A DNA stretch of 64,000 nucleotides from a virus. The notes beneath the pieces were generated by a model that was not told the origin of the DNA, did not search any database, and saw nothing but the letters and a program-made list of their open reading frames with translations. The stretch lies in IMG/VR virus record IMGVR_UViG_3300046804_006785; one strand, 5' to 3'. How positions within the stretch are numbered: the stretch's first letter is position 1; every line of letters begins with the position of its first letter. The position numbers and the translations under genes were made by a program. Positions 1-64,000 of this stretch are shown here, piece by piece.

Positions 1-128
1 ATATTTGGCTGTGATACCTTGGAAAAACCCCATTAAGGTGCAACAGCCATGAAACACTGGATTTATAAGTATTTAATTATACTATTTTACAATCTGTCTT
101 ACGCTATTTTACAAAAATATAAAAAAAA

Positions 129-158
129 TACCACCCATTTCTCGCTAATGGATGGTAG
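129..158 (+). promoter_or_regulatory. Hairpin upstream of rep
   Basis: TACCACCCATT...AATGGATGGTA imperfect inverted repeat ~50 nt before the rep ATG. Confidence 0.35.
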
Positions 159-205
159 AATATGTTTAGAAAAAATTAGTGTATTATCAATGAGGATATT
201 ATAAC

Positions 206-3200
206 ATGAATATTTTAAATAAAACAACTGAAAATACAGAATTTTTAGAAAATATTGAACTAGTCCTCAGTTATTTTACAGGACTACCTATAGAAACATT
301 TTTAAAGAAGTATAACTTCATGCTACGTACTGGTAGTGGTTACTCTGTCTTTAAGGATGGTAAGAAAGTCTTTAAAGAGGCGTATCATAACTATTACTAC
401 CACGCTCCAGAAGGTAGACAGGACGTAAAGGATTATTACTTAGCTAAAGATTTGTCCGCTAGACAAAAAGCACAAGCTGAAGCGGAAAAGGAAGCTAAAG
501 AATTTGGGAAGCCTTTAAAAAAAAATCCTATAGATAATGATAATCATATCTATGGCGAAGACCATCTATATCGGTGGCTACGGAATAAAAGACATGAGGG
601 TTTATTTGTCTATTTCTTACCTAATAGTATTGATGCAGGCTGTACTGCTGATGAAATAGACAATTTTGGTGGTAAGTGCCGGGCAATGCGGATTGAAAAC
701 GATGACCTCGCACCAGTAGCAATTAAATCTGAGTATTTTGCACAGTTAGGACTACCTGAACCATCTATAAAATTATTTTCCGGTGGTAAATCTCCACACT
801 TCCTCTTTACCTTCCTTTCAGATGTAGATGGTGAATTACCTGGTTTTGAATGGGAACGGGTAGCAGAAATTAACGCCCAACTGTTACGGAACTCAGGTCA
901 TGACGGCTATGAAAAAACTATTGATAATCTCATTAAAGATGCTAAAACTCTATTAATACGCTTACCTGGTTTTGAGCATCAGAAAACCCGTAAAGAATCT
1001 AAGATTTTAGAGATTAGCAACATTTGGGATATCAACGAATTAGAGGCAGAAGTCAACAAACTTCCAAAACTAGGTAACTACAAATTACAAACAAAAGACT
1101 TCACACCGGACACCTATCCCGGTGGCGTTCAAGCTTTTGAAACTATCCTTTCCTCTGAGTGGAAACAACGCTTTCACCCATACGAATCCTATGCTGACTA
1201 CAAAGCCAGACTAGCTGCTAAGGCAGAAGAGGATAAGGCCAGAATCGAAGCTAACAAGGCAGAACGTGAAAAGCAATTACAAGGCTTGTCACCAAAAGAA
1301 ATCAAACGTCGTGCAGAATCAATCAAAGGTGAGATTGTTTCCTTACTACAGTTTGTAGATTACGCTGTTAAGCAACACGTTGAAAATGGTACTCCCGACG
1401 GTACAGGTCGCTCTCACAAAGTGGCTAAGTACGTCGCTAAGTCTTTACTTGAGGCGCAATACTTGGTTAGTGGTTCACCATTACGCGCTAAAGAGTCAGC
1501 AGAAGAGTTATTTAGACAATGGGTAGATAAGACTTTTAACTCCAGTGAGAATGATTTAATCAAAAAGGTTTGGACTACTTTTACTAGTTTTGAGAAAGGT
1601 ACAAATGTACCCCATGCCCGCCATGTTGATAAGTTTGAATCCTATTTGACTTCCCGACAAGAGACTAAAATTGGTGAGGACGCGATCGCTCATCTCAAAC
1701 ACAACCGTACTATTACTAACTTGATTGAAGAGGCTGTACGTGGACTCAAACAAAAACCACAACAGCTTACTTTTGCAGATTTGCCTTTGCTCTATAGTGC
1801 ATCTGAGAACGGATGGAACAACACCATCACTTTCTTAATTGAAAATAAATCTATTTATATAACAACTTGTCCTACTCATGCTCTAGCTATACTGAATACG
1901 GGTATACCTGGTGTGTGCTATGTGAATAAGGAAACATCTGCTGTAAATCTGCATTTATTGGCAGAATACGCTTGTGAGAATGGATTTACTTTTAACTTTA
2001 CGCCTAACGCTCCAGGAACAGATAGAATGTTGGCAGAAAACTTACGCGCTGGGTATTATTCTCAAGTTGCGCGTAATTTACTAAGAAAAAATAATAAGGA
2101 TACCAAGATTAAAGACTACAAACCTACTGTAGTTGTGATTGATGAGAAAGGTATTGAATGGTCGGCTCATTATTACTGGGTACGTGTTCCACAAGTAATT
2201 ACCCCCAAGATGCTGGGTAATCGTAAGAATAAAGAAGCTTTATTATATGGTCACGCTGCTAATCGTAAATGGTTTAGTGATGTTGTCAAAGAATGTGAAT
2301 CAACAGCTAAGAACCGCAAGCTAGTGGCGTTTGTGTCTGAAATGGGTACTGGTAAAACTGAGGTTTTAGCTAACCAGGTAAAAGCTTGGACTGAAGGTAA
2401 AGGTCAATTATTGGCCATTGCTCACCGTGAGCAATTAACCCGACAAGCGGCTAAACGGTTAAATATTGTTGACTACAAAGCACCACATTATAAGAGTGCT
2501 TCTGAGAAATATGAAGCGGCTAAAAAACAAGGTTTAGCTATCACTATCAATACTCTGTGTCAAGGTACGAATGAACAGGGTTATTTACCTGACTTTAAAA
2601 TTGACGATTGGAAAGACGCAACACTAGTCATTGATGAAACAGAGTCTTTTGTAAAATACTTAATTGAATCAGGCACTATTGCAGAAAATAGACAAAAGGC
2701 TATTACTGCTTTAAAAGCATTGGTAGTTGCTATCTATAAAGCAGGTGGCAGAATTATATTAGCTGATGCCAATTTAAGAGTATCAACTATTAATATGTTT
2801 CAGCGTTGGTGCAGTGGTGATGATTATGATGCAGAAGCAACCAAGGCCAAATACAACTGCTATGTGATCCTTAACTCTTATTGCAAGTTTAAAGAGGAAG
2901 GTCGCAAAGCAATATTTACTGATGCCCGCGATGGATTGAACAGCGAAGTTAACCGTCGTTTAGCAGCTAAAGACAGCACACATAAGGCTTTGTTTTTTGC
3001 TGACGTTAAACAATCATCTTCTAAGTATTATTGGGCAACTCAAGGTTTTGGTAATTATCTCCGTGACCTAAAATTAGGACGGATTTTAGATGCTGATACC
3101 CGTCAATTTAGCGATGACCCAGATCATCATATTGTAGATAATCTTCATGCCGTCATTAGTGCGTGCTGTAAAGGTGTGATATTTGTATCTCCAGTAATTG

Positions 3201-4636
3201 ATTCTGGTACTGACTGGAATAATTTAGGTCTTGACTGTGTATACGGTGTATACATGGGTATCATGGGTATAGATAACACACTACAACAATTAGAACGGGT
3301 TCGGGATAATGTAGTTCGTTTTATTTGGGCTGCACGTCGGTCATCTATGGGCATGACTAAAGGTGATATTACCAATATTGAAAAGAACTTTGAGGAAGTA
3401 AGACGCAGTTATGATGGCTCTAAGGCTGCATTAATGCAGACTTGGGCTGATATGAAAGTATTACAGCATAGTGAAATTGAGGCTCGTATAGCTGCACAGT
3501 TCCCAGATTTAGATAAGAATATTCTAGCTTGGTGGCAAGATTCTTTAGAGGAAAGTTTCTATGCGGCTCAAGAGTTCCGTATTAATTTAAAAGCACGGAT
3601 GCAAGAAAAAGGCTACACAATTGAGCATCAAGACTTTGAATCAGATGCAGAGTTTATTGCTACTTTGCAAGAATATGGTGAAGCGCAAAAAGAAAAGAAA
3701 CTTGTAGAAATTGCTAATGCCGATCTAGCCTTATTGGATTCTATTGAAAAGAATCAAGATACCATGCCTAAAGATACCGCACGGGCTAAAGATTTGAAAG
3801 GTATTCTTTATTCCTTGGGTGTGAAAGTAGAAGGTGGGTACGGTTGGTGCAATGGGTACAATGAAGATGAAAAACTGGAGTTAGTCCGCAGGACATTGGG
3901 CAAACGTTCTAAGACACGCCGGAAGTTAGTTTATGGCTTTAGCTTCCGATGTGCGATGACTAATGGCCAAGAGGATATTGCCAAAATTATCTATATGGCT
4001 GAAGAGTTCCGCAACATGATCAACTCTTCTAGTAGGTCAATCAAAGATACTCCTATGAGTATGAAAGCTGGTATTGATTTTATGATCAATACTATGGATA
4101 TCAAAGGGCTTGCTTCTGTATTACTTCAGGAAGCTAGTAAGCGCGGAAAATTGGATAATGGTAGACCTGTAATGTTTTTCCACAACCGGATGCCAATTAT
4201 TATTAAGACTAATAAGGTATTGGTAGAAAACCGCGCCTATGTCAAAAAAACCTTTGGGTTTGATGTAGATGTCCGTCCAGATATGGCAGCTACAAACATT
4301 TCCAAGTTCTTTACTTGCATTGGTTGGAACGTTGAGAAAGGTAGAAATCGTGAGGCTGGTGCAGGTAAAGCAGCTAACGGTAATGCACCTCTCAATAACT
4401 ACACCATCACTGAGGATCAATTAACGCTCAGAGTTTGGACTGGCTGGGTAGCACAATATGAGAATAGAGATGAGGGAATGTTCAGCTACTTCTATAATCC
4501 TAGTGGCGATGAAGGTGGCGATGCCCTATGGAAGGCTCATCTAGGAATTGCTACCGAAACCACAGATAAACAGGTCAGCAAACCAGTCTTTCAACAACTA
4601 CAACAGCACAGGCAACTGGCGTTCCTAACAGTCTAA
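206..4636 (+). CDS. Plasmid-type replication initiator: RepB'-like primase fused to an SF2 origin-binding helicase (CyRepA1-like)
   Basis: N-terminal primase motifs RIENDD, SGGKSPH and LIRLPGFEHQKT; Walker A EMGTGKT; Walker B IDETES; motif V/VI-like SPVIDSGTD and QQLERVR; 1476 aa. Confidence 0.8.
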   Translation: MNILNKTTENTEFLENIELVLSYFTGLPIETFLKKYNFMLRTGSGYSVFKDGKKVFKEAYHNYYYHAPEGRQDVKDYYLAKDLSARQKAQAEAEKEAKEFGKPLKKNPIDNDNHIYGEDHLYRWLRNKRHEGLFVYFLPNSIDAGCTADEIDNFGGKCRAMRIENDDLAPVAIKSEYFAQLGLPEPSIKLFSGGKSPHFLFTFLSDVDGELPGFEWERVAEINAQLLRNSGHDGYEKTIDNLIKDAKTLLIRLPGFEHQKTRKESKILEISNIWDINELEAEVNKLPKLGNYKLQTKDFTPDTYPGGVQAFETILSSEWKQRFHPYESYADYKARLAAKAEEDKARIEANKAEREKQLQGLSPKEIKRRAESIKGEIVSLLQFVDYAVKQHVENGTPDGTGRSHKVAKYVAKSLLEAQYLVSGSPLRAKESAEELFRQWVDKTFNSSENDLIKKVWTTFTSFEKGTNVPHARHVDKFESYLTSRQETKIGEDAIAHLKHNRTITNLIEEAVRGLKQKPQQLTFADLPLLYSASENGWNNTITFLIENKSIYITTCPTHALAILNTGIPGVCYVNKETSAVNLHLLAEYACENGFTFNFTPNAPGTDRMLAENLRAGYYSQVARNLLRKNNKDTKIKDYKPTVVVIDEKGIEWSAHYYWVRVPQVITPKMLGNRKNKEALLYGHAANRKWFSDVVKECESTAKNRKLVAFVSEMGTGKTEVLANQVKAWTEGKGQLLAIAHREQLTRQAAKRLNIVDYKAPHYKSASEKYEAAKKQGLAITINTLCQGTNEQGYLPDFKIDDWKDATLVIDETESFVKYLIESGTIAENRQKAITALKALVVAIYKAGGRIILADANLRVSTINMFQRWCSGDDYDAEATKAKYNCYVILNSYCKFKEEGRKAIFTDARDGLNSEVNRRLAAKDSTHKALFFADVKQSSSKYYWATQGFGNYLRDLKLGRILDADTRQFSDDPDHHIVDNLHAVISACCKGVIFVSPVIDSGTDWNNLGLDCVYGVYMGIMGIDNTLQQLERVRDNVVRFIWAARRSSMGMTKGDITNIEKNFEEVRRSYDGSKAALMQTWADMKVLQHSEIEARIAAQFPDLDKNILAWWQDSLEESFYAAQEFRINLKARMQEKGYTIEHQDFESDAEFIATLQEYGEAQKEKKLVEIANADLALLDSIEKNQDTMPKDTARAKDLKGILYSLGVKVEGGYGWCNGYNEDEKLELVRRTLGKRSKTRRKLVYGFSFRCAMTNGQEDIAKIIYMAEEFRNMINSSSRSIKDTPMSMKAGIDFMINTMDIKGLASVLLQEASKRGKLDNGRPVMFFHNRMPIIIKTNKVLVENRAYVKKTFGFDVDVRPDMAATNISKFFTCIGWNVEKGRNREAGAGKAANGNAPLNNYTITEDQLTLRVWTGWVAQYENRDEGMFSYFYNPSGDEGGDALWKAHLGIATETTDKQVSKPVFQQLQQHRQLAFLTV

Positions 4637-4661
4637 AATCAATAAAACAATCTAGACTACC

Positions 4662-4997
4662 AACCGGGCATCAAACCCCGGTTATAACCGTTTGTAGGTA
4701 TTTTGTAAATTTTGGGTAATTTGGGAACAATTTTGTCTATTTTGTGTAAATTTGCTACTATTTTGATTAATACGCTTATATAGCTTAATATATAAATGTA
4801 ACATAACTAATAATGCTTATGTAGTTTAGTGGTTAGATCGTTGATTTGGGTAGTTTGGAATGGTGAGCGATCGCTCCTAAGATGAAATCTTAGCTATTTA
4901 CTAGAATCTTTTAAAACTTGAAAGCCTTATATATCAATACTTTTAAAGGTGATCCAAAGTTCGTAAAATTCTATATCTATTACGAATATTGGATCAC
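4662..4997. other. Putative replication origin module 1
   Basis: Non-coding and directly downstream of rep; AACCGGGCATCAAA motif, 10-bp-phased T tracts at 4691-4770, inverted repeat GTGATCCAA..TTCGTAA / TTACGAA..TTGGATCAC at 4949-4997. Confidence 0.55.
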
Positions 4998-5100
4998 TCT
5001 GAAATCTTTACATAGCAACAGGCCTGATTTTATGAGTCCTGGAGGCAAAGTTGTAAATAGACCTATGAATGTTTGTCTTTACGTACAAGTATAAAAAATA

Positions 5101-5155
5101 TTTTTAAATTAAGTATTGACTTATTTTTCTATATACCCTAATATAGAAATATAGA
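5101..5155 (+). promoter_or_regulatory. Sigma70-type promoter, family 1, copy 1
   Basis: TTAAATTAAGTATTGACTTATTT..CTATATACCCTAATA.AGAAATATAGA, near-identical to 6534-6588. Confidence 0.7.
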
Positions 5156-5175
5156 AGAACAGGAGAATAAAACAA

Positions 5176-5799
5176 ATGACAGCTACACTTTCTTTCAAAA
5201 TCCGTACAATCAAAAACCAGATCGCTGCTTGTTTACGGGAAATTGCTAGAGGTGTTAAGTCATTTATTGATCGCCTGGTTGTTTTAGAAAGCAAACTAGA
5301 TGACTTAGAAAAGGCAAAACAAGTGGAAAAATACATTGAATTGTCCACCTACAGAAGCGCGGGCGTAAATGCCTATTTAGTGGAAGAGGGAAAAGACCAT
5401 ACACACAATATGTATGGAACTCCTATTGATGAAGAAAACCAGCAACGCGCTTACAGATCAAAATCTCACACTGTTAAGGTAAGAATAGATAATTTATCCG
5501 ATGGTATCTACCGCTTTGTAGAAGCAGGTGGTAGTACAGGTAAAAAAGTTGTGAAAGGTTGGTTAAAAATTGTCGGTGGTGAAATCATTGAAGAGTCGGA
5601 TAATCTTGCTTCTTTGATTGTTGGTAATGCTGCAGCAAACCTTCCAGAATTAGAAGGCAGTCAAAAGCAAATAGCCTGGGCTGTTCAAATCCGTGAAAAA
5701 GCTATTGCTAAATTCAAAAAATTAGGCAACGACGTTCCTAATGTTTTGAATCAGACTACTGATGCTAAATGGTTTATTGAAAATAGAAGTTCTTTATAA
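5176..5799 (+). CDS. Hypothetical phage protein (C-terminal LPELEGSQKQIAWAxxIR motif)
   Basis: 207-aa ORF with AGGAG RBS after a promoter; the motif is common in phage proteins. Confidence 0.7.
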   Translation: MTATLSFKIRTIKNQIAACLREIARGVKSFIDRLVVLESKLDDLEKAKQVEKYIELSTYRSAGVNAYLVEEGKDHTHNMYGTPIDEENQQRAYRSKSHTVKVRIDNLSDGIYRFVEAGGSTGKKVVKGWLKIVGGEIIEESDNLASLIVGNAAANLPELEGSQKQIAWAVQIREKAIAKFKKLGNDVPNVLNQTTDAKWFIENRSSL

Positions 5800-5987
5800 T
5801 GCTACAGCACAACTATGACCGTGACGGCTATCACAGATTAATTAGCCATCTCACAAATCAAAAAATAGAAACTACAGCAGACATCAGAAAACTTTCTTGC
5901 CTTCCTGATGAACTAAGAAAGTCCGATTTACGCAGACTTGAAGATTTAAGCGCAATTGTACAATTTTTGGAAGAACACAATGGTTAG
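5799..5987 (+). CDS. Hypothetical protein
   Basis: 62 aa; TAATG coupling with the upstream gene. Confidence 0.6.
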   Translation: MLQHNYDRDGYHRLISHLTNQKIETTADIRKLSCLPDELRKSDLRRLEDLSAIVQFLEEHNG

Positions 5988-6495
5988 CTACAAAACCGAA
6001 GTATATACAGCTACTAAAGCATATACATCGCATCGTAACTTATCAGCAAACGAGTTAGTAGGGATTGACGATGCAAACTATGACAATATACCCAATGTTT
6101 TAAAAACAGAACTGGGAACAATTGATATTTCCAATCAACGCGACGGTTTCATTCCTAGTCTGGAAGCCTATGAAAACCCTGGTGATCTATGGTCACATAG
6201 CAAAAGAACTGATTGGTACACTCACATACTGACAGGCGTTAAAGTAAAAAAAGACGTAGTTAAGTCTCCAGATTACGATAAACCTGACGGTAATGGTAGC
6301 TGCACCACAATTTTAATTGTTAAAATTCCATTACCAGATGGACGTGGGAAGAATCCAAACAGCCACAACAACAGGGTTTCTTTAGGGTTGTCAAAGGATA
6401 TTAAACTCACTGAAGACCAGTGGAAAGTCGTGGAACGCTTAGGACACGGCAAAGGATACTCTGAGGGTATCCGTAACCTGTTGAAAAATGTATAA
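5980..6495 (+). CDS. Hypothetical protein with possible C-terminal ribbon-helix-helix DNA-binding segment
   Basis: ATG at 5980 overlaps the upstream gene; C-terminus IKLTEDQWKVVERLG..GYSEGIRNLL. Confidence 0.55.
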   Translation: MVSYKTEVYTATKAYTSHRNLSANELVGIDDANYDNIPNVLKTELGTIDISNQRDGFIPSLEAYENPGDLWSHSKRTDWYTHILTGVKVKKDVVKSPDYDKPDGNGSCTTILIVKIPLPDGRGKNPNSHNNRVSLGLSKDIKLTEDQWKVVERLGHGKGYSEGIRNLLKNV

Positions 6496-6503
6496 CTATA
6501 AAC

Positions 6504-6532
6504 AGCTAGTAAAATTAGTTACTAGCTTTTTT
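6504..6532 (+). terminator. Intrinsic terminator
   Basis: AGCTAGTAA-aattag-TTACTAGCT followed by a T tract. Confidence 0.7.
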
Positions 6533-6533
6533 A

Positions 6534-6588
6534 TTTTAAATTAAGTATTGACTTATTTCTCTATATACCCTAATAGAGAAATATAGAG
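6534..6588 (+). promoter_or_regulatory. Sigma70-type promoter, family 1, copy 2
   Basis: Repeat of 5101-5155; contains the perfect 11-bp inverted repeat TATTTCTCTAT/ATAGAGAAATA. Confidence 0.7.
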
Positions 6589-6615
6589 AATAAACAAAAC
6601 AACAGGTGAGACGAC

Positions 6616-7134
6616 ATGACAGTTCTAACATTCGGAAAATATAAAGGATCTGACCTATCTGAAGTCCCCAAAGATTATCTAGAATGGGGTGTTAGCAAAC
6701 TAGACTCTTCTAAGTGGCGCAAAGAGTTTCAAAATGAGCTAGACCGTCGCAAAAATGAAACTCAACATCTGCTTAATACCGATCCTGATAAATTGTTTGG
6801 AAAGCTAGAAAGGGAAGCTTTACGCAGCATCCATCAAGAAATGGAAGGTCATGAACATGAGTATGATAGAGTAGATATATACACTGAAGCGGAAAACCGA
6901 GCTAATTCAAAATTAAAAGCTTTGCAAGCAGATAAAGCATTGAAAGAATTAAAAATTCAATATGCTGGCTTATTAGGGATTGATTTAAAAATGATGGACA
7001 AGATGGAGCAGACTTATCATTGTGAACAGTTAGGTCGCAGTAATTTTCAGACTGAAAGTAAGTATAAGCTGGCTATGGAGTATTTTAAAAAGAAAGACGC
7101 GCTGTTGGAGGTTGCCATTACTCTTTATTTTTAA
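6616..7134 (+). CDS. DUF3820 / ExoX C-terminal-like domain protein
   Basis: N-terminal LTFGKYKGSDLSEVPKDYLEW motif. Confidence 0.65.
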   Translation: MTVLTFGKYKGSDLSEVPKDYLEWGVSKLDSSKWRKEFQNELDRRKNETQHLLNTDPDKLFGKLEREALRSIHQEMEGHEHEYDRVDIYTEAENRANSKLKALQADKALKELKIQYAGLLGIDLKMMDKMEQTYHCEQLGRSNFQTESKYKLAMEYFKKKDALLEVAITLYF

Positions 7135-7298
7135 AACGTGGACTAGGTTTAAGCAGACAAGCCACTTAAACACACGGTATGAAACCGACGTTTATCCACT
7201 TGTGTATTCTATCCTATTTTAGAGTCTTAATAGTATAATATTACTATTGAGACTTTTTTATGTTTTAATATAAAATACTATATAGGAGATAACATAAA

Positions 7299-7853
7299 AT
7301 GAGATGGGATAAATTACCTAAACCCTGGACTAAAGAGCAATGCCGTCGTCGGTATGTTGAAAGTGAAGAGCCTATAGGCATTAGAGACTTAGCTAATGCG
7401 TGTGGATATAATAAAGCAACTGTTGAGGTTTGGGTACGTCAAGACCTTTGGGTTGAGCAGCGAAAACGATATCAAGAGGATTTAAAAAAAGCTGTTCAGC
7501 AAAAGACCATAGAAAAAACATCTGACAAGATATCAGATGAGTTATCACAGATCGTCACTGAGAATTATCAAGTTCAACGACTAGCTAGAAACTATGTTGC
7601 CAAATTAATTGAGGCACGGGCAAAGCAACTAGAAGAGGATCTACAGTTACCTGTTGAGGAAAGGAAAAAAGCAGTTTCTAAACATAACGCATCTGAAATA
7701 AATCAATTGACACAAGCGTTAACAAAACTGACTAACGCCATTAATGAAGGTAGAGGGATTAGATACTTCATTGATATGAACGCTGCGGCTGATAAACTCA
7801 CAAGAGAAGGTTATGAGATTATAGATCCCAAGTCTGTTAGTAATGATGAGTAA
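7299..7853 (+). CDS. terS: Terminase small subunit (putative)
   Basis: N-terminal HTH (IRDLANACGYNKATVEVWVRQDLWVEQR), then helical region; upstream of ParB-methylase and TerL. Confidence 0.6.
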   Translation: MRWDKLPKPWTKEQCRRRYVESEEPIGIRDLANACGYNKATVEVWVRQDLWVEQRKRYQEDLKKAVQQKTIEKTSDKISDELSQIVTENYQVQRLARNYVAKLIEARAKQLEEDLQLPVEERKKAVSKHNASEINQLTQALTKLTNAINEGRGIRYFIDMNAAADKLTREGYEIIDPKSVSNDE

Positions 7854-7910
7854 AAAAGTCTTTGTGTATCAACTATGTTACAGTAAAACAAGTCTAGCAA
7901 TGTAAACAAT

Positions 7911-9602
7911 ATGCCTAAGCAACAACCAGGTTGGGTAAAGTCCACAACTACAAAGAATCAATTAACAGTTACATGGCGAGATCCCAAGGAACTTATCATG
8001 TATGCTAAGAACAGTAAACTACACCCGCCAGAACAAATACAACAAATTGCCAATTCTATTACTGAGTTTGGATTCTTAGATCCTATTGCCATAGATGAGA
8101 ATGGTGAAATATTAGAAGGTCATGGGAGATACTTAGCTGCGGTTGATATCTTAAATCTCAAATCTGTTCCTACATTTCAGGTATTAGGACTAACTGAAGA
8201 ACAAAAGATAGCTTATCGTGTAGCACATAATAAGCTAACAATGAATACAGACTTTGATCCTGATTTGTTAAAGATAGACATGGACTTTCTAAATGAAATG
8301 TCCTTTGATCTGACATTAACAGGGTTTGATAGTGGGGATTTGAGTAGCTATTTATCGTTAGAAAATACAGAATATGAAAAACCTGAAAAGCAAGAAAATA
8401 CTATAATTGATGATGCTACAGATAAAGAGAATACAGAAGAATTATTAGAAGAAGTTGTAGAAAATAAGATTGTTTCGCGTGTAAAGTTGGGTGAGATTTG
8501 GCAACTGGGACGACATTTTATATGTTGTGGTGATTCTACTATTGAAAGTAATGTTAAGGCTTTATTGGGTGACAACTTAGCAGTTTTAGTTCATGCAGAT
8601 CCGCCTTATGGCATGGGTAAAGAAAAAGATGGCGTAATGAATGACAACTTATACGGAGATAAGTTAGATAACTTTCAAATGCTATGGATTAAAGCTTGCC
8701 GGAAAAAAGTAGAAGATAACGGTAGCTTTTATATTTGGGGAAACGCTGAAGACCTGTGGCGTTTATGGTATTCAGGTGGGTTAAAAAATAGCGAACGGTT
8801 AACTTTTAGGAATCAGATTATATGGGATAAAAAACACGGACAAGGGATGCTTTCAGAAGATTTTAGGATGTATCCAACAGTAACAGAACATTGTTTGTTT
8901 TTTATGCTTGGTGAGCAGGGTTTTAGAAATAATGCTGATAATTATTGGGACGGGTGGGAGTCTATTAGAGTTTATTTATATTCTGAGTGTGAAAAAGCAA
9001 AAATCAAGTCAAAGCTATTTCATCAGATATTAGGAGTGGTATCTACTGGCGGCGGAATGTATTCGCATCATATATCTGCTACAGGCAGTCAGTGGATGTT
9101 TATAACAGAAGAAAATTATATAAAACTTCAATCCTACTGCCAACAAAATAAAATAAATGCCTTCAAGCGGGAATATGATGACCTAAAACGGGAATATGAT
9201 GACCTAAAACGGGAATGGTACGCCACTCGCGCATACTTTAACAACACTCATGACAACATGACAGACGTATGGGAATATCCCAGGGTCAAAGGTGAAGAAA
9301 GATGGGGTCACGCTACACCTAAACCCGTAGATATGATTGAACGGATTTATAAAAGCAGTTCACCTGACAACGCGGTTATTTATTCTCCATTTCTTGGGTC
9401 TGGTACTGATGTTATAGCAGCGCAAAAGATGGAGGGCGATCGCACAGTATACGGATTTGAACTCAGTTCAGACTACTGTGAAGTAATCATACAACGGTTT
9501 GAAAAGTTAACAGGTATTGAAGCAAAGCTAGTAGGTAAACTTCCCACAGCACCAAAGGATGACACAAAATCAAATGATAGTTTAGACTCACTAGGTTTCT
9601 AA
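7911..9602 (+). CDS. ParB-like N-terminal domain fused to an N6/N4 DNA methyltransferase
   Basis: ParB motifs (NSKLHPPEQI, FGFLDPIAID, GHGR); DPPY catalytic motif; HATPKP; PFLGSGT SAM-binding motif. Confidence 0.85.
   Translation: MPKQQPGWVKSTTTKNQLTVTWRDPKELIMYAKNSKLHPPEQIQQIANSITEFGFLDPIAIDENGEILEGHGRYLAAVDILNLKSVPTFQVLGLTEEQKIAYRVAHNKLTMNTDFDPDLLKIDMDFLNEMSFDLTLTGFDSGDLSSYLSLENTEYEKPEKQENTIIDDATDKENTEELLEEVVENKIVSRVKLGEIWQLGRHFICCGDSTIESNVKALLGDNLAVLVHADPPYGMGKEKDGVMNDNLYGDKLDNFQMLWIKACRKKVEDNGSFYIWGNAEDLWRLWYSGGLKNSERLTFRNQIIWDKKHGQGMLSEDFRMYPTVTEHCLFFMLGEQGFRNNADNYWDGWESIRVYLYSECEKAKIKSKLFHQILGVVSTGGGMYSHHISATGSQWMFITEENYIKLQSYCQQNKINAFKREYDDLKREYDDLKREWYATRAYFNNTHDNMTDVWEYPRVKGEERWGHATPKPVDMIERIYKSSSPDNAVIYSPFLGSGTDVIAAQKMEGDRTVYGFELSSDYCEVIIQRFEKLTGIEAKLVGKLPTAPKDDTKSNDSLDSLGF
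9168..9215 (+). repeat. 21-bp tandem repeat encoding REYDDLK heptads
   Basis: CGGGAATATGATGACCTAAAA x2 plus a partial copy. Confidence 0.85.
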
Positions 9603-9610
9603 AACAAAAC

Positions 9611-9640
9611 AACCGCTTAAACATTACTCTAAGCGGTTGT
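9611..9640. terminator. Bidirectional terminator
   Basis: AACCGCTTA...TAAGCGGTT between convergent genes; a similar hairpin lies at 10011-10038. Confidence 0.6.
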
Positions 9641-9660
9641 TATTATATTTATATACTTTC

Positions 9661-9936
9661 TTACTCATCATTTACATCTGCATTTTCTTGGTAATACATC
9701 TCCAGTTCCAATTTATTGATCAATACTTTTATAGATTCAATATCAATACTAGCTATTCCTACCTCGTTCATAGCCCCTATGGACTCTGTAAAGATAGATA
9801 ACCCTGACATCAGTTCTGAGATATTCTTAGCGTCTTTAGACCTTCCAGACTGCTTATAGATATCCTGGGCTTGACTGATAAACGCTACCTGTTGGACTAG
9901 GATAACTTGCATATAATCATCTAAAGTTTTAGTCAT
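9661..9936 (-). CDS. Hypothetical protein
   Basis: ORF 9661..10008; likely start MTKTLDD at 9936. Confidence 0.55.
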   Translation of the reverse strand: MTKTLDDYMQVILVQQVAFISQAQDIYKQSGRSKDAKNISELMSGLSIFTESIGAMNEVGIASIDIESIKVLINKLELEMYYQENADVNDE

Positions 9937-10060
9937 ATATTTAGTCCTATAGCATTTAACACCACTATAGCATATTATGAATACTAAGTATTTGTGATAT
10001 GGATACAAAAAACCGCCTAAGCTTGAGCTTAAGCGGTTATTTTTTTATTAAGTTATATTA

Positions 10061-10312
10061 TTAGGAAACTACAAACTTTCTTGGTGGTCTTTTTAGAGTA
10101 ACCATCTCTGACCTGTAATTGTTTATTAAAGGTTTCCAATTTATTGGAGTTATTGCATCTTTAGCTACTTTTGAACGTCTTGAAAAATCTACATAATCTG
10201 TTCTTAGTTGATCGGCTGCAAATCTTACGAGACTTTCTGAATCCCAAGATTCGACTCTAGTAATATCTATTGTAATCTTTTGGCTGTCTGTTGTTTTAAA
10301 AGTGATATACAT
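10061..10312 (-). CDS. Hypothetical protein
   Basis: 83 aa; AGGAG RBS and a family-2 promoter on the minus strand (10340-10385). Confidence 0.7.
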   Translation of the reverse strand: MYITFKTTDSQKITIDITRVESWDSESLVRFAADQLRTDYVDFSRRSKVAKDAITPINWKPLINNYRSEMVTLKRPPRKFVVS

Positions 10313-10482
10313 TGTTTTTTTGCTCCTTTGCTTATGTCATAAATATAGTCTATCCACAAATAAAAGTCAATACTTAATTTAAAATATTTTATGCGTCACT
10401 TCCTATACCCGTATGATTGACAGAGAAAATTGGATAGACTATATAATATAGTGATAAACAAGATGACTAGGAGATTTTCACT

Positions 10483-10656
10483 ATGGCTTATGATCCTGAA
10501 GCCCAAGCCAAATACAACGCCACCGAAAAGGGTAAAGCCCGTAAGCGTAAGTGGCAACAGAATATGACTGAAGAGCAAAAGGCAAAAAAACGACTTGCCA
10601 ATAGGGAACACATGAGGCGTAAACGCGCTGAAGCTAAAGAACAAGAACAAGAATAA
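10483..10656 (+). CDS. Small basic helical protein (57 aa), candidate DNA-binding regulator; missed by the ORF track
   Basis: MAYDPEAQAKYNATEKGKARKRKWQQNMTEEQKAKKRLANREHMRRKRAEAKEQEQE; own TTGACA promoter, AGGAG RBS, downstream terminator. Confidence 0.75.
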   Translation: MAYDPEAQAKYNATEKGKARKRKWQQNMTEEQKAKKRLANREHMRRKRAEAKEQEQE

Positions 10657-10660
10657 AGCT

Positions 10661-10803
10661 AAAACCCTTGTAACTCAAGGGTTTTTTTATTTTAAGAAAA
10701 TATTTTAAATTATTTTAGAAAAACAGTTGACTTTTATTTGTGGATAGACTATAGTAATTACATAAGGATAAAACAACAAAGCAACGGAGAATAAAACAGA
10801 TGG
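10661..10803 (+). repeat. ~140-bp terminator+promoter+RBS direct repeat, copy 1
   Basis: Highly similar to 11219-11361; contains TTGAC and TGGATAGACTATA. Confidence 0.85.
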
Positions 10804-11213
10804 CTACTAAATTAAATGAAGTTAACCACCAAAAAGAAATTAGCAAGGCAATAAAAATTATAGAAAGTTACGAAAAGCAGGCACAAGGTGATGATGTTGT
10901 AAAAAGTTTTGAAGGAACTATCCCCTGGTATGAAAGACAAGCCTTAGATTACTTTTTTGATCACTGTAAATATGACAACGGGGTCTGGAAAGCAAACTTT
11001 AGAACCGGGTCTTATATATCAAACCAAAACCGGGTTCAAATAAGCTTTTTTATCAGCGATAAGAGAGTAGTAGAAGATTTAATGACGGAAGCTGGTTTTT
11101 TACCAGCAGAAATCGCTGCCATAATTGAACAATTTAAGGATAAGGACAACCTGAAGCCCCTTGGGGTTTTGTTGGAAAACAAGATGTTCACGCCGGACAG
11201 CATTGTTTTTTAA
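10800..11213 (+). CDS. Hypothetical protein
   Basis: 137 aa; GGAG RBS; flanked by the direct repeats. Confidence 0.7.
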   Translation: MATKLNEVNHQKEISKAIKIIESYEKQAQGDDVVKSFEGTIPWYERQALDYFFDHCKYDNGVWKANFRTGSYISNQNRVQISFFISDKRVVEDLMTEAGFLPAEIAAIIEQFKDKDNLKPLGVLLENKMFTPDSIVF

Positions 11214-11218
11214 GCCTG

Positions 11219-11361
11219 AAACCCTGATTAATTCAGGGTTTTTTTTACTTTAAAAAATATTTTAAATTATTTTGAAAAACCTATTGACAAATTAGTGGAT
11301 AGACTATATAGTAATTACATAAGGTTAAAACAACAAAGCGACGGAGAGTAAAAACAGATGG
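11219..11361 (+). repeat. ~140-bp terminator+promoter+RBS direct repeat, copy 2
   Basis: Highly similar to 10661-10803. Confidence 0.85.
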
Positions 11362-11486
11362 ATAACTATATAATTCATAAGACCTACATGGGATATGTAG
11401 CAGAAAGCAAAGATTTCAATAACTATCATCTTTTAATGGCAAAGACTCTAGAAGGTCAGGCAAGAATGTCACCATTGCAAAAATGA
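11358..11486 (+). CDS. Small hypothetical protein (42 aa), possibly a cassette remnant
   Basis: ATG at the same position in the repeat as gene 10800; MDNYIIHKTYMG...LQK. Confidence 0.4.
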   Translation: MDNYIIHKTYMGYVAESKDFNNYHLLMAKTLEGQARMSPLQK

Positions 11487-11537
11487 TTTAGAAAATATTT
11501 TATATACTAAAATAAAACCAGTATTTTAATCTCTAAA

Positions 11538-13025
11538 ATGACCTTATCCTTTGGCAAGCTTAACCCTAAGAATATAAAAAAAATTAAAAAAGCCACTATA
11601 GATAATCAGATGGTAGACACATCTGATTTTGAGGTCAATCTTCCTGCACCGTCACCTGGAGCGCAGGAAATGTTCTATAACACGCCCGCTGATGTGTGCA
11701 TATATGGTGGAGCCGCAGGCAGTGGCAAGAGTTTTTCAATGCTCTTAAAAGCGTCTAAATTCTTAAAAGTGCCAGGTTACGGTTCTGTTATTCTAAGACG
11801 GACTCGACCTGAGATAACTAACGAAGGCGGGTTATGGGATGAATCAAGAAATTTATATAAACTAATACCAAAAGCCCAAGCTAGGGAATATCAACTAGAC
11901 TGGGTTTTTCCTACTGGTAGTGCTATTAGTTTTGGACACGCTCAATATGAAAAAGATGTTGAGGATAAATATCCAGGTTCACAGATATGTCATCTTGGCT
12001 TTGACGAGTTAACAAAATTTACAGAGCGTCAATTCTGGTTTTTGTTCTCACGGAATAGATCAACCTGTGGCGTTAGACCTCGTATTGATGCAACCTGTAA
12101 CCCTGATGCCGATTCATGGGTAGCAAAGTTAGTAGCTTGGTACATTGATCAAGATACTGGCTACCCTATCGAAGAAAGATCGGGAGTCTTGAGGTATTTT
12201 TACCGGATCAATGGTGAGATTCATTGGGGTGATACAGAACAGGAATTAATGGATCAATTTCCAGACTTGGCGGCGATCGCACCACCTAAAAGTTTTACTT
12301 TTATCAAGGGGACTGTATATGATAACCCGCATCTATTAGAATCTAATCCTCAATATCTGCAAAACCTTTTATCGTTGCATCCTGTAGAAATGGAGCGACT
12401 ATTAAAAGGTAACTGGAAAATTAAATATGAAGCGGGAACTATATTTAATCGCCATTGGTTTGAAGTGGTTAACTCTGTTCCGGCTGGTGGACAAACTGTG
12501 GCTTTTTGGGACTTTGCCGCTACGTCGTCGGCTACAGCGTCAAAAAGTAGTTTCTACAGTGTACGGACTAAAATCAAGCTATACCAAGGCATCTATTATG
12601 TTCTTGATTGTTTTTGGGAACAGGTATCAGCGGATGACGGAGATAATTCAGTTTGGAAAATTGCCCAGCAAGATGGAACTGCTTGTAAGGTGCGCTGGGA
12701 ATTAGAAGGTGGTAGTGCTGGCAAACGTTACGAGTCATCGCTCAAACGTCAGTTAGTAGGTTTTGACGCTAGGGGTGTTAAGCCGTTAGGTGATAAGGTT
12801 ACACGCGCTATGCCTTTAGCTATTGCTGCTAAAGATGGAAAGGTGAAACTATTTAGAGGCGCGTGGAACGATCAATTTTTAGCGGCGTTACATGAATTTG
12901 ATGGTAGCAAAAAACCCCTAACTAACGATATTGTAGATAGTGCCGATGGTGCTTTTGGTGAGTTACAAGAATCTACTCCGCGTAGTAGTTTTGTTGGTGG
13001 TAAGATTCATAATCCATTTAGTTAA
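11538..13025 (+). CDS. terL: Terminase large subunit
   Basis: Walker A YGGAAGSGKS; Walker B FDELT; ATCNP; nuclease motifs WDFAA and NDIVDS. Confidence 0.95.
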   Translation: MTLSFGKLNPKNIKKIKKATIDNQMVDTSDFEVNLPAPSPGAQEMFYNTPADVCIYGGAAGSGKSFSMLLKASKFLKVPGYGSVILRRTRPEITNEGGLWDESRNLYKLIPKAQAREYQLDWVFPTGSAISFGHAQYEKDVEDKYPGSQICHLGFDELTKFTERQFWFLFSRNRSTCGVRPRIDATCNPDADSWVAKLVAWYIDQDTGYPIEERSGVLRYFYRINGEIHWGDTEQELMDQFPDLAAIAPPKSFTFIKGTVYDNPHLLESNPQYLQNLLSLHPVEMERLLKGNWKIKYEAGTIFNRHWFEVVNSVPAGGQTVAFWDFAATSSATASKSSFYSVRTKIKLYQGIYYVLDCFWEQVSADDGDNSVWKIAQQDGTACKVRWELEGGSAGKRYESSLKRQLVGFDARGVKPLGDKVTRAMPLAIAAKDGKVKLFRGAWNDQFLAALHEFDGSKKPLTNDIVDSADGAFGELQESTPRSSFVGGKIHNPFS

Positions 13026-13030
13026 ACTTG

Positions 13031-14434
13031 TTAAAGTTTATTATCATAGGCTGAATGTGTCCTTCCCATTGGCAGATTTGGTGATATAGCAGATCCGTAA
13101 AGTCGGGCTGTTGTTGAATTGTGAGGGACTGTAAATACGCGCCTATCTGCAATCAAAATACCACCAGCAAAAGCACCACTACCAGGATAAGTGACACTAG
13201 GTGTAGTAGTTGCATCTGACATAGAGCCATATATTCTTGCTGTAGTAGAGTTGAAAGGAATAAGAAACACTTGTCCATCTGGTAATAACACGCCACTTGC
13301 AAAAGCACCATTACCAGGATATGTAGAGTTAGATGTGATTAGTGTATTAATTGATGGATCGTATATCATCGCGCTTGTAGCATTGAACGGTACACAGAAT
13401 ACTCGACCATCTGGTAATAATACACCACCAATAAAAGCGTTATTGCCTGGATAAGTACCCGTAGGGGTAATTACTGTATTTGCTAAAGGATCATAAATTC
13501 TTGCTGTAGTAGAGTTGTGTGGTACACAGAATACCCTTCCATCTAGCATCAATACACCACCAGCAAAAGCAGCGTTTCCTGGATAAGTACCATTAGGTGT
13601 AATTAATGTGTTAGCCGTTGGATCGTATATTCTTGCTGTAGTGGATCTAAATGGTACACAGAAAACTCTACCATCTGGCAGCAACACACCACCATAGAAA
13701 GATTGACCACCTGGATAAGTGCCGTTAGGTGTAGTTAATGTGTCAGTAGAGGCGTTGTATATTCTAGCTGTAGTAGAGTTGAAAGGAATAAGAAATACCC
13801 GACCATCAGGCAACAAAACACCACCAGAAAAAGCATCATTCCCAGGATAAGTACCGCTAGGAGTGGTCAGCGTGTTAGTAGATGGGTTAAATATTCTAGC
13901 TGTTGTTGATTTAAACGGAATACAAAATACTCTATTGTCTGATAACAATACACCACCATAGAAAGCGTTACTGCCAGGGTAAGTACCATTAGGTGTAGTT
14001 AATGTATCAGTTATAGCACCGTAATTGAATTGCCGAACATCAATAAATTTAGCAGTTGGTGCTAGTGGGAAGTAGCGGAAGTCTAAAGTATCATCTTCTG
14101 TAAAACTAGGCCGGAAAACTTGAACTAAACTTAGGTCTAATGTGAATACTTCTATATTCTGACAAGTCCATTTAAAAGACTCACAGCAATATAATGCACC
14201 GTTAAAAATTATGGGTTGTCCTAAGTTAGTGGTAAGAAAATTATCTATCTCTATGTATTCTGTAAACTTAGTCACTACTAATGATAGTGCCTGTGTTTTG
14301 GCAACTTGGTTAATTTGGTTTCTGTTGCCTTTCTCATCTACACCACCATAGTAATTTTGAGTTAGATATGAAGATTCAAAGCTGAGAGCATTTTCCCAGC
14401 TTAGTTTAAGGGAATTAGGGGCAGTAGCAAACAT
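13031..14434 (-). CDS. Divergent gpM/Dit-like N-terminal domain fused to a 7-bladed kelch-like beta-propeller
   Basis: First ~110 aa resemble a distal tail protein (..IDNFL..N.GQP...YCCESFKW....FTLDLSLVQVFRP); seven GGVLLPDGRVFCVP repeats. Confidence 0.7.
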   Translation of the reverse strand: MFATAPNSLKLSWENALSFESSYLTQNYYGGVDEKGNRNQINQVAKTQALSLVVTKFTEYIEIDNFLTTNLGQPIIFNGALYCCESFKWTCQNIEVFTLDLSLVQVFRPSFTEDDTLDFRYFPLAPTAKFIDVRQFNYGAITDTLTTPNGTYPGSNAFYGGVLLSDNRVFCIPFKSTTARIFNPSTNTLTTPSGTYPGNDAFSGGVLLPDGRVFLIPFNSTTARIYNASTDTLTTPNGTYPGGQSFYGGVLLPDGRVFCVPFRSTTARIYDPTANTLITPNGTYPGNAAFAGGVLMLDGRVFCVPHNSTTARIYDPLANTVITPTGTYPGNNAFIGGVLLPDGRVFCVPFNATSAMIYDPSINTLITSNSTYPGNGAFASGVLLPDGQVFLIPFNSTTARIYGSMSDATTTPSVTYPGSGAFAGGILIADRRVFTVPHNSTTARLYGSAISPNLPMGRTHSAYDNKL

Positions 14435-14435
14435 A

Positions 14436-14699
14436 TTATTTAGGGAGAATTTGATTTATAGGTACATCTAATGCACGAGCGATCGCTTCAATTTCGCTAT
14501 AGGCAATTGATTGTCTTCTAGACTCGCGATGTTGAAATAAGTTTTCAATAGCAGATATGACTTCTACAGTTTTTCCTACTTTAGAGGCTAACTGTTTCCT
14601 AGACATATTTTTTTGTTCTCTACAGATAAAAATGTGTATTCCTATCTTTTCTTCTGCTGTGAGATTATCATAGACATTGGCATCAGCAATAATAGTCAT
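14436..14699 (-). CDS. XRE-family HTH regulator
   Basis: REQKNMSRKQLASKVGKTVEVISAIEN...IARALDVPINQIL. Confidence 0.85.
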   Translation of the reverse strand: MTIIADANVYDNLTAEEKIGIHIFICREQKNMSRKQLASKVGKTVEVISAIENLFQHRESRRQSIAYSEIEAIARALDVPINQILPK

Positions 14700-14734
14700 A
14701 TTTTAAATTGTAACTCCATTGATTATTATACATG

Positions 14735-14778
14735 AGTATTGGTGAAAATCGCGGTTATTAGTGGTTTTCACTAATACT
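14735..14778 (+). promoter_or_regulatory. 18-bp hairpin/operator in the divergent intergenic region
   Basis: AGTATTGGTGAAAATCGC-8nt-GTGGTTTTCACTAATACT; its three non-Watson-Crick positions are G-U pairs on the + strand. Confidence 0.55.
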
Positions 14779-14837
14779 GATACAAAGATATATATTATTG
14801 TTGCTAGTATGGTTGTAGTTATAAAAATTTTCACTTT

Positions 14838-16034
14838 ATGGCTACAAAAAATAAATCGTTATTAACTAAATTTTTATCTACAGATTTACAATTGAACCGT
14901 GAAGAAAGAACTGTTGGTTTTTCCTTTACTTCTAAAAGTAATATCTGTGAAAGATATAGTTACTCAGAACTTCCAGATGGCGCGAGCGTTATCTTTGATG
15001 AGTACCTATCCCATGATCCTGAAGCTTGGGATCTAACTAGAGTTACTAACAATGCCTGTCCTTTCCTTAAAAATCATGCTCGCGGTCAGAAAATCGGCAT
15101 TATTAAGAATGTATCTTTAGATGGTGAGAAAGGTACTTGCATAACAAAGTTATCTAAAAATGCTTTAGCCGATCAATTCATATCTGATATTGAAGATGGA
15201 ACTTGCGGCGGGATTAGCTTTGGCTACATGGTAGAAGAATACAAGGTTATTACACCTGCTGAATATTCTATTGATGATGATGGCTATAGAAAGCTAACTA
15301 AAAAAGCACTTTTAGAAGCCACAAAAATAGTTTTATTTGAAATTTCATCTGAAGACATACCCGCAGATCCAACTGTTGGCTATGGTAAATCTTTTGTTGA
15401 ATTAGACAATGTAACTATTGATGGAAACCCTAATTTTTATCCACAATTACAAGAAAAAACCATGAATCAACCTGATACTAAGTCTCTAGAGTTAGAGTTA
15501 GCCTCTACTAAGTCTGCATTATCAGAGGCTGATAATCTTAATGCTTCCCTAAAATCTAAACAGGAAGTTTTAATTAGTGAAAATAGCAACCTGCAAGCTA
15601 AACAACAAATCCTAGTTAGCGAAAATGGTAAGTTAGCTGAACAAGTTAAACAGTTTGAATGGCTCTTAGAACAAAAAGCTGAAATCATTTCTAATTTTGA
15701 GAAAAAAGAATTAGTAGCTAGTCGTTACTATGATTTACGTCAAAAAGCAGAAGATTTAGTATCTCAAGCTAAATTGTCCGGTAGTGAGTTCAATGAATTA
15801 TTCTCTACTGTTCCCAGTGAGGATATTGAGATTCATACTAAGTCTCAAACCGACAAACTTGGTTATATTGATTTTCACTTAAGTTTGATTGAAAAACGAG
15901 CTAAACCGCTAATCAATCTTGAACAATCTATTAAAGAACCAGTTTCTAATCCTGGACAAATTGATTTTAAACAGATTGAATCCCATGCAGCGGAACTGCT
16001 TAAAACTGTAAATCAATCACCTATCTTTATGTAA
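14838..16034 (+). CDS. Prohead protease (HK97-type) with C-terminal scaffold
   Basis: PFLKNH, GISFGYMV and FEISSEDIPADPTVG protease motifs, then a coiled coil. Confidence 0.85.
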   Translation: MATKNKSLLTKFLSTDLQLNREERTVGFSFTSKSNICERYSYSELPDGASVIFDEYLSHDPEAWDLTRVTNNACPFLKNHARGQKIGIIKNVSLDGEKGTCITKLSKNALADQFISDIEDGTCGGISFGYMVEEYKVITPAEYSIDDDGYRKLTKKALLEATKIVLFEISSEDIPADPTVGYGKSFVELDNVTIDGNPNFYPQLQEKTMNQPDTKSLELELASTKSALSEADNLNASLKSKQEVLISENSNLQAKQQILVSENGKLAEQVKQFEWLLEQKAEIISNFEKKELVASRYYDLRQKAEDLVSQAKLSGSEFNELFSTVPSEDIEIHTKSQTDKLGYIDFHLSLIEKRAKPLINLEQSIKEPVSNPGQIDFKQIESHAAELLKTVNQSPIFM

Positions 16035-16045
16035 GGTTATAAAAA

Positions 16046-16978
16046 ATGAGACACGAAACCTACGTTTACGATGACGAGTTATCTGGTTTTTTACCTGTAC
16101 TAGCTAGATCCGAAGCTATTGCTACTCGCTACCAATCTTTAGATTCTGATTATGTCACTGGTAAAGAGGGTGCTATTAGAAAACTGGTCAAGATTTTCGC
16201 CCCTGGTTTTTTTGCTGGTAGTATTCCTGGTTCTTCAAAAGCTCGGATTTTACCACGCATGACAACTGTTGCTGCCACTGCTGCTAGTGGTACAAGTGTT
16301 ACATTTAAATCTGGTACTGCGGGTATTTTTATACCTGGCGATGTCCTCTCTATTATTCCTCCAACTGCACGAGTTAACGTTGCTTCTGCTAGTGGCGGTT
16401 GGGCTGCGGGTGATACTGTCACATTAACTATCAATGGACAAGCTTTAGTCTATACCGTCGTTAGTGGTGATAATGGCGGATCTTTGACCGCAACTAACGC
16501 CAATGTAGCTAATAAGCTAATCGTAGCCATCAATGCTAATCCTTATCTATCTAGTTTAGTTAGTGGTTTAGCTATAGCTGGTTCTGGCACTAGCACAGAT
16601 ATTGTTTTGTGGGCTAAAGATTTTACCAGTGTATATAGTTTAGCTGCGGCTGATACTGCTACTAATGGTACTGTTACTGCTTCGGCTGCTAATCTTGCAC
16701 CAAATACCGTAGTGGGAACTATCTCTGCTGTTAATACTGCTACTGATGTAGTTACTATTAGCGCGGCGGCTGTGTCTGTTCCTTCTGGTATGCCTTTAGG
16801 TGTTTCTACAAGTTTACCTGATAATTTAGGTATGCTTTCCCCATCTATTCCCATTGACTTGTTATACAGAGAGAGTCAAAATTTCGGTTTATACATAGAT
16901 ACCGACGTTTATCTAAACCGACTTCCCTACATAGATGGTCAATTGACTGCGTTGTATTCTCAAATCAATTTAGTTTAG
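16046..16978 (+). CDS. Head decoration protein with inserted beta-rich domain
   Basis: Lies between protease and MCP; rich in small residues; split core around an inserted segment (aa ~105-220). Confidence 0.6.
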   Translation: MRHETYVYDDELSGFLPVLARSEAIATRYQSLDSDYVTGKEGAIRKLVKIFAPGFFAGSIPGSSKARILPRMTTVAATAASGTSVTFKSGTAGIFIPGDVLSIIPPTARVNVASASGGWAAGDTVTLTINGQALVYTVVSGDNGGSLTATNANVANKLIVAINANPYLSSLVSGLAIAGSGTSTDIVLWAKDFTSVYSLAAADTATNGTVTASAANLAPNTVVGTISAVNTATDVVTISAAAVSVPSGMPLGVSTSLPDNLGMLSPSIPIDLLYRESQNFGLYIDTDVYLNRLPYIDGQLTALYSQINLV

Positions 16979-16991
16979 GTGGTGCTAAAAG

Positions 16992-18152
16992 ATGCCTTCA
17001 ATTATTGAATTAGTAAACAATCAACCTGGTGTAGTTCAGCGTGCTATTGACTTGCAGCTTTCTACAGTCTCCAGTACAGGCGAGGTCTACCGCGACGGTT
17101 ATCCTGACCCCGCATTAAATCGCTTCTTTCCTTTTGTCCAATATTCAGATCCTATCCTTGCGTTATTAAAGTTGCGTTCCTATACCCCTACTGTGGGTTA
17201 TGTAGTGGCAACTGATGGCGACATTCCTAAAGATAGCGAGCGCATCACTGTTACTCAAGAAACCTTTGGTAACTTTAAACTAGCTAAATCTCGCTTAATC
17301 ACTGAAGAAGATTTTATTGTTGCTCGTCAAGCTGAACAATTGGCTTTGACTGGTAATGGTCAAGCTGCCGAAGCTATTCGCAATATGTTCTTAGCTGTTC
17401 CGGCAATGCTTACCCAATCTCTGATTAACTTGCATACTGTAATGTCTTTACAGGTTGCTTGTACAGGTGCTTGTAATTATGCTGATCCTGTGTCAGGTAT
17501 TACAGCTAATCTTAGCTACATTGGCCAAATTCCTCAAAACAACTTAGCAACTGCTTTGACAGGTTCAGCAGTATGGAGTAATTGGGTAACAGCTAACGGT
17601 ATCAACGATATTGTTAACCACATGAACGATTACTACAACAACCTGAAAAAGTTCCCTCCGTTTATTGTCATGTCTCGTAAAACAGCTAACGACCTACGGA
17701 ATCAGAACAGCACTAAGGCAATTGTGGCTCGTAATACTGGCGTGTTAATGGAAGTTGGTGCGCCTGACGCTGCTGCTGTTGGTCAATTACCTCCTCCATC
17801 TTTAGAGGCTGTGAGTGATGCAATTAACAAGCGTTTGATCGCTGGCGGTGGTCAGTATGGAACTACTCAGATCATCGTATCTGATGCTTTCTACTACCAA
17901 CGTGGTGCTACTGTGTCCGGCACTCAAACCCTTCCTTATATTCCTGCTAATCACTATTTCTTTGCTACCGATAACTATATTGAACGGGCAATTGTACCTA
18001 CTGCGTCTAATAACTTTGCAGGTGGTTTAGTTACAACTACCGAAATAGTTAGTAAAGAACCACCCCAAGAAAAAATTACCGTAGCAGGTCGTGGATTTCC
18101 CTTAGTACCAGATCCTCGGTTTATCGGTGCAAGAAAAGTGGAAGTAGCTTAG
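16992..18152 (+). CDS. Major capsid protein (lambda gpE-like)
   Basis: 386 aa after protease and decoration genes; synteny and sequence character (e.g. C-terminal KEPPQEKITVAGRGFPLV). Confidence 0.8.
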   Translation: MPSIIELVNNQPGVVQRAIDLQLSTVSSTGEVYRDGYPDPALNRFFPFVQYSDPILALLKLRSYTPTVGYVVATDGDIPKDSERITVTQETFGNFKLAKSRLITEEDFIVARQAEQLALTGNGQAAEAIRNMFLAVPAMLTQSLINLHTVMSLQVACTGACNYADPVSGITANLSYIGQIPQNNLATALTGSAVWSNWVTANGINDIVNHMNDYYNNLKKFPPFIVMSRKTANDLRNQNSTKAIVARNTGVLMEVGAPDAAAVGQLPPPSLEAVSDAINKRLIAGGGQYGTTQIIVSDAFYYQRGATVSGTQTLPYIPANHYFFATDNYIERAIVPTASNNFAGGLVTTTEIVSKEPPQEKITVAGRGFPLVPDPRFIGARKVEVA

Positions 18153-18562
18153 TGCTGTGACCATCGGATCTTGTTAGTGCCTGTTGTTCCAGTGATGGAA
18201 GTTCCTTTTGTAAAAGATGCCCTTTCATCACTGGAATAAGTAACTATTTTTAAGAGTCGTTGGTATTCTAAACCGTATTTGCTCAAAGCGTAACTATTGT
18301 CGGATAACTGTTGTAATTCTACCCTGTAAGAATCATCTTCTACTTCTAAAATTCTTAATGTTCCTGCCGTGTAGTCGCTGTTTTCACTAGGTTTAGTAAT
18401 GGAGATTTTATGAGCTATTAGTAACTCGGTTGCTGTGTTTTTTAAAGTTCCCCAATTATAAATATTTATTTCTGACAGAACGTCAGTCATAAATAAATCA
18501 AACTTAGTTTCCTCACCTGCAAATTCTGGATATTTAACAATAAAATCAGCAAAGTAAATCAT
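18149..18562 (-). CDS. Head-tail adaptor (DUF4054-like), on the antisense strand
   Basis: DFIVKYPEF, ATELLIAHKI and SKYGLEYQRL motifs; canonical position after the MCP but reversed. Confidence 0.8.
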   Translation of the reverse strand: MIYFADFIVKYPEFAGEETKFDLFMTDVLSEINIYNWGTLKNTATELLIAHKISITKPSENSDYTAGTLRILEVEDDSYRVELQQLSDNSYALSKYGLEYQRLLKIVTYSSDERASFTKGTSITGTTGTNKIRWSQH

Positions 18563-18986
18563 GATAGAGTCCTATGTTTCCCAAACTATTGGTTATGTGA
18601 ATAAGCCGCATTTTGCGACTAATTTAATCTTAACTTTTAAAGTGGGTGGCGGACAATTTATTGAGGATGCTGTGGGTAATTTAGTTGAAAGTTCTACTAA
18701 TGTTGTAGTGACAGCAACGGTAAGCAATGACTCTCAACCTAGCGTTATTCCTGAAGTGGCAGAAATAGGACAGCAAGTTATGCGACTTAAAGGCAGATTA
18801 ACTTCAGAGTTACCTCCAGAAATCAGTTACGAGTCTATAGCAACGGGAGTTTTAACTGATGCTCAAGGAATGGAAACCATAGGGATATGGCGATTCAGAC
18901 CTGTTGCTCAGAACCGGATCACTAATTATTTAATAGCTAGAAATAAATATATTGAAGGTACTTTAACAATAGCTAGTAAGGTGTAA
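18561..18986 (+). CDS. Head closure protein (putative)
   Basis: 141 aa; EDAVGN motif; position in the neck module. Confidence 0.55.
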   Translation: MIESYVSQTIGYVNKPHFATNLILTFKVGGGQFIEDAVGNLVESSTNVVVTATVSNDSQPSVIPEVAEIGQQVMRLKGRLTSELPPEISYESIATGVLTDAQGMETIGIWRFRPVAQNRITNYLIARNKYIEGTLTIASKV

Positions 18987-18990
18987 AGAA

Positions 18991-19386
18991 ATGGTAGAAG
19001 TTAACTGGAATCAAATTAATATTCCTAAAAAACTTAAGGCAATTCATTCTTGGAATACACCTTATGCTGCTATGGTTCATGAGGGTACAACTTCTGTTAA
19101 TGGTAATGTAAAACCTGCCCGACCTTGGGTAGATGTAGCTATCAAAGAATATGATTTTTTAGAAAATTATGCTGATGGTTTTTCCCAATCTGAAAGCTTC
19201 AAAGAGGCATTTTTAAAAATGTCCGAAGGATTTGGAGAAAACTGTCAATTAAATATTAGCGATACTAGGTGGCAATGGCCGCGCACTACTGTTAGAAAAA
19301 GTGGTGCTGTTGTTGATTCTCCTCGAGATATCGTTGATACGGGTGCGTTGAAAAATTCTTATCAGGTGCAGTATGAAAGTAGCTGA
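18991..19386 (+). CDS. Neck/tail-completion protein (HK97 gp10-like)
   Basis: PYAAMVHEG, PARPW and PRDIVDTGALKNS motifs. Confidence 0.75.
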   Translation: MVEVNWNQINIPKKLKAIHSWNTPYAAMVHEGTTSVNGNVKPARPWVDVAIKEYDFLENYADGFSQSESFKEAFLKMSEGFGENCQLNISDTRWQWPRTTVRKSGAVVDSPRDIVDTGALKNSYQVQYESS

Positions 19387-19741
19387 TTTAAGAAGAATTT
19401 TAACCACTTTGTTAGCTACGGAGCTAGGTGTTTACTCAAATGGAACTCCCTCTGTTTGGGTTTATGGTAGTTCTTCTCAACCGCCTTCATCTAGTAACGG
19501 GCTTGAATGTTTGATTAAAGAAACTCCCGATACTGTAGCTATGGCTACTAGTGCCGGGTATAAGTACAAACCACAATTATGGGAAGTGACTTTAAGGAAT
19601 TGGGCTAAAAACTCTAATTTACCTCTAGCAGTTTCCAAAATTGAAAAACGTTTTAATGTGACTCGCTATACCCATCTTCCGGCAGCGTCTGACACTTTAG
19701 AACAAAGCAGAATCCTCATTTTTGACCCTATTGTAATTTAA
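19373..19741 (+). CDS. Tail terminator (putative)
   Basis: 122 aa; position before the tail tube genes. Confidence 0.5.
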   Translation: MKVADLRRILTTLLATELGVYSNGTPSVWVYGSSSQPPSSSNGLECLIKETPDTVAMATSAGYKYKPQLWEVTLRNWAKNSNLPLAVSKIEKRFNVTRYTHLPAASDTLEQSRILIFDPIVI

Positions 19742-19745
19742 TGTT

Positions 19746-20357
19746 ATGCCCATCACTTTAGATTTTAGTCGTCCAAAATCTGTTACTACAAACTCAACTA
19801 ACGCGGTTATCAATGCGGGTACTGCGGTAGAAGTTGATACAGGTTCAGAAGAGTCTTACTTTTTGCCTTTCACCCATGCGTCTATTACTCCTAGCGCGTT
19901 TAATGTAGCTGGTTGTAACTTAGTAGCAAGTAACACCACTATTACCACTACTACTGCTGATGGCTTTGCGTCTGTGCGAGTGGGTGATGTTGTCACTGTT
20001 AATGCTGGTGGCGGTACTATTTCTGCTAACACTGTAACTGCTGTTAATAGCACAACTTCTATTACTTTAAGCGTTGCGCCTTCTGCTAGTAGTTCATCTG
20101 CTAATAGCACTACCCTAACAATTACACCTCCCGCTATTACACCTACTACTTGGGGTATTCGCTTAACTTATGTCAGGTCTGGCTCTGTGGTTTCTATTCG
20201 TCCTACTTTGTTTCTTTATGACGGTAGTTTGAATGGTGCGGCAGGTACGGCGGCTAATGCTACCGCTGTTATTAACTTGGTTGATGCTCAGGGTAACTCG
20301 CCTAGCGTTGATCTGGATGCTTTTTATAGCAATATTCGCGTAGCTAGAACTGCTTAA
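19746..20357 (+). CDS. Virion structural protein (Thr/Ser/Ala-rich)
   Basis: 203 aa in the tail operon; beta-rich composition. Confidence 0.55.
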   Translation: MPITLDFSRPKSVTTNSTNAVINAGTAVEVDTGSEESYFLPFTHASITPSAFNVAGCNLVASNTTITTTTADGFASVRVGDVVTVNAGGGTISANTVTAVNSTTSITLSVAPSASSSSANSTTLTITPPAITPTTWGIRLTYVRSGSVVSIRPTLFLYDGSLNGAAGTAANATAVINLVDAQGNSPSVDLDAFYSNIRVARTA

Positions 20358-20398
20358 TCTCTTTAATTTTGTTTAATCTCAAATAGGATTTTTAAATT

Positions 20399-21157
20399 AT
20401 GGCTATTGCTAATCGTCCCGTACAAACTGTCATTCTTCAAAACTATACTTTAGATTTGAAGTTGCTACCAGAGAATACTCGTAGTGTCACTACAGCAACT
20501 ATTACCGCCCCATCTGGTGCTGCTGAAAGTGCTACTACTCTTAATGTAGTCACTACCGCAGGTGTTAACTACACAATTGCGGCTGGTACATCTTTAAATT
20601 TTGCTGCTCCTTCTAACCCTCTTAGCAGACAACAGGTATTAGTGTTAGCTAACGCGACTTTGAACGGTACAAGTACCGTAACTCTTAGCATTGCTCCTTT
20701 ATTAGACCCCATTGTTGCTAACTCTACATCTCGCTTAGTGCAAGATATGTTCCCACTATTGGGAATTACTAGCTTTGGGTTACAGCCTTCTCCTACTGTT
20801 GTGGATACTACACACTCTCAATCCGGTTCAGGTACTAGTTCTGCTATTATCCGTTCTAAGCGGGAAATATCTGTAGAAGGTATTGAATATGTAGGTGATA
20901 TTGCTTTAGAACAATTCATCAAACGTACACACTTCGATCCTGTGTACATGAACCGTGAATTGTACGCTATTGCTACCTATCCTAACGGATCTAGATTTGA
21001 AGGGGCTGCTAAGTCTACCGCTTTAAACTTGACAGGTACACCAATGGAAGTAATGAAGTATACCTTTACTTTAGAGTTCCAAGACGATTGGATTTGGACT
21101 CCTGCCTACTACGCTAGTGGCGGTTTATCTAATGGTTTCCCCAACTATAACCTCTAA
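20399..21157 (+). CDS. Major tail tube protein
   Basis: 252 aa upstream of the chaperone and TMP; C-terminal YPNGSRFEGAAK...MKYTFTLEFQ. Confidence 0.75.
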   Translation: MAIANRPVQTVILQNYTLDLKLLPENTRSVTTATITAPSGAAESATTLNVVTTAGVNYTIAAGTSLNFAAPSNPLSRQQVLVLANATLNGTSTVTLSIAPLLDPIVANSTSRLVQDMFPLLGITSFGLQPSPTVVDTTHSQSGSGTSSAIIRSKREISVEGIEYVGDIALEQFIKRTHFDPVYMNRELYAIATYPNGSRFEGAAKSTALNLTGTPMEVMKYTFTLEFQDDWIWTPAYYASGGLSNGFPNYNL

Positions 21158-21399
21158 TGAAAGTTTTGAAAGATAGTACAGGTTTACTGGCTGTCTTAAT
21201 TAACTGCCGCATTACGCAAGATAGGTTGTTATGTGGTGCGGCAGTTTTTAGGGGTGGTTTATCTGGAGAAATTATTGTTTCTAATGACAAATCTACCTAC
21301 AAAATTAAAATCCCTGATTCAGTTCAGACGGTGGCAACCTATCAAGTTTTTGCAGACTCAGATGATAATTTGGAGATTGAATATGCGTCCAGTAATTAA
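21157..21399 (+). CDS. Hypothetical tail-operon protein
   Basis: 80 aa; TAATG coupling. Confidence 0.6.
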   Translation: MKVLKDSTGLLAVLINCRITQDRLLCGAAVFRGGLSGEIIVSNDKSTYKIKIPDSVQTVATYQVFADSDDNLEIEYASSN

Positions 21400-22216
21400 T
21401 AAAAAGCCAAGATACGAAATTGTTCCAGTTGGTGATGATCTATCAGGAATTATCTATTTAGAAAAGCGTGGATCTTTGACTGTTGGCGAAGCTAGTGCTG
21501 TGGATATGATTGATGCTAAACGTCAAAAAGCAGCAATTATTGCTTCTAAATTAGTTAAAAAAATCTCCGTTGATCGTGGTGTAACCATTGCTGAGGCTCA
21601 AGAATTATTATCCCCTACTCGCAACGCTGATAGTGGTGTTGAGGTTGATAATTCTGCTGTAATCTATGATTACATTGAGGATTTTACTGAGTTAAATTCT
21701 TTAAGTGCCATTGATAGTGCTTCTGTTTCTATTGCTATAGCTACTTTATTAATTCAAAAACGGGTAGCTTTTCCTGTGGAATTATTAGCACCTGTAGCAT
21801 TTAATTCTACTCAGATTAAAATTGCGCCTGTTAACTTTTATCTGAAGGATAAACAGGTAATTAAATTTGGTGATTGCTTAGTAGTTGTTAACGGTAATCA
21901 TGAACCTGCTAATGAGCAAGATTATCTGAATATTAATGTTCTACCTGTGTCTGAAAATCTGGAAGCTGTAACTGGTTTCTTGTACAACAAAGCTGAGAAA
22001 AAATATCAGGTTGGTACTGAAGATTGGACAGAAGAAGATACCAAGGGCTGCAGTAATGAATTTGTTTCAGCTATCTACAAGTTCTATGAAAATGAACGCA
22101 GTCGTTGGCAAGTAGAAGCACCTGTAACTAATGCGGCTGTCCAGGGGGAGCAACAGCAACCAGTCCAATTGACTGGAGTAGCATCTACTGGCGAATCCAG
22201 TCCTATAGGATATTAG
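21383..22216 (+). CDS. Tail assembly chaperone (gpG analogue)
   Basis: Between tube and TMP; likely start MRPVINK at 21383; slippery site near the 3' end. Confidence 0.7.
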   Translation: MRPVINKKPRYEIVPVGDDLSGIIYLEKRGSLTVGEASAVDMIDAKRQKAAIIASKLVKKISVDRGVTIAEAQELLSPTRNADSGVEVDNSAVIYDYIEDFTELNSLSAIDSASVSIAIATLLIQKRVAFPVELLAPVAFNSTQIKIAPVNFYLKDKQVIKFGDCLVVVNGNHEPANEQDYLNINVLPVSENLEAVTGFLYNKAEKKYQVGTEDWTEEDTKGCSNEFVSAIYKFYENERSRWQVEAPVTNAAVQGEQQQPVQLTGVASTGESSPIGY

Positions 22217-22542
22217 ACCCTAGATTTGCTGATTGGGATACCTTTCTCGATCAGCCTATTCATATAGTTTTTGAGTGCATTGAGGCACTTGAAAAGAACA
22301 GGAAAGAGCAGTCAAACATTGAGGCAAGGGTTCACGCTATCGGATGGTCTGGACTGTTTAACGGGTTCAAAAAAGAAACAGATCCGAGTATTGATTTTGT
22401 GGACTTGTTGCCCTTTGCAGACGAAATTAAAGAGAATAATCGGAAAGTCAGTGAACGGACAGAAGCGATTATTTCTGAATTAATTAAAACTAATGGTTTG
22501 TCTGCTCCTGTTCTGTCCGCGTTGAGTCTGCTATTACCTTGA
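22144..22542 (+). CDS. -1 frameshift extension of the chaperone (gpGT analogue)
   Basis: G GGG GAG at 22144-22150; the -1 frame is open for ~130 codons to TGA 22540-22542 with no ATG (..PIDWSSIYWRIQSY..DLLPFADE..). Confidence 0.75.
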   Translation, partial: GGATATSPIDWSSIYWRIQSYRILDPRFADWDTFLDQPIHIVFECIEALEKNRKEQSNIEARVHAIGWSGLFNGFKKETDPSIDFVDLLPFADEIKENNRKVSERTEAIISELIKTNGLSAPVLSALSLLLP

Positions 22543-22585
22543 TTGTAAATTACGAATTTTAATTACGAATTTACAATCTTTTTTT
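22541..22585 (+). terminator. Hairpin/terminator before the TMP, with AATTACG repeats
   Basis: GATTGTAAATT...AATTTACAATC followed by a T tract. Confidence 0.55.
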
Positions 22586-22604
22586 ATAAGAGGAGATTTT
22601 TATT

Positions 22605-25600
22605 ATGAATTTAGGTGAGTTAATTGTTGAATTGTGTGCTGATACTGCACAATTAGAAAAATCTCTAGAACAGGCTAAAAAGAAAGCCTATGAAGCGGCT
22701 GCAAGTATTGAAAAAAGTTTTGATAAAATTAATTTAGAAATTAATGTTGACGATGATAGTTTAGCTGACTTAAATAAACATCTAAATCTTAAAGTACAAC
22801 ACCTTAAAGAAGTTAATAAATATTTTAATAATAATCCGATTGTTGTTAATGTTGACGACGATCAACTTGTTGATCTTAATAAACACTTACATACTAAAGT
22901 ACAGCACCTTAAAGAAGTTAATAAATACTTTAATAGTAATCCTATAACTGTTAATACTGATGTTACTAAATTAGATGAGTTAGAACAAAGATTGGGTAAT
23001 TTATCTAGTAAAACTATTACCATAACCGTTGAATCTGATTTAAGTAAGCAATTAGAAAAAAGTTTAACTGATGCTGTTCAAAGTGCTGTAAGAGATGCTG
23101 TAAGTGAACAGTCAGCTACATCTCAACAACAGTCACAAAGAGAAAGCGCGCCATCTAATAGACCTCAACGAGTTGATGTAGTTGCTAGTCCTATGCGGTC
23201 TATTGTTGATGGACTTTTTGAAGGCGTTGGGAAGAAACTTACTAAGGGACTTGATCGCAGTATTGAAGATGCTGTTGGTGTAAATATGGACACCATGACC
23301 AGAATATCCGGTAATATGTTATTGCGCTATTTTGGTGTAGGTAAAAAAGCACAATCAGATCCTAAGAATGAACAAAAACGCGTTGAAACTATTGTTAAAG
23401 ACGGTGTATCTGCTTTTATAAGAAGTCATGATGGTAAAACTGGAAAGGGAGGTACAGGAAGGGGTAGAACTGCTAGACCATCAGGAGATGATGATCTTGG
23501 TGTAGATTTTGACAGCGTTAGCAGAATTGCTAGTAATAGCACATTAAGATATTTTGGTGTTGGTAAAAAAGCACAATCAGATCCAAAAAATCAACAAGCT
23601 AAGTTAAAGGCAATTATTGAGGATGCGATTAGAGAATATTCAGGACGGGATATAGGACAGGATAATTCTGGAGTTATTTCCAGAACATTTTCGGAAATAA
23701 ATACGGCATTTTCTGACAGTATTAATATTAGTGTTGAGAGTATTGCTCAAAGGGCTAAATTAGCGACTATTAGGCAAGTTAGAAAATCCGCCAGTTCAGT
23801 TACTCAAAACTCATCATCAGGTGTTCAAAATGCTGTAAGTGGTTTTTTTGATGCAGCTGAAAGTGGTGAAAGCGGAGCAATTACTAAATATATTGGACAA
23901 GGTTTAGCATCACAATCTAAAAAGACAGTAGAAGCTGTTTTTTCTAAAATATTTCCTAATGTGTCTTCTAGTATTAAAGGTTTATTAGGAACGGGATTAC
24001 CAAATCAAACGTCTGCACCTGTTGTTAAATCTTCCTCAGATACACTTAGAGAAGCAGCTACAGACTTAAAAAACGCTGCTAAAGCTTTAAGTGAAGCTAC
24101 CATAAATTTAGGATCTGCAACTAATACAGTCAAATCTTTACCAAGTAATAAGGCTACGGATTCATCTGTAATTAACACTACTTTAAATGATTCATTGCCT
24201 TTACCTAAGCAGCTACCAGCTAAGGAAAATAAAGTACCATTACCACTTCCAGCTAAAAAACGGGAATTAGAGCCAATTCCTGTTAATATTCCTGAGCAAA
24301 TTAAGCCACTTTTCCAAACAATTCAATCTGAAATAGTTAAAAATATTGATATATCCCAAGGCTATAAAGATGCTACGGCAGCCGAAAATAAATTAATACC
24401 TTTACCTCCTGTTTCTTCTGATAAAACAGCTAATACAAAAAAATATGCTCAGACTTCCTTAGATGAGATTGATAAAGCATTAACATCTATTAAAAAATAT
24501 TTTGCAGATGAATATAAGAGAATACAAGCAAAAGTTAAACAAGCTACCACAGTAGGTACGCATGAAGAAATTAAATCAGCAAGAGCTGAAGTTACTACTT
24601 TTGTGAAAAAGTCTAGAGAAGCAGTCGCTACTGTTGATAGGTTCGTAAAAACAGGTGAGGACGCTGGCTTTAGCAAAGATATTAATAGTGAATTGAGTGC
24701 AATTCATAGTAAAGGTAAAGCACCTATAGCTAGAAATGCTAGTAGTGCAGAAAAACTCGAAGGCAAGTTAAATCTTGCAGATAAAAAATTATTTGATCAG
24801 CAATTAAAGGGTTATACAGAGTTAGCAACTGTATATGGAGTAGAGATCCCTAGAGGTTTGCAAAACGGGATTAAACATGGTGCTGGCGGGGTATCTGATG
24901 CCGCCCGTGTTATGCTCGATGACTTTATTAAAGTAGTCCAAACCAAAATGCAGATCCAGTCACCATCTTGGTTGATGTTTGAGATGGGTCTAATGATAAC
25001 TTCGGGTTTGTTTTTAGGAATGCAAAAAGGTAATAGCAAGGTTGCTCAAGGTGCAAGACAGATAGTATCAACTGTAACTGATATTGTAGGTGCAGTAAAA
25101 ACCTTTGCTGACCCAGCTCTTGGTGCAGCTAGTGTAATACCTGGACTTACATCAATTAGCACGTATGGAAGTGCTGGTCTAAGTGCTACGGATACGGGAT
25201 TGAAAATACTAGGTAAGGTTGGAGAACGTCATGCAGCAAACCCTAGTGAAACTTTATTTCAGTCTGTAGGTGGGTCTGCTAAAGATTTTGTAAATAGCAT
25301 TGTTGCTGATAAAACTTTGACTACACCTAGAGCGGCTTTTGATCACACTATAAATATTGCTAAAGCTGGCGCGTTAGGTCTTGGTGCTAATCCGATGACT
25401 GTCAGTGCCGTTGATGCTGCTCAAGCTGGTATGACCGCGTTATTAAGAAATAGTGCTATTACTAAAGCTGTTACTCAAGCTCATGGACAAACTAAGGCGA
25501 AGTTACAAGCTGATACTTCCCTTGATTATATGTCTACGTTTAAGAGTGTTTTAAATGACAATTTGAAAGACCTTAAACTCAGTAAGAGTGAAATAGTAAG

Positions 25601-28600
25601 AGCCATTAGCAGTGTCATGAAGGTTGTACCTACAGGTTTAGGTACTGGTGCAAATTCTAATTTTGCAACTGCTGGTTATGGTGTTGATGCTGTTGTTGAT
25701 ACTTTGTCTGTACCTTTAGATTTATATAGAAAATCTAAATCTAAATCTAAATCTAAAGTTGGTCAGGGTTTACCAGTGAAAGATGCTATAGCTTCTAGTG
25801 TTGCAGATTATGGCGCACCTCAAGGAATAGCTAATGTTGTGGGGTCACTCGGTGCAAAACTTCACTCACCCTTAAATAATTTCATTAAGATCGGTAAACA
25901 GACTAACGAAGGTTTGAGCCAAGGTATATTAAGCACGGTTGCCTTATCTTCTAAAGCTATAAATACTACTGGTGACGCTATTCAAAATCAGATTAAACAA
26001 AACATGGGTATTAGTTCACCTTCAAAGGTGATGATTGCCTTGGGTGTAATGATTGCGTCAGGTCTGGCTATTGGTATTAAACAGGGTGCTGTTGACGTAT
26101 CAGGTGCTAGTAAGTTTTTGACTAATGAAGTTGATAAGATTGAATACACAATTGATAAAACATTAGCGTTAGCTTATTTAAGCTTGCCTCAGAAATTTAG
26201 AAATAAAATTGATTCTTTAGCTTTTAATTACCAATTACATAAACCAGATGTAGCTAAAGAAGTAGCTAATAAATCAAGTGCTGTAGGTGAATCTTTTAAA
26301 GGAATAGGCGAATCAGATCAATCTAACAATCCTTTAGTCGGTTTATTGTCAGCAATTAAAAAAGATTTTGGTAATAACACTGTTTTAGGTAATTTATTTA
26401 ATAGTGTCAAATCTGCATTTAGCAAAGGCGGAAGTTTAAAAGACATTGGTATTAATTTAATAACCTCTTTTGGGCAAGGATTCTTGTCTGCAAATGGTGG
26501 CGTTTTAGGGATAGTTACTAAGTTTGCTACAGGTATATTATCTACAATTAAAAGAATATTTGGGATTGCATCCCCATCAAAAGTTATGCTAGAAATGGGT
26601 CTAGATTTTGGTGAGGGTTTTGAAGATGGTGCTGTAGCTGCTTTAGTCTTAGCTAACAAGAGAATTGCTGATTTAATGGTTAAAACAGTTAATGAAAGTA
26701 AGACAGCCACAGAATCTCAAAAAGCTCTTGTAGCTAACTATGCGGCTAATATAGACGCATATCATCAAACAATTTCTAAAGGTTACAGAGAAGGTAAGTA
26801 TAACAAATCAAAGGATCTTAATGTTGCTCAAGATTTAGCAGACGGTGTAAGAGAAGGTAAATCAATGGCGGTCGACCTTGGCTTGCCTAATGTTAAAACA
26901 AACATATCAAGTATATTACAACAGTCTAAGCGAGCTGTTAATTCTCTACCTGAAGACTATGAAGCACAGAATGTCAAAAATAATCTTGCAACAACTGGAG
27001 GAAAAAACTCAGATGTGCTTGCGAGACAGAAAAAATTGTATGCAAACATACGTAGACTCAGATTACAAGCTCCCTCTCAGTCCTCTTCTATAGGAACAGA
27101 TGCTAGTGAATTAGCTAGACTACAACAGGAATTAACTCAGGCACGAAAAGACTCACTAAATAGCGATGCTTCAGTTAGATTAAAAGAGTCAAAGCGTTTA
27201 TTTGATATGTATAGCTTACAGTTTAATAATCTGAACGAAGCTAAACAAAAAGCAGAAAGTGAATTATTATTACCTTCTAAGGGCTTAGCTCGTTTATTTA
27301 ATACAGGTAAAAGAAAACAAAAACAACAGGAAATTGCAGACTATACACAAGGAATAGAATTAGTACAAGCAAAATTAAAAGAAGCTTCTGAAAACTACCA
27401 GAAAGAACGGCAGTTAAACGAACAAAACAGAGAAAATCTTAAAAGAGCATCAGAAGCTTTTTACGCGCAATACAATAAAGTTCCATTAATACCAACAACG
27501 TCAGAACCCTTTGCTCCTATAACTGGAGCATCAAAAACCGTACGGAGATTAGTAAGAAAGAGTAAACAACACCAAATACCAGATCCTCAGAACAGTCCAG
27601 TACAGGAGACATTAACTAATTTAGCTAGTACAGTTCAGCAAACTCAGCAAACAAGACCTCACTTATCAACTAGAACACAAGCTACACAGCCCTACCCACC
27701 CATACGTATTAACTTAAATGCGTTAATGGCTGGTAATATGTCTCGGTTATTTGATCGTTATTCACAAATTCCAGATCCTTGGTCTACTGCTCCTGGAAGC
27801 GGTGTAATCAATTTCCCAGCACCACAAATACCTCAGCCAAATACAACTTCACAATTAGGTCAGTTTATTGTATACCACGCTAGATCATGGCCACAGTCTA
27901 CCACTATAAACCAACCATTTAATCCTTCTCCTAGACCTGTACCTCCTGTACCTCCTGTACCTCCAGTACCTCCTAGACCTGTACCTCCTGTACCTCCAGT
28001 ACCTCCTAGACCTGTACCTCCATCACCTCCATCACCTCCATCACCGCCCACACCGCCCATACCTCCAGTACCGCCCACACCCCCTATACCTCCAGTACCA
28101 CCCACACCGCCCATACCTCCAGTACCGCCCACACCCCCTATACCTCCAGTACCACCAACAATGATGAGTCAGTATTTGAGTCTGGGTAAAGACTTAATTA
28201 CTAATCTATTTACTGCTGTTGGTGATAGTGTTCGTCAAAGCACACTTTCTGGTTATGCTTCATTAGGTCAGGTGATGCGTAATGCTGTAAACGCTGCCTT
28301 ATTCTCCCTTGCTGATACTTTGAAACAACCGCTCTATCAAGGTTTGTTGTCTCAAAGTCGCTCTATAATGCCTTGGTTTATGAAGTTCATACCCAAGACA
28401 TTACAACTTGTACCAATGCTGAAACCATTGATACCTGTACTGGGCGGCTTAACTTTAGGGTTGGGTAATGCAATTATCAAAAATTTACTTAATAATGATG
28501 TCTTAAAACCAGGTGGGTTCTTAACAAAATTATTAAGTTCTGTTACCAGAATAGATTTATCTTCTTTATCTGGACAGAAAACACACGGGATAATAGGTGG

Positions 28601-31600
28601 AATATCTCGAATGTTAAACCCCATTCCTAGTATGTTCCCTCTACCTCCAGTTGCAGGTGTAGGTATGGGCGGATCAATGCTAGGTATGTTTGGAATGTTT
28701 ATGAATACCTTTGGTGGTATCTTAGGGTTGGATCAATCATTAAGATCAAATCCAAGAAACCAAGCTCCTACTGTTGAAAGGGTCTTACAAGAACAAACGG
28801 CAGCTAATCGCAAAAAAGCAGGATTAGGTAATGCTAAAGGTACTAAAGCTAGTCAACAATTAATTGAGAATTTAGGTAATACTGCCATAGATAGTGTTTT
28901 AGAAAATCTCAATATTCCTATGATTCCTACTTCTGTTATACAAGGGTTAACAGGGAATAAACTAAAACAACAATCAGGAACAATTGTAGAGGTTATTAAC
29001 TCTCTTGGTGTTCAAAGAAGCAGGACTGAGCAATTATTAGAAAGAACTGTTAAATCAGGTCGTACAAATGTTAGCAAAAGAACAGAGATACTAACTAAGC
29101 AAGCATTGAAAGAGCGCGGTATAGACGCAAAAACTCGCGACTCTATGACTACAGATGAGTTAGCAAGAGCTAGACAGAATATTATTGGCAAACCACTGGC
29201 ACTGACTGATAATGAACGAAAATTAATGTTAGCTATGGGTAATGTTCAAGATTCTGGAATACCTCTTAGTCCTAAGCAAGCTCAAAGATTAGATATACTC
29301 ACTGCCAAAGTTTTAAAAGAACGCGGTCAGATTAAGGATTTTCAAAAAATTAGGCAAGCTGGTGGGTTAGATACTTTCCGTCAAGATTTAGTTAATAATC
29401 CACGCACGGGCAAATTTGTTGGCAGACTTACAGAAGCTTATGCTGGTAATGATCAAGAGGCTATGAAGGGATTGCTGTTAGAAGGCTTGAGAAAAGCTGG
29501 TATGTCTTCACAGCAACTTAAAAACATAGATCCTAAACTTTTAGATACGGCTACTGCGGGTTTGATGGCATCCTTAACTGGCTTGCAAGCTAAGTTTAAG
29601 GAGAAGGGCTTTGATATGGGTAAATCCATAGCCCAAGGTTTTAAAGACTCTGTACGTAATCTTGCTAATGCTAAGGATGACCTGGAATATAATGCTAAAA
29701 AAGCACTAGGTCAAGCTAATTTTGGCGATGCCGTTGGTGTCATCTTTAAGCGCATGAGTCGGGGTACTGTAGCTACCCAGGATCAATTTAAGGAAATGTA
29801 CAACCAGATGGGATCTGGTGTGAAAAAAGTTCTGTTTAGCGATCCAAAAAAAGCTGACGCAACTTTCCCGAATGTGTTGCAATTTATGGGGTCTATTGCT
29901 GCAACTTTAGCACCTGTAACATCTTTGTTTGCTTCCTTAAGTCCCTTATTCTTACCTCTAGCTCCGATTATTGGTGGTATAGGTGCGGCTGTGAGTATGG
30001 TTTCACCTCATGTAGCTAAACTCATGGATGGTATTCAGCGAGTAGAAATATTACAAAGAAGGTTTACTTTCTTAGGCGGATCTAAAGCAGGTGGCGAAGC
30101 AGAATTTAAGTATGCCAAAGACATTGCTAATAAAATGAATGTCCCCTCTGAAACTGCGGCTAATGCTTATTCTCAGTTAGCTATAGCAGCCAAGGATAGT
30201 AAGATGGAAGGACAAGGTGTCAAAGATTTGTTTGAAGGTATTACAGCATCTCTAAGCACGTTAGGTATTGGTGGTCACGATGCAAGTTTAGTCTTCATGG
30301 CTTATACGCAAATCCTGGCTAAAGGTAAGCTGTCAATGGAAGAATTAAGACAGCAATTGGGTGAGAAATTCCCGCCAGCTATGGGTGTATTTGCTAAGGC
30401 TATGGGTGTGTCAGTACCAGAAATGAACGCTCTCATCTCGTCTGGTAGTGTTTTATCTCAAGATATCTTACCTAAAGTTGCTAAAGTACTCAAACAAGAT
30501 TATGGTAATTCGGCTGCTAGTCAAGCGGGTGGGCTAGTAGTTGCATTAAATAAACTAGGTAATGTGGGTTTTGAGATAACCACAATCTTTACTGATAAGT
30601 TAGGCGGAACTCTAGGTTTCTTTGTTAGTACTTTTGCTGATGGCTTATCTTTGTTCAGTAAGAGTCTTGGAGCGTTAATACCTTTAGGTCAATCTTTTGC
30701 CATTGGTTTTGCTGCCACTATAGGTATCGGGTTAACAGTAATCATGACTAAGTTTAAACCCTTGGTTACTTTACTTGGATCTTTGCAAAACCTATTGATG
30801 GCAACTTTTTCAGTTGTAGCTACTAACATGATGCCGATGATTATTGGTGTCACTGCTGATGTTGCTGATAATTGGTTAGGTGCTGAAAAAGACATGATCG
30901 CTAACATGAAAGATGGTATCACCAATATGGTTGTTGCCACTTTTAGCACTATAGACTCGGTTATGCGATCTATGAGTGATGGCAATGTCAGCTTCTCATC
31001 TATGTTTGGCAGCTTAGTACAAGGTGCTGAACAAGCAGGTAATATGATTGACTGGCTTAAAGGTGTGTTTAGTGGGTTCTTTAAAGTCATACCTCCAGGA
31101 TTCATTGAACTACTAGCAATGGTGTTCATGTTTGAACAAGGTGCAGGGCTAATGACAATGGCTTTAGCTCCTGCTTTTAAAGGATTCTTCGGCGCATTAA
31201 CTGGGATGCTTGGCGGCGCAGCTAAAGCCTTTGTAGGTGTCATGACCTCAATGAAGGTTGCTAGTGAGTTAATGATGACTTCTATGGGTGCAGCTATAAC
31301 CGCTAGTGAAGCAAGAATTAAAATCTTCTCAGCTACTTTAGGATTTTTGAGAACTGCGTTAACTCATATAGGTGTCGCTTTTGCCATATTAATGTTTTCT
31401 AAAGGTGACTTTAGCAATCCTATGGGTGATTCACTCAAGGAAGCAACTAAGGAACTCAATAATGGTTTGACTGAGATTAGAGCCAATGTTCAAAAAACGG
31501 CGGACTCCTTTGATAAAGCAACTAACAATGTTAAAAAGTTAGGCGGATCACTAGCTGACACATTACCTTCTAAAGGCGTACAGCTTGACATTAGAAGCTT

Positions 31601-34600
31601 CTGGGGTGGTGGTGACTTTAAATGGGATGATGCAGTTAAGGCAAGAAATAAAGGTCAAGCTAATCCAGTAATGGATTTTCTTGGTGTAGGTGCTTTAGGT
31701 GCTGCTGGTGCTGGTGCTGCGTATGCTGCTGGTGTAGGTTTAGCTTCGGCTACTACTGCGGCTTCTATGGCTGCGTCTGCCGCTACGGTTTCCAATGCTG
31801 CTTTGCTTGCTTCAGGCGCATCCGGTCCACTTATGGCAATCCCTCTGATGGGTAAGCTTGCTATGGCAGTAGCCCCCGCAGTAGCGGCTTTTGCTCCTGT
31901 TGTATTAGCTGTTGCTGGTTTGGCTGCAGCTATAACATTAGCCACTAAGGCTCTCGACTTATTTGCTCCTAAACTGACAAAAAAACAAAAAGAATTTCTT
32001 AAGAAACCAGAAAACAAGGGAATAAACAGCTATTTTGATACAGAAGATCCAAATGCACGATTAACTAACGCGCAACAACAGGTTATCAAGTATTTTGAGG
32101 ATCAAGACAAAAATATCCAAAACTTAAAAGAGTTTGCGTCTAGTCAAGGGTTTACTGGTAAACCTAGTGACTTTGTAGCCGATATCAAACCGTTGACAAC
32201 AGATCAGCAAAAAATATTCAACACTGACAAACAAATATCAAATCTTAACAAACAAATTGAGGATAACAACAATAGAAGATTAGCTGTATTAGCCGATGCA
32301 AAAGCTAGAGGTGCTAGTCCTCAAGAAATTAAAGATATACAAAACAGTGCTAATTTTAAAAACTTAGAAAATCAGTCTAAGGAAAAGAGAAATGCTGTTG
32401 CCCTTGCTGCTGCTGTATTTCAAATAGGTGATAGTCCAGAAGTAAGAAAGACTTTAGGTGATATTGATGGACAAATAGCTAAAAAACAAGCGCAACTGGA
32501 AAAACTTCAAGAAGAATCTGAAAAAGTTAAAAATATTAATTTGCTTGCTTTAGGTGGTGAACCTGGAGCGTCTTTTGCTTCATCACCTGCTTATAGTAAC
32601 GAGATTAGTAACGTTGAAAACGAACTTAAAGTCTTAGAGGCTCAAAAAGGTAATCAAGCAAATTTAATCAAGGCTTCTATACAACGTGCGTTTGATTTTA
32701 AAGAGATTAAAAATATTGACAAACAACTGGATGCAGCAACTAAACGAAGTGTAGAACTAAACAAGGCGTTACCGAGTGATAAGGTTCGTAAGGAACAAGG
32801 TGAGGTCAAGCAATTAATTCAACAACTTTACAAAAAACGTGAGGATCTAGTTAACAGCTTTGGATCACCGTTGCCTATGTTGGAACGGCTGCTTAAACAG
32901 CAAGAAGAATATAAGCAAAAGTTAATTTCAGGTGCGGTTGAGGATGTGCAAGGGAATTTAATTCCTGCGGCTGTCCAAAAGACTCAAGCACAGATTAACC
33001 AGCTTAAAACTATGATAGCTGGAGTAAAGCCGTTTGATGTCCGACCTATGGAAGAGGCTTTATATACCCAAGCTACCAATGCTGTTAAGGATGCAAATAC
33101 TAGATTTGAGCGTGCTACATCGGCTAATAGGATTAAGTCTAATTTAAGTCAGGCTAAAATTTACGCATCATCGGGAACAGCGCAACAAATAGCACCTGAA
33201 TTATCAAATATTCAACTAGCTGATTTAAGCAGCCAACGCACGTTATTAACTGAAAAGATTAATAGTGATCAAGCTGCCTTAGATAAGATAAGTCAAGTTA
33301 TTGTGGCTGGTGGTACTAACTTAAATGAAGCACAAGCAGAATTTGATAAGTTAAGAGGCGATATTACTAAGGATAGAGAGGCTTTAGCTCAAAACGCACA
33401 AGAAATGGCTAAAGCCCAGCGTGATATGAAACAGGCTTTGATTGACCAAACTAAACAGGTAGCGGAATATTATAGAGCTTCAGTTAGGGAAGCGCAAGCG
33501 GTAAGCATAGAGTTCCAAAAAGCACAAAAAACCCTAGAAGGATCTAGGATGCAAAACAAGCTTAGAGAAGCTTTGATAGGGGCTGGCGATAACATTTACA
33601 CTCAATTTATTGAGGGACTTATTAATATCATCTCTCAAACTACTGAGATGGAAAAACGCCAGTTAGACGCTAAAAAACAGGAAATTGATTATCAAAATAA
33701 TATTGATGATATTAAGCTTCGTGCTAGTGAATTACAACGAAGTCTACCAGGAAAGATAGTTCCCTTTGATGAAAATAAAATTAAAGAGTTTGACGATCAA
33801 CTTAGAACAGTTCAGGGTAGTGTTGTTGGTATTAACTCTGATGTGCAAGAGGTTGTGAAGTCTTTAGGACAAGACGCTGTAACAGCTACTAATGGACTTA
33901 ATGATGCCTTTAAGGGACTTGGTGATACTGTGACGGGCGTGGGAACTAAGTTAGACTTAACTTTAGGTAAGTTAAATCAAGCCACTAATGAAAATACTTC
34001 CTCTGATTGGGCAGGTAATATATTAAACACTGTAGGTCGTGTGTTTGGTGGTATAACATCGGCTGTATCATCGGCTATAACACAACCTACAACACAGGAT
34101 GCCGCAGCTACGACACCAGCAACACCAGCAACACCAGCAACAACGGTTACACCTACAGTAGCAAATCAATTTACATCACCTATTAAAAATACGACTATCC
34201 AAGATTTGATTAACTATAAACCCACCTTTGGACAAAGTGTCATGGGTAATAGACCCAAAGGTCGGATTCATAATAAAGTAGATTTTGACAGTCGTGTTAA
34301 GGGTGGTGCTGGTGCAGAAGTTATTGCTAGTCTTGCAGGTGTAGCTAAATTGCAAAAATGGGGCGGACAAGATGCTGCTGTGTTTGTTAATAGTATATTA
34401 CCATCGGGTACACAGATAACTATAGAGTATGGACACTTAGCTCTTAATAGTATTAAAAATACTCTTGGTGACTTAAGCAAACCTGTACAGGTACAAGCTG
34501 GGCAAAAACTGGGTAATGTATTAGGGCATCATCTAGACTTTGGGGTTAAGGCAAATGGACGCTATATTAACCCTCAAGTGTTCCTTGCTAATTTAGCTAA

Positions 34601-37600
34601 GGGTGATTATGGTGCGATCGCTTCCCAACCTCCGGCAACTGCTAAAACTAAAGCTAATACTGTTACTCCTGCCAGTCAGTCTAAGGGCGAATCTGTAATC
34701 AGAATGCAGAGATTAGGACAAAAAGATGAATTTGGATTAGAAAAAATCCAGTTAGCTGTCATCAAACAGGGAAAATTAATTGATAGATTTATTGTTAATT
34801 CTGGTAAGGCTGATACTCAGATATTTGGTGGTGCAGGTGAAACAAAAGCAGGGTCTAAACAACCTGTAGAGTTTGGTAGTTATAGACTTGGTAAAACTAC
34901 TCCTAGCGGTAATAAGGCTAAAATGGGGAATGAGTTTATAAGACTTGAACCTGATTTTAAAACAGAACGAACCGCTATTGGTTTCCACATTGATAAGGAC
35001 AGACTTGTTGATCCTGGCTCTAGTGGTTGTATTGTATTTGCTAACGAAGCAGAATTTAATAAATTTAAGCAAGCATTAAAGAGTACGGGTATTAAGAGTT
35101 TTGTCTTTGATCAATCCGTTGGTGCGGTAGAAATAGCCAAGAATGTCGCATCACAGGTTAAGCCGTTACCAAAATCAGGAAACCGCGCTTTTGATGCAAG
35201 TAATATTGTCTCTAAAAACAAATTGCAATCCTTAGTAGTCCAAGAATTAAGTACAGGCAGACTCTTAGGAAGTATAAATAGTAATGTATCCCCGGTATCA
35301 TCTGCATCAACTGTTAAATTAATTGTTGCTGATTTAATGACTGATGCAATTAATCAAGGTACTGCAACATTGCAAGAGACTTTAACAATTAAACCCGGTG
35401 AAGTTGCTCAATGGAGTGCTATTAACAAATCAGGACAGAAACGTAGAATTTCTGAATTACTTACTCAGATGATTGTGAAGTCTGATAATACGGCTGCAAA
35501 TGTTTTAATCAATCGTCTTGGCGGGTTAGATAAGCTAAACCAACTAGCTGCTGCTAAAGGTTACACAAATACAAAATTTAATAAATATTTCTTGTTACCA
35601 GGAGAAGACACTAAAAAAGGAAATGTATCAACCGCAGGAGATGTAACTAGTGCTGCTAGAGAATTATTAGTAACAAATAGCCCGTCTGATAAATTAGCTG
35701 CTGATGCCTTGAAAAAAACAAGGAATTTTAAATATCAAGGTGAAGTAGGCGGAAAAATTGGTAATAATTCTAAGATCATTGGTAATGTTGGCGTTGTCAG
35801 TATTAACGGAAAACTATACCTTGTTACTGCTTTTGCTAATACTAATGGTAATGACTTAACTAACCGTAAATTCATTACTAACGCTACTAATGACGTTGTT
35901 AAGCAAATTCAAGGTATGCAGTCTTCAGAATTGCAAACCATCCCAACACAAGCCAAACCACGTAGAAAGAGATTACCCGTTCCCATATTACCGCCTGTAC
36001 CTGGTACTATAGGTATTAAAAACTCTTCAGGAATATCTCAAGGTGGTAATGACTTAAGCTCTGAAGAATATGCAAAACTAACCCCACTTGGTAAGCAACT
36101 TTATGAACTGCGTAAGAATAAGTATATTTTAGCTTTAGCTAATGCTGTGGCTAATGCTGAGGGTTCTGATTTTAGAAAAAATACTAGGAACTTTGGCTAT
36201 GGTCTAACGATTGGTGGTGAGAATGTTACTGATTTCTCTAAACATCCCTATGTGGGAACTGGTAGGAAACCAACTTGGATTAAAGCCATTAATGATGCCA
36301 GTACAGCAGCCGGACGCTATCAGATGATGAATTTTAACGCATCTATTCAAGCGGCTAAAAAACAGTTTGGTAAAAATGCCATGCCGGATATGTTTAAGTT
36401 GACCGACTATCAAGGTCAGGATCAACCAAGCTTTAGCCCTGGTATGCAAGATTTATATTTTACTTATTCCTTAAAATCTAGAGGTGTTTTAGATCAAGTT
36501 TTAGCAGGTAAAGTAGATACATCTGTATTAAATAAACTTGCTCAACATTATGCAAGTATCCAGTCTGGTAAGGATAAAAGCGCATATTTCGGACAAGGAG
36601 CACCACAAGGGCAGCATAGTAATTTCTTAAAGACTTATCGAGAAAATCTTAATAGGTTGAATGAACTAGTTAATACTGGCGGGACTCTTACTCCTGACAA
36701 AATGCAATCAAGTGTTACATATGCAACAAATCTTAAATTCCATACAGCCGATGGACAAAATGCAGCTAACCTGATGAATACTGAGGCTCAGGAATTAACA
36801 GACAGAGCACAGCAATTGTTAGGGTTATATCGTTTACTTAGACAAAGTACTGAATCTATGTTTCAAATTCAAAGCAGTATGAAAGATACTGATTTAGATA
36901 TTTGGAAAACTATAAGAGAGGGTTTGTCTCCCAACATGAGTAATGTTGAACGATTCTTGATTGGCTATCAAGAGCTTATTCGTTCATTAGAGAAAAAGAG
37001 AGAAGCGTTAGAAAAAACAGTTCGTGATACTCAAGGTGTAATTGACAATGAAAAATTACTAAAAGCTGCTTTTGTTGCATCTTTAGAGAAATTTCCAGAC
37101 AGTCCTGAACAGGCACTTAACGCAATTAATACAAATAACGAGGTTTTTAAAACTACTGTACGTCAGAATATACAAGCTAAAAAAGCATTAGCTGAATTGA
37201 ATCAAAATACTCCTAAAATACTTGAAGCAAGAGTAGATCAATTTAATAAAGAAGAAATATCTAGACGAACAGGAGTTACATTACAAACTGAAAAACTCCG
37301 AATTAGTTTACTCCAAAAACAAGTTGAACAGCGTAAACTATTACAGCAATTAAACCCACTTGATCCAAGGTCTGCTAGAACTGCTGATTTAGAAGCAAAC
37401 CTAGCTTTATTAAATACCGAGAACGAATATAAAGAAAAGCTTAATGCTATTACAAATGAAGAAAATAGTCGGTCTATTTCTTCTGAAGAAGCTAAGAAAA
37501 GAAGGGACTACGTTAAGGAAGAATTTGAACTCAATAAACAAAATATTGAGTTAAAACAAAAAAATGATCGTATTGCTGAAAATGCAAATATTCCTTCTAG

Positions 37601-38804
37601 ATTGTTAGAAAGAGCGCAGTTTATCCAGGATTCATTTAAGGGTGTACAAGAGTCTAGAAGTTCTCTACTTAAAGCCTATGGTCTTGATTTTAGTGCTGAG
37701 AAGATAGATAAGCAATTGGCTATTAATAATCAACAGATGGAATTTGCTAAAGCTACGCTTCAGTTAGATGATTTTATTAGAAAGAACGCTGAAGCTACGG
37801 AAGCTAATAAGTTAACCAATGAACAGATTAATACTTTACAGGAAAATCTCAAGCTGACTAACGAGGCAAAACTAGACGCTATTAAACTACAATTCTCTGA
37901 GTTAGGAACTGTGGTTAAAGGTGTCACAAGTAGCTTTAGAGGTGGTTTTAAGGAGTTTCTATTAAGTACAAAAGGATTTGGTGAGTCCGTAAGTGATCTA
38001 TTTAACTCTATTATGAAAGGTTTCCTTGATCCTCTAGCTGATATGGCATCTAAACGCATGACTGATGCTCTATTTGGCTGGACTGAGGGATTGTTTGGAA
38101 ATAAAAAGAAAGATGAAAAACCAACTGATGGTATAAATGCTGTTAAAGGTTTAGCTGATTTGAGTGTTGGTGCTAATGGACTCAACCTGGCAGGTATGAC
38201 ATTAAACCAAGCTGGGCAAATGTTGATGCAAGCTGCTTTAACATTAAGTAGTCAAACTGTGGCAAACACAGCAATGGACGCGGGTGGTGATATTTTTAGC
38301 AGTCTTCTTGGTGGCACTTTTGATATTCTCTCTGGTTCTGTGTTTAATGCCAATTCTATGGGATTTAATCCTACGCCTGGATTATTTGATGCTATTCCCA
38401 CAGATTTTGGTGTTGCAACTTTACCAATGTTTGCTGATGGCGGGATAGTTGGGGTAATGAATAAGGAGCGTTCTATTACCGGACGCAAGCCTCACTTAAT
38501 AGTTGCTTCTGAAGGTGAACGGGTTCTTAACCACAGAGAAACTGCTATTTGGAATAAGTTGCAAAGCGGTGTGGCTGGGTTTGCTAATGGTGGTGTTGTA
38601 GGTGCAGGTGGTAACGGTAGTATGGCATCTAAGATTGGCAATACGACAACTATAAATGTTCCTGTAAGTGTTGAGGTTGGCAGTGATTCTGAAGTTGATA
38701 CCTACAGACTGTCACAGGCTGTACAAGCGATGGTATCAGATGGTATTCGTCGGGAAATGAGAGTAGGCGGTTCTATTAATCGTGGTAATCCTTACAACAG
38801 ATAA
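22605..38804 (+). CDS. Giant tape measure protein with M23 peptidase, L,D-transpeptidase-like, serine beta-lactamase-like and lysozyme domains
   Basis: MNLGELIVEL start; tape-measure domain (QILAKGKLSMEELRQQLGE); three SPS(K/W) motifs; HNKVD..YGHL..HHLDF; GFH..GSSGC; STVK/SDN/KIG; AEG..STAAGRYQ; C-terminal FADGG/FANGG. Confidence 0.9.
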   Translation: MNLGELIVELCADTAQLEKSLEQAKKKAYEAAASIEKSFDKINLEINVDDDSLADLNKHLNLKVQHLKEVNKYFNNNPIVVNVDDDQLVDLNKHLHTKVQHLKEVNKYFNSNPITVNTDVTKLDELEQRLGNLSSKTITITVESDLSKQLEKSLTDAVQSAVRDAVSEQSATSQQQSQRESAPSNRPQRVDVVASPMRSIVDGLFEGVGKKLTKGLDRSIEDAVGVNMDTMTRISGNMLLRYFGVGKKAQSDPKNEQKRVETIVKDGVSAFIRSHDGKTGKGGTGRGRTARPSGDDDLGVDFDSVSRIASNSTLRYFGVGKKAQSDPKNQQAKLKAIIEDAIREYSGRDIGQDNSGVISRTFSEINTAFSDSINISVESIAQRAKLATIRQVRKSASSVTQNSSSGVQNAVSGFFDAAESGESGAITKYIGQGLASQSKKTVEAVFSKIFPNVSSSIKGLLGTGLPNQTSAPVVKSSSDTLREAATDLKNAAKALSEATINLGSATNTVKSLPSNKATDSSVINTTLNDSLPLPKQLPAKENKVPLPLPAKKRELEPIPVNIPEQIKPLFQTIQSEIVKNIDISQGYKDATAAENKLIPLPPVSSDKTANTKKYAQTSLDEIDKALTSIKKYFADEYKRIQAKVKQATTVGTHEEIKSARAEVTTFVKKSREAVATVDRFVKTGEDAGFSKDINSELSAIHSKGKAPIARNASSAEKLEGKLNLADKKLFDQQLKGYTELATVYGVEIPRGLQNGIKHGAGGVSDAARVMLDDFIKVVQTKMQIQSPSWLMFEMGLMITSGLFLGMQKGNSKVAQGARQIVSTVTDIVGAVKTFADPALGAASVIPGLTSISTYGSAGLSATDTGLKILGKVGERHAANPSETLFQSVGGSAKDFVNSIVADKTLTTPRAAFDHTINIAKAGALGLGANPMTVSAVDAAQAGMTALLRNSAITKAVTQAHGQTKAKLQADTSLDYMSTFKSVLNDNLKDLKLSKSEIVRAISSVMKVVPTGLGTGANSNFATAGYGVDAVVDTLSVPLDLYRKSKSKSKSKVGQGLPVKDAIASSVADYGAPQGIANVVGSLGAKLHSPLNNFIKIGKQTNEGLSQGILSTVALSSKAINTTGDAIQNQIKQNMGISSPSKVMIALGVMIASGLAIGIKQGAVDVSGASKFLTNEVDKIEYTIDKTLALAYLSLPQKFRNKIDSLAFNYQLHKPDVAKEVANKSSAVGESFKGIGESDQSNNPLVGLLSAIKKDFGNNTVLGNLFNSVKSAFSKGGSLKDIGINLITSFGQGFLSANGGVLGIVTKFATGILSTIKRIFGIASPSKVMLEMGLDFGEGFEDGAVAALVLANKRIADLMVKTVNESKTATESQKALVANYAANIDAYHQTISKGYREGKYNKSKDLNVAQDLADGVREGKSMAVDLGLPNVKTNISSILQQSKRAVNSLPEDYEAQNVKNNLATTGGKNSDVLARQKKLYANIRRLRLQAPSQSSSIGTDASELARLQQELTQARKDSLNSDASVRLKESKRLFDMYSLQFNNLNEAKQKAESELLLPSKGLARLFNTGKRKQKQQEIADYTQGIELVQAKLKEASENYQKERQLNEQNRENLKRASEAFYAQYNKVPLIPTTSEPFAPITGASKTVRRLVRKSKQHQIPDPQNSPVQETLTNLASTVQQTQQTRPHLSTRTQATQPYPPIRINLNALMAGNMSRLFDRYSQIPDPWSTAPGSGVINFPAPQIPQPNTTSQLGQFIVYHARSWPQSTTINQPFNPSPRPVPPVPPVPPVPPRPVPPVPPVPPRPVPPSPPSPPSPPTPPIPPVPPTPPIPPVPPTPPIPPVPPTPPIPPVPPTMMSQYLSLGKDLITNLFTAVGDSVRQSTLSGYASLGQVMRNAVNAALFSLADTLKQPLYQGLLSQSRSIMPWFMKFIPKTLQLVPMLKPLIPVLGGLTLGLGNAIIKNLLNNDVLKPGGFLTKLLSSVTRIDLSSLSGQKTHGIIGGISRMLNPIPSMFPLPPVAGVGMGGSMLGMFGMFMNTFGGILGLDQSLRSNPRNQAPTVERVLQEQTAANRKKAGLGNAKGTKASQQLIENLGNTAIDSVLENLNIPMIPTSVIQGLTGNKLKQQSGTIVEVINSLGVQRSRTEQLLERTVKSGRTNVSKRTEILTKQALKERGIDAKTRDSMTTDELARARQNIIGKPLALTDNERKLMLAMGNVQDSGIPLSPKQAQRLDILTAKVLKERGQIKDFQKIRQAGGLDTFRQDLVNNPRTGKFVGRLTEAYAGNDQEAMKGLLLEGLRKAGMSSQQLKNIDPKLLDTATAGLMASLTGLQAKFKEKGFDMGKSIAQGFKDSVRNLANAKDDLEYNAKKALGQANFGDAVGVIFKRMSRGTVATQDQFKEMYNQMGSGVKKVLFSDPKKADATFPNVLQFMGSIAATLAPVTSLFASLSPLFLPLAPIIGGIGAAVSMVSPHVAKLMDGIQRVEILQRRFTFLGGSKAGGEAEFKYAKDIANKMNVPSETAANAYSQLAIAAKDSKMEGQGVKDLFEGITASLSTLGIGGHDASLVFMAYTQILAKGKLSMEELRQQLGEKFPPAMGVFAKAMGVSVPEMNALISSGSVLSQDILPKVAKVLKQDYGNSAASQAGGLVVALNKLGNVGFEITTIFTDKLGGTLGFFVSTFADGLSLFSKSLGALIPLGQSFAIGFAATIGIGLTVIMTKFKPLVTLLGSLQNLLMATFSVVATNMMPMIIGVTADVADNWLGAEKDMIANMKDGITNMVVATFSTIDSVMRSMSDGNVSFSSMFGSLVQGAEQAGNMIDWLKGVFSGFFKVIPPGFIELLAMVFMFEQGAGLMTMALAPAFKGFFGALTGMLGGAAKAFVGVMTSMKVASELMMTSMGAAITASEARIKIFSATLGFLRTALTHIGVAFAILMFSKGDFSNPMGDSLKEATKELNNGLTEIRANVQKTADSFDKATNNVKKLGGSLADTLPSKGVQLDIRSFWGGGDFKWDDAVKARNKGQANPVMDFLGVGALGAAGAGAAYAAGVGLASATTAASMAASAATVSNAALLASGASGPLMAIPLMGKLAMAVAPAVAAFAPVVLAVAGLAAAITLATKALDLFAPKLTKKQKEFLKKPENKGINSYFDTEDPNARLTNAQQQVIKYFEDQDKNIQNLKEFASSQGFTGKPSDFVADIKPLTTDQQKIFNTDKQISNLNKQIEDNNNRRLAVLADAKARGASPQEIKDIQNSANFKNLENQSKEKRNAVALAAAVFQIGDSPEVRKTLGDIDGQIAKKQAQLEKLQEESEKVKNINLLALGGEPGASFASSPAYSNEISNVENELKVLEAQKGNQANLIKASIQRAFDFKEIKNIDKQLDAATKRSVELNKALPSDKVRKEQGEVKQLIQQLYKKREDLVNSFGSPLPMLERLLKQQEEYKQKLISGAVEDVQGNLIPAAVQKTQAQINQLKTMIAGVKPFDVRPMEEALYTQATNAVKDANTRFERATSANRIKSNLSQAKIYASSGTAQQIAPELSNIQLADLSSQRTLLTEKINSDQAALDKISQVIVAGGTNLNEAQAEFDKLRGDITKDREALAQNAQEMAKAQRDMKQALIDQTKQVAEYYRASVREAQAVSIEFQKAQKTLEGSRMQNKLREALIGAGDNIYTQFIEGLINIISQTTEMEKRQLDAKKQEIDYQNNIDDIKLRASELQRSLPGKIVPFDENKIKEFDDQLRTVQGSVVGINSDVQEVVKSLGQDAVTATNGLNDAFKGLGDTVTGVGTKLDLTLGKLNQATNENTSSDWAGNILNTVGRVFGGITSAVSSAITQPTTQDAAATTPATPATPATTVTPTVANQFTSPIKNTTIQDLINYKPTFGQSVMGNRPKGRIHNKVDFDSRVKGGAGAEVIASLAGVAKLQKWGGQDAAVFVNSILPSGTQITIEYGHLALNSIKNTLGDLSKPVQVQAGQKLGNVLGHHLDFGVKANGRYINPQVFLANLAKGDYGAIASQPPATAKTKANTVTPASQSKGESVIRMQRLGQKDEFGLEKIQLAVIKQGKLIDRFIVNSGKADTQIFGGAGETKAGSKQPVEFGSYRLGKTTPSGNKAKMGNEFIRLEPDFKTERTAIGFHIDKDRLVDPGSSGCIVFANEAEFNKFKQALKSTGIKSFVFDQSVGAVEIAKNVASQVKPLPKSGNRAFDASNIVSKNKLQSLVVQELSTGRLLGSINSNVSPVSSASTVKLIVADLMTDAINQGTATLQETLTIKPGEVAQWSAINKSGQKRRISELLTQMIVKSDNTAANVLINRLGGLDKLNQLAAAKGYTNTKFNKYFLLPGEDTKKGNVSTAGDVTSAARELLVTNSPSDKLAADALKKTRNFKYQGEVGGKIGNNSKIIGNVGVVSINGKLYLVTAFANTNGNDLTNRKFITNATNDVVKQIQGMQSSELQTIPTQAKPRRKRLPVPILPPVPGTIGIKNSSGISQGGNDLSSEEYAKLTPLGKQLYELRKNKYILALANAVANAEGSDFRKNTRNFGYGLTIGGENVTDFSKHPYVGTGRKPTWIKAINDASTAAGRYQMMNFNASIQAAKKQFGKNAMPDMFKLTDYQGQDQPSFSPGMQDLYFTYSLKSRGVLDQVLAGKVDTSVLNKLAQHYASIQSGKDKSAYFGQGAPQGQHSNFLKTYRENLNRLNELVNTGGTLTPDKMQSSVTYATNLKFHTADGQNAANLMNTEAQELTDRAQQLLGLYRLLRQSTESMFQIQSSMKDTDLDIWKTIREGLSPNMSNVERFLIGYQELIRSLEKKREALEKTVRDTQGVIDNEKLLKAAFVASLEKFPDSPEQALNAINTNNEVFKTTVRQNIQAKKALAELNQNTPKILEARVDQFNKEEISRRTGVTLQTEKLRISLLQKQVEQRKLLQQLNPLDPRSARTADLEANLALLNTENEYKEKLNAITNEENSRSISSEEAKKRRDYVKEEFELNKQNIELKQKNDRIAENANIPSRLLERAQFIQDSFKGVQESRSSLLKAYGLDFSAEKIDKQLAINNQQMEFAKATLQLDDFIRKNAEATEANKLTNEQINTLQENLKLTNEAKLDAIKLQFSELGTVVKGVTSSFRGGFKEFLLSTKGFGESVSDLFNSIMKGFLDPLADMASKRMTDALFGWTEGLFGNKKKDEKPTDGINAVKGLADLSVGANGLNLAGMTLNQAGQMLMQAALTLSSQTVANTAMDAGGDIFSSLLGGTFDILSGSVFNANSMGFNPTPGLFDAIPTDFGVATLPMFADGGIVGVMNKERSITGRKPHLIVASEGERVLNHRETAIWNKLQSGVAGFANGGVVGAGGNGSMASKIGNTTTINVPVSVEVGSDSEVDTYRLSQAVQAMVSDGIRREMRVGGSINRGNPYNR
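22741..22955 (+). repeat. 105-bp (35-aa) tandem duplication in the TMP N-terminus
   Basis: NVDDDxLxDLNKHLxxKVQHLKEVNKYFNxNPIxVN twice. Confidence 0.85.
27928..28160 (+). repeat. Proline-rich tandem repeats in the TMP
   Basis: CCTGTACCT-type 9-mers and 27-bp PPTPPIPPV units. Confidence 0.9.
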
Positions 38805-38829
38805 TATATCTAAATCAACATAAAAAATT

Positions 38830-38862
38830 GCAGTCAACTAATCATAGCTGACTGCTTTTTTT
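38830..38862. terminator. Bidirectional terminator after the TMP
   Basis: GCAGTCA..TGACTGC with A tract upstream and T tract downstream. Confidence 0.65.
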
Positions 38863-38900
38863 GAGATTAAAAAGATGGTTCTCATATTCTACTACAAATA

Positions 38901-39071
38901 TTAATCATCATCGGGTTCAGCTAATATTAAATTAGCTAATTCTGGTATAGGCGGATTATCTATGAACTCTTTAAGGATGTTTTCTACTACATCTGTATTT
39001 AAAGTTAATTCTGTCATCAGATCGCCTATGGGTGGTAATGTTTCAGGTTTGGGAGTGAATTTAGTGGTCAT
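38901..39071 (-). CDS. Small acidic protein (56 aa); missed by the ORF track
   Basis: MTTKFTPKPETLPPIGDLMTEL...LAEPDDD; overlaps the end of the upstream membrane gene. Confidence 0.55.
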   Translation of the reverse strand: MTTKFTPKPETLPPIGDLMTELTLNTDVVENILKEFIDNPPIPELANLILAEPDDD

Positions 39072-39243
39072 TTTTTTCCTTATCTGCTACTGCTAATCCG
39101 GCACTACCTGATGCTAAAGCTAAGGAAATATTGAACGCGCCACTGCTTTTTGCATCGGATAAATTAGGAGCATACACTACTGCTAAGGCTAGTATAGTAC
39201 TAAGCGCGGCAAATATTCCCGGTAATACTGTGGTGTTTTTCAT
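39061..39243 (-). CDS. Small two-TM membrane protein (holin-like)
   Basis: MKNTT start with ATGA overlap on the portal stop; two hydrophobic segments and a charged C-terminus. Confidence 0.5.
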   Translation of the reverse strand: MKNTTVLPGIFAALSTILALAVVYAPNLSDAKSSGAFNISLALASGSAGLAVADKEKNDH

Positions 39244-41150
39244 AGTTTTGGCATCATTAGTGAGTTTGAGTAGTATTTTACGCATTTACAATTAGACTTA
39301 CATTGACAGTTTTCTCCAGGGTTAGGCAGTGTACCAATTTGCGCCCATCCCATCCCAGTATAACGAATACAATCATCACAGCTATGGTTTGCTGCTATTA
39401 CTCTACGTTCCCATAAATAACCATTGCGCTTGTGTCCTTCTAGTCTGCCACGTTCTTTAAAGTGATTAGTTTTGTTATAGTACATTTTTATACGCGCTTC
39501 TATCTGTGCTTCAGATAGATTGCCTCTTAAAATATCTCGTGAAAATCTACGCAGATATTGATATTCAAGATTTAATTGACCATTAATTAATGAGTAGTCC
39601 TGCCAGTCCATCTGTTTTGCTCCACCTATACCTAATGCATATTGATAGATAGCTAAACTTCTTAGTAGTTCTGCTGTTTGCCGTTCCCATCTAGCAACGT
39701 TAATTTTTCCAGAAAATAAGGCGTTATTCACAACTTCGCCTAGTTCTAAATGATCTTTAATCGCTTGTTCTGTTAACTGCTCTATCTGACTTTCCTTAAC
39801 AAACCGACCTTTCTTAGAACCGTTGGCATAGTGATAACGTTGGCTTTTTTTGTTCCAAGTAAAGTTAGTAGATTCTTGGTTCTTGGACTTAGTTAATAAG
39901 TCAGGTTGATACTTTTTTTGGCTGGTTTCCACCTCCTCTATAGGTGCTTCTTCTAAGGCTGTGATATTTGCTAATGCTCTCATTTTATTGAGTACATCTA
40001 AATCATATTTGCTGAAAGTTCCAGTAGTTACACAATTATTAATAATGTTTAATAATGCGATTGTATCTGTATTATCTTCTGTGACAAGAGGAAAAGTACC
40101 ATAGTCGTCTAACTCGCCAAAGTTAAACTCTAACATTGGGCGGATCGCTTGTTCAATTAATGCTTCCCCTACTATCTGCATTTGGGATCTAGTCACTAAT
40201 CTAAGAATAGTTTGATGTCCTTCGTTTAGGTTACTATCGCCACTGCTGACCGTGCCTGTTCCTGTAACTGTGCGAGGGACTAGCCAAGCTAACATGATCA
40301 TTGATTCTAAGTAGCCTAAGATATTGGTGAAGAAACTACCGTCCGTTTCATGAGAAATTGCCTCAATCTCATCAGCTAAATCAATTACTGCATAGGAATT
40401 ATTTTTGATATCTTCTAAGTTCCTAGACATGACATAACCCTGATTAAATAATCTTGGCTCACCTGTGTTTGGATCTATATAAGGCTGTCCAGTTTCAGGG
40501 TTAATCATGCTGACAGAATTATTACCAGTATCGGTTTTTCCTACTAACAATTTAGTGGCTTGTCTTTCTGATGCTACAGCCATACAAGCGTTTATTACTT
40601 TTGTTAGTTCCCAGTAAGGATATGCCCGACGGCAAATAGCTACACCGTGAGGATCACTACCTAAAGCGAGATAAGGCTGGTTTACCAAATGAATCCCATT
40701 CTCGTAGGGAATATAGATATTGCTAAATCTTAGATAATTTACCCTACTTATTTGTCCGTTGAATCCTTCAAACCAATAATATCTAGGATCTACTGTTCTG
40801 ATAATGTCTAAGTATGCCTTTCTTTTTTTAATCTTGTAACTCACTTCTGAAAATGACTTACCAAAGGGGATAAATGTCAGCATTTGTGAAACGACATTTA
40901 ACCAACTACCTTCCATTGCGTTGATTGAGTTTCTGACAAAAGTTTGAATATCATGGTCAGGATGTTGATATTTATCTAGCATAGAAACACCCAGCAATAT
41001 TCGCAGGTCATTAGCCGCGCTGGCTACTGGTGAATCTTTTAACATCTCTACATAAGTATTAGCTATGTTTCTATCAGACTGTTGTACCATCCCGATCCAA
41101 GTTGATACTAATGCTTGGACTTTAGGGGAAAGAATATTAGTGTTTAACAT
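39240..41150 (-). CDS. Portal protein (DUF935-like) fused to a head-morphogenesis (MuF-like) domain
   Basis: FGKSFSEVSY, DPHGVAICRRAYPYW and LIEQAIRPMLEFNFG portal motifs; C-terminal WERRV..HSCDDC..PGENCQCKSNCKC. Confidence 0.85.
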   Translation of the reverse strand: MLNTNILSPKVQALVSTWIGMVQQSDRNIANTYVEMLKDSPVASAANDLRILLGVSMLDKYQHPDHDIQTFVRNSINAMEGSWLNVVSQMLTFIPFGKSFSEVSYKIKKRKAYLDIIRTVDPRYYWFEGFNGQISRVNYLRFSNIYIPYENGIHLVNQPYLALGSDPHGVAICRRAYPYWELTKVINACMAVASERQATKLLVGKTDTGNNSVSMINPETGQPYIDPNTGEPRLFNQGYVMSRNLEDIKNNSYAVIDLADEIEAISHETDGSFFTNILGYLESMIMLAWLVPRTVTGTGTVSSGDSNLNEGHQTILRLVTRSQMQIVGEALIEQAIRPMLEFNFGELDDYGTFPLVTEDNTDTIALLNIINNCVTTGTFSKYDLDVLNKMRALANITALEEAPIEEVETSQKKYQPDLLTKSKNQESTNFTWNKKSQRYHYANGSKKGRFVKESQIEQLTEQAIKDHLELGEVVNNALFSGKINVARWERQTAELLRSLAIYQYALGIGGAKQMDWQDYSLINGQLNLEYQYLRRFSRDILRGNLSEAQIEARIKMYYNKTNHFKERGRLEGHKRNGYLWERRVIAANHSCDDCIRYTGMGWAQIGTLPNPGENCQCKSNCKCVKYYSNSLMMPKL

Positions 41151-41229
41151 ATTTTATTGATTTAACTTTTGTTTTATTGTAGCATTTATCTATGTGTGCT
41201 ATATTTATTAATAGCTAAAAAATGATTCT

Positions 41230-41988
41230 ATGCTAATACCAGACTTACTAAAATTACAAATTAAAACGGCTGCATTAGGGGCAGATAGGGAAATCTGTGG
41301 CATTGTTATTGATGGTAATGCCATTGTTTTAAATAATATACATACTGACCCGGCAAATCATTTTACAATAGCTGCTACTGACCTAGCTGAGTTTAACTAC
41401 TCTGATATCACAGCTATTTGGCATACACACCACAAAGATAGTCAGTCGGGGTATTTTACCTATACGGATATTGCATTGGCTCATCAAAGCCAAAAACCTA
41501 TTATTCTCTATCATTCAGGTTTTGATGTTTGGGATTATTATGAGGCTAATAACCCAGATCCATTTCCATTAGAGAAAAAAAACTACACACCACAACAATT
41601 AGAATTTTATTTAAATACTAGATTCCATTGGGGACGGTCGGATTGCTTTGCTATTGTCCGGCGTTATTTGCTGGGAGTTGTGGGTGTGGATATTGGGGAA
41701 TTTACTAGGACTAATTTAGATAATTTTCCACCTGAAGATTATGACTGTCCTTGGAATATGGATAAATTTAATTTGTTGCCATTAGGAACACAACCTCAAT
41801 TACATGATGTGTTTGGTGTAGCATTGAAAGGTGGTAGAAAGCCAAACCATACAATGGTTATGGTTAAGCCTGAAGAGAATGTCATTTTTCACTCTCCGTC
41901 AGATGCTACGGTGTCTAGGATTGAACAATATGCCGATTATTGGCGCAGACGAACTCTTTTACATGGGAGATTGAAAGAATTATGCTAA
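41230..41988 (+). CDS. Tail tip protein K (JAB + NlpC/P60)
   Basis: EICG, WHTHH...D JAB motif; FHWGRSDC and NH NlpC motifs. Confidence 0.9.
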   Translation: MLIPDLLKLQIKTAALGADREICGIVIDGNAIVLNNIHTDPANHFTIAATDLAEFNYSDITAIWHTHHKDSQSGYFTYTDIALAHQSQKPIILYHSGFDVWDYYEANNPDPFPLEKKNYTPQQLEFYLNTRFHWGRSDCFAIVRRYLLGVVGVDIGEFTRTNLDNFPPEDYDCPWNMDKFNLLPLGTQPQLHDVFGVALKGGRKPNHTMVMVKPEENVIFHSPSDATVSRIEQYADYWRRRTLLHGRLKELC

Positions 41989-42578
41989 CAACTATTAAAT
42001 TAAATGGTGCTTTAGGTCAGGAATTTTTACCAGAATTGCAAGCGGATGTGCATACGGTTAGAGAAACAATCAACTTTCTATGTTGTTATTTTGAAAACTT
42101 CAAACATTATGTATTAGCTACTGACTGGGTTTACTCAATAGTAGTTAAAGCATCAAATTGGACAAGAGAGGTTGATGAAAATTCCCCGGAATTACTCTTA
42201 CCTATTACAGGACTAACCGTAGAAATTACACCAGCTATTCAAGGATCTGGAGAGGTTGGCAAATTTATTACTAATATTGCCATGATTGGTATTGGGGTGG
42301 CACTTACTACTATTCCAGGAGTAGGTGCAATAGCTCAAAGTTTCGGTTGGGGCTTGATTATGTCCGGATCAACAGGACTATTACAGTCTATTCTTTTTGG
42401 TAATCCTAGTGTTAATGAAAAACCTAGTGAAATAATAGATGACCGTCGATCTACTTTTTTCCAAAGTCCTGGGTATACAGTTAAAGAAGGGACACCTATA
42501 CCTTTAGTATTTGGGAGTGTTTTAGTTAAAAATTTTCAAATCTTATCTGTTGAAGTCACGTCTAGTCTAGATAGGTAA
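41982..42578 (+). CDS. Tail assembly protein I
   Basis: TIKLNGALGQEF, PAIQGSG and EGTPIPLVFG motifs. Confidence 0.85.
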   Translation: MLTTIKLNGALGQEFLPELQADVHTVRETINFLCCYFENFKHYVLATDWVYSIVVKASNWTREVDENSPELLLPITGLTVEITPAIQGSGEVGKFITNIAMIGIGVALTTIPGVGAIAQSFGWGLIMSGSTGLLQSILFGNPSVNEKPSEIIDDRRSTFFQSPGYTVKEGTPIPLVFGSVLVKNFQILSVEVTSSLDR

Positions 42579-42581
42579 AAT

Positions 42582-44894
42582 ATGACAGAGAATCTATCAG
42601 GTTCAGGTGGTTTATTTGGTGGTGGGGGCGGCAGACAAGCAGCAAATCAACAAATAAGACAACAAATTACTGACTCTATAACTGGAGTAACAAACGATTA
42701 TGTCAAATTAGTTTTAGGTATGTGTGAGGGACCCATTGAGGGGATAGAGAGAAATGCTAAAGACCTTTACTTTGACAAAACACCTTTACAAAATGAAGAC
42801 GGTTCAGGAAATTTTGTAGGTATAGACACGGCCTACACAACAGGAACAAATTCTACGTCTGTTCTTAGTAGCTTATTAGACGGATCTTTCTCAGAAAATC
42901 CCGTAGGTGTGGAAGTAAAAAATGGTATTCCTCAAACAAGATCCATATCTAACGAGGGTCTAACGCATATTATTGTCCGACTTAGTTATCAACTTCAATT
43001 TAATGATGCTAATGGTGATGTGCGCGAAGGCGTGATGGGTTTTGAAATATTTATAAAAGAGGGTATTAATGGTGCGTTTGTCTCTAGAGTTAGAGATAGT
43101 TTTAGAGCTAGGTATCCAGATCCCGTAGCTTTTAATTATAGAATTGCTGTTAATAGTAATGAAAGTTATTTTGAAGTTCGAGTTGTCAAACTTTCTCCTG
43201 CTGAACCACCAAATCCCATACCACCGAGGACAAGCTACACTACAGCTATTTTAAAATGGGTAAGTTATACTGAGGTTACTAGCGATCGTATAGCTTACAT
43301 TAACACAGCTCTTATAAGCTTACAATTTGCTGCTAGGTCTTTTCAATCAACCCCGGAAATATGGGTGCGCTTGCAGGGTATGATTTGTGAGATTCCCAGT
43401 AACGCAACAGTTAACGGAACTGATAAGGGGCTTACTTATACCGGGGGATGGGATGGAACATTCTATACCCCAAGTAGATCAATCGCTGACCCAGCTTGGA
43501 TAGTTTGGAAGCTATTGACTGAACCGAGGTTTAATTTAGGTATTCCTAGTCAATATGTTGATAAGTATGCACTGTATCAATGCAGTGTTTATAATAATCA
43601 GTTTGTATCCAATGGCGCAGGAGGGTGGGAGCGTAGATTCTTATTTAATACTGTATTAGGTTCGGGAGGTCAAGAAGTAGTTTTAGAAATGATCCGTGCT
43701 ATCTGTTCAACTATGTATGCAAAACCTTATTGGAACGGATCACAGATTAGCTTTTGGCAAGATAGACCCACAACAGTATTACCTAAAGTTTTGACTAATG
43801 CAGATGTAGAAGAGGGTAAATTTGTATACCAAACACCTGAACTTAACACAGTAACTACAGTAGCTAAAGTTTCCTATCAATCAACTGTTGAAGATTGGGA
43901 ATTAGTACCGGAAATAGTAGAAGATGCTTTTGCTATTGAACGCTATGGTGTGCAAGTGGAAGAGTATGCTCTATTAGGTGAAACTCGCAGAAGTGCGGCA
44001 ATTAGATCGGGACGACGAACTATTTTAGGGTCACAACCTAACAATGTAACTTTGACTTGTAGAGTCAGAACCCGCGCAATGTTTTTCTCGCCTGGTGACG
44101 TGATTCAAGTTGCTGATAATGCTAAAAATAGAATTAGAAACGGTGGTTTAGTTGCGGCGGTGACTGCTAATAGAATAACAATTGATTCACCACTAACATT
44201 ATCATCTAGCACAACTAAGAAAATATTTTTAACATTACCTAATGAAACAGTTGTTGAGATGACAATTAGTAATGGTGCAGGGACATTTACAGAAATAAAT
44301 CTAACTACACCTTTGACGACTTTACCTGCTCCTGAGTCACCTTGGCAAATTACAGATACTTTAAGCCGGGTGCAACTTTATAGAATTACAGAAGTAAACC
44401 CAGTTGAGGATAATCTAAACTTATTTGATATCACTGCAAAAACCTATAGTGCTGATTATTATACTCAAATTGAATCAGGGATAAAAGTTCCGGTAATTGT
44501 TCCAGTAGCAAGACTTCCAGTTGTCGCTTCTCCTCCTAGTGATGTAGTATGTAGATTAAGGCAAATCAATTATGGAGATCGGATTAGTTTTACTTTAGTT
44601 GCATCTTGGAAACGACCAACAAAAATAGTCAATGGTGTTACTGTAGACGAACCCTATACTGATAGATATAGAGTTGAATTTAAACGAGGTGAAACTTCAG
44701 AATGGGGATCGGCTCAAATTACTACACAACTATCAGCAAGGTGGGAAAATATAGGCAACGGCTTCTTTGTTGTGCGAGTAGCTGCTATTACAACAAATAA
44801 TAAAGTCAGTGCCTTTGTTGAAAGTGGCTCATTTGGACAAGATACGGCTGATTTTAGTAATCAGTTTTTTACAAGTTTTACAGGAGAATTTTAA
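42582..44894 (+). CDS. Central tail tip / host specificity protein J (short form)
   Basis: CEGPIEG, WDGTF, DPAWI, PGDVIQVAD; C-terminal FN3-like domain. Confidence 0.9.
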   Translation: MTENLSGSGGLFGGGGGRQAANQQIRQQITDSITGVTNDYVKLVLGMCEGPIEGIERNAKDLYFDKTPLQNEDGSGNFVGIDTAYTTGTNSTSVLSSLLDGSFSENPVGVEVKNGIPQTRSISNEGLTHIIVRLSYQLQFNDANGDVREGVMGFEIFIKEGINGAFVSRVRDSFRARYPDPVAFNYRIAVNSNESYFEVRVVKLSPAEPPNPIPPRTSYTTAILKWVSYTEVTSDRIAYINTALISLQFAARSFQSTPEIWVRLQGMICEIPSNATVNGTDKGLTYTGGWDGTFYTPSRSIADPAWIVWKLLTEPRFNLGIPSQYVDKYALYQCSVYNNQFVSNGAGGWERRFLFNTVLGSGGQEVVLEMIRAICSTMYAKPYWNGSQISFWQDRPTTVLPKVLTNADVEEGKFVYQTPELNTVTTVAKVSYQSTVEDWELVPEIVEDAFAIERYGVQVEEYALLGETRRSAAIRSGRRTILGSQPNNVTLTCRVRTRAMFFSPGDVIQVADNAKNRIRNGGLVAAVTANRITIDSPLTLSSSTTKKIFLTLPNETVVEMTISNGAGTFTEINLTTPLTTLPAPESPWQITDTLSRVQLYRITEVNPVEDNLNLFDITAKTYSADYYTQIESGIKVPVIVPVARLPVVASPPSDVVCRLRQINYGDRISFTLVASWKRPTKIVNGVTVDEPYTDRYRVEFKRGETSEWGSAQITTQLSARWENIGNGFFVVRVAAITTNNKVSAFVESGSFGQDTADFSNQFFTSFTGEF

Positions 44895-44896
44895 TA

Positions 44897-45301
44897 ATGC
44901 CTCAACCTTATATAGATGTAACAGGAGCTACGGCTTATAGAGACGCACTAGGAGAGGGTACTTTAGCAGATCCTTATATTCCTAAGTTCAACATAGTTCC
45001 AGCTTTTTCCGCTACATCAACACTGACTAGCGTTTCTAGTAGTGCAACTTCTGTTATTTTGTTGTCAGCTAATAGTGCTAGGCGAACAATAATCATTCTC
45101 AACGATTCTACTGCAGATTTATATGTAACCTTAAATTCTAGCGCGGCTAGTACAGCAAATTATTCTATATTTCTAGCTGGGAAAGTAGGGAATATTCCAT
45201 CATTTGTAAGTCTAACAGGTGCGGATTATTCAGGACAGATTAATGGTATTTGGGTAGGTACACTCAACGGGGCAGCACGCATAACGGTAATTACACAATG
45301 A
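44897..45301 (+). CDS. Tail-associated protein (MPQPYID N-terminal motif)
   Basis: 134 aa; N-terminus shared with 46675; LLSANSARRTIIILNDS. Confidence 0.6.
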   Translation: MPQPYIDVTGATAYRDALGEGTLADPYIPKFNIVPAFSATSTLTSVSSSATSVILLSANSARRTIIILNDSTADLYVTLNSSAASTANYSIFLAGKVGNIPSFVSLTGADYSGQINGIWVGTLNGAARITVITQ

Positions 45302-46200
45302 GTATTATAGTAAGCAATCCTAGCAATACTGCTATAAATCAAAATTTTTTCAAAAATCCGGCTTTTAGTGTAATCCAAGGGACTGCCTCTGGTACAGTCT
45401 CTAACACTACTTCAGTACCTACTAGTTCTCTTGGATACCCAGGAGAAGCAGAATGGTGTATTGCTGCATCAGGTGGTACGCCTACCTATGCTTTTAATAC
45501 GGCTAACCAAACATTGACTTTAACAGGCGCGTCTGGAACTACATCTATCCAAGTATTGCAAAGACTGGAAAGTCTAGATACTGCTAGGCTACGCTCAAAG
45601 CAAGTGACTTTGAGTGTAGAACTTAGTAATTCTTTGCTTACATCTGTAACTTGGGAACTATTTCGCCCCACAACTACAGTGGACACACACGGTACTATTG
45701 CTACACCTACTCAGACATTGATAGCTAGTGGAACATGGACTGTAAACGCGACTCTCACAAGATATAGTGCTACTGTAACTTTACCTGCTGAGGTATCTAA
45801 CGGTTTAGAAGTACGTATAAGAGTAGGATCACAAACATCCGGTACATGGGTGATTGCACGTCCTAAATTAGAAGAAGGTTTTGCTGCCACCAATTTTGTT
45901 TGTGAAGATGTAGCTGTAGAGTTAGCTAAGTGTCAGAGATACTACAGAGTAGTGTCTACCGATTTCTATATGTATACCAACAACGCCGGACAAGCACTAT
46001 ATCAACCAGTACACCATATTGGTATGTTTGGTAGCACTAGAGTAAGAAGCTTTAGCAGCGTAAACGCTTATAGTGGAACAAATGTTTCTACTATAGAAGC
46101 TGGTGCTGATGGTAATTCATCAAGAATTATTTTTAATGGCTCTGCTGCTGGCTATATTGGAGCCAGACCCTTAATAAATATCGCAGCGCATATTCCTTAA
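45298..46200 (+). CDS. Tail fibre-like protein with carbohydrate-binding-like domain
   Basis: ATGA overlap start; KLEEGFAAT..ELAKCQRYY motif typical of fibre proteins. Confidence 0.7.
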   Translation: MSIIVSNPSNTAINQNFFKNPAFSVIQGTASGTVSNTTSVPTSSLGYPGEAEWCIAASGGTPTYAFNTANQTLTLTGASGTTSIQVLQRLESLDTARLRSKQVTLSVELSNSLLTSVTWELFRPTTTVDTHGTIATPTQTLIASGTWTVNATLTRYSATVTLPAEVSNGLEVRIRVGSQTSGTWVIARPKLEEGFAATNFVCEDVAVELAKCQRYYRVVSTDFYMYTNNAGQALYQPVHHIGMFGSTRVRSFSSVNAYSGTNVSTIEAGADGNSSRIIFNGSAAGYIGARPLINIAAHIP

Positions 46201-46209
46201 TAAACAATT

Positions 46210-46626
46210 ATGTACAAATTAACACAAACCCCTACTACTGTATTGCGCAAAGATGGTTTCTATATTGAGCCATCAAATCATAGTGATTGGCGACTATATG
46301 AAGCTTGGTTAGCTGAAGGTAATGTCCCTGAAGCTGCGGATATTATTCCCTCGACTCCTGATTGGGATGGTCTATATCACAGTGTTTTAGCTGGAGATTT
46401 AAAACTGCTTTATTTAAGTTTAAAACAAGCGGCTAAAACAGATAATATTTTATCTGTTGATTATGTTAATTTTGTGGCAGTCTTATCAAATATTAGAACA
46501 GAACAAGCATTAAAAGAATGTCTTGATGAGTTAATCAAAGATGGTTATGTGTTAAGTGAAGAAAAAAAACAACTTTGGAATAATAGTGTTACAGCCTTAC
46601 ATTTTAGTAATTTAGTTAGAATTTAA
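46210..46626 (+). CDS. Tail fibre assembly chaperone (putative)
   Basis: DWRLYEAWLAEGNVPEAAD motif; directly follows the fibre gene. Confidence 0.65.
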   Translation: MYKLTQTPTTVLRKDGFYIEPSNHSDWRLYEAWLAEGNVPEAADIIPSTPDWDGLYHSVLAGDLKLLYLSLKQAAKTDNILSVDYVNFVAVLSNIRTEQALKECLDELIKDGYVLSEEKKQLWNNSVTALHFSNLVRI

Positions 46627-46674
46627 TAAGATGTCACAATGATAGTTTTTTATTTATTTCTAGGAGCGTTTTAA

Positions 46675-48186
46675 ATGCCACAACCATATATAGATGAAAT
46701 GGGCGTGACCCATTATAATGATGCCACTGGTAGCGGAACTATTGCAGATCCATATATTCCAAAAGTTGCTGTCACTGGTCTAGATGTATCAAGTTTACAA
46801 GTTACTAATGATGAAAATAATCCCGTCCCTATTACTGCTAATAATTTACCCTTACCTACAGGTGCAGCAACGAGCGCAAATCAAACTACTACTAACACAG
46901 CCTTAAGTAATATTGATGGTAAATTACCTGCACTTTCAAACGGGAAAATTCCTGTAGAAGTAGGAAGTTTGAATGTATCTGTCAGCAATGCTTCTCTGGA
47001 AATTGCTAATGATGTTGGCAATCCAGTACCTATTAGTGATGCTGGGGGTAGCATTACCGTAGATGGTACGTTTTGGCAAGCTACACAGCCTGTGAGTGCA
47101 GCTAGTTTACCTTTACCAAGTGGTGCAGCTACAGCAGCAAACCAGTCTACTGGAAATACTTCACTTGCAAGCATTGACACCAAAACGCCAGCATTGGGTC
47201 AAGCTTTAGCTAGTGGAAGTACACCAGTAGTATTACCATCGGCAATGGTGACTGATTTAAAATCAGTAAGCATTACAGGAACATTGCCAGCGTTTGCAGT
47301 TACCCCTACTGTAAATATTGACACTGCTCCTAATCTTACATTCACCAATACAAGCTTCACTGCAAATGCTGGCACTAATCTCAACACATCAGCATTAGCG
47401 TTAGAAAGTGGTGGTAATCTAGCGGGAATAAATACTAAATTACCCAGTGGATTGACTGTTACATCTACTAGATTATTAGTTGATGGTAGTGGAGTTACTC
47501 AACCTGTTAGTATCACTACTTTACCTGCTTTAGGTACAGGTACAAATAATATTGGTTCTATTACTAATATCACTGGTACTGTTTCTTTGCCTACGGGTGC
47601 AGCTACAAGTGTAAATCAAACTACTGCTAACACCTCTTTAAGTAGCATAGACGGTAAAATCCCTGCTTTAGTAAACGGTAGACTACCTGTTGATACTACA
47701 TCTGCACAAGGACAAGCATGGGAATCTGAAGCTACTATTACTCGTGCTGCAAACACTACTGGGTACATAGCCAATGATGTCTATGGTACTGTTTTTCAAT
47801 TAACTAATATTGGATCTAGTGGTGGTTTTATATTTTTAAACAGCCTAGGTATAGTATTTAATTTGACTGCTTTACCTAGTGGCATGGGTAGTTTTATTGT
47901 TTATTTATATTCAAGTTCACCACCATCCGCAATAACAGACAATAACCCGTTTAGTGTAGCTAGTGGAGACAGAGCAAGCATTCTCACTCTAAACGGTTTT
48001 AGCTTGACTGCTTCACTTGCTAGGGGTGGTGGTTCTGTAGTGGCTGAAAGTTTGAATATTAACCAACTATTTAAGCTGGCAACTGGTAGCACATCATTAT
48101 GGGGATATCTAGTAACAACGGGTGCTTTCAATCCTGCGGCTAACTCTGAAACTGCGATCATCACTGCACGGAGTTTTGCACCATGA
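46675..48186 (+). CDS. Repetitive fibre/appendage protein
   Basis: Three LPxGAATxxNQxTxNTxLxxIDxKxPAL repeats; MPQPYID N-terminus. Confidence 0.65.
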   Translation: MPQPYIDEMGVTHYNDATGSGTIADPYIPKVAVTGLDVSSLQVTNDENNPVPITANNLPLPTGAATSANQTTTNTALSNIDGKLPALSNGKIPVEVGSLNVSVSNASLEIANDVGNPVPISDAGGSITVDGTFWQATQPVSAASLPLPSGAATAANQSTGNTSLASIDTKTPALGQALASGSTPVVLPSAMVTDLKSVSITGTLPAFAVTPTVNIDTAPNLTFTNTSFTANAGTNLNTSALALESGGNLAGINTKLPSGLTVTSTRLLVDGSGVTQPVSITTLPALGTGTNNIGSITNITGTVSLPTGAATSVNQTTANTSLSSIDGKIPALVNGRLPVDTTSAQGQAWESEATITRAANTTGYIANDVYGTVFQLTNIGSSGGFIFLNSLGIVFNLTALPSGMGSFIVYLYSSSPPSAITDNNPFSVASGDRASILTLNGFSLTASLARGGGSVVAESLNINQLFKLATGSTSLWGYLVTTGAFNPAANSETAIITARSFAP

Positions 48187-49286
48187 GAAATTCTACTAGA
48201 TTGGTTGTTCTTAGCAGACGTACATCAGGTAATCTCAATTCATATTTCCCATTGACTCCTGCTATTCTTGCATCCCGTCAGGTCAACTATGGTACTTTGG
48301 CTGATGTAACCACTACACCTAGTGGTACTTATTCTAATGCTTTTGCTGGTGGCGTGTTATTACCAGATGGAAGAGTATTTTGTGTACCCACTACTTCTAG
48401 TACAGCAAGAATATACAACCCGGTGACAGATACATTAACTACACCTAGTGGTACTTATCCTACTATTGTGGGTAGTAGGTCTTTTGTTGGTGGTGTATTA
48501 TTACCAGATGGAAGAGTATTCTGTATACCAGACGGTACAACCACTGCAAGAATATACAATCCTATAACAGATACATTAACTACACCTAATGGTACTTATC
48601 CAGGTGGAGGTGCTTTTGTTGGTGGTGTACTATTACCAGATGGTCAAGTTTTTTGTATTCCTGCAATTTCAACTACAGCAAGAATATACAATCCTATAAC
48701 AGATACATTAACTACTCCTAGTGGTACTTATCCTGGTAATAATGCTTTTTATGGTGGTGTATTATTACCAGATGGTAGAGTATTTTGTGTACCATACAGT
48801 TCTACTACTGCAAGAATATACAATCCTATAACAGATACATTAATTACGCCTAATGGTACTTATCCTGGTGGTTTTGCTTTTTCTGGTGGTGTGTTATTAC
48901 CAGATGGAAGAGTATTTTGTGTACCCACTACTTCTAGTACAGCAAGAATATACAATCCTATAACAGATACAGTAACTACGCCTAATGGTACTTATCCTGG
49001 TGGTTTTGCTTTTTATGGTGGTGTATTATTACCAGACGGTAGGGTATTCTGTATTCCTGCAAGTTCAACCACCGCTAGAATATACAACCCGGTGACAAAT
49101 ACATTAACTACACCTAGTGGTACTTATCCTGGTAGTGAGGCTTTTTGGGGTGGTGTATTGTTACCAGATGGTAGAGTATTTTGTGTACCATACAATAATG
49201 CAACCACTGCAAGAATATACGGCTCACCATTATCTACTAATCTCCCTATGGCGAGAACTCATTCAGCTTATGATAATAAATTTTAA
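48183..49286 (+). CDS. 7-bladed kelch-like beta-propeller, putative receptor-binding protein
   Basis: Seven ~44-aa GGVLLPDGRVFCxP..TARIYNP repeats after a short N-terminal leader. Confidence 0.75.
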   Translation: MRNSTRLVVLSRRTSGNLNSYFPLTPAILASRQVNYGTLADVTTTPSGTYSNAFAGGVLLPDGRVFCVPTTSSTARIYNPVTDTLTTPSGTYPTIVGSRSFVGGVLLPDGRVFCIPDGTTTARIYNPITDTLTTPNGTYPGGGAFVGGVLLPDGQVFCIPAISTTARIYNPITDTLTTPSGTYPGNNAFYGGVLLPDGRVFCVPYSSTTARIYNPITDTLITPNGTYPGGFAFSGGVLLPDGRVFCVPTTSSTARIYNPITDTVTTPNGTYPGGFAFYGGVLLPDGRVFCIPASSTTARIYNPVTNTLTTPSGTYPGSEAFWGGVLLPDGRVFCVPYNNATTARIYGSPLSTNLPMARTHSAYDNKF

Positions 49287-49291
49287 AAAGT

Positions 49292-49723
49292 ATGAACAAA
49301 CAAGAATGGCTGCTTACTGAAATTAAAAAGTTCTCTGAATTATCTGCTAGGGAACTTACGGCAAAATTGAATGATAAAAAGTTAGTTGATAATCCCGAAC
49401 CACAACAACAGATAGCTGTGTTGCCTTCTTTAGATGAAGTGTTGGCTGTTGTCACTCCACAGGAAGCTTTTAATATATCAGAAACTCGAACTTATGACAG
49501 GATTTTAGAGGCGTTTAATCAGAGAAATACTTCTAATCTAATTAGCTATTTAGGTGTTCTGAAGGGTGGTAATGTCTTGTCAGAAAGTAGTTATGATAAG
49601 TTAATTAATTTACTGCAAAAGACGCAATTAGATCCAAGTTACCAATCTCAAGTATTAATGAGTGAGGCGGAATTGGCAAGGTTTGATCTTGTGTTGGTTA
49701 ATGAGATTGAGGACTTAATTTAA
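49292..49723 (+). CDS. Hypothetical tail-region protein
   Basis: 143-aa ORF in the operon. Confidence 0.6.
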   Translation: MNKQEWLLTEIKKFSELSARELTAKLNDKKLVDNPEPQQQIAVLPSLDEVLAVVTPQEAFNISETRTYDRILEAFNQRNTSNLISYLGVLKGGNVLSESSYDKLINLLQKTQLDPSYQSQVLMSEAELARFDLVLVNEIEDLI

Positions 49724-49726
49724 ATC

Positions 49727-51157
49727 ATGCCAGCACCAATTTTAGTTTTACCTCCTATTAAATGGGAATTCAGTCAGGAAAGAAAAATACAGTCCCAAAC
49801 TACTAAATTAGGTGATGGGTATGGCTTAATGGCTATCGTAACTAATTCTATTCGTACTACCGTTGAATTAATAATCCCTAATCTTAGTACAGAAAATAAA
49901 AATGACATAGTTAGTCTGTTTACTAGCTATGGTGGGATTACAAAATTCAGTTGGAGACCTTTGGACACTCTTCCTTACAAAGAGTACATTTGTGATAAAT
50001 GGAGTGTGATTCAACAAGGTACTTATTTGTGGCAGATAACCGCTACATTTACAGAACAAAAAACAGCAGAAGTGATTGTACCAATTGAAATTAGCACGGC
50101 TTTCACTAGATTAAGCTTAAAATATTTCCCGTTAGATCCTATTGCAGATTACAGTACTGTAAGAGCTTTTAATTATGGTGCTGTAACTGACATTATAACT
50201 ATCCTTAATGGTGTCTATCCAGGCAATCAGGCTTTTAATGGAGGTGTATTATTAACTGATGGTAGGGTTTTTTGTGTGCCATTTAATACTAGCCAGGCAT
50301 ACATACATAATCCATTAAATAATACAATAATTACTCCGAGTGGTTTCCCAGGTAGAGAGGCTTTTTTTGGTGGTGTTCTCATGTCAGATGGTAGAGTTTT
50401 TTGTGTTCCCGCTAACTCGACTACAGCGAGAATATATAACCCTACTACTAACACAGTGACCACGCCAGGTGGTATTTATCCTGGCAATAACGCATTTTTT
50501 GGTGGTGTACTGTTACCTGATGGTAGGGTATTCTGTGTTCCTTTTAATGCTAACCAAGCTTACATATATAACCCCACATCCAATACAGTAAGTACACCTA
50601 GTGGTTTCCCCGGTAATGGTGCTTTTGCTGGTGGTGTATTATTATATGATGGTCGCGTTTTTTGTGTTCCCTGCAATTCTACTACTGCAAGAATATATGA
50701 TCCTACAACAAATACAGTGACCATACCTGGTGGAACTTACCCCAGTAATAGTGCTTTTGTTGGTGGTGTACTGTTACCTGATGGTAGGGTATTCTGTGTT
50801 CCTTTTAATGCTAACCAAGCTTACATATATAACCCCACATCCAATACAGTAAGTACACCTAGCGGTTTCCCTGGTAATGGTGCTTTTTGGGGTGGTGTTT
50901 TATTGCCGAATGGTCGAGTTTTTTGTATACCTGCTAACTCAACTACAGCAAGAATATACAATCCTACAACTGATACAGTAAGTACTGCTAATGGTACTTA
51001 TTCAGGTAATGCTGCTTTTGCTGGTGGCGTGTTATTACCAGATGGAAGAGTATTTTGTGTACCTCGCAATTCGACCAATGCAAGACTTTATGGATCCCGT
51101 ATTTTGCCAAATCTTCCTATGGGAAGAACACATTCAGCTTTTGATAACAAACTTTAA
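49727..51157 (+). CDS. Distal tail protein (lambda gpM-like) fused to a 7-bladed propeller
   Basis: KLGDGY, YGGITKFSWRP and CDKWS..ITATFTEQ motifs; seven propeller repeats. Confidence 0.85.
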   Translation: MPAPILVLPPIKWEFSQERKIQSQTTKLGDGYGLMAIVTNSIRTTVELIIPNLSTENKNDIVSLFTSYGGITKFSWRPLDTLPYKEYICDKWSVIQQGTYLWQITATFTEQKTAEVIVPIEISTAFTRLSLKYFPLDPIADYSTVRAFNYGAVTDIITILNGVYPGNQAFNGGVLLTDGRVFCVPFNTSQAYIHNPLNNTIITPSGFPGREAFFGGVLMSDGRVFCVPANSTTARIYNPTTNTVTTPGGIYPGNNAFFGGVLLPDGRVFCVPFNANQAYIYNPTSNTVSTPSGFPGNGAFAGGVLLYDGRVFCVPCNSTTARIYDPTTNTVTIPGGTYPSNSAFVGGVLLPDGRVFCVPFNANQAYIYNPTSNTVSTPSGFPGNGAFWGGVLLPNGRVFCIPANSTTARIYNPTTDTVSTANGTYSGNAAFAGGVLLPDGRVFCVPRNSTNARLYGSRILPNLPMGRTHSAFDNKL

Positions 51158-51162
51158 AAATT

Positions 51163-51795
51163 ATGAGTTTAGTAGCTAATACCCAACAACTAGACACTGA
51201 AATATTTATAGATTTAATTAATATCAAAAATCAGGATTTTGATATAAAAATCTGTAATTATGGAACTGTAAAATTTGGCAACGTTGTCTATCAAGGTTTT
51301 CCTTGCAAAATAAGCAGCTTTAGTAAAACAGGTGAAAGTGTAGAAGCTCGTGCATCCCTAATAGTCTCTGATATTTCTGGGTTAGTAGGTGATGTAATTG
51401 ATAATTATTTTGTCATAGGTGCGGATGTCAATGTAAAACGTACGCAACCTATGTTTTTAGACGGTAATCCCACAGCAGATGCTACCCAATTTTATGAGTT
51501 GAATTTAAAAATTAATCAATATACTGGAGAATATCAGAATCAGTTTACATTTGCTCTCACACCATATTCTTTAGAAAGAAAAAAACTACCAGCTAGGTTA
51601 TATTCTAGAAGATGTCAATGGCAATTAGGTGATCAAAATTGTCAAGCACCATTTAATCTTAATTTTGATATCTTTGGTAATCCTACTACAACGGCTAATA
51701 GAGCTTGTAGAAAAGATTTAGATGCTTGTAAACAATATCATGGGCATACTTTAAGATTTGGTGGTTTTCCTTCAGTAAACAGAATTAGAAGTTAA
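51163..51795 (+). CDS. Tail tip protein L
   Basis: RTQPMFLDG; LPAR..CQW..C..CRKDLDACK..FGGFP four-Cys motif. Confidence 0.9.
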   Translation: MSLVANTQQLDTEIFIDLINIKNQDFDIKICNYGTVKFGNVVYQGFPCKISSFSKTGESVEARASLIVSDISGLVGDVIDNYFVIGADVNVKRTQPMFLDGNPTADATQFYELNLKINQYTGEYQNQFTFALTPYSLERKKLPARLYSRRCQWQLGDQNCQAPFNLNFDIFGNPTTTANRACRKDLDACKQYHGHTLRFGGFPSVNRIRS

Positions 51796-52047
51796 TAGAA
51801 AATCGTCTAACCATTTTAAGGTTTCAGGACATAATCTAAACCATTCTGACTTCCCTAGAATGGCTTTATTTTGCCATAGCATATTATGTATCTTTTTCTC
51901 AAATATTGCTTCATTCTTAACAGAGTACGTTTTGTATAAGCGCAATTTAAAACCGTTTCCTGTTTGTAGTTGTTTAAGTCTTTTTTCTGGATTGTGGGAT
52001 ATCCCAATTTTGTATAAGTCCTGATCTGAGTGTATTATGTATAACAT
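51772..52047 (-). CDS. GIY-YIG-like (T5orf172/MUG113) protein
   Basis: LYII..YKIGISHNPEKRLKQLQTGN..EKKIH..EWF. Confidence 0.85.
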   Translation of the reverse strand: MLYIIHSDQDLYKIGISHNPEKRLKQLQTGNGFKLRLYKTYSVKNEAIFEKKIHNMLWQNKAILGKSEWFRLCPETLKWLDDFLLTSNSVY

Positions 52048-52105
52048 TTAATATTGATAACTTATGTGTAAAATTATATACATCTAAAATAGTTTTATAA
52101 AATGC

Positions 52106-52134
52106 TTGACATTAATTTTAAATGCCGTTATATT
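52106..52134 (+). promoter_or_regulatory. Sigma70 promoter, family 3
   Basis: TTGACA-17-TATATT. Confidence 0.75.
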
Positions 52135-52166
52135 ATTAGTGTGGTTAAAACATAGGTAAACCGGAC

Positions 52167-52544
52167 ATGACAACCGCAACATTAACAGCATACACAGTAA
52201 CTTGTGTTTGTGAAATAGCAACCATAACTACAATAGCAGGTTCAGGTTGTTGGAAACAAGCAGCTAAAAAAGCTAAATCAAGCATACAAGATATTGAGGT
52301 TAATTCTACTTTTATGGTAGAAACCGACTGGCTAAAATTAACAGAGGATGATTGCTGCAATTACGGTGATGATTGGGAAGTCACACAAAAAGCAAAAATA
52401 GTCCTATCCGTTAAAGTCAAGGCAACTGACTGGAAACAAGCAGCAACCGAAGCAATGACCGCAGCGTCAGGCGATTTAGAAATTATATCAGAGAGCGACG
52501 TTAACGTTATCTGGCAACGTGTTACAGAAGATATGGTTGATTAG
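52167..52544 (+). CDS. Hypothetical protein
   Basis: 125 aa after a promoter; internal WKQAA duplication. Confidence 0.6.
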   Translation: MTTATLTAYTVTCVCEIATITTIAGSGCWKQAAKKAKSSIQDIEVNSTFMVETDWLKLTEDDCCNYGDDWEVTQKAKIVLSVKVKATDWKQAATEAMTAASGDLEIISESDVNVIWQRVTEDMVD

Positions 52545-52633
52545 TTTAGTTTTAGGAGTTGCCTTAAATAGGTGACTCTTAAAGTTAGGCATTATCCCGA
52601 GTTGTGTCAAGTTAAAAAAATAAAGAGAATAAG

Positions 52634-52900
52634 ATGACTTTAAGAAATACAGAAAAAACAGAATACCATATCTTAGCTGCTAATAACAAAATTGTAGCTA
52701 AGTTCACATCCTGCAAAATAGAGGATGTTTGGAAAAAGTATAATACCCGTTGCAAACAGCTTCTTCTAAATGCTGAAGATATTCATGATAAAACATCTTT
52801 TGGTGGCCTGTCTTGGAAAGGTAGCCTGAAAAAAGACGGGACTGATACTGTATTGAGATTAGTCAAGGTAAGTAAATCCGGTTATGTATCTACAAACTAA
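52634..52900 (+). CDS. Hypothetical protein
   Basis: 88-aa ORF. Confidence 0.55.
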   Translation: MTLRNTEKTEYHILAANNKIVAKFTSCKIEDVWKKYNTRCKQLLLNAEDIHDKTSFGGLSWKGSLKKDGTDTVLRLVKVSKSGYVSTN

Positions 52901-53300
52901 AACTATGCAAATACTCAAAGCACAGGAACAGCTTACCAATGTTTTATCTGGTAAGTCAAATGACACAACAGAGTTGAGAAGCATTATAACTCAGATAGCC
53001 ATTAATGATCTTTGGTTTTCTGAGGAAAAGATTACCGACTGGATGCAAAAAATAAAAGAAAGTAGGACAACCTACAAAATACTTACTCCAGATGGTGAGT
53101 ATCAAGATCCTGAAATAATAAGATGTCAGGATAAGCAATATATGGTTTTACAGTTGTTACAAGCGTTTGGGAATTTGTCTGGGTTATGCCTTTGTAGGTA
53201 TAGCGAGTTAAAACCCGGTGAGGGAAATAATGAACTTCATTTAGTCTGTATGTTACTTTGGTGGCTAGAGAGATTGGATGAGCATTTAAACCTTGATTAA
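52884..53300 (+). CDS. Hypothetical protein
   Basis: 138-aa ORF followed by a terminator. Confidence 0.55.
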   Translation: MYLQTKTMQILKAQEQLTNVLSGKSNDTTELRSIITQIAINDLWFSEEKITDWMQKIKESRTTYKILTPDGEYQDPEIIRCQDKQYMVLQLLQAFGNLSGLCLCRYSELKPGEGNNELHLVCMLLWWLERLDEHLNLD

Positions 53301-53309
53301 TACAACTAC

Positions 53310-53339
53310 AAACCTAGTACAGAATTACTAGGTTTTTTT
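53310..53339 (+). terminator. Intrinsic terminator
   Basis: AAACCTAGTA-cagaat-TACTAGGTTT plus T tract. Confidence 0.75.
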
Positions 53340-53352
53340 ATTTTATATGGGG

Positions 53353-53381
53353 TTGACATTTGTTTTATCCCATGTTATATT
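53353..53381 (+). promoter_or_regulatory. Strong sigma70 promoter driving the non-coding region
   Basis: TTGACA-17-TATATT with extended -10 TG. Confidence 0.8.
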
Positions 53382-53387
53382 ATATTT

Positions 53388-54310
53388 AATCGAATAAATC
53401 CGATAGCGAAACAATCGAGCGTTGTAACACACCTCAGCGTTTATCATAAAAGCCCTAGACCAGTAAGGAACGCAAGATAAGTCGGTGAAGTCATTACCCG
53501 GCTTGAAAATTAAAGACTCTCATTTAGTTTTTAATTGGAAATTGCTTCTAGTCCGTATGCGTGCGCGTGGCGGATTCTAGTTGAGACCTAAATCCTGTAA
53601 GGATTAAAAGTGAATCAATAAAAAAGTAGTGCAGATTGCGTTGGCCATGACGATACCCTGAAATGGGGACAATATAATTGAGCGGACTTGAGGGGATATC
53701 AAAAATTTAGTAAGGTAGTGAGACTTTACTGAAGGGATTGAACCAAAAAACTAGATCCATATTTGAGCGCGATTTCCATGAACATTAGGTATTAACTAGA
53801 CGAGGGGAGCTACTTTTAGAAGTAAATGACTCCAGGTGCGGCGGTGTAGATGTTAGCAAAAGTCTATTGATACGTAGCTTAAAATATCAGATGAGTTTGG
53901 TTAAACACAGTTTGCGACTACATAAGCGCAAAAAACCATCAGAGCAAGATGTAAAAACACCCACATATCAGTAACCTAACTGATCAAGTAAATAGGACGC
54001 TTCTTGACGACACCAAGAAAAAATTCCTAAGCGGACGGGAATATTGAACCTTAGCGGGGGAGATAAATTGAAAGCAACCATTTTTCTGTATGGTGTACAG
54101 ACAAACAGTAAAATCTTAGCGGGTTCAACTGGGAGAAAGTACAAAACAGATAGAACCCCTTTGGTTGTAGGGTTTTAGTTAGGAAAGCAAAGTAACTTTA
54201 GCGGGTGAAACGCTTGAGGATTAAATAAAACAACCAAAATCACTAAAGAGCTATAGCCCTTGACATCTAGTGGATAGGATGTCAGTTATCCATAGGGTTT
54301 ATTACAGCTT
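53388..54310 (+). ncRNA. Large ornate structured ncRNA (GOLLD/ROOL-like size class; family unassigned)
   Basis: No ORF of 60 aa or more; visibly GC-richer than its flanks; many consecutive hairpins; 5'-3' closing helix 53432-53442/54208-54219; two pseudoknots at the 3' end. Confidence 0.75.
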
Positions 54311-54326
54311 AAAAAATTAAATAGAG

Positions 54327-54737
54327 AACCGGGCATTAAAAAGTTTTTTTAACTAAAAATGCTCAAACATTTATGCTGTCAATTTTTAGGTTAGTACATA
54401 ATTACTATACTATATGCTTACTGTTTTATAAATTACTCTGTTAAGTGTTTATAGTTAGCTAATTGGAATTTCCGCGCCGACTTGTAATAACAGAGTGTGC
54501 TTTATATAAGTATTCTAGGAGTTAAAATATAGTTTTTAATATGTTTTTTACTAAAGTTATTTTTAATACTGATTACTAATAATTTACTGAGAAAAATAGC
54601 AAAAAAAGCTAAGGTGATCCAAAAGTTGAGAAAATCATAATATATAAGCTATCGTTTTTAGAACTTTTGGATCACCCTACAGTTAATAACATCACTTACT
54701 AAAAAACATTAAAAGTAAAAAGCTTTATATATCAATA
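54327..54737. other. Putative origin-like module 2
   Basis: AACCGGGCATTAAA; perfect 15-bp inverted repeat GGTGATCCAAAAGTT/AACTTTTGGATCACC at 54613-54676; AAGCTTTATATATCAATA; mirrors module 1. Confidence 0.5.
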
Positions 54738-54997
54738 GTTCCAGCTATTTATTTAAGTATTTTTTATATTGTTGTATATCTGTATACTATAGTGCGGATA
54801 CCTCTGTTTATTCCTACCGTTTAGCTTAGAACTCTTGCTGTATAAAGGCTCAGAGTATCGTGCAAAAATTAAGTTTTTCAAAAAATTACTGATTGACAGG
54901 TAAGAACTTATAGTGTAGTAGTGCTGTTTTATTTATTTTTAGAAAGAAAGCACGTTTTCTGATATATTTTAGATAGTGGACTTTTTAGGACTTTTTT

Positions 54998-55222
54998 ATG
55001 TTAGACTTAAGACAGGTTGACATTGACAGGTTGCATGAAACACTGGAATTGATGCGCTTGCAGTTGGGGTGGTCTAAAAGACAATTAGCAAGTGAGACAG
55101 GCTTTAGCTATAAACGAGTCCGCATTTGGATTGATACTGGCTATGAAACAGCAAGCTATTCCAGAATCAAGAAAGTATTTCAGGTTATGAAACAAGCGTT
55201 AGAACAGCAAACACAACCATAG
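54998..55222 (+). CDS. XRE-family HTH protein
   Basis: MRLQLGWSKRQLASETGFSYKRVRIWIDTGYETASYSRI. Confidence 0.8.
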   Translation: MLDLRQVDIDRLHETLELMRLQLGWSKRQLASETGFSYKRVRIWIDTGYETASYSRIKKVFQVMKQALEQQTQP

Positions 55223-55227
55223 AACGT

Positions 55228-56832
55228 ATGCCGTACCAATTTTTTAAGGATGACCAGTATTTCATTGCCTTGGATGGTGGTCAAACTGGGTTAAATCAGG
55301 AAGCGATCGCTAAACTGTCTGGCGTACATCAAACCACGATAGGCAGATTAGTCAATAACGTAAGACAAACATTGTCTAACTATGAACAGCTTCAATGTTT
55401 TTACAAAAAGAAAGAATCTCAATATCTGCTAGATGTCTTTGGGCATCAAAATCTTTTTGACAGCAATTATGCTTTTGGGATAATTGCCTACTATGCAGAA
55501 ATAGAAAGGAACTCAGAAGCAATAAAATCTCTAGTCTCCATTGGGCATATTGGACTACGTGCCTATATACAGCACGTTACCGGGTTTCAAGTACATTTAG
55601 GGGGACAGACTGATTTGGACTCCTTACACGACCGTTTGGACATAACTGCAGAAATGTTAAGAAGGACGGATCACAAGGTAGCTAATCTAGAATACTTCCG
55701 AGATCACATTTCCGATATCTGGCAGCATCTCCTAGAGTTTAGGGACGGCAAAAGCTACTACCAGGATTTAGCAGTTCTGCCTCCACAGGTACAGAAAAAC
55801 GCCTTCAAACACATCAATAATCTGAAAGAGATATTCTGGACGATTTATAAGATTAGAAGGGATTGTGGCGTATCCTCACTTGACCAGCTATCAAAAGACA
55901 GGATCGAGATTGTAAATAAAACCTTACCCGCAGCATTGACTACTACCAGGGGTGTACCTGGACGTGGTTGTGATCTGAAAACTTGGCAGTGGGATAAACT
56001 TTTTAGTCTGGATTTTAATATGCTGTATGAGGAAACCTTAGTTTCTCAGGATAAGCAAGGCGTTTCTAAATTTGGCAGACGTAAGGACATTAGCAAAATA
56101 GTCTGTGCTACTGCTAAGGAAAATCGGCTGGTTAAAGATGAGCCATTGATTAATGCAATGGTTGACAGGTTTAAAGCAGACTATCCAGAACGTTTAGACC
56201 TGTTTGAGATAAACACTTACAGATCCCAAAACAATCTTGAGGAAGCTTACCTTTTAGAACGGTTAGCACAATCTGATGTAGAGAAAGGAAAACTACTAGA
56301 AAGGGATTATCCAAGGTTTGATGCTAGTTACAAATTACGTCATCAGATGCGTACTTTTGTAGGGTTCATGCGTCAGTTACATTCTAGTGAAAAGCAATTG
56401 TACTGTTGTATATGCGCTTTTTCAAGCTGGGCAAAAATGATCGTAGACGTAGCACCTGCAAACAGTTTACCCTTTATGCCAACTAGATACTTACCACCAG
56501 ATCAAGAGTTGTATATACATGAACAGTACCGGGGCTTGCCTTATTTAGAAAGACATCATTTCTATTATCCCCAAGTGTTTGATGCCATCTTAGATGTAGA
56601 AAGAATGCTCAAAGTCTTAGCAGACAAGTATCATATTCCGTACAAGAATAGGCTACTCATGCTTAAACTTTTTGAAAGATGTCAATTAAAAGGCTCTCAT
56701 AAGGACTACCGAGCCTTTCATAACGACTTGTCTGCAATGAACGACTGTAAACTAGTGATCGCTAAATGGTGTGCAAATGAACTGCAATCAAAGGATTGTT
56801 TTGATTCTGATTTTGAAAGCCTGACCAGGTAA
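55228..56832 (+). CDS. Antirepressor-like HTH N-terminus plus unknown C-terminus with CxxC/HH motif
   Basis: GLNQEAIAKLSGVHQTTI..IIAYYA..IGLRAYIQHVTGF; C-terminal YCCIC...LERHH. Confidence 0.55.
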   Translation: MPYQFFKDDQYFIALDGGQTGLNQEAIAKLSGVHQTTIGRLVNNVRQTLSNYEQLQCFYKKKESQYLLDVFGHQNLFDSNYAFGIIAYYAEIERNSEAIKSLVSIGHIGLRAYIQHVTGFQVHLGGQTDLDSLHDRLDITAEMLRRTDHKVANLEYFRDHISDIWQHLLEFRDGKSYYQDLAVLPPQVQKNAFKHINNLKEIFWTIYKIRRDCGVSSLDQLSKDRIEIVNKTLPAALTTTRGVPGRGCDLKTWQWDKLFSLDFNMLYEETLVSQDKQGVSKFGRRKDISKIVCATAKENRLVKDEPLINAMVDRFKADYPERLDLFEINTYRSQNNLEEAYLLERLAQSDVEKGKLLERDYPRFDASYKLRHQMRTFVGFMRQLHSSEKQLYCCICAFSSWAKMIVDVAPANSLPFMPTRYLPPDQELYIHEQYRGLPYLERHHFYYPQVFDAILDVERMLKVLADKYHIPYKNRLLMLKLFERCQLKGSHKDYRAFHNDLSAMNDCKLVIAKWCANELQSKDCFDSDFESLTR

Positions 56833-56968
56833 AAAAATAACCCTGATAGTTCTTAAACTATCAGGACGACTTTCATATAAACCGTAAGTGACTTGGTGTT
56901 GTTATTAGATTATACCTCAAGTTCCTAAAATAATCAAATCTGTGTCAAGTATTTTTTTTATAGAATAC

Positions 56969-56997
56969 TTGACATTATTTTTATATGCAGTTATAGT
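56969..56997 (+). promoter_or_regulatory. Sigma70 promoter, family 3
   Basis: TTGACA-17-TATAGT. Confidence 0.75.
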
Positions 56998-57026
56998 AAG
57001 AGAGCAAAGGAAACATAGATAAAACA

Positions 57027-57341
57027 ATGACTGAAGTATTTGAACAATCTGTAGATGATCTAATGTGGAAGTGTTATCAAGCAGCAATAAAAATTGCTTA
57101 TCTTGATGATGAGTATATTCATGTTAGATCACAACCAAGTAGCATATCTGATGACTTGTTTGATGAAATCTGGACTTGGACAGATGGGCATTACCAGAAA
57201 AGCTTTTTTGACCGTATGGAAGGACGATGTTCATTAGCAGCGTTTTATTCTTTCTCTATGGAGAAGGAAGAAAAATATATGCAAGAATTTCTTGCCAAGT
57301 TAAAAGCATTAAAAATAGGAGACTGCAACTGCAATGATTAA
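57027..57341 (+). CDS. Hypothetical protein
   Basis: 104 aa after a promoter. Confidence 0.6.
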   Translation: MTEVFEQSVDDLMWKCYQAAIKIAYLDDEYIHVRSQPSSISDDLFDEIWTWTDGHYQKSFFDRMEGRCSLAAFYSFSMEKEEKYMQEFLAKLKALKIGDCNCND

Positions 57342-57372
57342 TGTATAAATACTTCCCGTTAAGGAAGTTGGA

Positions 57373-57567
57373 TTGAAACTAGTGATAACTAAAATGGTCA
57401 ACTATCGCTTTAAACTTCGTAAACATCAGCACAGAACCAGTAAGATTATATTTTCTAGTTCTTGGTTTACTGCTGATGACTATTTAGGAGCAATATTTAT
57501 CAAAGATCACTTTCTTAAAAATAATCCTGAATTTAAGGATTGTTACATAACATGGGAACATAAATAA
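57373..57567 (+). CDS. Hypothetical protein
   Basis: 64 aa followed by a hairpin terminator. Confidence 0.45.
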   Translation: MKLVITKMVNYRFKLRKHQHRTSKIIFSSSWFTADDYLGAIFIKDHFLKNNPEFKDCYITWEHK

Positions 57568-57639
57568 TAGGTATTTTGACACTCTAGCCTGTAATCTAGA
57601 GTGTTTTATTTTGTATTAAAAAATAATCTTATAAAATAC

Positions 57640-57668
57640 TTGACATTATTTTTAAATACAGTTATATT
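57640..57668 (+). promoter_or_regulatory. Sigma70 promoter, family 3
   Basis: TTGACA-17-TATATT; spacer nearly identical to 56969. Confidence 0.75.
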
Positions 57669-57692
57669 ATAAAAAAATGAATAAAACAAGCT

Positions 57693-57953
57693 ATGGCAAC
57701 CTTAAAACAATTACAAGACAATCTTGAAAAACTACGTCAAGAAAGAAAGGAAATTCTAAAACAGCTTCCTAGTGAGGAGCATGAACGGTTTTGCAAACTG
57801 CCACCAAACAGACCTTTGGTTTATTGTTCCAGACAAAAAGCGCAAGAGTTAGTTAAGAGAATGGAGCAGCTAATCATAGAAGAAGATGATGCGATAAATG
57901 CCATAAATGGTGAAAAATATCGTTTAAAATACGCTGCATTAGTGGGAGAATAA
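57693..57953 (+). CDS. Hypothetical coiled-coil protein
   Basis: 86 aa. Confidence 0.6.
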   Translation: MATLKQLQDNLEKLRQERKEILKQLPSEEHERFCKLPPNRPLVYCSRQKAQELVKRMEQLIIEEDDAINAINGEKYRLKYAALVGE

Positions 57954-57957
57954 AACA

Positions 57958-58245
57958 ATGCTTAAAGGATATGCCATATTAGATGGCTACAAATTAATAG
58001 ATCGCTGGGATGGTCATGTAACACAATTACATGATATTAGAGACATGGATAAAACATTTGATAAACTCTACAGCCGAGTAGAACGGCGTGGAATAGAACT
58101 AGAGAATGATCTTAGTATTGTGTTAGGTAACTACCGAAAGTTTGATCCTGATTATGATCATGATTTTAAAAAACTAGAACAACTCATAGCTGATGAGGGA
58201 AGACAAACCCGGGAATTTAAGCATTGGTATTACCATGTTTTATAG
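57958..58245 (+). CDS. Hypothetical protein
   Basis: 95 aa; GGAG RBS. Confidence 0.6.
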   Translation: MLKGYAILDGYKLIDRWDGHVTQLHDIRDMDKTFDKLYSRVERRGIELENDLSIVLGNYRKFDPDYDHDFKKLEQLIADEGRQTREFKHWYYHVL

Positions 58246-58373
58246 AGTACACAAATAAAACGACCTAAGATAGCCTAACAAGCTATCTTTTTTTATGAGT
58301 ACTTGACATTAATATTAAATATAGCTATGCTGCTATACTAATAAATATCATTTTGAAACACAAAGGCGAAACT

Positions 58374-58901
58374 ATGAGATTCAGAAGAAATCAGGATTAT
58401 TCCCAAGCATTTGAACTACCAGCACACGTAGAAGCTAATCTGAGATACAGGGCAAAATATAAAGATAAAATCAAGATTATGGCGCGAATAGCTAAGAAAT
58501 CTAGACCTAGAAAACCATTAACAGATGAGCAAAAAGCAAAGGCAAGTATTTGGCATAGGAAAGAAAGTTTAAGGAGGAAACCACTCCAAGAAAGACCTTG
58601 GTGGGATGCTTTACCAGAAGAGCATAAAAACCTCTTTTTAAATGAGTTTGATCCTGAAAAACAAACTATACACCAGTTTAGAACTTATTTAAGTAGTATG
58701 AACCAACCACAAAAACCGCCAACTGAAAACTCTAGTTATGCCTTGACTATTGAACAAGTTAAGGAAATCAGAGAAGCATTTAAAGAAGGTGTTCCCGGTA
58801 TTGCTAATGGTAGAATAGGTGGCTACCTTGCTAAGAAATATGGAGTTAGCCGGCAAACAATCAACTTGATTAAGAACGGAAAAACTTATAAAAAAGTGTG
58901 A
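58374..58901 (+). CDS. DNA-binding protein with C-terminal HTH
   Basis: LTIEQVKEIRE...LAKKYGVSRQTINLIKNGKTYKKV; own promoter 58303-58331. Confidence 0.65.
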   Translation: MRFRRNQDYSQAFELPAHVEANLRYRAKYKDKIKIMARIAKKSRPRKPLTDEQKAKASIWHRKESLRRKPLQERPWWDALPEEHKNLFLNEFDPEKQTIHQFRTYLSSMNQPQKPPTENSSYALTIEQVKEIREAFKEGVPGIANGRIGGYLAKKYGVSRQTINLIKNGKTYKKV

Positions 58902-58902
58902 T

Positions 58903-58931
58903 AAAAAACCCTGAAGTTATCAGGGTTTTTT
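58903..58931. terminator. Bidirectional terminator
   Basis: AAAAAACCCTGA-agtta-TCAGGGTTTTTT. Confidence 0.75.
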
Positions 58932-59014
58932 CTTGTAAGTACAAAATATTAAATCATTTTTTAAGTATGATAAGCACATTTAGTTTAATCTAAATGTGCT
59001 TTCTGTTATTCAAA

Positions 59015-60580
59015 TCAACAGCCTTGCCCTAACCAATTTTTACCTTCAGCAGCTATACGGTTAATCTGTTCCAAGACTTTTAAATCTTTAAAGTCTATAT
59101 GTAACGTCCCTTTCTTAAAAATCTTAAACTTGAAATGCTCATTCTCAAAAGTATCAGAGTATTGTTTACCATACTTTTGATAATTATTACAAAAGTCGCT
59201 AATTGTGGAATAAGTTGATCCATTGTATCTGTTGTCTTTATCGGACTTTATTCCTGATAAAAAATTCATAACGCGATCTAAATCATTGAGAAAATCACTT
59301 TGATAATAGTTAATGCTAAAACTTCCATCATCTGACCATCTACCATCAAAAGTTACACCATTGGGAACAATTATTCTTTTATTAAGTTTCCAAGATTTGT
59401 TAGTTTTCCATCCTTCGTTATGTATTTGATTCTTTTCATGATACGCAGTGGCTTTATCAAAAATCTCTATCACACAATCACGCATCATAGATCCCATGTT
59501 GGCAATAAAGAGATATAAAACTTCTTTAACGTTCTCTTCAGTAAATGCAATTGTGGATTGTTGTACTGTAAATTCTTCAAATTTCTTCCTAAAGTTAGAT
59601 GTTGCCTTGTTTCCTATTTCAGTTTTGATAAATACTGTGTTCCAAAATCTTGACTTTAAATAAGCAAGCTGGGTGTTTAAGTCTGTCTCATTGTCTAAAC
59701 AGGTTGTAGTCTTATCATATCTATCATTACGATCAAATGTACCATAAACTGAATCTGATATACCTTGTAAGTAAAAGTCTAGTTTTGCTTGTGTCTCGTA
59801 GCGTTCTATTACTATTTTCCTCACAGCGTTATAACGTGCTACTAAGTCTCTAACTATATCTCGACTAGCTAAGGCATTAGGGTTAAATTGTTGTTGACCT
59901 AATTCAGCATCTAAATCAAATTTAATTTCCTCAAAGTTAATGGTTACTAATTTTTTAGGTTTAGAAATTTTGAGCATGACAACTTCAACAGTTGTAGGGC
60001 GTTCTGCATTAGTAAAACATCTACCTAACCATTTAATCCTCTTCTGATTTTCAAGGTGTTCTAGGGCATCTGTCAGGTTATTTTCTGAGTAGTTAATACT
60101 CCATCCGTCTTTGCTTTGCTCATTGAAAGATTTACAAAGCAGGTGAATCAAGTTTTGCTTATTCTTGGTATGGGGATTCTTAATTGTTTGGGCGTTGAGT
60201 AAAGCAACTAATGTGCCACCGTCTTTTAAATGTGTATATGCTTTAAGAACATGATCAACGCCGTTACTAAATGGCGGATTCATAAAGATCCAATTAAAAG
60301 TCATCGGCTCATCATATTCCAGGAAATCAAAACCCAAAACTTTATAACCTTTGCCCTGAAGCGTGTATTTTAAATCTTGATTAATTTCTAAAGCATAGAA
60401 TTTTCTTATATCACTATTATTAAATCTGTTTGTATTAAACTCCTTTAGATAGTCTAGAATTGCACCAGATCCACCGTTAGGATCTAATACTGAACCAGCA
60501 TTACCAGATTTGTAATTAGCAAAGCTGACCATTTCGCCTATAGTTGCGTTAGGTGTGGGAAAAAATTCATTTTCTAACAT
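59015..60580 (-). CDS. N6-adenine DNA methyltransferase with DUF4942-like C-terminus
   Basis: FFPTP, LDPNGGSGAI, MNPPF; EGWKTN; FKIFKKGTLHIDF. Confidence 0.85.
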   Translation of the reverse strand: MLENEFFPTPNATIGEMVSFANYKSGNAGSVLDPNGGSGAILDYLKEFNTNRFNNSDIRKFYALEINQDLKYTLQGKGYKVLGFDFLEYDEPMTFNWIFMNPPFSNGVDHVLKAYTHLKDGGTLVALLNAQTIKNPHTKNKQNLIHLLCKSFNEQSKDGWSINYSENNLTDALEHLENQKRIKWLGRCFTNAERPTTVEVVMLKISKPKKLVTINFEEIKFDLDAELGQQQFNPNALASRDIVRDLVARYNAVRKIVIERYETQAKLDFYLQGISDSVYGTFDRNDRYDKTTTCLDNETDLNTQLAYLKSRFWNTVFIKTEIGNKATSNFRKKFEEFTVQQSTIAFTEENVKEVLYLFIANMGSMMRDCVIEIFDKATAYHEKNQIHNEGWKTNKSWKLNKRIIVPNGVTFDGRWSDDGSFSINYYQSDFLNDLDRVMNFLSGIKSDKDNRYNGSTYSTISDFCNNYQKYGKQYSDTFENEHFKFKIFKKGTLHIDFKDLKVLEQINRIAAEGKNWLGQGC

Positions 60581-60644
60581 TTGTAGTGTCCTATTAAGAT
60601 AGTTTGAAACTTGTTAAATCCCCAGATATTTCTGGGGAATGTTA

Positions 60645-62051
60645 CTAAACTAAAGCTAAAACTTCTTTAACTATTGCTTCTTTAAGTTGTACATCTGTGA
60701 CAGTAGCCAAAAGGTTTTGTAGATGTGTAGTAGCATCCTTCACTTGGCTATCAATAGTTGGTTCTGTGGTAACGGGTTCTAACACAGCAACAGCCGTTGA
60801 TTTTATTTCTGGTAAGGCTTCCTCAGTTTCATGATTAACTTCTGTAGATAACTGTGGTAATTCTTCCCAAGCCTTCTCTACTAGACTTTTTACGCCTAAA
60901 GCTTCTACAAACTCATTTAAAATCATTCGATCATAATCTGTAGATTCCATTGATAATAAACCTATATTAAAATCATCTACTTCCACGCCTAACAATCCCC
61001 AAGAATGGGGTAGTTTGATTTTAATTGTTTTAGTTTTTAAGCTATCCACTATCTGTACAAGCTTTTCAGCCTCTATCAAACAGGAAGCAATCACACCAGA
61101 AGTATTAGCTTCTAGATAATCAGAACTATTATCTGTAATAAAGTAAAGATTACCTGCTTGTAAATGCAACCATAATCTTGTAATTTTCTTTTCATTACAA
61201 ATGATTGCCGCTTTTATTCTTGATAATAAGTGCTTCCTATCAAACTCTACATCAGTGTAAACAGTACCATCTTCTAAATTTGTGTCAGGTAGTGGTTTAT
61301 AACTGCGAGTGCCTTGTATTAGTTCCCAATTATCAAAGTTAAAGAACAGTAGATCACCATTTGTTAATTCATATTCCTGTACACTAAAAGTAATATCAGT
61401 GTTCTCTAAGTCCTTTAATTTTTTGACCAGATTCAATTTATTTAAAACTGGAATTAAATCTGGCGGTATAAAAATACTAGGTGCATCTTTGCTTACTTTC
61501 AAATCTGCATAGGCTAATTTATGACCATCACAGGCTGCAAGTTTACCATAAGCTAAATGTACATTATTAAGGTTTTCTGTGTAACTATTTTTGCTGATGT
61601 GTTCACACAAGGTTTTAGCTTTATTGAAAAACTGAATACCATCAACAGTCACTTGTTTATCTGTTTTTTCAGGTTTTGGAAACTCTATGAACTCAGGACT
61701 GTCATAAGCTTTAATAGCTTGTTTCAGATTGTTAGTTCCTATTGTTAATTCTTCACCATTACCAGATAGGATTAACTCTAATACACCGTTAGATTTAATT
61801 TTGGTGATGATATCAGAAAATAGTTTAGCAGGTATACAGCACTCGCCTGGTTCAACTACATTGCAGCTAATAAAAACAGTAAGATATGCCTGTAAATTTG
61901 TTGCCCGTAATCTAATACCCTCTCTACCGTTTTCTTTGATAGTTTGGCAATAAATATTTGCTAAAATTGCATGAGTGGGACGCTTAGGAATTACTGCTAA
62001 TAGTCCAGGTAAAGCTTCAGCTATTTCTTTGATTGTGGTTATGATTCTCAT
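60645..62051 (-). CDS. Divergent DNA polymerase III beta clamp paralogue with C-terminal extension
   Basis: PKRPTHAILANI, LRATNL, PAKLFSDII and AACDGHKLA motifs; 468 aa. Confidence 0.75.
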   Translation of the reverse strand: MRIITTIKEIAEALPGLLAVIPKRPTHAILANIYCQTIKENGREGIRLRATNLQAYLTVFISCNVVEPGECCIPAKLFSDIITKIKSNGVLELILSGNGEELTIGTNNLKQAIKAYDSPEFIEFPKPEKTDKQVTVDGIQFFNKAKTLCEHISKNSYTENLNNVHLAYGKLAACDGHKLAYADLKVSKDAPSIFIPPDLIPVLNKLNLVKKLKDLENTDITFSVQEYELTNGDLLFFNFDNWELIQGTRSYKPLPDTNLEDGTVYTDVEFDRKHLLSRIKAAIICNEKKITRLWLHLQAGNLYFITDNSSDYLEANTSGVIASCLIEAEKLVQIVDSLKTKTIKIKLPHSWGLLGVEVDDFNIGLLSMESTDYDRMILNEFVEALGVKSLVEKAWEELPQLSTEVNHETEEALPEIKSTAVAVLEPVTTEPTIDSQVKDATTHLQNLLATVTDVQLKEAIVKEVLALV

Positions 62052-62055
62052 GTGT

Positions 62056-63156
62056 TTAATCCTTAATTTGAAGAGGCATTACTAAATATTTGATCTTCTG
62101 AGTGCTTAATGGTGAAAAAACCACAGGAGTTAATTTAGCGTTAAGATTAATCTGTACTTCTGTAGAAGTAAGATTTTTTAAAACACTTATTAAGTACGGA
62201 CAATAAAACGCAGTTTTCAAACTATCACCGGATATTTGTGCTGGTAAGGATAATTTAGTTACTCCTACATCAACTACTTGAGATGTTAGAATTATTTCTT
62301 GATTTTCTGGGTTTATTTCAAAGTGAACACCATTATGTTTTAATGAGGAGATTACTTGAATTTTCTCGACAGCATCAAGTAGGGCAATACGATCAACAGT
62401 CAGTTTTTTATCAAACTGTCTAGGAAATAATTTAGTGTATGTTGGGTATTGCCCTTCCATAAGTCTGCTAGTGAGTTTGTAAGTATCAAACTCAAAAGCA
62501 ACATCAAAATCCTTAACAGTGATCTTGACATTATCAACTTTTTCTAGAAGTTTTTGCAGCAATAGACACGCTTGGTTAGAAATTGTAAACTCTGTATCAG
62601 AGTTTGTGTATTCGCTAGTTAATTCTATTAATGAAAGTGTATGTCCATTAGTAGTTGCAAATTCTAAATTATGTCCTTGCAACATAGTCAGATGCACACC
62701 ACAGATATTACCTCTAGTTTCATCTGTACTAGCACTAAATAAAACTGCTTTTATACCTTCTGTAAGTTTCTTTGCTTCTAGCTGGTAAGCATCCCCATCT
62801 TGTATTGTTGGTAAGTCGGGAAAATCTGTAAATGGTGAACTTGGTAATTTGTAGCTCCCAGTGTTAGTCTGTACTAAACAGACTTCATCATTTATAGTCA
62901 AAACTACTTCATCTGCAACTAAAACTTTAAGTAAGCTTAATAACTGCTTACATGGGAGTAAACCGTTACCAGACTCTACTACTTGACCTACTACAGTTGT
63001 TGATAAGCTAACGCTTAAGTCAGTAGTAGTCATTCTTATAATAGAATCTGCTTGTACTAGGGCATAATTTAAAATTGGGGAATACTTAGCATTACAAGCC
63101 AATGCTAGTTTTTCCAGCTGATCACGCAGATCAACAACGGAGCATATTATTTTCAT
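62056..63156 (-). CDS. dnaN: DNA polymerase III beta clamp
   Basis: TTDL, DFPDLP, ASTDETR, ATTNGHTL, RLMEGQYP and YLVMPLQ motifs; 366 aa. Confidence 0.92.
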   Translation of the reverse strand: MKIICSVVDLRDQLEKLALACNAKYSPILNYALVQADSIIRMTTTDLSVSLSTTVVGQVVESGNGLLPCKQLLSLLKVLVADEVVLTINDEVCLVQTNTGSYKLPSSPFTDFPDLPTIQDGDAYQLEAKKLTEGIKAVLFSASTDETRGNICGVHLTMLQGHNLEFATTNGHTLSLIELTSEYTNSDTEFTISNQACLLLQKLLEKVDNVKITVKDFDVAFEFDTYKLTSRLMEGQYPTYTKLFPRQFDKKLTVDRIALLDAVEKIQVISSLKHNGVHFEINPENQEIILTSQVVDVGVTKLSLPAQISGDSLKTAFYCPYLISVLKNLTSTEVQINLNAKLTPVVFSPLSTQKIKYLVMPLQIKD

Positions 63157-63280
63157 TTTTGTTTACTCAATAATTGACATATTTTAAGCAACTTATTTAT
63201 TTTATGTTATAATCTAAGTTACTTGTACTAGATCCACACAAACCCCATGACTAAAACACTTCAAGTCATGGGGTTTTTTA

Positions 63281-63565
63281 TTATGCTACTTTTGCTTTAC
63301 GGAGTTTTGATACTCCTGCATAAGCAGCATCTTTTATTTGTGGCATTGCTTCGGTGTTAAATTCTACTGCTTCTTGTTGAGTTTCTGCCTCAACCAAGAC
63401 GTATTCACAGAAGTTTAAGGATTTACAATCTTCATCCCAGTCGAAATCGCCAACTTGGTTACTGGTCATACTTTTAGCAATCTTTATTGCTGACTGCTTA
63501 GTAGTTATACTGGGGTGAGATTCTTGATCAATGTAGGCATTGTAATAAATTTTATAGGTTGCCAT
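63281..63565 (-). CDS. Hypothetical protein
   Basis: 94 aa; own promoter (TTGACA 63623-63618, TATATT 63600-63595) and terminator 63240-63279. Confidence 0.65.
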   Translation of the reverse strand: MATYKIYYNAYIDQESHPSITTKQSAIKIAKSMTSNQVGDFDWDEDCKSLNFCEYVLVEAETQQEAVEFNTEAMPQIKDAAYAGVSKLRKAKVA

Positions 63566-63693
63566 GTGTTATTTTACCTTTGTTTGTCTATATAAATATA
63601 ACACCATTTTATTCTAATGTCAAGCAAAATAATCACACATTTTACAAGCTGCTTAGAATATGCCATACTGCTAGATAAAACAGGACTACAGCA

Positions 63694-64000
63694 ATGGCAA
63701 CTAAAATCAAACCCTCATTCAAGATTGAACCTATACCTAATCATGCTGGTTTTCAAGCATTGGGAACAGTTAAAGGTAAGTTTACTTACTTAGAAGACCA
63801 AACTGGGATAAACAAGGGTAGAGGTGTTCTAAAAACTAAATACGGTGAGTTCCCTGCTTTTGTGCATAGTAAATGTAGGCAAGTAGTTAAAAATTTATAC
63901 TCAAAATCTCACTATTTTTTAGTATGGTTTAGAAACAGATTGGCTACTGAAGATAATACTGCCACTGTCCAATTTACAATTGTGGGATGCGGTCTAGAAG
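63694..64000 (+). CDS. Partial hypothetical protein (runs off the window)
   Basis: Open frame MATKIKPSFKIEPIPNHAGFQALGTVKG... to the window end; AGGA RBS. Confidence 0.6.
   Translation, partial: MATKIKPSFKIEPIPNHAGFQALGTVKGKFTYLEDQTGINKGRGVLKTKYGEFPAFVHSKCRQVVKNLYSKSHYFLVWFRNRLATEDNTATVQFTIVGCGLE

Follow-up and report, generated by a model that had tools for sequence, protein, structure and literature searches.

Paralogous non-coding cassettes with conserved palindromes in freshwater cyanophages and Nodularia phages, and their possible role as origin-type stem-loops

Phage T4 has several origins per genome, among them oriF and oriG, at which a promoter-driven transcript runs into an AT-rich unwinding element; these origins share no common long palindrome and need a persistent R-loop. 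In the Sulfolobus plasmid pRN1, a terminator followed by a large stem-loop is located 3' of the primase-helicase gene orf904. This stem-loop is required for replication, needs the integrity of its stem and is conserved in structure rather than in sequence, and its authors pointed to similar stem-loops past such genes in phages (PMC4234260). The primase RepB' of RSF1010 starts on two hairpin-forming ssi sites of oriV, ssiA and ssiB, which are recognized sequence-specifically at the foot of the hairpin after origin opening, the remainder acting as structure (PMC8567376). Two distant origins are bound by gp38 of SPP1 (PMC6316719). In pSYSA of Synechocystis 6803, the only studied CyRepA1 replicon (CyRepA1 being Slr7037), the origin region is upstream of rep, an abundant transcript beside rep is thought to prime replication, and the origin works via an mRNA/antisense pair and RNase E (PMC9978351).

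The window analysed here, a stretch of viral DNA of 64,000 nucleotides, contains two palindromes, A (4948-4998) and B (54613-54676), which are its top two local inverted repeats by length (Table 1). A preliminary description had interpreted their surroundings as twin origin-like modules, each pairing a Rep-binding palindrome with a priming site at a selected distance of 286 bp. The motifs on which it was built were confirmed: motif 1, AACCGGGCATYAAA, occurs in the window only at 4662 and 54327 (0.04 expected), and GGTGATCCAAA starts exactly 286 bp later both times, at 4948 and 54613, as the left side of an inverted repeat that has TTGGATCAC as its right side and a TATAT-containing centre at both sites. 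It is also correct that one module follows rep and the other the giant ncRNA, and that the 272 nt between the motifs are dissimilar in A and B, as evidenced by an in-register identity of 33.5% (29.2 ± 3.1% at other offsets) and a gapped alignment with z = -1.1. Motif 3, AAGCYTTATATATCAATA, at 4922 and 54720, is indeed near the palindromes, but the arrangement is not alike, since it precedes palindrome A and follows palindrome B. The robust element of both modules is the palindrome: A folds at -22.4 kcal/mol (z -6.2) and B, the arms of which reach 30 nt at 80%, at -26.8 (z -6.8), equally well for both strands.

Table 1. Features of cassettes A and B and their neighbours in the window
Feature	Position	Strand	Remark
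1476-aa replication protein (rep), primase-helicase type	206..4636	+	cassette A begins directly past stop codon
Motif 1 of A, 7-bp stem-loop, terminator-like hairpin of rep	4662..4683	+	from fold
Box CCGTTTGTAGGTA past terminator	4688..4700	+	relative of CAYTTRT box in B and C cassettes
Seven helically phased T-tracts (ATTTKG, 9-11 bp spacing)	4700..4766	+	autocorrelation peaks at lags 10, 20, 30
HIP1-centred 12-bp palindrome, GCGATCGC core	4865..4876	.	present in all relatives
Motif 3 of A, CCTTATATATCAATAC box	4922..4939	+	8 nt 5' of palindrome A
Palindrome A, 19-bp stem, one mismatch and one G.T pair, 13-nt loop	4948..4998	.	
Second, weaker motif-3-like box ATCTTTAYATAGCAA	5004..5019	+	directly 3' of palindrome A
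Strong sigma-70-type promoter of next gene block	5116..5144	+	TTGACT-17-TAATAT
Consensus promoter of large ncRNA	53353..53381	+	TTGACA-17-TATATT with TG, 11/12
Abundant ~950-nt non-coding RNA	53389..54345	+	3' end is upstream boundary of cassette B
Motif 1 of B and conserved CATTAAAAAG-T-run	54327..54351	+	no local hairpin in fold
Box TCAAACATTTATGCTG...AATTTTTA	54363..54388	+	common to all B- and C-type cassettes
AT-rich spacer of cassette B	54389..54612	.	
Palindrome B, perfect 15-bp outer stem, GA/AG internal loop, second stem	54613..54676	.	
Motif 3 of B, within ~35-nt block kept past B-type palindromes	54720..54755	+	
74-aa small HTH gene and 534-aa gene with N-terminal HTH	54998..56832	+	conserved neighbours of cassette B

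The rep product upstream of cassette A matched the CyRepA1 family of NCBIfam (NF042913; E 2.3e-46, 159 bits, which is under the curated 200) as well as phrog_4913 'replication' and the ResIII/AAA helicase core, and its full-length homologues in Nodularia phages (42-44% identity) are annotated as helicase. The terminator hairpin of rep is devoid of a U-tract; its stem shows compensating changes in the relatives G004 (CCGAG/CTCGG) and L045 and is replaced by a different stem in the Nodularia phage. The box that follows is unchanged in the window, L003, L005 and L045 and reads CCGTTTGCGGGTG in Nodularia phages. The phased T-tracts are found in cassette A only, being absent from B, C and X, and this region of G004 has 22 bp missing, corresponding to about two units. 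In five of the six CL131-like relatives the HIP1-centred palindrome is 81 bp 5' of the main palindrome, which itself has an orthologue behind rep in six CL131-like relatives and two Nodularia phages. Motif 3 of A belongs to an 82-bp block in common with copy C of the close relative G002 and matches cassette B1 of the Nodularia phage over 22 nt at 95%; the weaker box 3' of the palindrome is kept in the window, L003 and L005 and is absent after copy C. The promoter that serves the following gene block shows 92% conservation in G004 and recurs at 6534.

Contigs from four RNA studies covered the ncRNA of cassette B over 53420-54334 at a word depth of 25-55, as compared with 0-5 for the neighbouring genes, and a single 854-nt contig stops at 54334; the ncRNA showed no ORF and no Rfam match. 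Of motif 1 in B, G004 and the Nodularia phage retain only the CATTA...T-run, without the CCGGGC core. Positions 54356-54612 of the cassette have 24.5% G+C, the window mean being 37%. Orthologues of palindrome B were found in G002, G004 (2957-3012) and the Nodularia phage, in which the palindrome is likewise followed by the HTH gene and the 534-aa gene. This pair, with a phrog_4779 transcriptional regulator match and a weak HTH_3 match, begins 322 nt past palindrome B in the window, and its homologues are ~317 nt past the B1 palindrome of the Nodularia phage. The motif-3 block (TTTATATA..AA..GTT.CAGCTATTTA) recurs 45 nt past palindrome B2 of that phage, and a shorter version is present past the G004 copy.

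Comparison with relatives revealed that A and B are members of a family of paralogous non-coding cassettes with three to four copies per genome, rather than twins: three are present in G002 and four in Nodularia phage kac65v151 (Rep 44% identical), and the family ranges over CL131-like freshwater cyanophages and Nodularia phages of the genus Ravarandavirus. Each cassette comprises a transcription-unit end, a short T-rich box, an AT-rich spacer (200-260 bp, 24-29% G+C), a palindrome of 50-65 bp and a CCTTATATAKCAATAC-type box. The copy most similar to A is not B but C, the third one, which is outside the window (82 bp, 97.6% identical, inverted), and C-type copies are located where transcription diverges. 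The palindromes of A and B are homologous, conserved cis elements with orthologues and paralogues in relatives. Between the window and G004, identity amounts to 85-87% in the palindrome block and 69% in the rep gene, and the remaining spacer could not be aligned. Among 14 copies, 94-95% of stem positions are paired, and several positions have changed on both sides; these observations speak for selection on the palindromes. The arms are identical over their outer 9-14 bp among all copies within one genome and differ between lineages (GGTGATCCAAAGTT vs GGTGTGTCAACATT), with GGTG-ATC-CA in every copy of the window, G002 and G004 and GGTG-TGT-CA in all four Nodularia-phage copies; B-type copies resemble those of types A and C in the arms alone. 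Loop and inner stem vary freely, with compensating changes, provided that pairing holds; the loop of palindrome A is inverted in L045, and no strand-consistent G.U bias was observed among the copies. Since the arms are uniform within a genome and lineage-specific while the inner stem compensates, the pattern points to one trans factor that would read the base of the hairpin.

The spacing coincidence is unusual on its face, because the probability of an in-register 13/14 match at most 600 nt from two anchored sites is about 3e-4, and the 286 bp are exactly equal in the window and three close relatives. These relatives, however, are not independent, as their Rep proteins are 87-98% identical and the interval is without indels; motif 1 of A in them is already AGCCGGGCAT. 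Overall, the interval from motif 1 to the palindrome was 250-286 bp in A, 233-286 bp in B and 291-297 bp in C, with the more distant relatives giving 265, 250 and 253 for A and 233, 245 and 268 for B. The interval is unequal even within single genomes (265 vs 233 in G004; 253, 245, 268 and 297 in the Nodularia phage); hence the equality of the two 286-bp intervals is, judging from the aligned genomes, a coincidence in a family of similar, unfixed length. Nor was motif 1 supported as a place of priming. The copy in A forms the left arm of the terminator stem of the helicase gene, a stem that has retained its pairing but not its sequence. The copy in B has an unconserved core, relatives having ACAGGA in place of the GC core or lacking it altogether, and marks the 3' end of the ncRNA. 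Motif 1 is simply the transcript end in both A and B. A palindrome with motif 1 as partner site at a selected 286 bp is contradicted by these comparative data, and we consider it scarcely credible.

By analogy with pRN1, we tentatively regard the palindromes as possible origin-type stem-loops for the phage Rep. They would act as DNA, extruded or exposed as hairpins upon opening of the AT-rich spacer, and a single phage-encoded protein would read the stem base, the likeliest reader being the CyRepA1-like primase-helicase encoded beside cassette A. One of these stem-loops, for assembly or priming, would be beside rep, as in pRN1, with the others behind strongly transcribed ncRNA genes, the transcription of which may help opening. 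Action as DNA rather than RNA is favoured by the like folding of both strands, the lack of a strand-consistent G.U bias and of a U-tract, the flipped L045 loop, and the end of the abundant RNA ~280 nt 5' of palindrome B. The context is origin-like in that A is directly past a CyRepA1-family rep gene, with phased T-tracts, in the low G+C content of the spacers, and in the divergent transcription at C-type copies; position and analogy are what suggest a link between the palindromes and Rep. Against it, pSYSA has its origin region upstream of rep, and in relatives the DNA upstream of rep contains a DnaA-box-like pair, a rival place for the origin; the phased T-tracts are restricted to A, and cumulative GC skew tracks gene orientation and marks none of the cassette copies. 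Co-evolving arms would suit an HTH regulator equally, such genes being conserved beside B, and the A-C identity could stem in part from gene conversion. An origin-like or Rep-linked role is nevertheless the best reading available, while the fixed distance, the priming site and the 'twin' of the preliminary description found no support.

The palindromes might instead serve a phage transcription regulator, such as the 74-aa or 534-aa HTH protein beside B, as operators or enhancers through which it controls early gene blocks downstream of the cassettes. This we think unlikely, even though the arms change together in all copies per lineage, as operators do with their repressor, the HTH gene pair adjoins the B-type palindrome in both genera at the distances given above, and a strong sigma-70-type promoter for small genes is downstream of every copy. 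The conserved half-sites are 23-36 nt apart, a variable distance that is not one helical turn, and about 80-320 nt, again variable, from the nearest -35; most early-type promoters of the window (families 5102/6534 and 52078/56941/57612/58275) are without such a site; the genes past the B-type copy of G004 are unrelated; and compensating changes in the inner stem would be unexpected for a duplex operator. Action as RNA, in the form of terminators, RNase III-type processing sites or protective hairpins of read-through transcripts, is in our opinion very unlikely. The coding strand has no U-tract, the terminator scan called no palindrome, A and B are each ~280 nt past a transcript end, and the contigs at depth 25-55 over the ncRNA stop short of palindrome B, which is a weak hint only. 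Moreover, orientation is not conserved (the L045 loop is flipped and C inverted), and the strand on which mismatches are G.T differs among copies. These data outweigh the resemblance of the very stable 19-24 bp stems with internal mismatch to RNase III substrates, the location between transcription units, and a T-run past palindrome B on the minus strand.

Recombination, which the preliminary description had named together with packaging as an alternative, received some support from flank exchange at the palindromes between genera. A 12-kb gene block that includes a DNA methyltransferase is the right-hand flank of palindrome C in G002 and of palindrome A in the Nodularia phage, in the same orientation relative to the palindrome, and flanks therefore appear to have been exchanged at the repeat. 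In addition, A and C repeat each other in inverted orientation over 82-87 bp, the first gene past cassette A varies among close relatives, and the L045 loop inversion shows that the arms recombine. Repeats would, however, be expected to exchange whatever their purpose. That the cassettes are mainly linkers at segment borders, allowing inversion or exchange with no role in replication or expression, appears quite unlikely: it leaves unexplained why the ability to form a hairpin has been maintained, why B-type copies share the arms although they lack any further homology, and why the T-rich box and the AT-rich spacer are conserved, and no recombinase is linked to the cassettes.

Among the described systems, T4 resembles these phages in having several candidate origins per genome with a transcript and an AT-rich element, although here the abundant RNA seems to stop about 280 bp before the palindrome. 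SPP1 oriL and oriR have the same initiator-binding sequence and AT-rich unwinding element at two distant sites of a siphophage, of which one is at the replication gene and the second within an extended intergenic gap, a layout that the cassettes resemble; in SPP1, however, gp38 binds direct repeats, with oriL inside gene 38 and oriR thought to be a fork barrier (PMC6316719, PMC3485210). Neither palindromes nor ncRNA genes are involved in the SPP1 origins. With pSYSA the cassettes share a related Rep family, and their position behind abundant transcripts parallels the pSYSA transcript, yet Rep identity is only about 23% over the helicase core and no palindrome family has been described for pSYSA. 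The RSF1010 ssi sites are likewise hairpin-forming inverted repeats, and conserved outer arms with a free inner stem would fit recognition at the foot. Those sites are 40 nt long, lie on opposite strands of one origin and are bound via six single-stranded bases 5' of the hairpin, whereas in the present phages a single palindrome would suffice for both strands and tens of kb separate the copies. In pRN1 the element is present once, measures ~100 nt and is 54 bp past a gene for a prim-pol/SF3 protein; the putative origin stem-loops of the present cassettes measure 50-65 nt, begin about 310 bp past the gene, number three to four per genome, mostly far from rep, and accompany a CyRepA1-like Rep. 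In both, however, a terminator stem-loop past the stop codon of a multidomain primase-helicase is followed at short distance by a large stem-loop that is conserved as a structure with compensating changes.

The three motifs of the preliminary description lie at the coordinates it had given, and the exact 286-bp offset it had reported was confirmed in both modules. Motif 1, AACCGGGCATYAAA, is present twice in the window (4662 and 54327; 0.04 copies expected), and GGTGATCCAAA, which starts 286 bp further on at 4948 and 54613, opens an inverted repeat in each case. These palindromes, A behind the rep gene (206–4636) and B within a 1.9-kb gap behind a large non-coding RNA (ncRNA), are the two longest local inverted repeats within the 64 kb, and both fold far above shuffles on either strand. 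Motif 3 was localized to 4922, 5' of palindrome A, and to 54720, 3' of palindrome B. Motif 1 and the palindrome are separated by DNA that is dissimilar in A and B, as had also been described, and since these spacers are no more alike than shuffled sequences, an ancient duplication of the whole 350-bp module was rejected. With 24–29% G+C, compared to 37% for the window, the spacers have the character of an AT-rich unwinding element beside repeated sites. Repeated units are confined to cassette A, in the form of seven phased ATTTKG tracts; the arm motif occurs solely as an inverted pair, and single copies of the arm 8-mer elsewhere lie inside genes and appear chance-like. Because an in-register 13/14 match within 600 nt of two anchored sites has a chance probability of about 3e-4, the 286/286 coincidence was worth testing in relatives.

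Coordinates of palindromes, promoters and non-coding features in the window and in the related contig G002 (L035 is a piece of a relative)
Feature	Position	Description
Palindrome A	4948–4998	19-bp stem with two imperfect positions, 13-nt loop
Palindrome B	54613–54676	perfect 15-bp outer stem, internal loop, second stem
Consensus promoter of the ~950-nt ORF-free RNA	53353–53381	
CRISPR array	L035 2626–3890 = G002 22626–23890	~17 repeats
Second ~950-nt ORF-free stretch	L035 3955–4940 = G002 23955–24940	GC-richer; directly after the CRISPR array and a consensus promoter
Promoter and terminator-plus-UP-like module families	52078, 56941, 57612, 58275; 5102, 6534; 10654, 11211, 58906	

A blastn search with both modules against 50,697 phage records gave no match, and G001, the closest record, stops short of module B; the relatives were recovered by a first pattern scan of viral contigs. 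One of them, the 118.5-kb viral contig G002, matches the window collinearly on its reverse strand, and three palindromes were identified in it: A after rep, B placed as in the window, and a third, C, at 25214–25264. An 82-bp block of C comprising motif 3 and the palindrome is 97.6% identical to that of A in inverted orientation. Palindrome C resides in a 1.7-kb gap with diverging transcription, about 80 nt before a strong promoter, and is preceded by a CRISPR array, a consensus promoter and a second ORF-free stretch. The latter ends in a terminator-like stem approximately 290 bp before the palindrome, and its 3' part is 74% identical over 147 nt to sequence of the Nodularia phage. A profile scan of viral contigs retrieved G002 and G003 only; G003 is the G002 contig minus 6,899 bp and hence not independent. 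When palindrome patterns were scanned against virus and genome collections, only chance matches in unrelated taxa were obtained outside this phage group. The matches showed no enrichment in Nostocales, so the palindrome is not a host repeat family. A MITE or other palindrome-associated mobile element was likewise rejected, as the copies are orthologous in position across two genera and elsewhere only chance matches were seen.

A palindrome follows rep in the CL131-like relatives G004, L045, L044 and L046 (Rep 67, 75, 98 and 87% identical, respectively) and in the Nodularia phages kac65v151 and 2AV2 (Rep 42–44%). Between the window and G004, the palindrome block is 85–87% identical and the rep gene 69%, and the remaining spacer is unalignable; G004 lacks 22 bp of the phased T-tract array, which is unique to cassette A. 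Motif 1 of A proved to be the left arm of a 7-bp terminator-like stem (4662–4683), the pairing of which is kept through compensating changes (CCGGG/CCCGG versus CCGAG/CTCGG) while the sequence is not, and the order rep terminator, then palindrome, is seen in cassette A and eight relatives. Three distant relatives of B were available. The B-type palindrome of G004 (2957–3012) has an upstream flank resembling window 54310–54407 (71% over 103 nt, E 9e-7) and is preceded by a perfect consensus promoter and an ORF-free stretch with the ncRNA motif TTAGCGGG. The other two are cassettes of the Nodularia phage: B1, upstream of homologues of a 74-aa HTH gene and a 534-aa gene, and B2, near the record end. 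These B-type relatives have ACAGGA in place of the GC core of motif 1, or no such core, and only the CATTA...T-run that follows and a CAYTTRT box are kept. Motif 3 is real: a 22-nt stretch around the copy in A recurs at 95% in B1, and a block of about 35 nt surrounding the copy in B recurs after B2. Motif 3 as a promoter -10 element was rejected on either strand by eye, the key -7 T not being conserved. In the Nodularia phage record NC_048756.1, gp048, a 35-aa "hypothetical protein", is annotated over a C-type palindrome (38828–38935) and is probably no real gene.

The preliminary description had taken the 286 bp to be a selected distance between the palindrome and a partner site, and this claim did not survive the comparison. 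Measured from stem start to palindrome, the A interval is 286 bp in four close genomes, which carry no indels there and of which three read AGCCGGGCAT here; it is 265 bp in G004, 250 bp in L045 and 253 bp in the Nodularia phage. The B interval, counted from the conserved C of the CATTA...T-run, amounts to 279 bp in both the window and G002, to 226 bp in G004, to 238 bp in B1 and to 261 bp in B2; C-type cassettes, measured from the GGGCTAC in their terminator-like stem, have intervals of 291 and 297 bp. Lengths differ even within single genomes: in motif-1 terms G004 has 265 bp for A versus 233 bp for B, and all four cassette intervals of the Nodularia phage are unequal, so the equality seen in the window is a coincidence. 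Cassette intervals are thus similar across the family and not fixed.

The palindromes themselves are a conserved cis element, which is probably linked to replication. Across 14 copies, the 14 outer stem positions are 95% paired; for the A-type within the CL131-like group (seven copies), 94% of 19 positions are paired, and two of the 19 have changed on both sides; the covariation score was reached by 14 of 500 shuffles. Double-sided changes at arm positions 5, 6, 7, 11 and 12 and in the inner stem are compensating changes of the kind seen in pRN1. Every copy in the window, G002 and G004 has the arms GGTG-ATC-CA...TG-GAT-CACC, and all four Nodularia phage copies have GGTG-TGT-CA...TG-ACA-CACC; the arms are hence alike within a genome and unlike between lineages, which is the most informative pattern, and they are the sole likeness of B-type to A- and C-type copies. 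Gene conversion acting on no more than 14 bp is unlikely, so the shared arms are more simply explained by one sequence-specific reader common to the copies. The inner stem and loop vary freely with pairing retained, and this combination of a conserved foot and an upper stem constrained only in its pairing fits recognition of the site as a hairpin. In L045 (3453–3505), comparison with the window and G004 shows the loop of the rep-side palindrome turned around between its flanks, a hairpin-mediated flip; this demonstrates recombination between the arms as well as tolerance of either orientation. GATC was discarded as the key feature, since the genome does not avoid it and the Nodularia phage arms lack it.

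Metatranscriptome contigs from four studies cover the ncRNA of module B (53420–54334) at a word depth of 25–55, against 0–5 on neighbouring genes, and one 854-nt RNA contig stops at 54334, within motif 1 of B; both copies of motif 1 therefore mark transcription-unit ends. The lack of RNA-contig coverage over 54340–54650 is a weak hint only. The first ~420 nt of the ncRNA (53389–54345) are about 99% identical to G002, above the flanking genes, and the part at 54013–54229 is a replaceable cassette: a 184-nt alternative to it is seen among RNA contigs, as is a 37-nt insert with another TTAGCGGG unit. Counterparts with this motif are present in G004 and the Nodularia phage. The ncRNA had no Rfam match, and the hairpins gave sub-threshold microRNA look-alikes only; long-range pairing of motif 1 of B with the ncRNA 5' part was dismissed, amounting by eye to 5 bp. 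A 49-nt insert in the B-side ncRNA of G002 holds a near-copy of the phage's own CRISPR repeat (reverse complement of L036, a piece of a relative, versus window ~53807, alignment columns 509–557). In addition, the 35-nt stretch 54657–54691, comprising the right arm of palindrome B and 15 nt, was found exactly in one RNA contig (run X15), between two copies of a 37-nt CRISPR-type repeat that ends in GGATTGAAAC and is unlike the phage's own repeat; a CRISPR spacer of a host or rival phage therefore targets cassette B.

The source of the window is a freshwater siphophage that has not been cultured. Its sequence strongly avoids GGCC (12 seen, 55–74 expected) and GGATCC (1 seen, 7–13 expected), and the cyanobacterial HIP1 octamer GCGATCGC is present 7 times, an enrichment over the 0.2 copies predicted by base composition. 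The 1476-aa rep protein matches a PHROG annotated "replication"; its helicase core alone (704–1187) matches NCBIfam NF042913 CyRepA1 (E 2.3e-46), and the N-terminal half showed no match to DUF3854. At 159 bits, below the curated cut-off of 200, the gene is related to the CyRepA1 family without being a certified member. Near-identical promoter families (TTGACA-17-TATATT type with conserved flanks) and terminator-plus-UP-like modules mark many short early-type transcription units. A 5399-aa ORF (22605–38804), positioned where a tape-measure gene is expected, is preceded at a distance of 27 bp by a 38-bp near-perfect palindrome (22541–22578) that has no relation to the cassette family. Tandem arrays of a 132-nt (44-codon) repeat occur inside three genes, on both strands (13098–14024, 48338–49262 and 50174–51136; mutual identity 65–85%).

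The preliminary description had read the modules as dual origins or, alternatively, as recombination sites. Part of the former stands, namely palindromes that are conserved and probably replication-linked, and the partner site at a fixed distance does not. That the palindromes are origin-type stem-loops for a CyRepA1-like Rep is the favoured reading, possible yet somewhat short of probable. In it, the existence and conservation of the family, the co-variation of the arms and the transcript ends are observed, and extrusion of the hairpins, the protein reading them and the connection to replication are inferred. On pSYSA the origin lies upstream of CyRepA1 (PMC9978351), which counts against an origin at the palindromes, as does a rival location upstream of rep in relatives: two adjacent DnaA-box-like 9-mers, TTTTCCCCA and TTTTCCACA, in a 360-bp gap (L003 2770–2795, just before window position 1). 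In G002, cumulative GC skew does no more than follow the orientation of genes. Recombination sites are a live alternative. In G002, palindrome C has to its right a 12-kb block that contains a DNA methyltransferase; in the Nodularia phage this block is found to the right of palindrome A, its orientation relative to the palindrome unchanged. Flanks have thus been exchanged at palindromes, as would be expected for inverted repeats of any function. The left flanks (the C-side ncRNA, or rep) remain with their own cassette type, and gene order from the block to the next B-type palindrome is identical in both phages. The points at which synteny between the two genera breaks down coincide with the cassettes (G002 27846–41209 versus NC_048756.1 107378–119353), and the genomes look like cassette-bounded segments that were inverted or moved.

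A role of the palindromes as RNA is unlikely: neither palindrome was called by a scan for intrinsic terminators (tails CTGAAATC and CTACAGTT) or possesses a U-tract; wobble pairs show no strand-consistent bias; orientation varies; and the palindromes lie beyond the transcript ends. Motif 1 of A has a terminator stem, likewise without a U-tract. A duplex operator fits poorly as well, for the half-sites are 23–36 nt apart at variable spacing, the nearest -35 element is ~80–320 nt away, unlike Cro/CI-type operators, whose half-sites lie about one helical turn apart and overlap or abut the promoter, and most early promoters are without such half-sites. Asymmetric central loops of 10–26 nt and the lack of a perfect central dyad distinguish the palindromes from telRL-type protelomerase targets. 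A more elaborate proposal, which we consider unlikely in its entirety, is a multi-origin system of transcription-assisted cassettes. Each strongly expressed large ncRNA, or the rep mRNA, would end just before an AT-rich spacer, transcription would open the spacer, and the palindrome would then extrude as a double hairpin, at the foot of which the CyRepA1-like primase-helicase would find its lineage-specific signal for loading and priming. These cassettes would also serve as joints for segment inversion and exchange between phages. If true, this would be a type of multi-origin system that has not been described in siphophages, and the large ncRNAs would gain a function.

To our knowledge, origins of the cyanophages of bloom-forming filamentous cyanobacteria are unmapped. 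No description of the palindromes was found in the literature searched, and neither an origin nor an inverted repeat is mentioned by name in the paper on the CL131 genome (PMC6293099). Lineage-specific hairpin arms beside a CyRepA1-like gene offer a concrete, testable cis/trans pair and possibly parts for cyanobacterial vectors, in which CyRepA replicons are already used (PMC10079941, PMC9978351). The cassettes also mark sites of genome rearrangement and give two unexplained large, highly expressed phage ncRNAs a fixed genomic context. The closest experimental precedent for cassette A is pRN1, in which the primase-helicase gene is followed on its 3' side by a terminator and, beyond it, a large stem-loop (PMC4234260); cassette B departs from this arrangement, being 50 kb from rep. 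In RSF1010, the replicon's own primase can read hairpin-forming ssi sites (PMC8567376), and in SPP1 one initiator acts on two distant sites with different roles (PMC6316719).

What the first reader, a model, noticed from the sequence alone, without database searches (positions are those of the whole stretch)
53388..54310. Unannotated ~920-nt highly structured non-coding RNA with pseudoknots (candidate new or divergent giant phage RNA)
Seen: a terminator, then a consensus promoter (TTGACA-17-TATATT, extended -10), then ~920 nt with no ORF and packed with hairpins (e.g. 53479-53504, 54001-54019, TTGAACC 54044/GGTTCAA 54122, 54261-54284). An 11-bp long-range helix joins the ends (CCTCAGCGTTT 53432-53442 with AAACGCtTGAGG 54208-54219). 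TTTGGTTGT (54160-54168) is perfectly complementary to ACAACCAAA (54230-54238), and loop TGGATAG (54271-54277) pairs with TTATCCA (54286-54292), giving two pseudoknots. Known: GOLLD and ROOL are large ornate RNAs often found in phages, of unclear function. Inference: a member or new class of this kind in a cyanophage, lying directly upstream of origin-like module 2. I cannot assign the family by eye.
Basis: partly seen in the sequence, partly recalled or inferred. Interest (0 to 1): 0.9.

Follow-up and report, generated by a model that had tools for sequence, protein, structure and literature searches.

The report
New giant modular cyanophage RNA
A family of lake viruses that probably infect cyanobacteria carries a gene for a roughly 950-base, intricately folded non-coding RNA of an undescribed family, whose conserved frame holds a swappable 200-300-base cassette and which probably assembles with copies of itself, as the GOLLD and ROOL cage RNAs do.

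Summary
Real RNA gene, new family. Window ~53388-54345 (+) has its own promoter and no ORF. It recurs at the same place in 14 distinct phage sequences (four lineages, 69-86% identical cores). Of 99 modelled pairs, 98.5% of cells pair and 32 show two-sided changes. It occurs in freshwater RNA libraries of several studies. Rfam finds nothing, while real GOLLD and ROOL controls score 130-216 bits, so it belongs to neither. Both 'pseudoknot' pairings covary, but the 3' one has linkers too short for an intramolecular knot, so it is an intermolecular kiss or a switch. New: 54014-54255 is an exchangeable cassette. Three unrelated types exist, and two are shared across distant lineages while 99%-identical phages differ. 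Relatives also carry type I-C CRISPR repeats inserted inside the gene. Best reading (about 0.45): a self-assembling scaffold carrying a variable, conflict-driven cassette. Function untested. The scan noted this stretch before only in this same genome.

The parts
53310..53343 (+). Intrinsic terminator of the upstream early genes; insulates the RNA gene
   Evidence: conserved with stem changes in L026, L027, L029
53353..53381 (+). Sigma70-type promoter (TTGACA-17-TATATT, extended -10); start inferred near 53388
   Evidence: -35 box invariant in four lineages. Start site inferred, not mapped
53388..54345 (+). The non-coding RNA, about 950 nt (891-1006 nt in intact homologues); 3' end not mapped
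53406..53857 (+). 5' domain closed by a long irregular helix P1 (53406-53455 with 53805-53857)
   Evidence: 32 pairs, 97.7% of cells paired, 7 pairs with two-sided changes
53478..53505 (+). Hairpin with an 18-nt invariant upper part; outer stem covaries
   Evidence: 4 two-sided changes in L029
53638..53770 (+). Conserved multi-helix junction (closing helix 53638-42/53766-70; hairpins 53656-67, 53688-702, 53706-33, 53735-58) with invariant loops
   Evidence: model R1
53913..54019 (+). Four short hairpins; stems vary and covary, loops and linkers invariant (AGCAAG, AAAAACACC, CAAGTAA, ACGACAC at 54007-13)
54014..54255 (+). Exchangeable cassette, type A in this window (three UUAGCG-loop hairpins; four in L087 and L029); types B and C in relatives
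54151..54238 (+). Helix 54162-68/54230-36, kept in all cassette types; pseudoknotted with hairpin 54151-54177 only in type A
   Evidence: one compensatory change in the hairpin of L029
54248..54310 (+). 3' terminal domain: 8-bp hairpin whose loop (54269-77) is complementary to a 9-nt bulge (54285-93) at its own base; probable intermolecular kiss or switch
54346..54700 (.). Conserved AT-rich origin- or operator-like DNA with a 30-bp inverted repeat (54610-54679); context, not part of the RNA
   Evidence: its first motif is also seen in Nodularia phages
54998..56832 (+). HTH gene (74 aa) and 534-aa protein with a KilA-N/BstA-like N-terminus; downstream of the RNA wherever the contig reaches that far
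   Evidence: Most homologues were found through these genes, so the linkage is partly by construction
57343..57379 (+). Solitary 37-nt type I-C CRISPR repeat; same family as repeats inserted inside the RNA gene of relatives

Best explanation
A phage-encoded, separately transcribed, non-coding RNA of a new family that works like the GOLLD/ROOL cage RNAs. (1) Shown by sequence and conservation: a host-type promoter behind a terminator drives it. (2) Shown by covariation: it folds into a 450-nt 5' domain, a run of short hairpins with invariant loops, and a 3' terminal domain. (3) Inferred: copies join, at least through the 3' loop of one molecule pairing with the 3' bulge of another, and probably through invariant loops of the 5' domain, giving a dimer, ring or cage. 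(4) Shown: between the conserved parts sits a 190-300-nt cassette that exists in three unrelated forms and is swapped between near-identical phages. (5) Inferred: the cassette is the cargo, kept diverse by conflict with the host or with rival phages; type A presents one loop motif three or four times, as a decoy for an RNA-binding factor would. The gene is accessory, since some relatives have lost core helices.
For: Homologues at the same locus in four lineages with 69-86% core identity. 99 pairs, 98.5% of cells paired, 32 with two-sided changes, versus 34-42% and 0-5 when partners are slid; 68 of 74 changed cells still pair. Unbiased helix scan: 14 helices with two or more double changes versus 4.6 +/- 1.8 in column shuffles. 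3' domain: 7 pairs with double changes versus 1.4 in shuffles, 0/500. 17 RNA runs hold it, among 20 holders from 9 studies; contigs of four studies cover it within 53406-54334 and three bridge 53861. Loop-bulge duplex -7.8 kcal/mol, lineage-specific (-1.2 to -1.6 across lineages); linkers of 2 and 1 nt would have to span about 30 A (approximate A-form model). In ROOL and GOLLD, covariation-predicted tertiary pairings proved to be intermolecular bridges, and both have a variable linker that in GOLLD can carry tRNAs (PMC12286853). Cassette: window/L016 core 99% but cassette at near-chance identity; window/L029 core 78%, cassette 82%; L002/L026 core 72%, cassette 81%.
Against: No multimer, transcript end, strand or partner was measured. 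RNA evidence is assembled contigs from runs chosen because they hold the sequence, so depth cannot rank expression. The loop-bulge pairing covaries in one lineage only, and L026 folds it as a plain alternative hairpin, so a switch fits as well. The helix model was drawn from the same alignment that scores it, and four lineages are few. No tRNA genes in the window or the 118-kb relative, unlike typical GOLLD/ROOL loci. No target or binding partner of the cassette was found.
Confidence: 0.45

Rival explanations
1. Monomeric decoy or sponge: the RNA binds host or phage proteins through its invariant loops and repeated UUAGCG hairpins, CsrB-style, and the 3' element is a two-state switch or end-protector, not an assembly contact.
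For: Three to four copies of one loop motif, with copy number varying by a 37-43-nt unit; alternative 3' fold is favoured in L026.
Against: Types B and C lack the repeated motif yet replace type A in the same frame; the 600-nt covarying core is far more than a sponge needs; the same loop occurs in real GOLLD sequences, suggesting a structural loop.
Confidence: 0.2
2. Carrier of CRISPR decoys (Racr-like) or of guides against sibling phages: the strong promoter is used to express type I-C repeat units that Cas5c cuts out.
For: 37-nt repeats with an 11-nt 3' tail sit inside the gene at three sites in four relatives (L001, L002, L084, L086) and at three nearby sites, all on the transcribed strand. 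They match the arrays of the L002 phage, which encodes cas3, cas5c, cas8c and cas7. Racrs are solitary repeats behind promoters (PMC10651486).
Against: The window's RNA and lineages L026, L027 and L029 hold no intact repeat; insertions in L084 and L086 destroy core helices, so they look secondary. Bases before the would-be protospacers (GTC, CTA, GTA) are not the TTC PAM known for I-C (own knowledge). L084 (k=31 assembly) could be a chimera. This can explain derived alleles only.
Confidence: 0.1
3. Cis partner of the downstream module: a replication primer or regulator for the origin-like DNA, or an RNA antidote to the BstA-like 534-aa protein.
For: Fixed order terminator-promoter-RNA-origin-like DNA-HTH-534-aa protein; Nodularia siphophages keep that order with a different ~410-nt non-coding stretch behind a promoter. 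Atlas feature hits to BstA_C clusters at 0.90-0.91.
Against: Linkage is partly a result of how homologues were found. The Nodularia stretch is unrelated by nhmmer and by two covariance models, so the protein family exists without this RNA. No complementarity to the origin region. The BstA link is a lead only; the fold search gave no significant match.
Confidence: 0.15
4. Catalytic or intron-derived RNA that excises or circularises its 5' domain.
For: One RNA contig (run X4) joins 53861 to 53405/6, exactly the two ends juxtaposed by helix P1, with no microhomology.
Against: One run of four; three others read straight through 53861. No hit to Rfam group I/II intron or ribozyme models at E<=10. 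No flanking exons. Reverse-transcriptase jumps or ligation at a helix base can make such junctions (own knowledge).
Confidence: 0.07

Closest known systems
GOLLD RNA (Rfam RF02032; 14-mer cage, PMC12286853)
   Same: Phage-encoded, over 800 nt, many covarying helices, separable 5' and 3' domains with a variable linker, lake habitat, weak MFE z-score, UUAGCG loops in some members.
   Different: No match to the conserved 3' domain model (controls 151-216 bits). Here the 5' domain is the conserved part; no tRNA neighbours; the variable part is a structured cassette with three discrete types.
ROOL RNA (Rfam RF03087; octamer cage, PMC12286853)
   Same: Large, ornate, phage-borne, abundant and dispensable in one strain, covariation-predicted kisses that are intermolecular, non-conserved linker.
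   Different: No match (control 130 bits); 950 versus about 580-660 nt; different helix topology; probable cyanobacterial host.
   Same: Apical loop complementary to a bulge loop of the same sequence, usable only between molecules.
   Different: pRNA is about 170 nt and serves the packaging motor; this RNA lies among early genes, 12-40 kb from portal and terminase, with no sequence or size similarity.
RNA anti-CRISPRs / solitary repeat units (PMC10651486)
   Same: Solitary type I-C repeats on the sense strand behind a strong phage promoter, in relatives and at window 57343-57379.
   Different: The window's RNA has no intact repeat; here repeats are inserted into a pre-existing large RNA, and the phage clade has its own I-C interference genes.

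Membership tests
GOLLD (RF02032) | Conserved ~400-nt 3' domain matching the covariance model | tested here: not met
   No hit at E<=10 in window, L027 or G002; four real GOLLDs score 151-216 bits; my two models find nothing in them
GOLLD (RF02032) | Often next to tRNA genes | tested here: not met
   No tRNA in window or in the 118-kb relative
ROOL (RF03087) | Match to the 574-position model | tested here: not met
   None in G002 or window; L. salivarius control 130 bits
Large ornate phage RNAs (GOLLD/ROOL kind) | Over 500 nt, non-coding, many covarying helices | tested here: met
Large ornate phage RNAs (GOLLD/ROOL kind) | Expressed as an abundant discrete transcript | tested here: inconclusive
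   Present in 17 RNA runs; contigs of four studies lie within 53406-54334, but contigs show neither ends, strand nor level
Large ornate phage RNAs (GOLLD/ROOL kind) | Protein-free homo-multimer | not testable with these tools
   Only indirect: covarying loop-bulge pairing with linkers too short for one molecule
Group I / group II intron, RNase P, tmRNA, OLE, HEARO, other Rfam families | Match to an Rfam 15 model or ARAGORN | tested here: not met
Racr / solitary repeat unit | Intact CRISPR repeat in the transcript | tested here: not met
   Absent from the window RNA; present in alleles L001, L002, L084, L086
Racr / solitary repeat unit | Inhibits Cas interference | not testable with these tools
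   Needs an interference assay
H-type pseudoknot (3' element) | Loop 3 long enough to cross stem 1 | tested here: not met
   2-nt linker versus about 30-34 A across an 8-bp stem (fibre coordinates from memory, approximate)

The most novel reading that the evidence does not exclude
A third, independently evolved phage RNA cage whose frame displays interchangeable cassettes that act as decoys against cyanobacterial or rival-phage defences, the cassette types being held in balance across distant lineages and, in some alleles, supplemented by inserted type I-C repeats that are cut out as RNA anti-CRISPRs. This would tie a function to the variable linker of a cage RNA.
Probability: 0.18. Interest if true: 0.9.

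Novelty: new variant of a known kind. Interest (0 to 1): 0.72.

Why it matters
Only a handful of bacterial or phage RNA classes above 500 nt are known and their functions remain poorly understood. This adds an unrelated family and offers a natural experiment the others lack: near-identical phages differing only in a discrete cassette, plus natural deletion alleles. That makes two open questions directly testable: whether cage formation is general among large phage RNAs, and whether the variable linker is the functional cargo. If it is as abundant as the contigs hint, it may also mark active infection in bloom metatranscriptomes.

Tried and rejected
Single-sequence folding and helix counts were uninformative. 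blastn of the RNA against cultured phages and plasmids found nothing. Motif scans of IMG/VR returned only the L002/L013 phage or nothing; GTDB genomes gave nothing; the 45 metagenome hits to an 18-mer showed no similarity beyond the motif itself. A small GOLLD HMM reported no residues processed and was disregarded. Remembered resemblances to RNase P, 16S helix 44, group II domain V and lambda boxB were dropped: no Rfam support, and the order or conservation did not fit. A boxA reading of the cassette motif was rejected: it shares only 7 bases with the boxA-like sequence in the phage's CRISPR leaders. A decayed-repeat reading of 53551-53587 and 54037-54073 is unproven. 50 spacers of the L002 phage do not target the window or any RNA allele. 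No RNA contig covered 52759-53260 or 54767-56272, but a gap in contigs proves nothing. The Nodularia stretch does not fold better than shuffles (z +0.3). The 534-aa model was low-confidence (pTM 0.36) with only weak Ski/Mbp1-type N-terminal matches. One search failed on a mistyped structure and was redone. Paper searches found no description of this RNA; the library is incomplete.

Full report
Setting. The window is part of a tailed-phage genome: terminase, portal, lambda-like minor tail protein L, two beta-clamp genes. A cyanobacterial host is likely but not shown. Evidence: a CyRepA1-like protein (E 2e-46, below the family cut-off), Nostocales plasmids among the best beta-clamp hits, seven HIP1 octamers where about 0.25 are expected (expectation is my estimate from G+C), and Nodularia phages as the only cultured relatives of the downstream protein. 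The finding lies in a 1.7-kb gene-free gap between early genes and an HTH gene.

Observation. Every quoted motif is at its coordinates; terminator and promoter are found. One sequence alone proves nothing: MFE z -1.8 and helix counts equal to shuffles. Real GOLLD and ROOL RNAs are no better (z -0.7 to -1.6), so I sought homologues through neighbouring proteins. This gave 14 distinct sequences in four lineages (window group, L026, L027, L029; cores 69-86% identical), each with the terminator and promoter upstream and, where the contig reaches, the same genes downstream.

Structure. An unbiased scan for helices that pair in all four lineages found 14 with at least two double changes, against 4.6 +/- 1.8 in column-shuffled controls. 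A 99-pair model has 98.5% of cells paired and 32 pairs with two-sided changes; sliding partners gives 34-42% and 0-5; 68 of 74 changed cells still pair. The model was drawn from this alignment, so the scan control carries more weight than the percentage. Inside lie hairpin 53478-53505 and a junction at 53638-53770 with invariant loops. Four short hairpins follow, with covarying stems and invariant loops. Region 53540-53636 aligns poorly and was not modelled.

The 3' element. Hairpin 54261-54284 has five double-changed pairs, and its loop pairs with 54287-92 with two double changes in L029. The partner strand is a 9-nt bulge at the foot of the same hairpin, tethered by 2 and 1 nt, while crossing an 8-bp stem needs about 30 A (approximate). 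With both stems formed this cannot be one molecule's pseudoknot. It is either a loop-bulge kiss between copies (-7.8 kcal/mol, and lineage-specific) or one state of a switch, which L026 favours in isolation. In ROOL and GOLLD such covarying contacts proved intermolecular (PMC12286853). I lean to the kiss, by inference.

The cassette. Between loop 54007-13 and the 3' domain lie 193-304 nt in three unrelated forms. L016 is 99.8% identical to the window over 3 kb yet carries type B, with identity near chance (0.64 versus 0.56 mean, 0.62 maximum for shuffles). Type A is shared by the window and distant L029 (cassette 82%, core 78%) and type B by L002 and distant L026 (81%, 72%). Both types therefore predate the lineages or move between them, and both also appear in RNA contigs (joint 54013-54229 in X2, insert not read). 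Type A has three or four UUAGCG-loop hairpins, varying by a 37-43-nt unit. Helix 54162-68/54230-36 is kept in all types with covariation; it is a plain hairpin in B and C and, in A, pairs out of the loop of hairpin 54151-77 with sound pseudoknot geometry.

Expression. Twenty public runs from nine studies hold the sequence, 17 of them RNA, mostly freshwater. In four studies the contigs at 95-100% identity lie within 53406-54334, at contig depths of 45, 55, 3 and 200-230; matches to flanking genes were short and mostly shallow or divergent. Variants in these contigs include a compensatory pair (53577 C>T with 53585 G>A). This supports transcription but cannot give ends, strand or level. One contig joins 53861 back to 53405/6, the two ends of the closing helix: a possible circle or a library artefact.

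Family. Rfam gives nothing at E<=10 for the window or L027, nor at gathering score for four lineages. Controls work: GOLLD 151-216 bits, ROOL 130 bits. My two covariance models find nothing in those controls or in Nodularia phage 2AV2. There are no tRNA genes. It is thus not GOLLD or ROOL, though it resembles them in kind. The family appears narrow: no copies in GTDB genomes or cultured phages.

CRISPR repeats. A 49-nt insertion in L002 holds a 37-nt repeat. The same family forms two arrays (31 and 21 repeats) in that phage around cas3, cas5c, cas8c and cas7, a type I-C module with no cas1 or cas2 seen among the proteins scanned. Solitary copies sit inside the RNA gene after 53411 (L001, L086), after 53809 (L002, L086) and before 54014 (L084), and at three nearby sites including window 57343-57379. 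All six sites are on the transcribed strand. In L086 and L084 they replace 40-110 nt of core helices. Sharing of junctions between independent samples argues against assembly chimeras, except possibly L084. These alleles show the fold is dispensable in some lineages and that its promoter may be re-used for Racr-like units (PMC10651486), but the window's own RNA has no intact repeat.

Mechanism. Shown: independent gene, conserved fold, exchangeable cassette, presence in RNA libraries. Inferred: self-assembly through the 3' kiss and invariant loops, with the cassette as cargo under conflict-driven selection (0.45). Rivals: monomeric sponge with a 3' switch (0.2), cis partner of the origin/BstA-like module (0.15), CRISPR-decoy carrier (0.1), self-processing RNA (0.07). 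That it is a real structured RNA of an uncatalogued family I put at about 0.95.

Verdict. Observation partly confirmed, interpretation partly supported; a new family within the large ornate phage RNA kind, with a modular feature not described for the others in the paper I read. Interest 0.72.

Noticed in passing
window 57343-57379: Solitary 37-nt type I-C CRISPR repeat between early genes, sense strand; present in L087/L088/L090, absent at that site in L002 and L095. Racr candidate.
   Followed up: partly
G002:C1 14365-23816 (L114 7365-16816): The 118-kb relative encodes a type I-C interference module (cas3, cas5c, cas8c, cas7) between two divergent arrays of 31 and 21 repeats whose leaders carry a boxA-like motif; at least seven further solitary or paired repeats; 50 spacers match nothing fetched.
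   Followed up: partly
window 54657-54691: An RNA contig in run X2 has this 35-nt stretch flanked on both sides by a different 37-nt CRISPR repeat: a spacer against this phage's inverted repeat, usable to find the host.
   Followed up: no
L104 4640-5200 (Nodularia phages, e.g. KU230356 about 67400-67850): Same position holds a terminator, a promoter-like site and a ~410-nt stretch with several hairpins and a UUAGCG loop, annotated only with tiny hypothetical ORFs; unrelated to this RNA, no Rfam hit, MFE z +0.3. A cultured candidate for another non-coding RNA.
   Followed up: partly
window 53861 to 53405/53406: Circular-type junction in one RNA contig (run X4) joining the two ends of helix P1; circle or artefact.
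   Followed up: no
window 55228-56832: 534-aa protein with KilA-N-like N-terminus and language-model similarity to BstA_C clusters (0.90-0.91); possible abortive-infection or antirepressor protein next to a palindromic element.
   Followed up: partly
window 52093-52135 and 56956-56998: Two 43-bp copies (86% identical) of an early promoter region; the 52106 promoter also resembles the RNA's promoter.
   Followed up: no
window 206-4636: 1476-aa protein with a CyRepA1-like plasmid replication domain in a phage genome.
   Followed up: no
window 60645-63156: Two tandem DNA polymerase III beta-clamp-like genes, the second extended at its C-terminus.
   Followed up: no
window 39240-41150 and 13031-14434: Portal gene lies on the minus strand 26 kb from the terminase, after the 5399-aa ORF; unusual layout.
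   Followed up: no
L010 2015-2948: 934-nt ORF-free gap beside the portal gene in a more distant relative that lacks this RNA; not examined.
   Followed up: no
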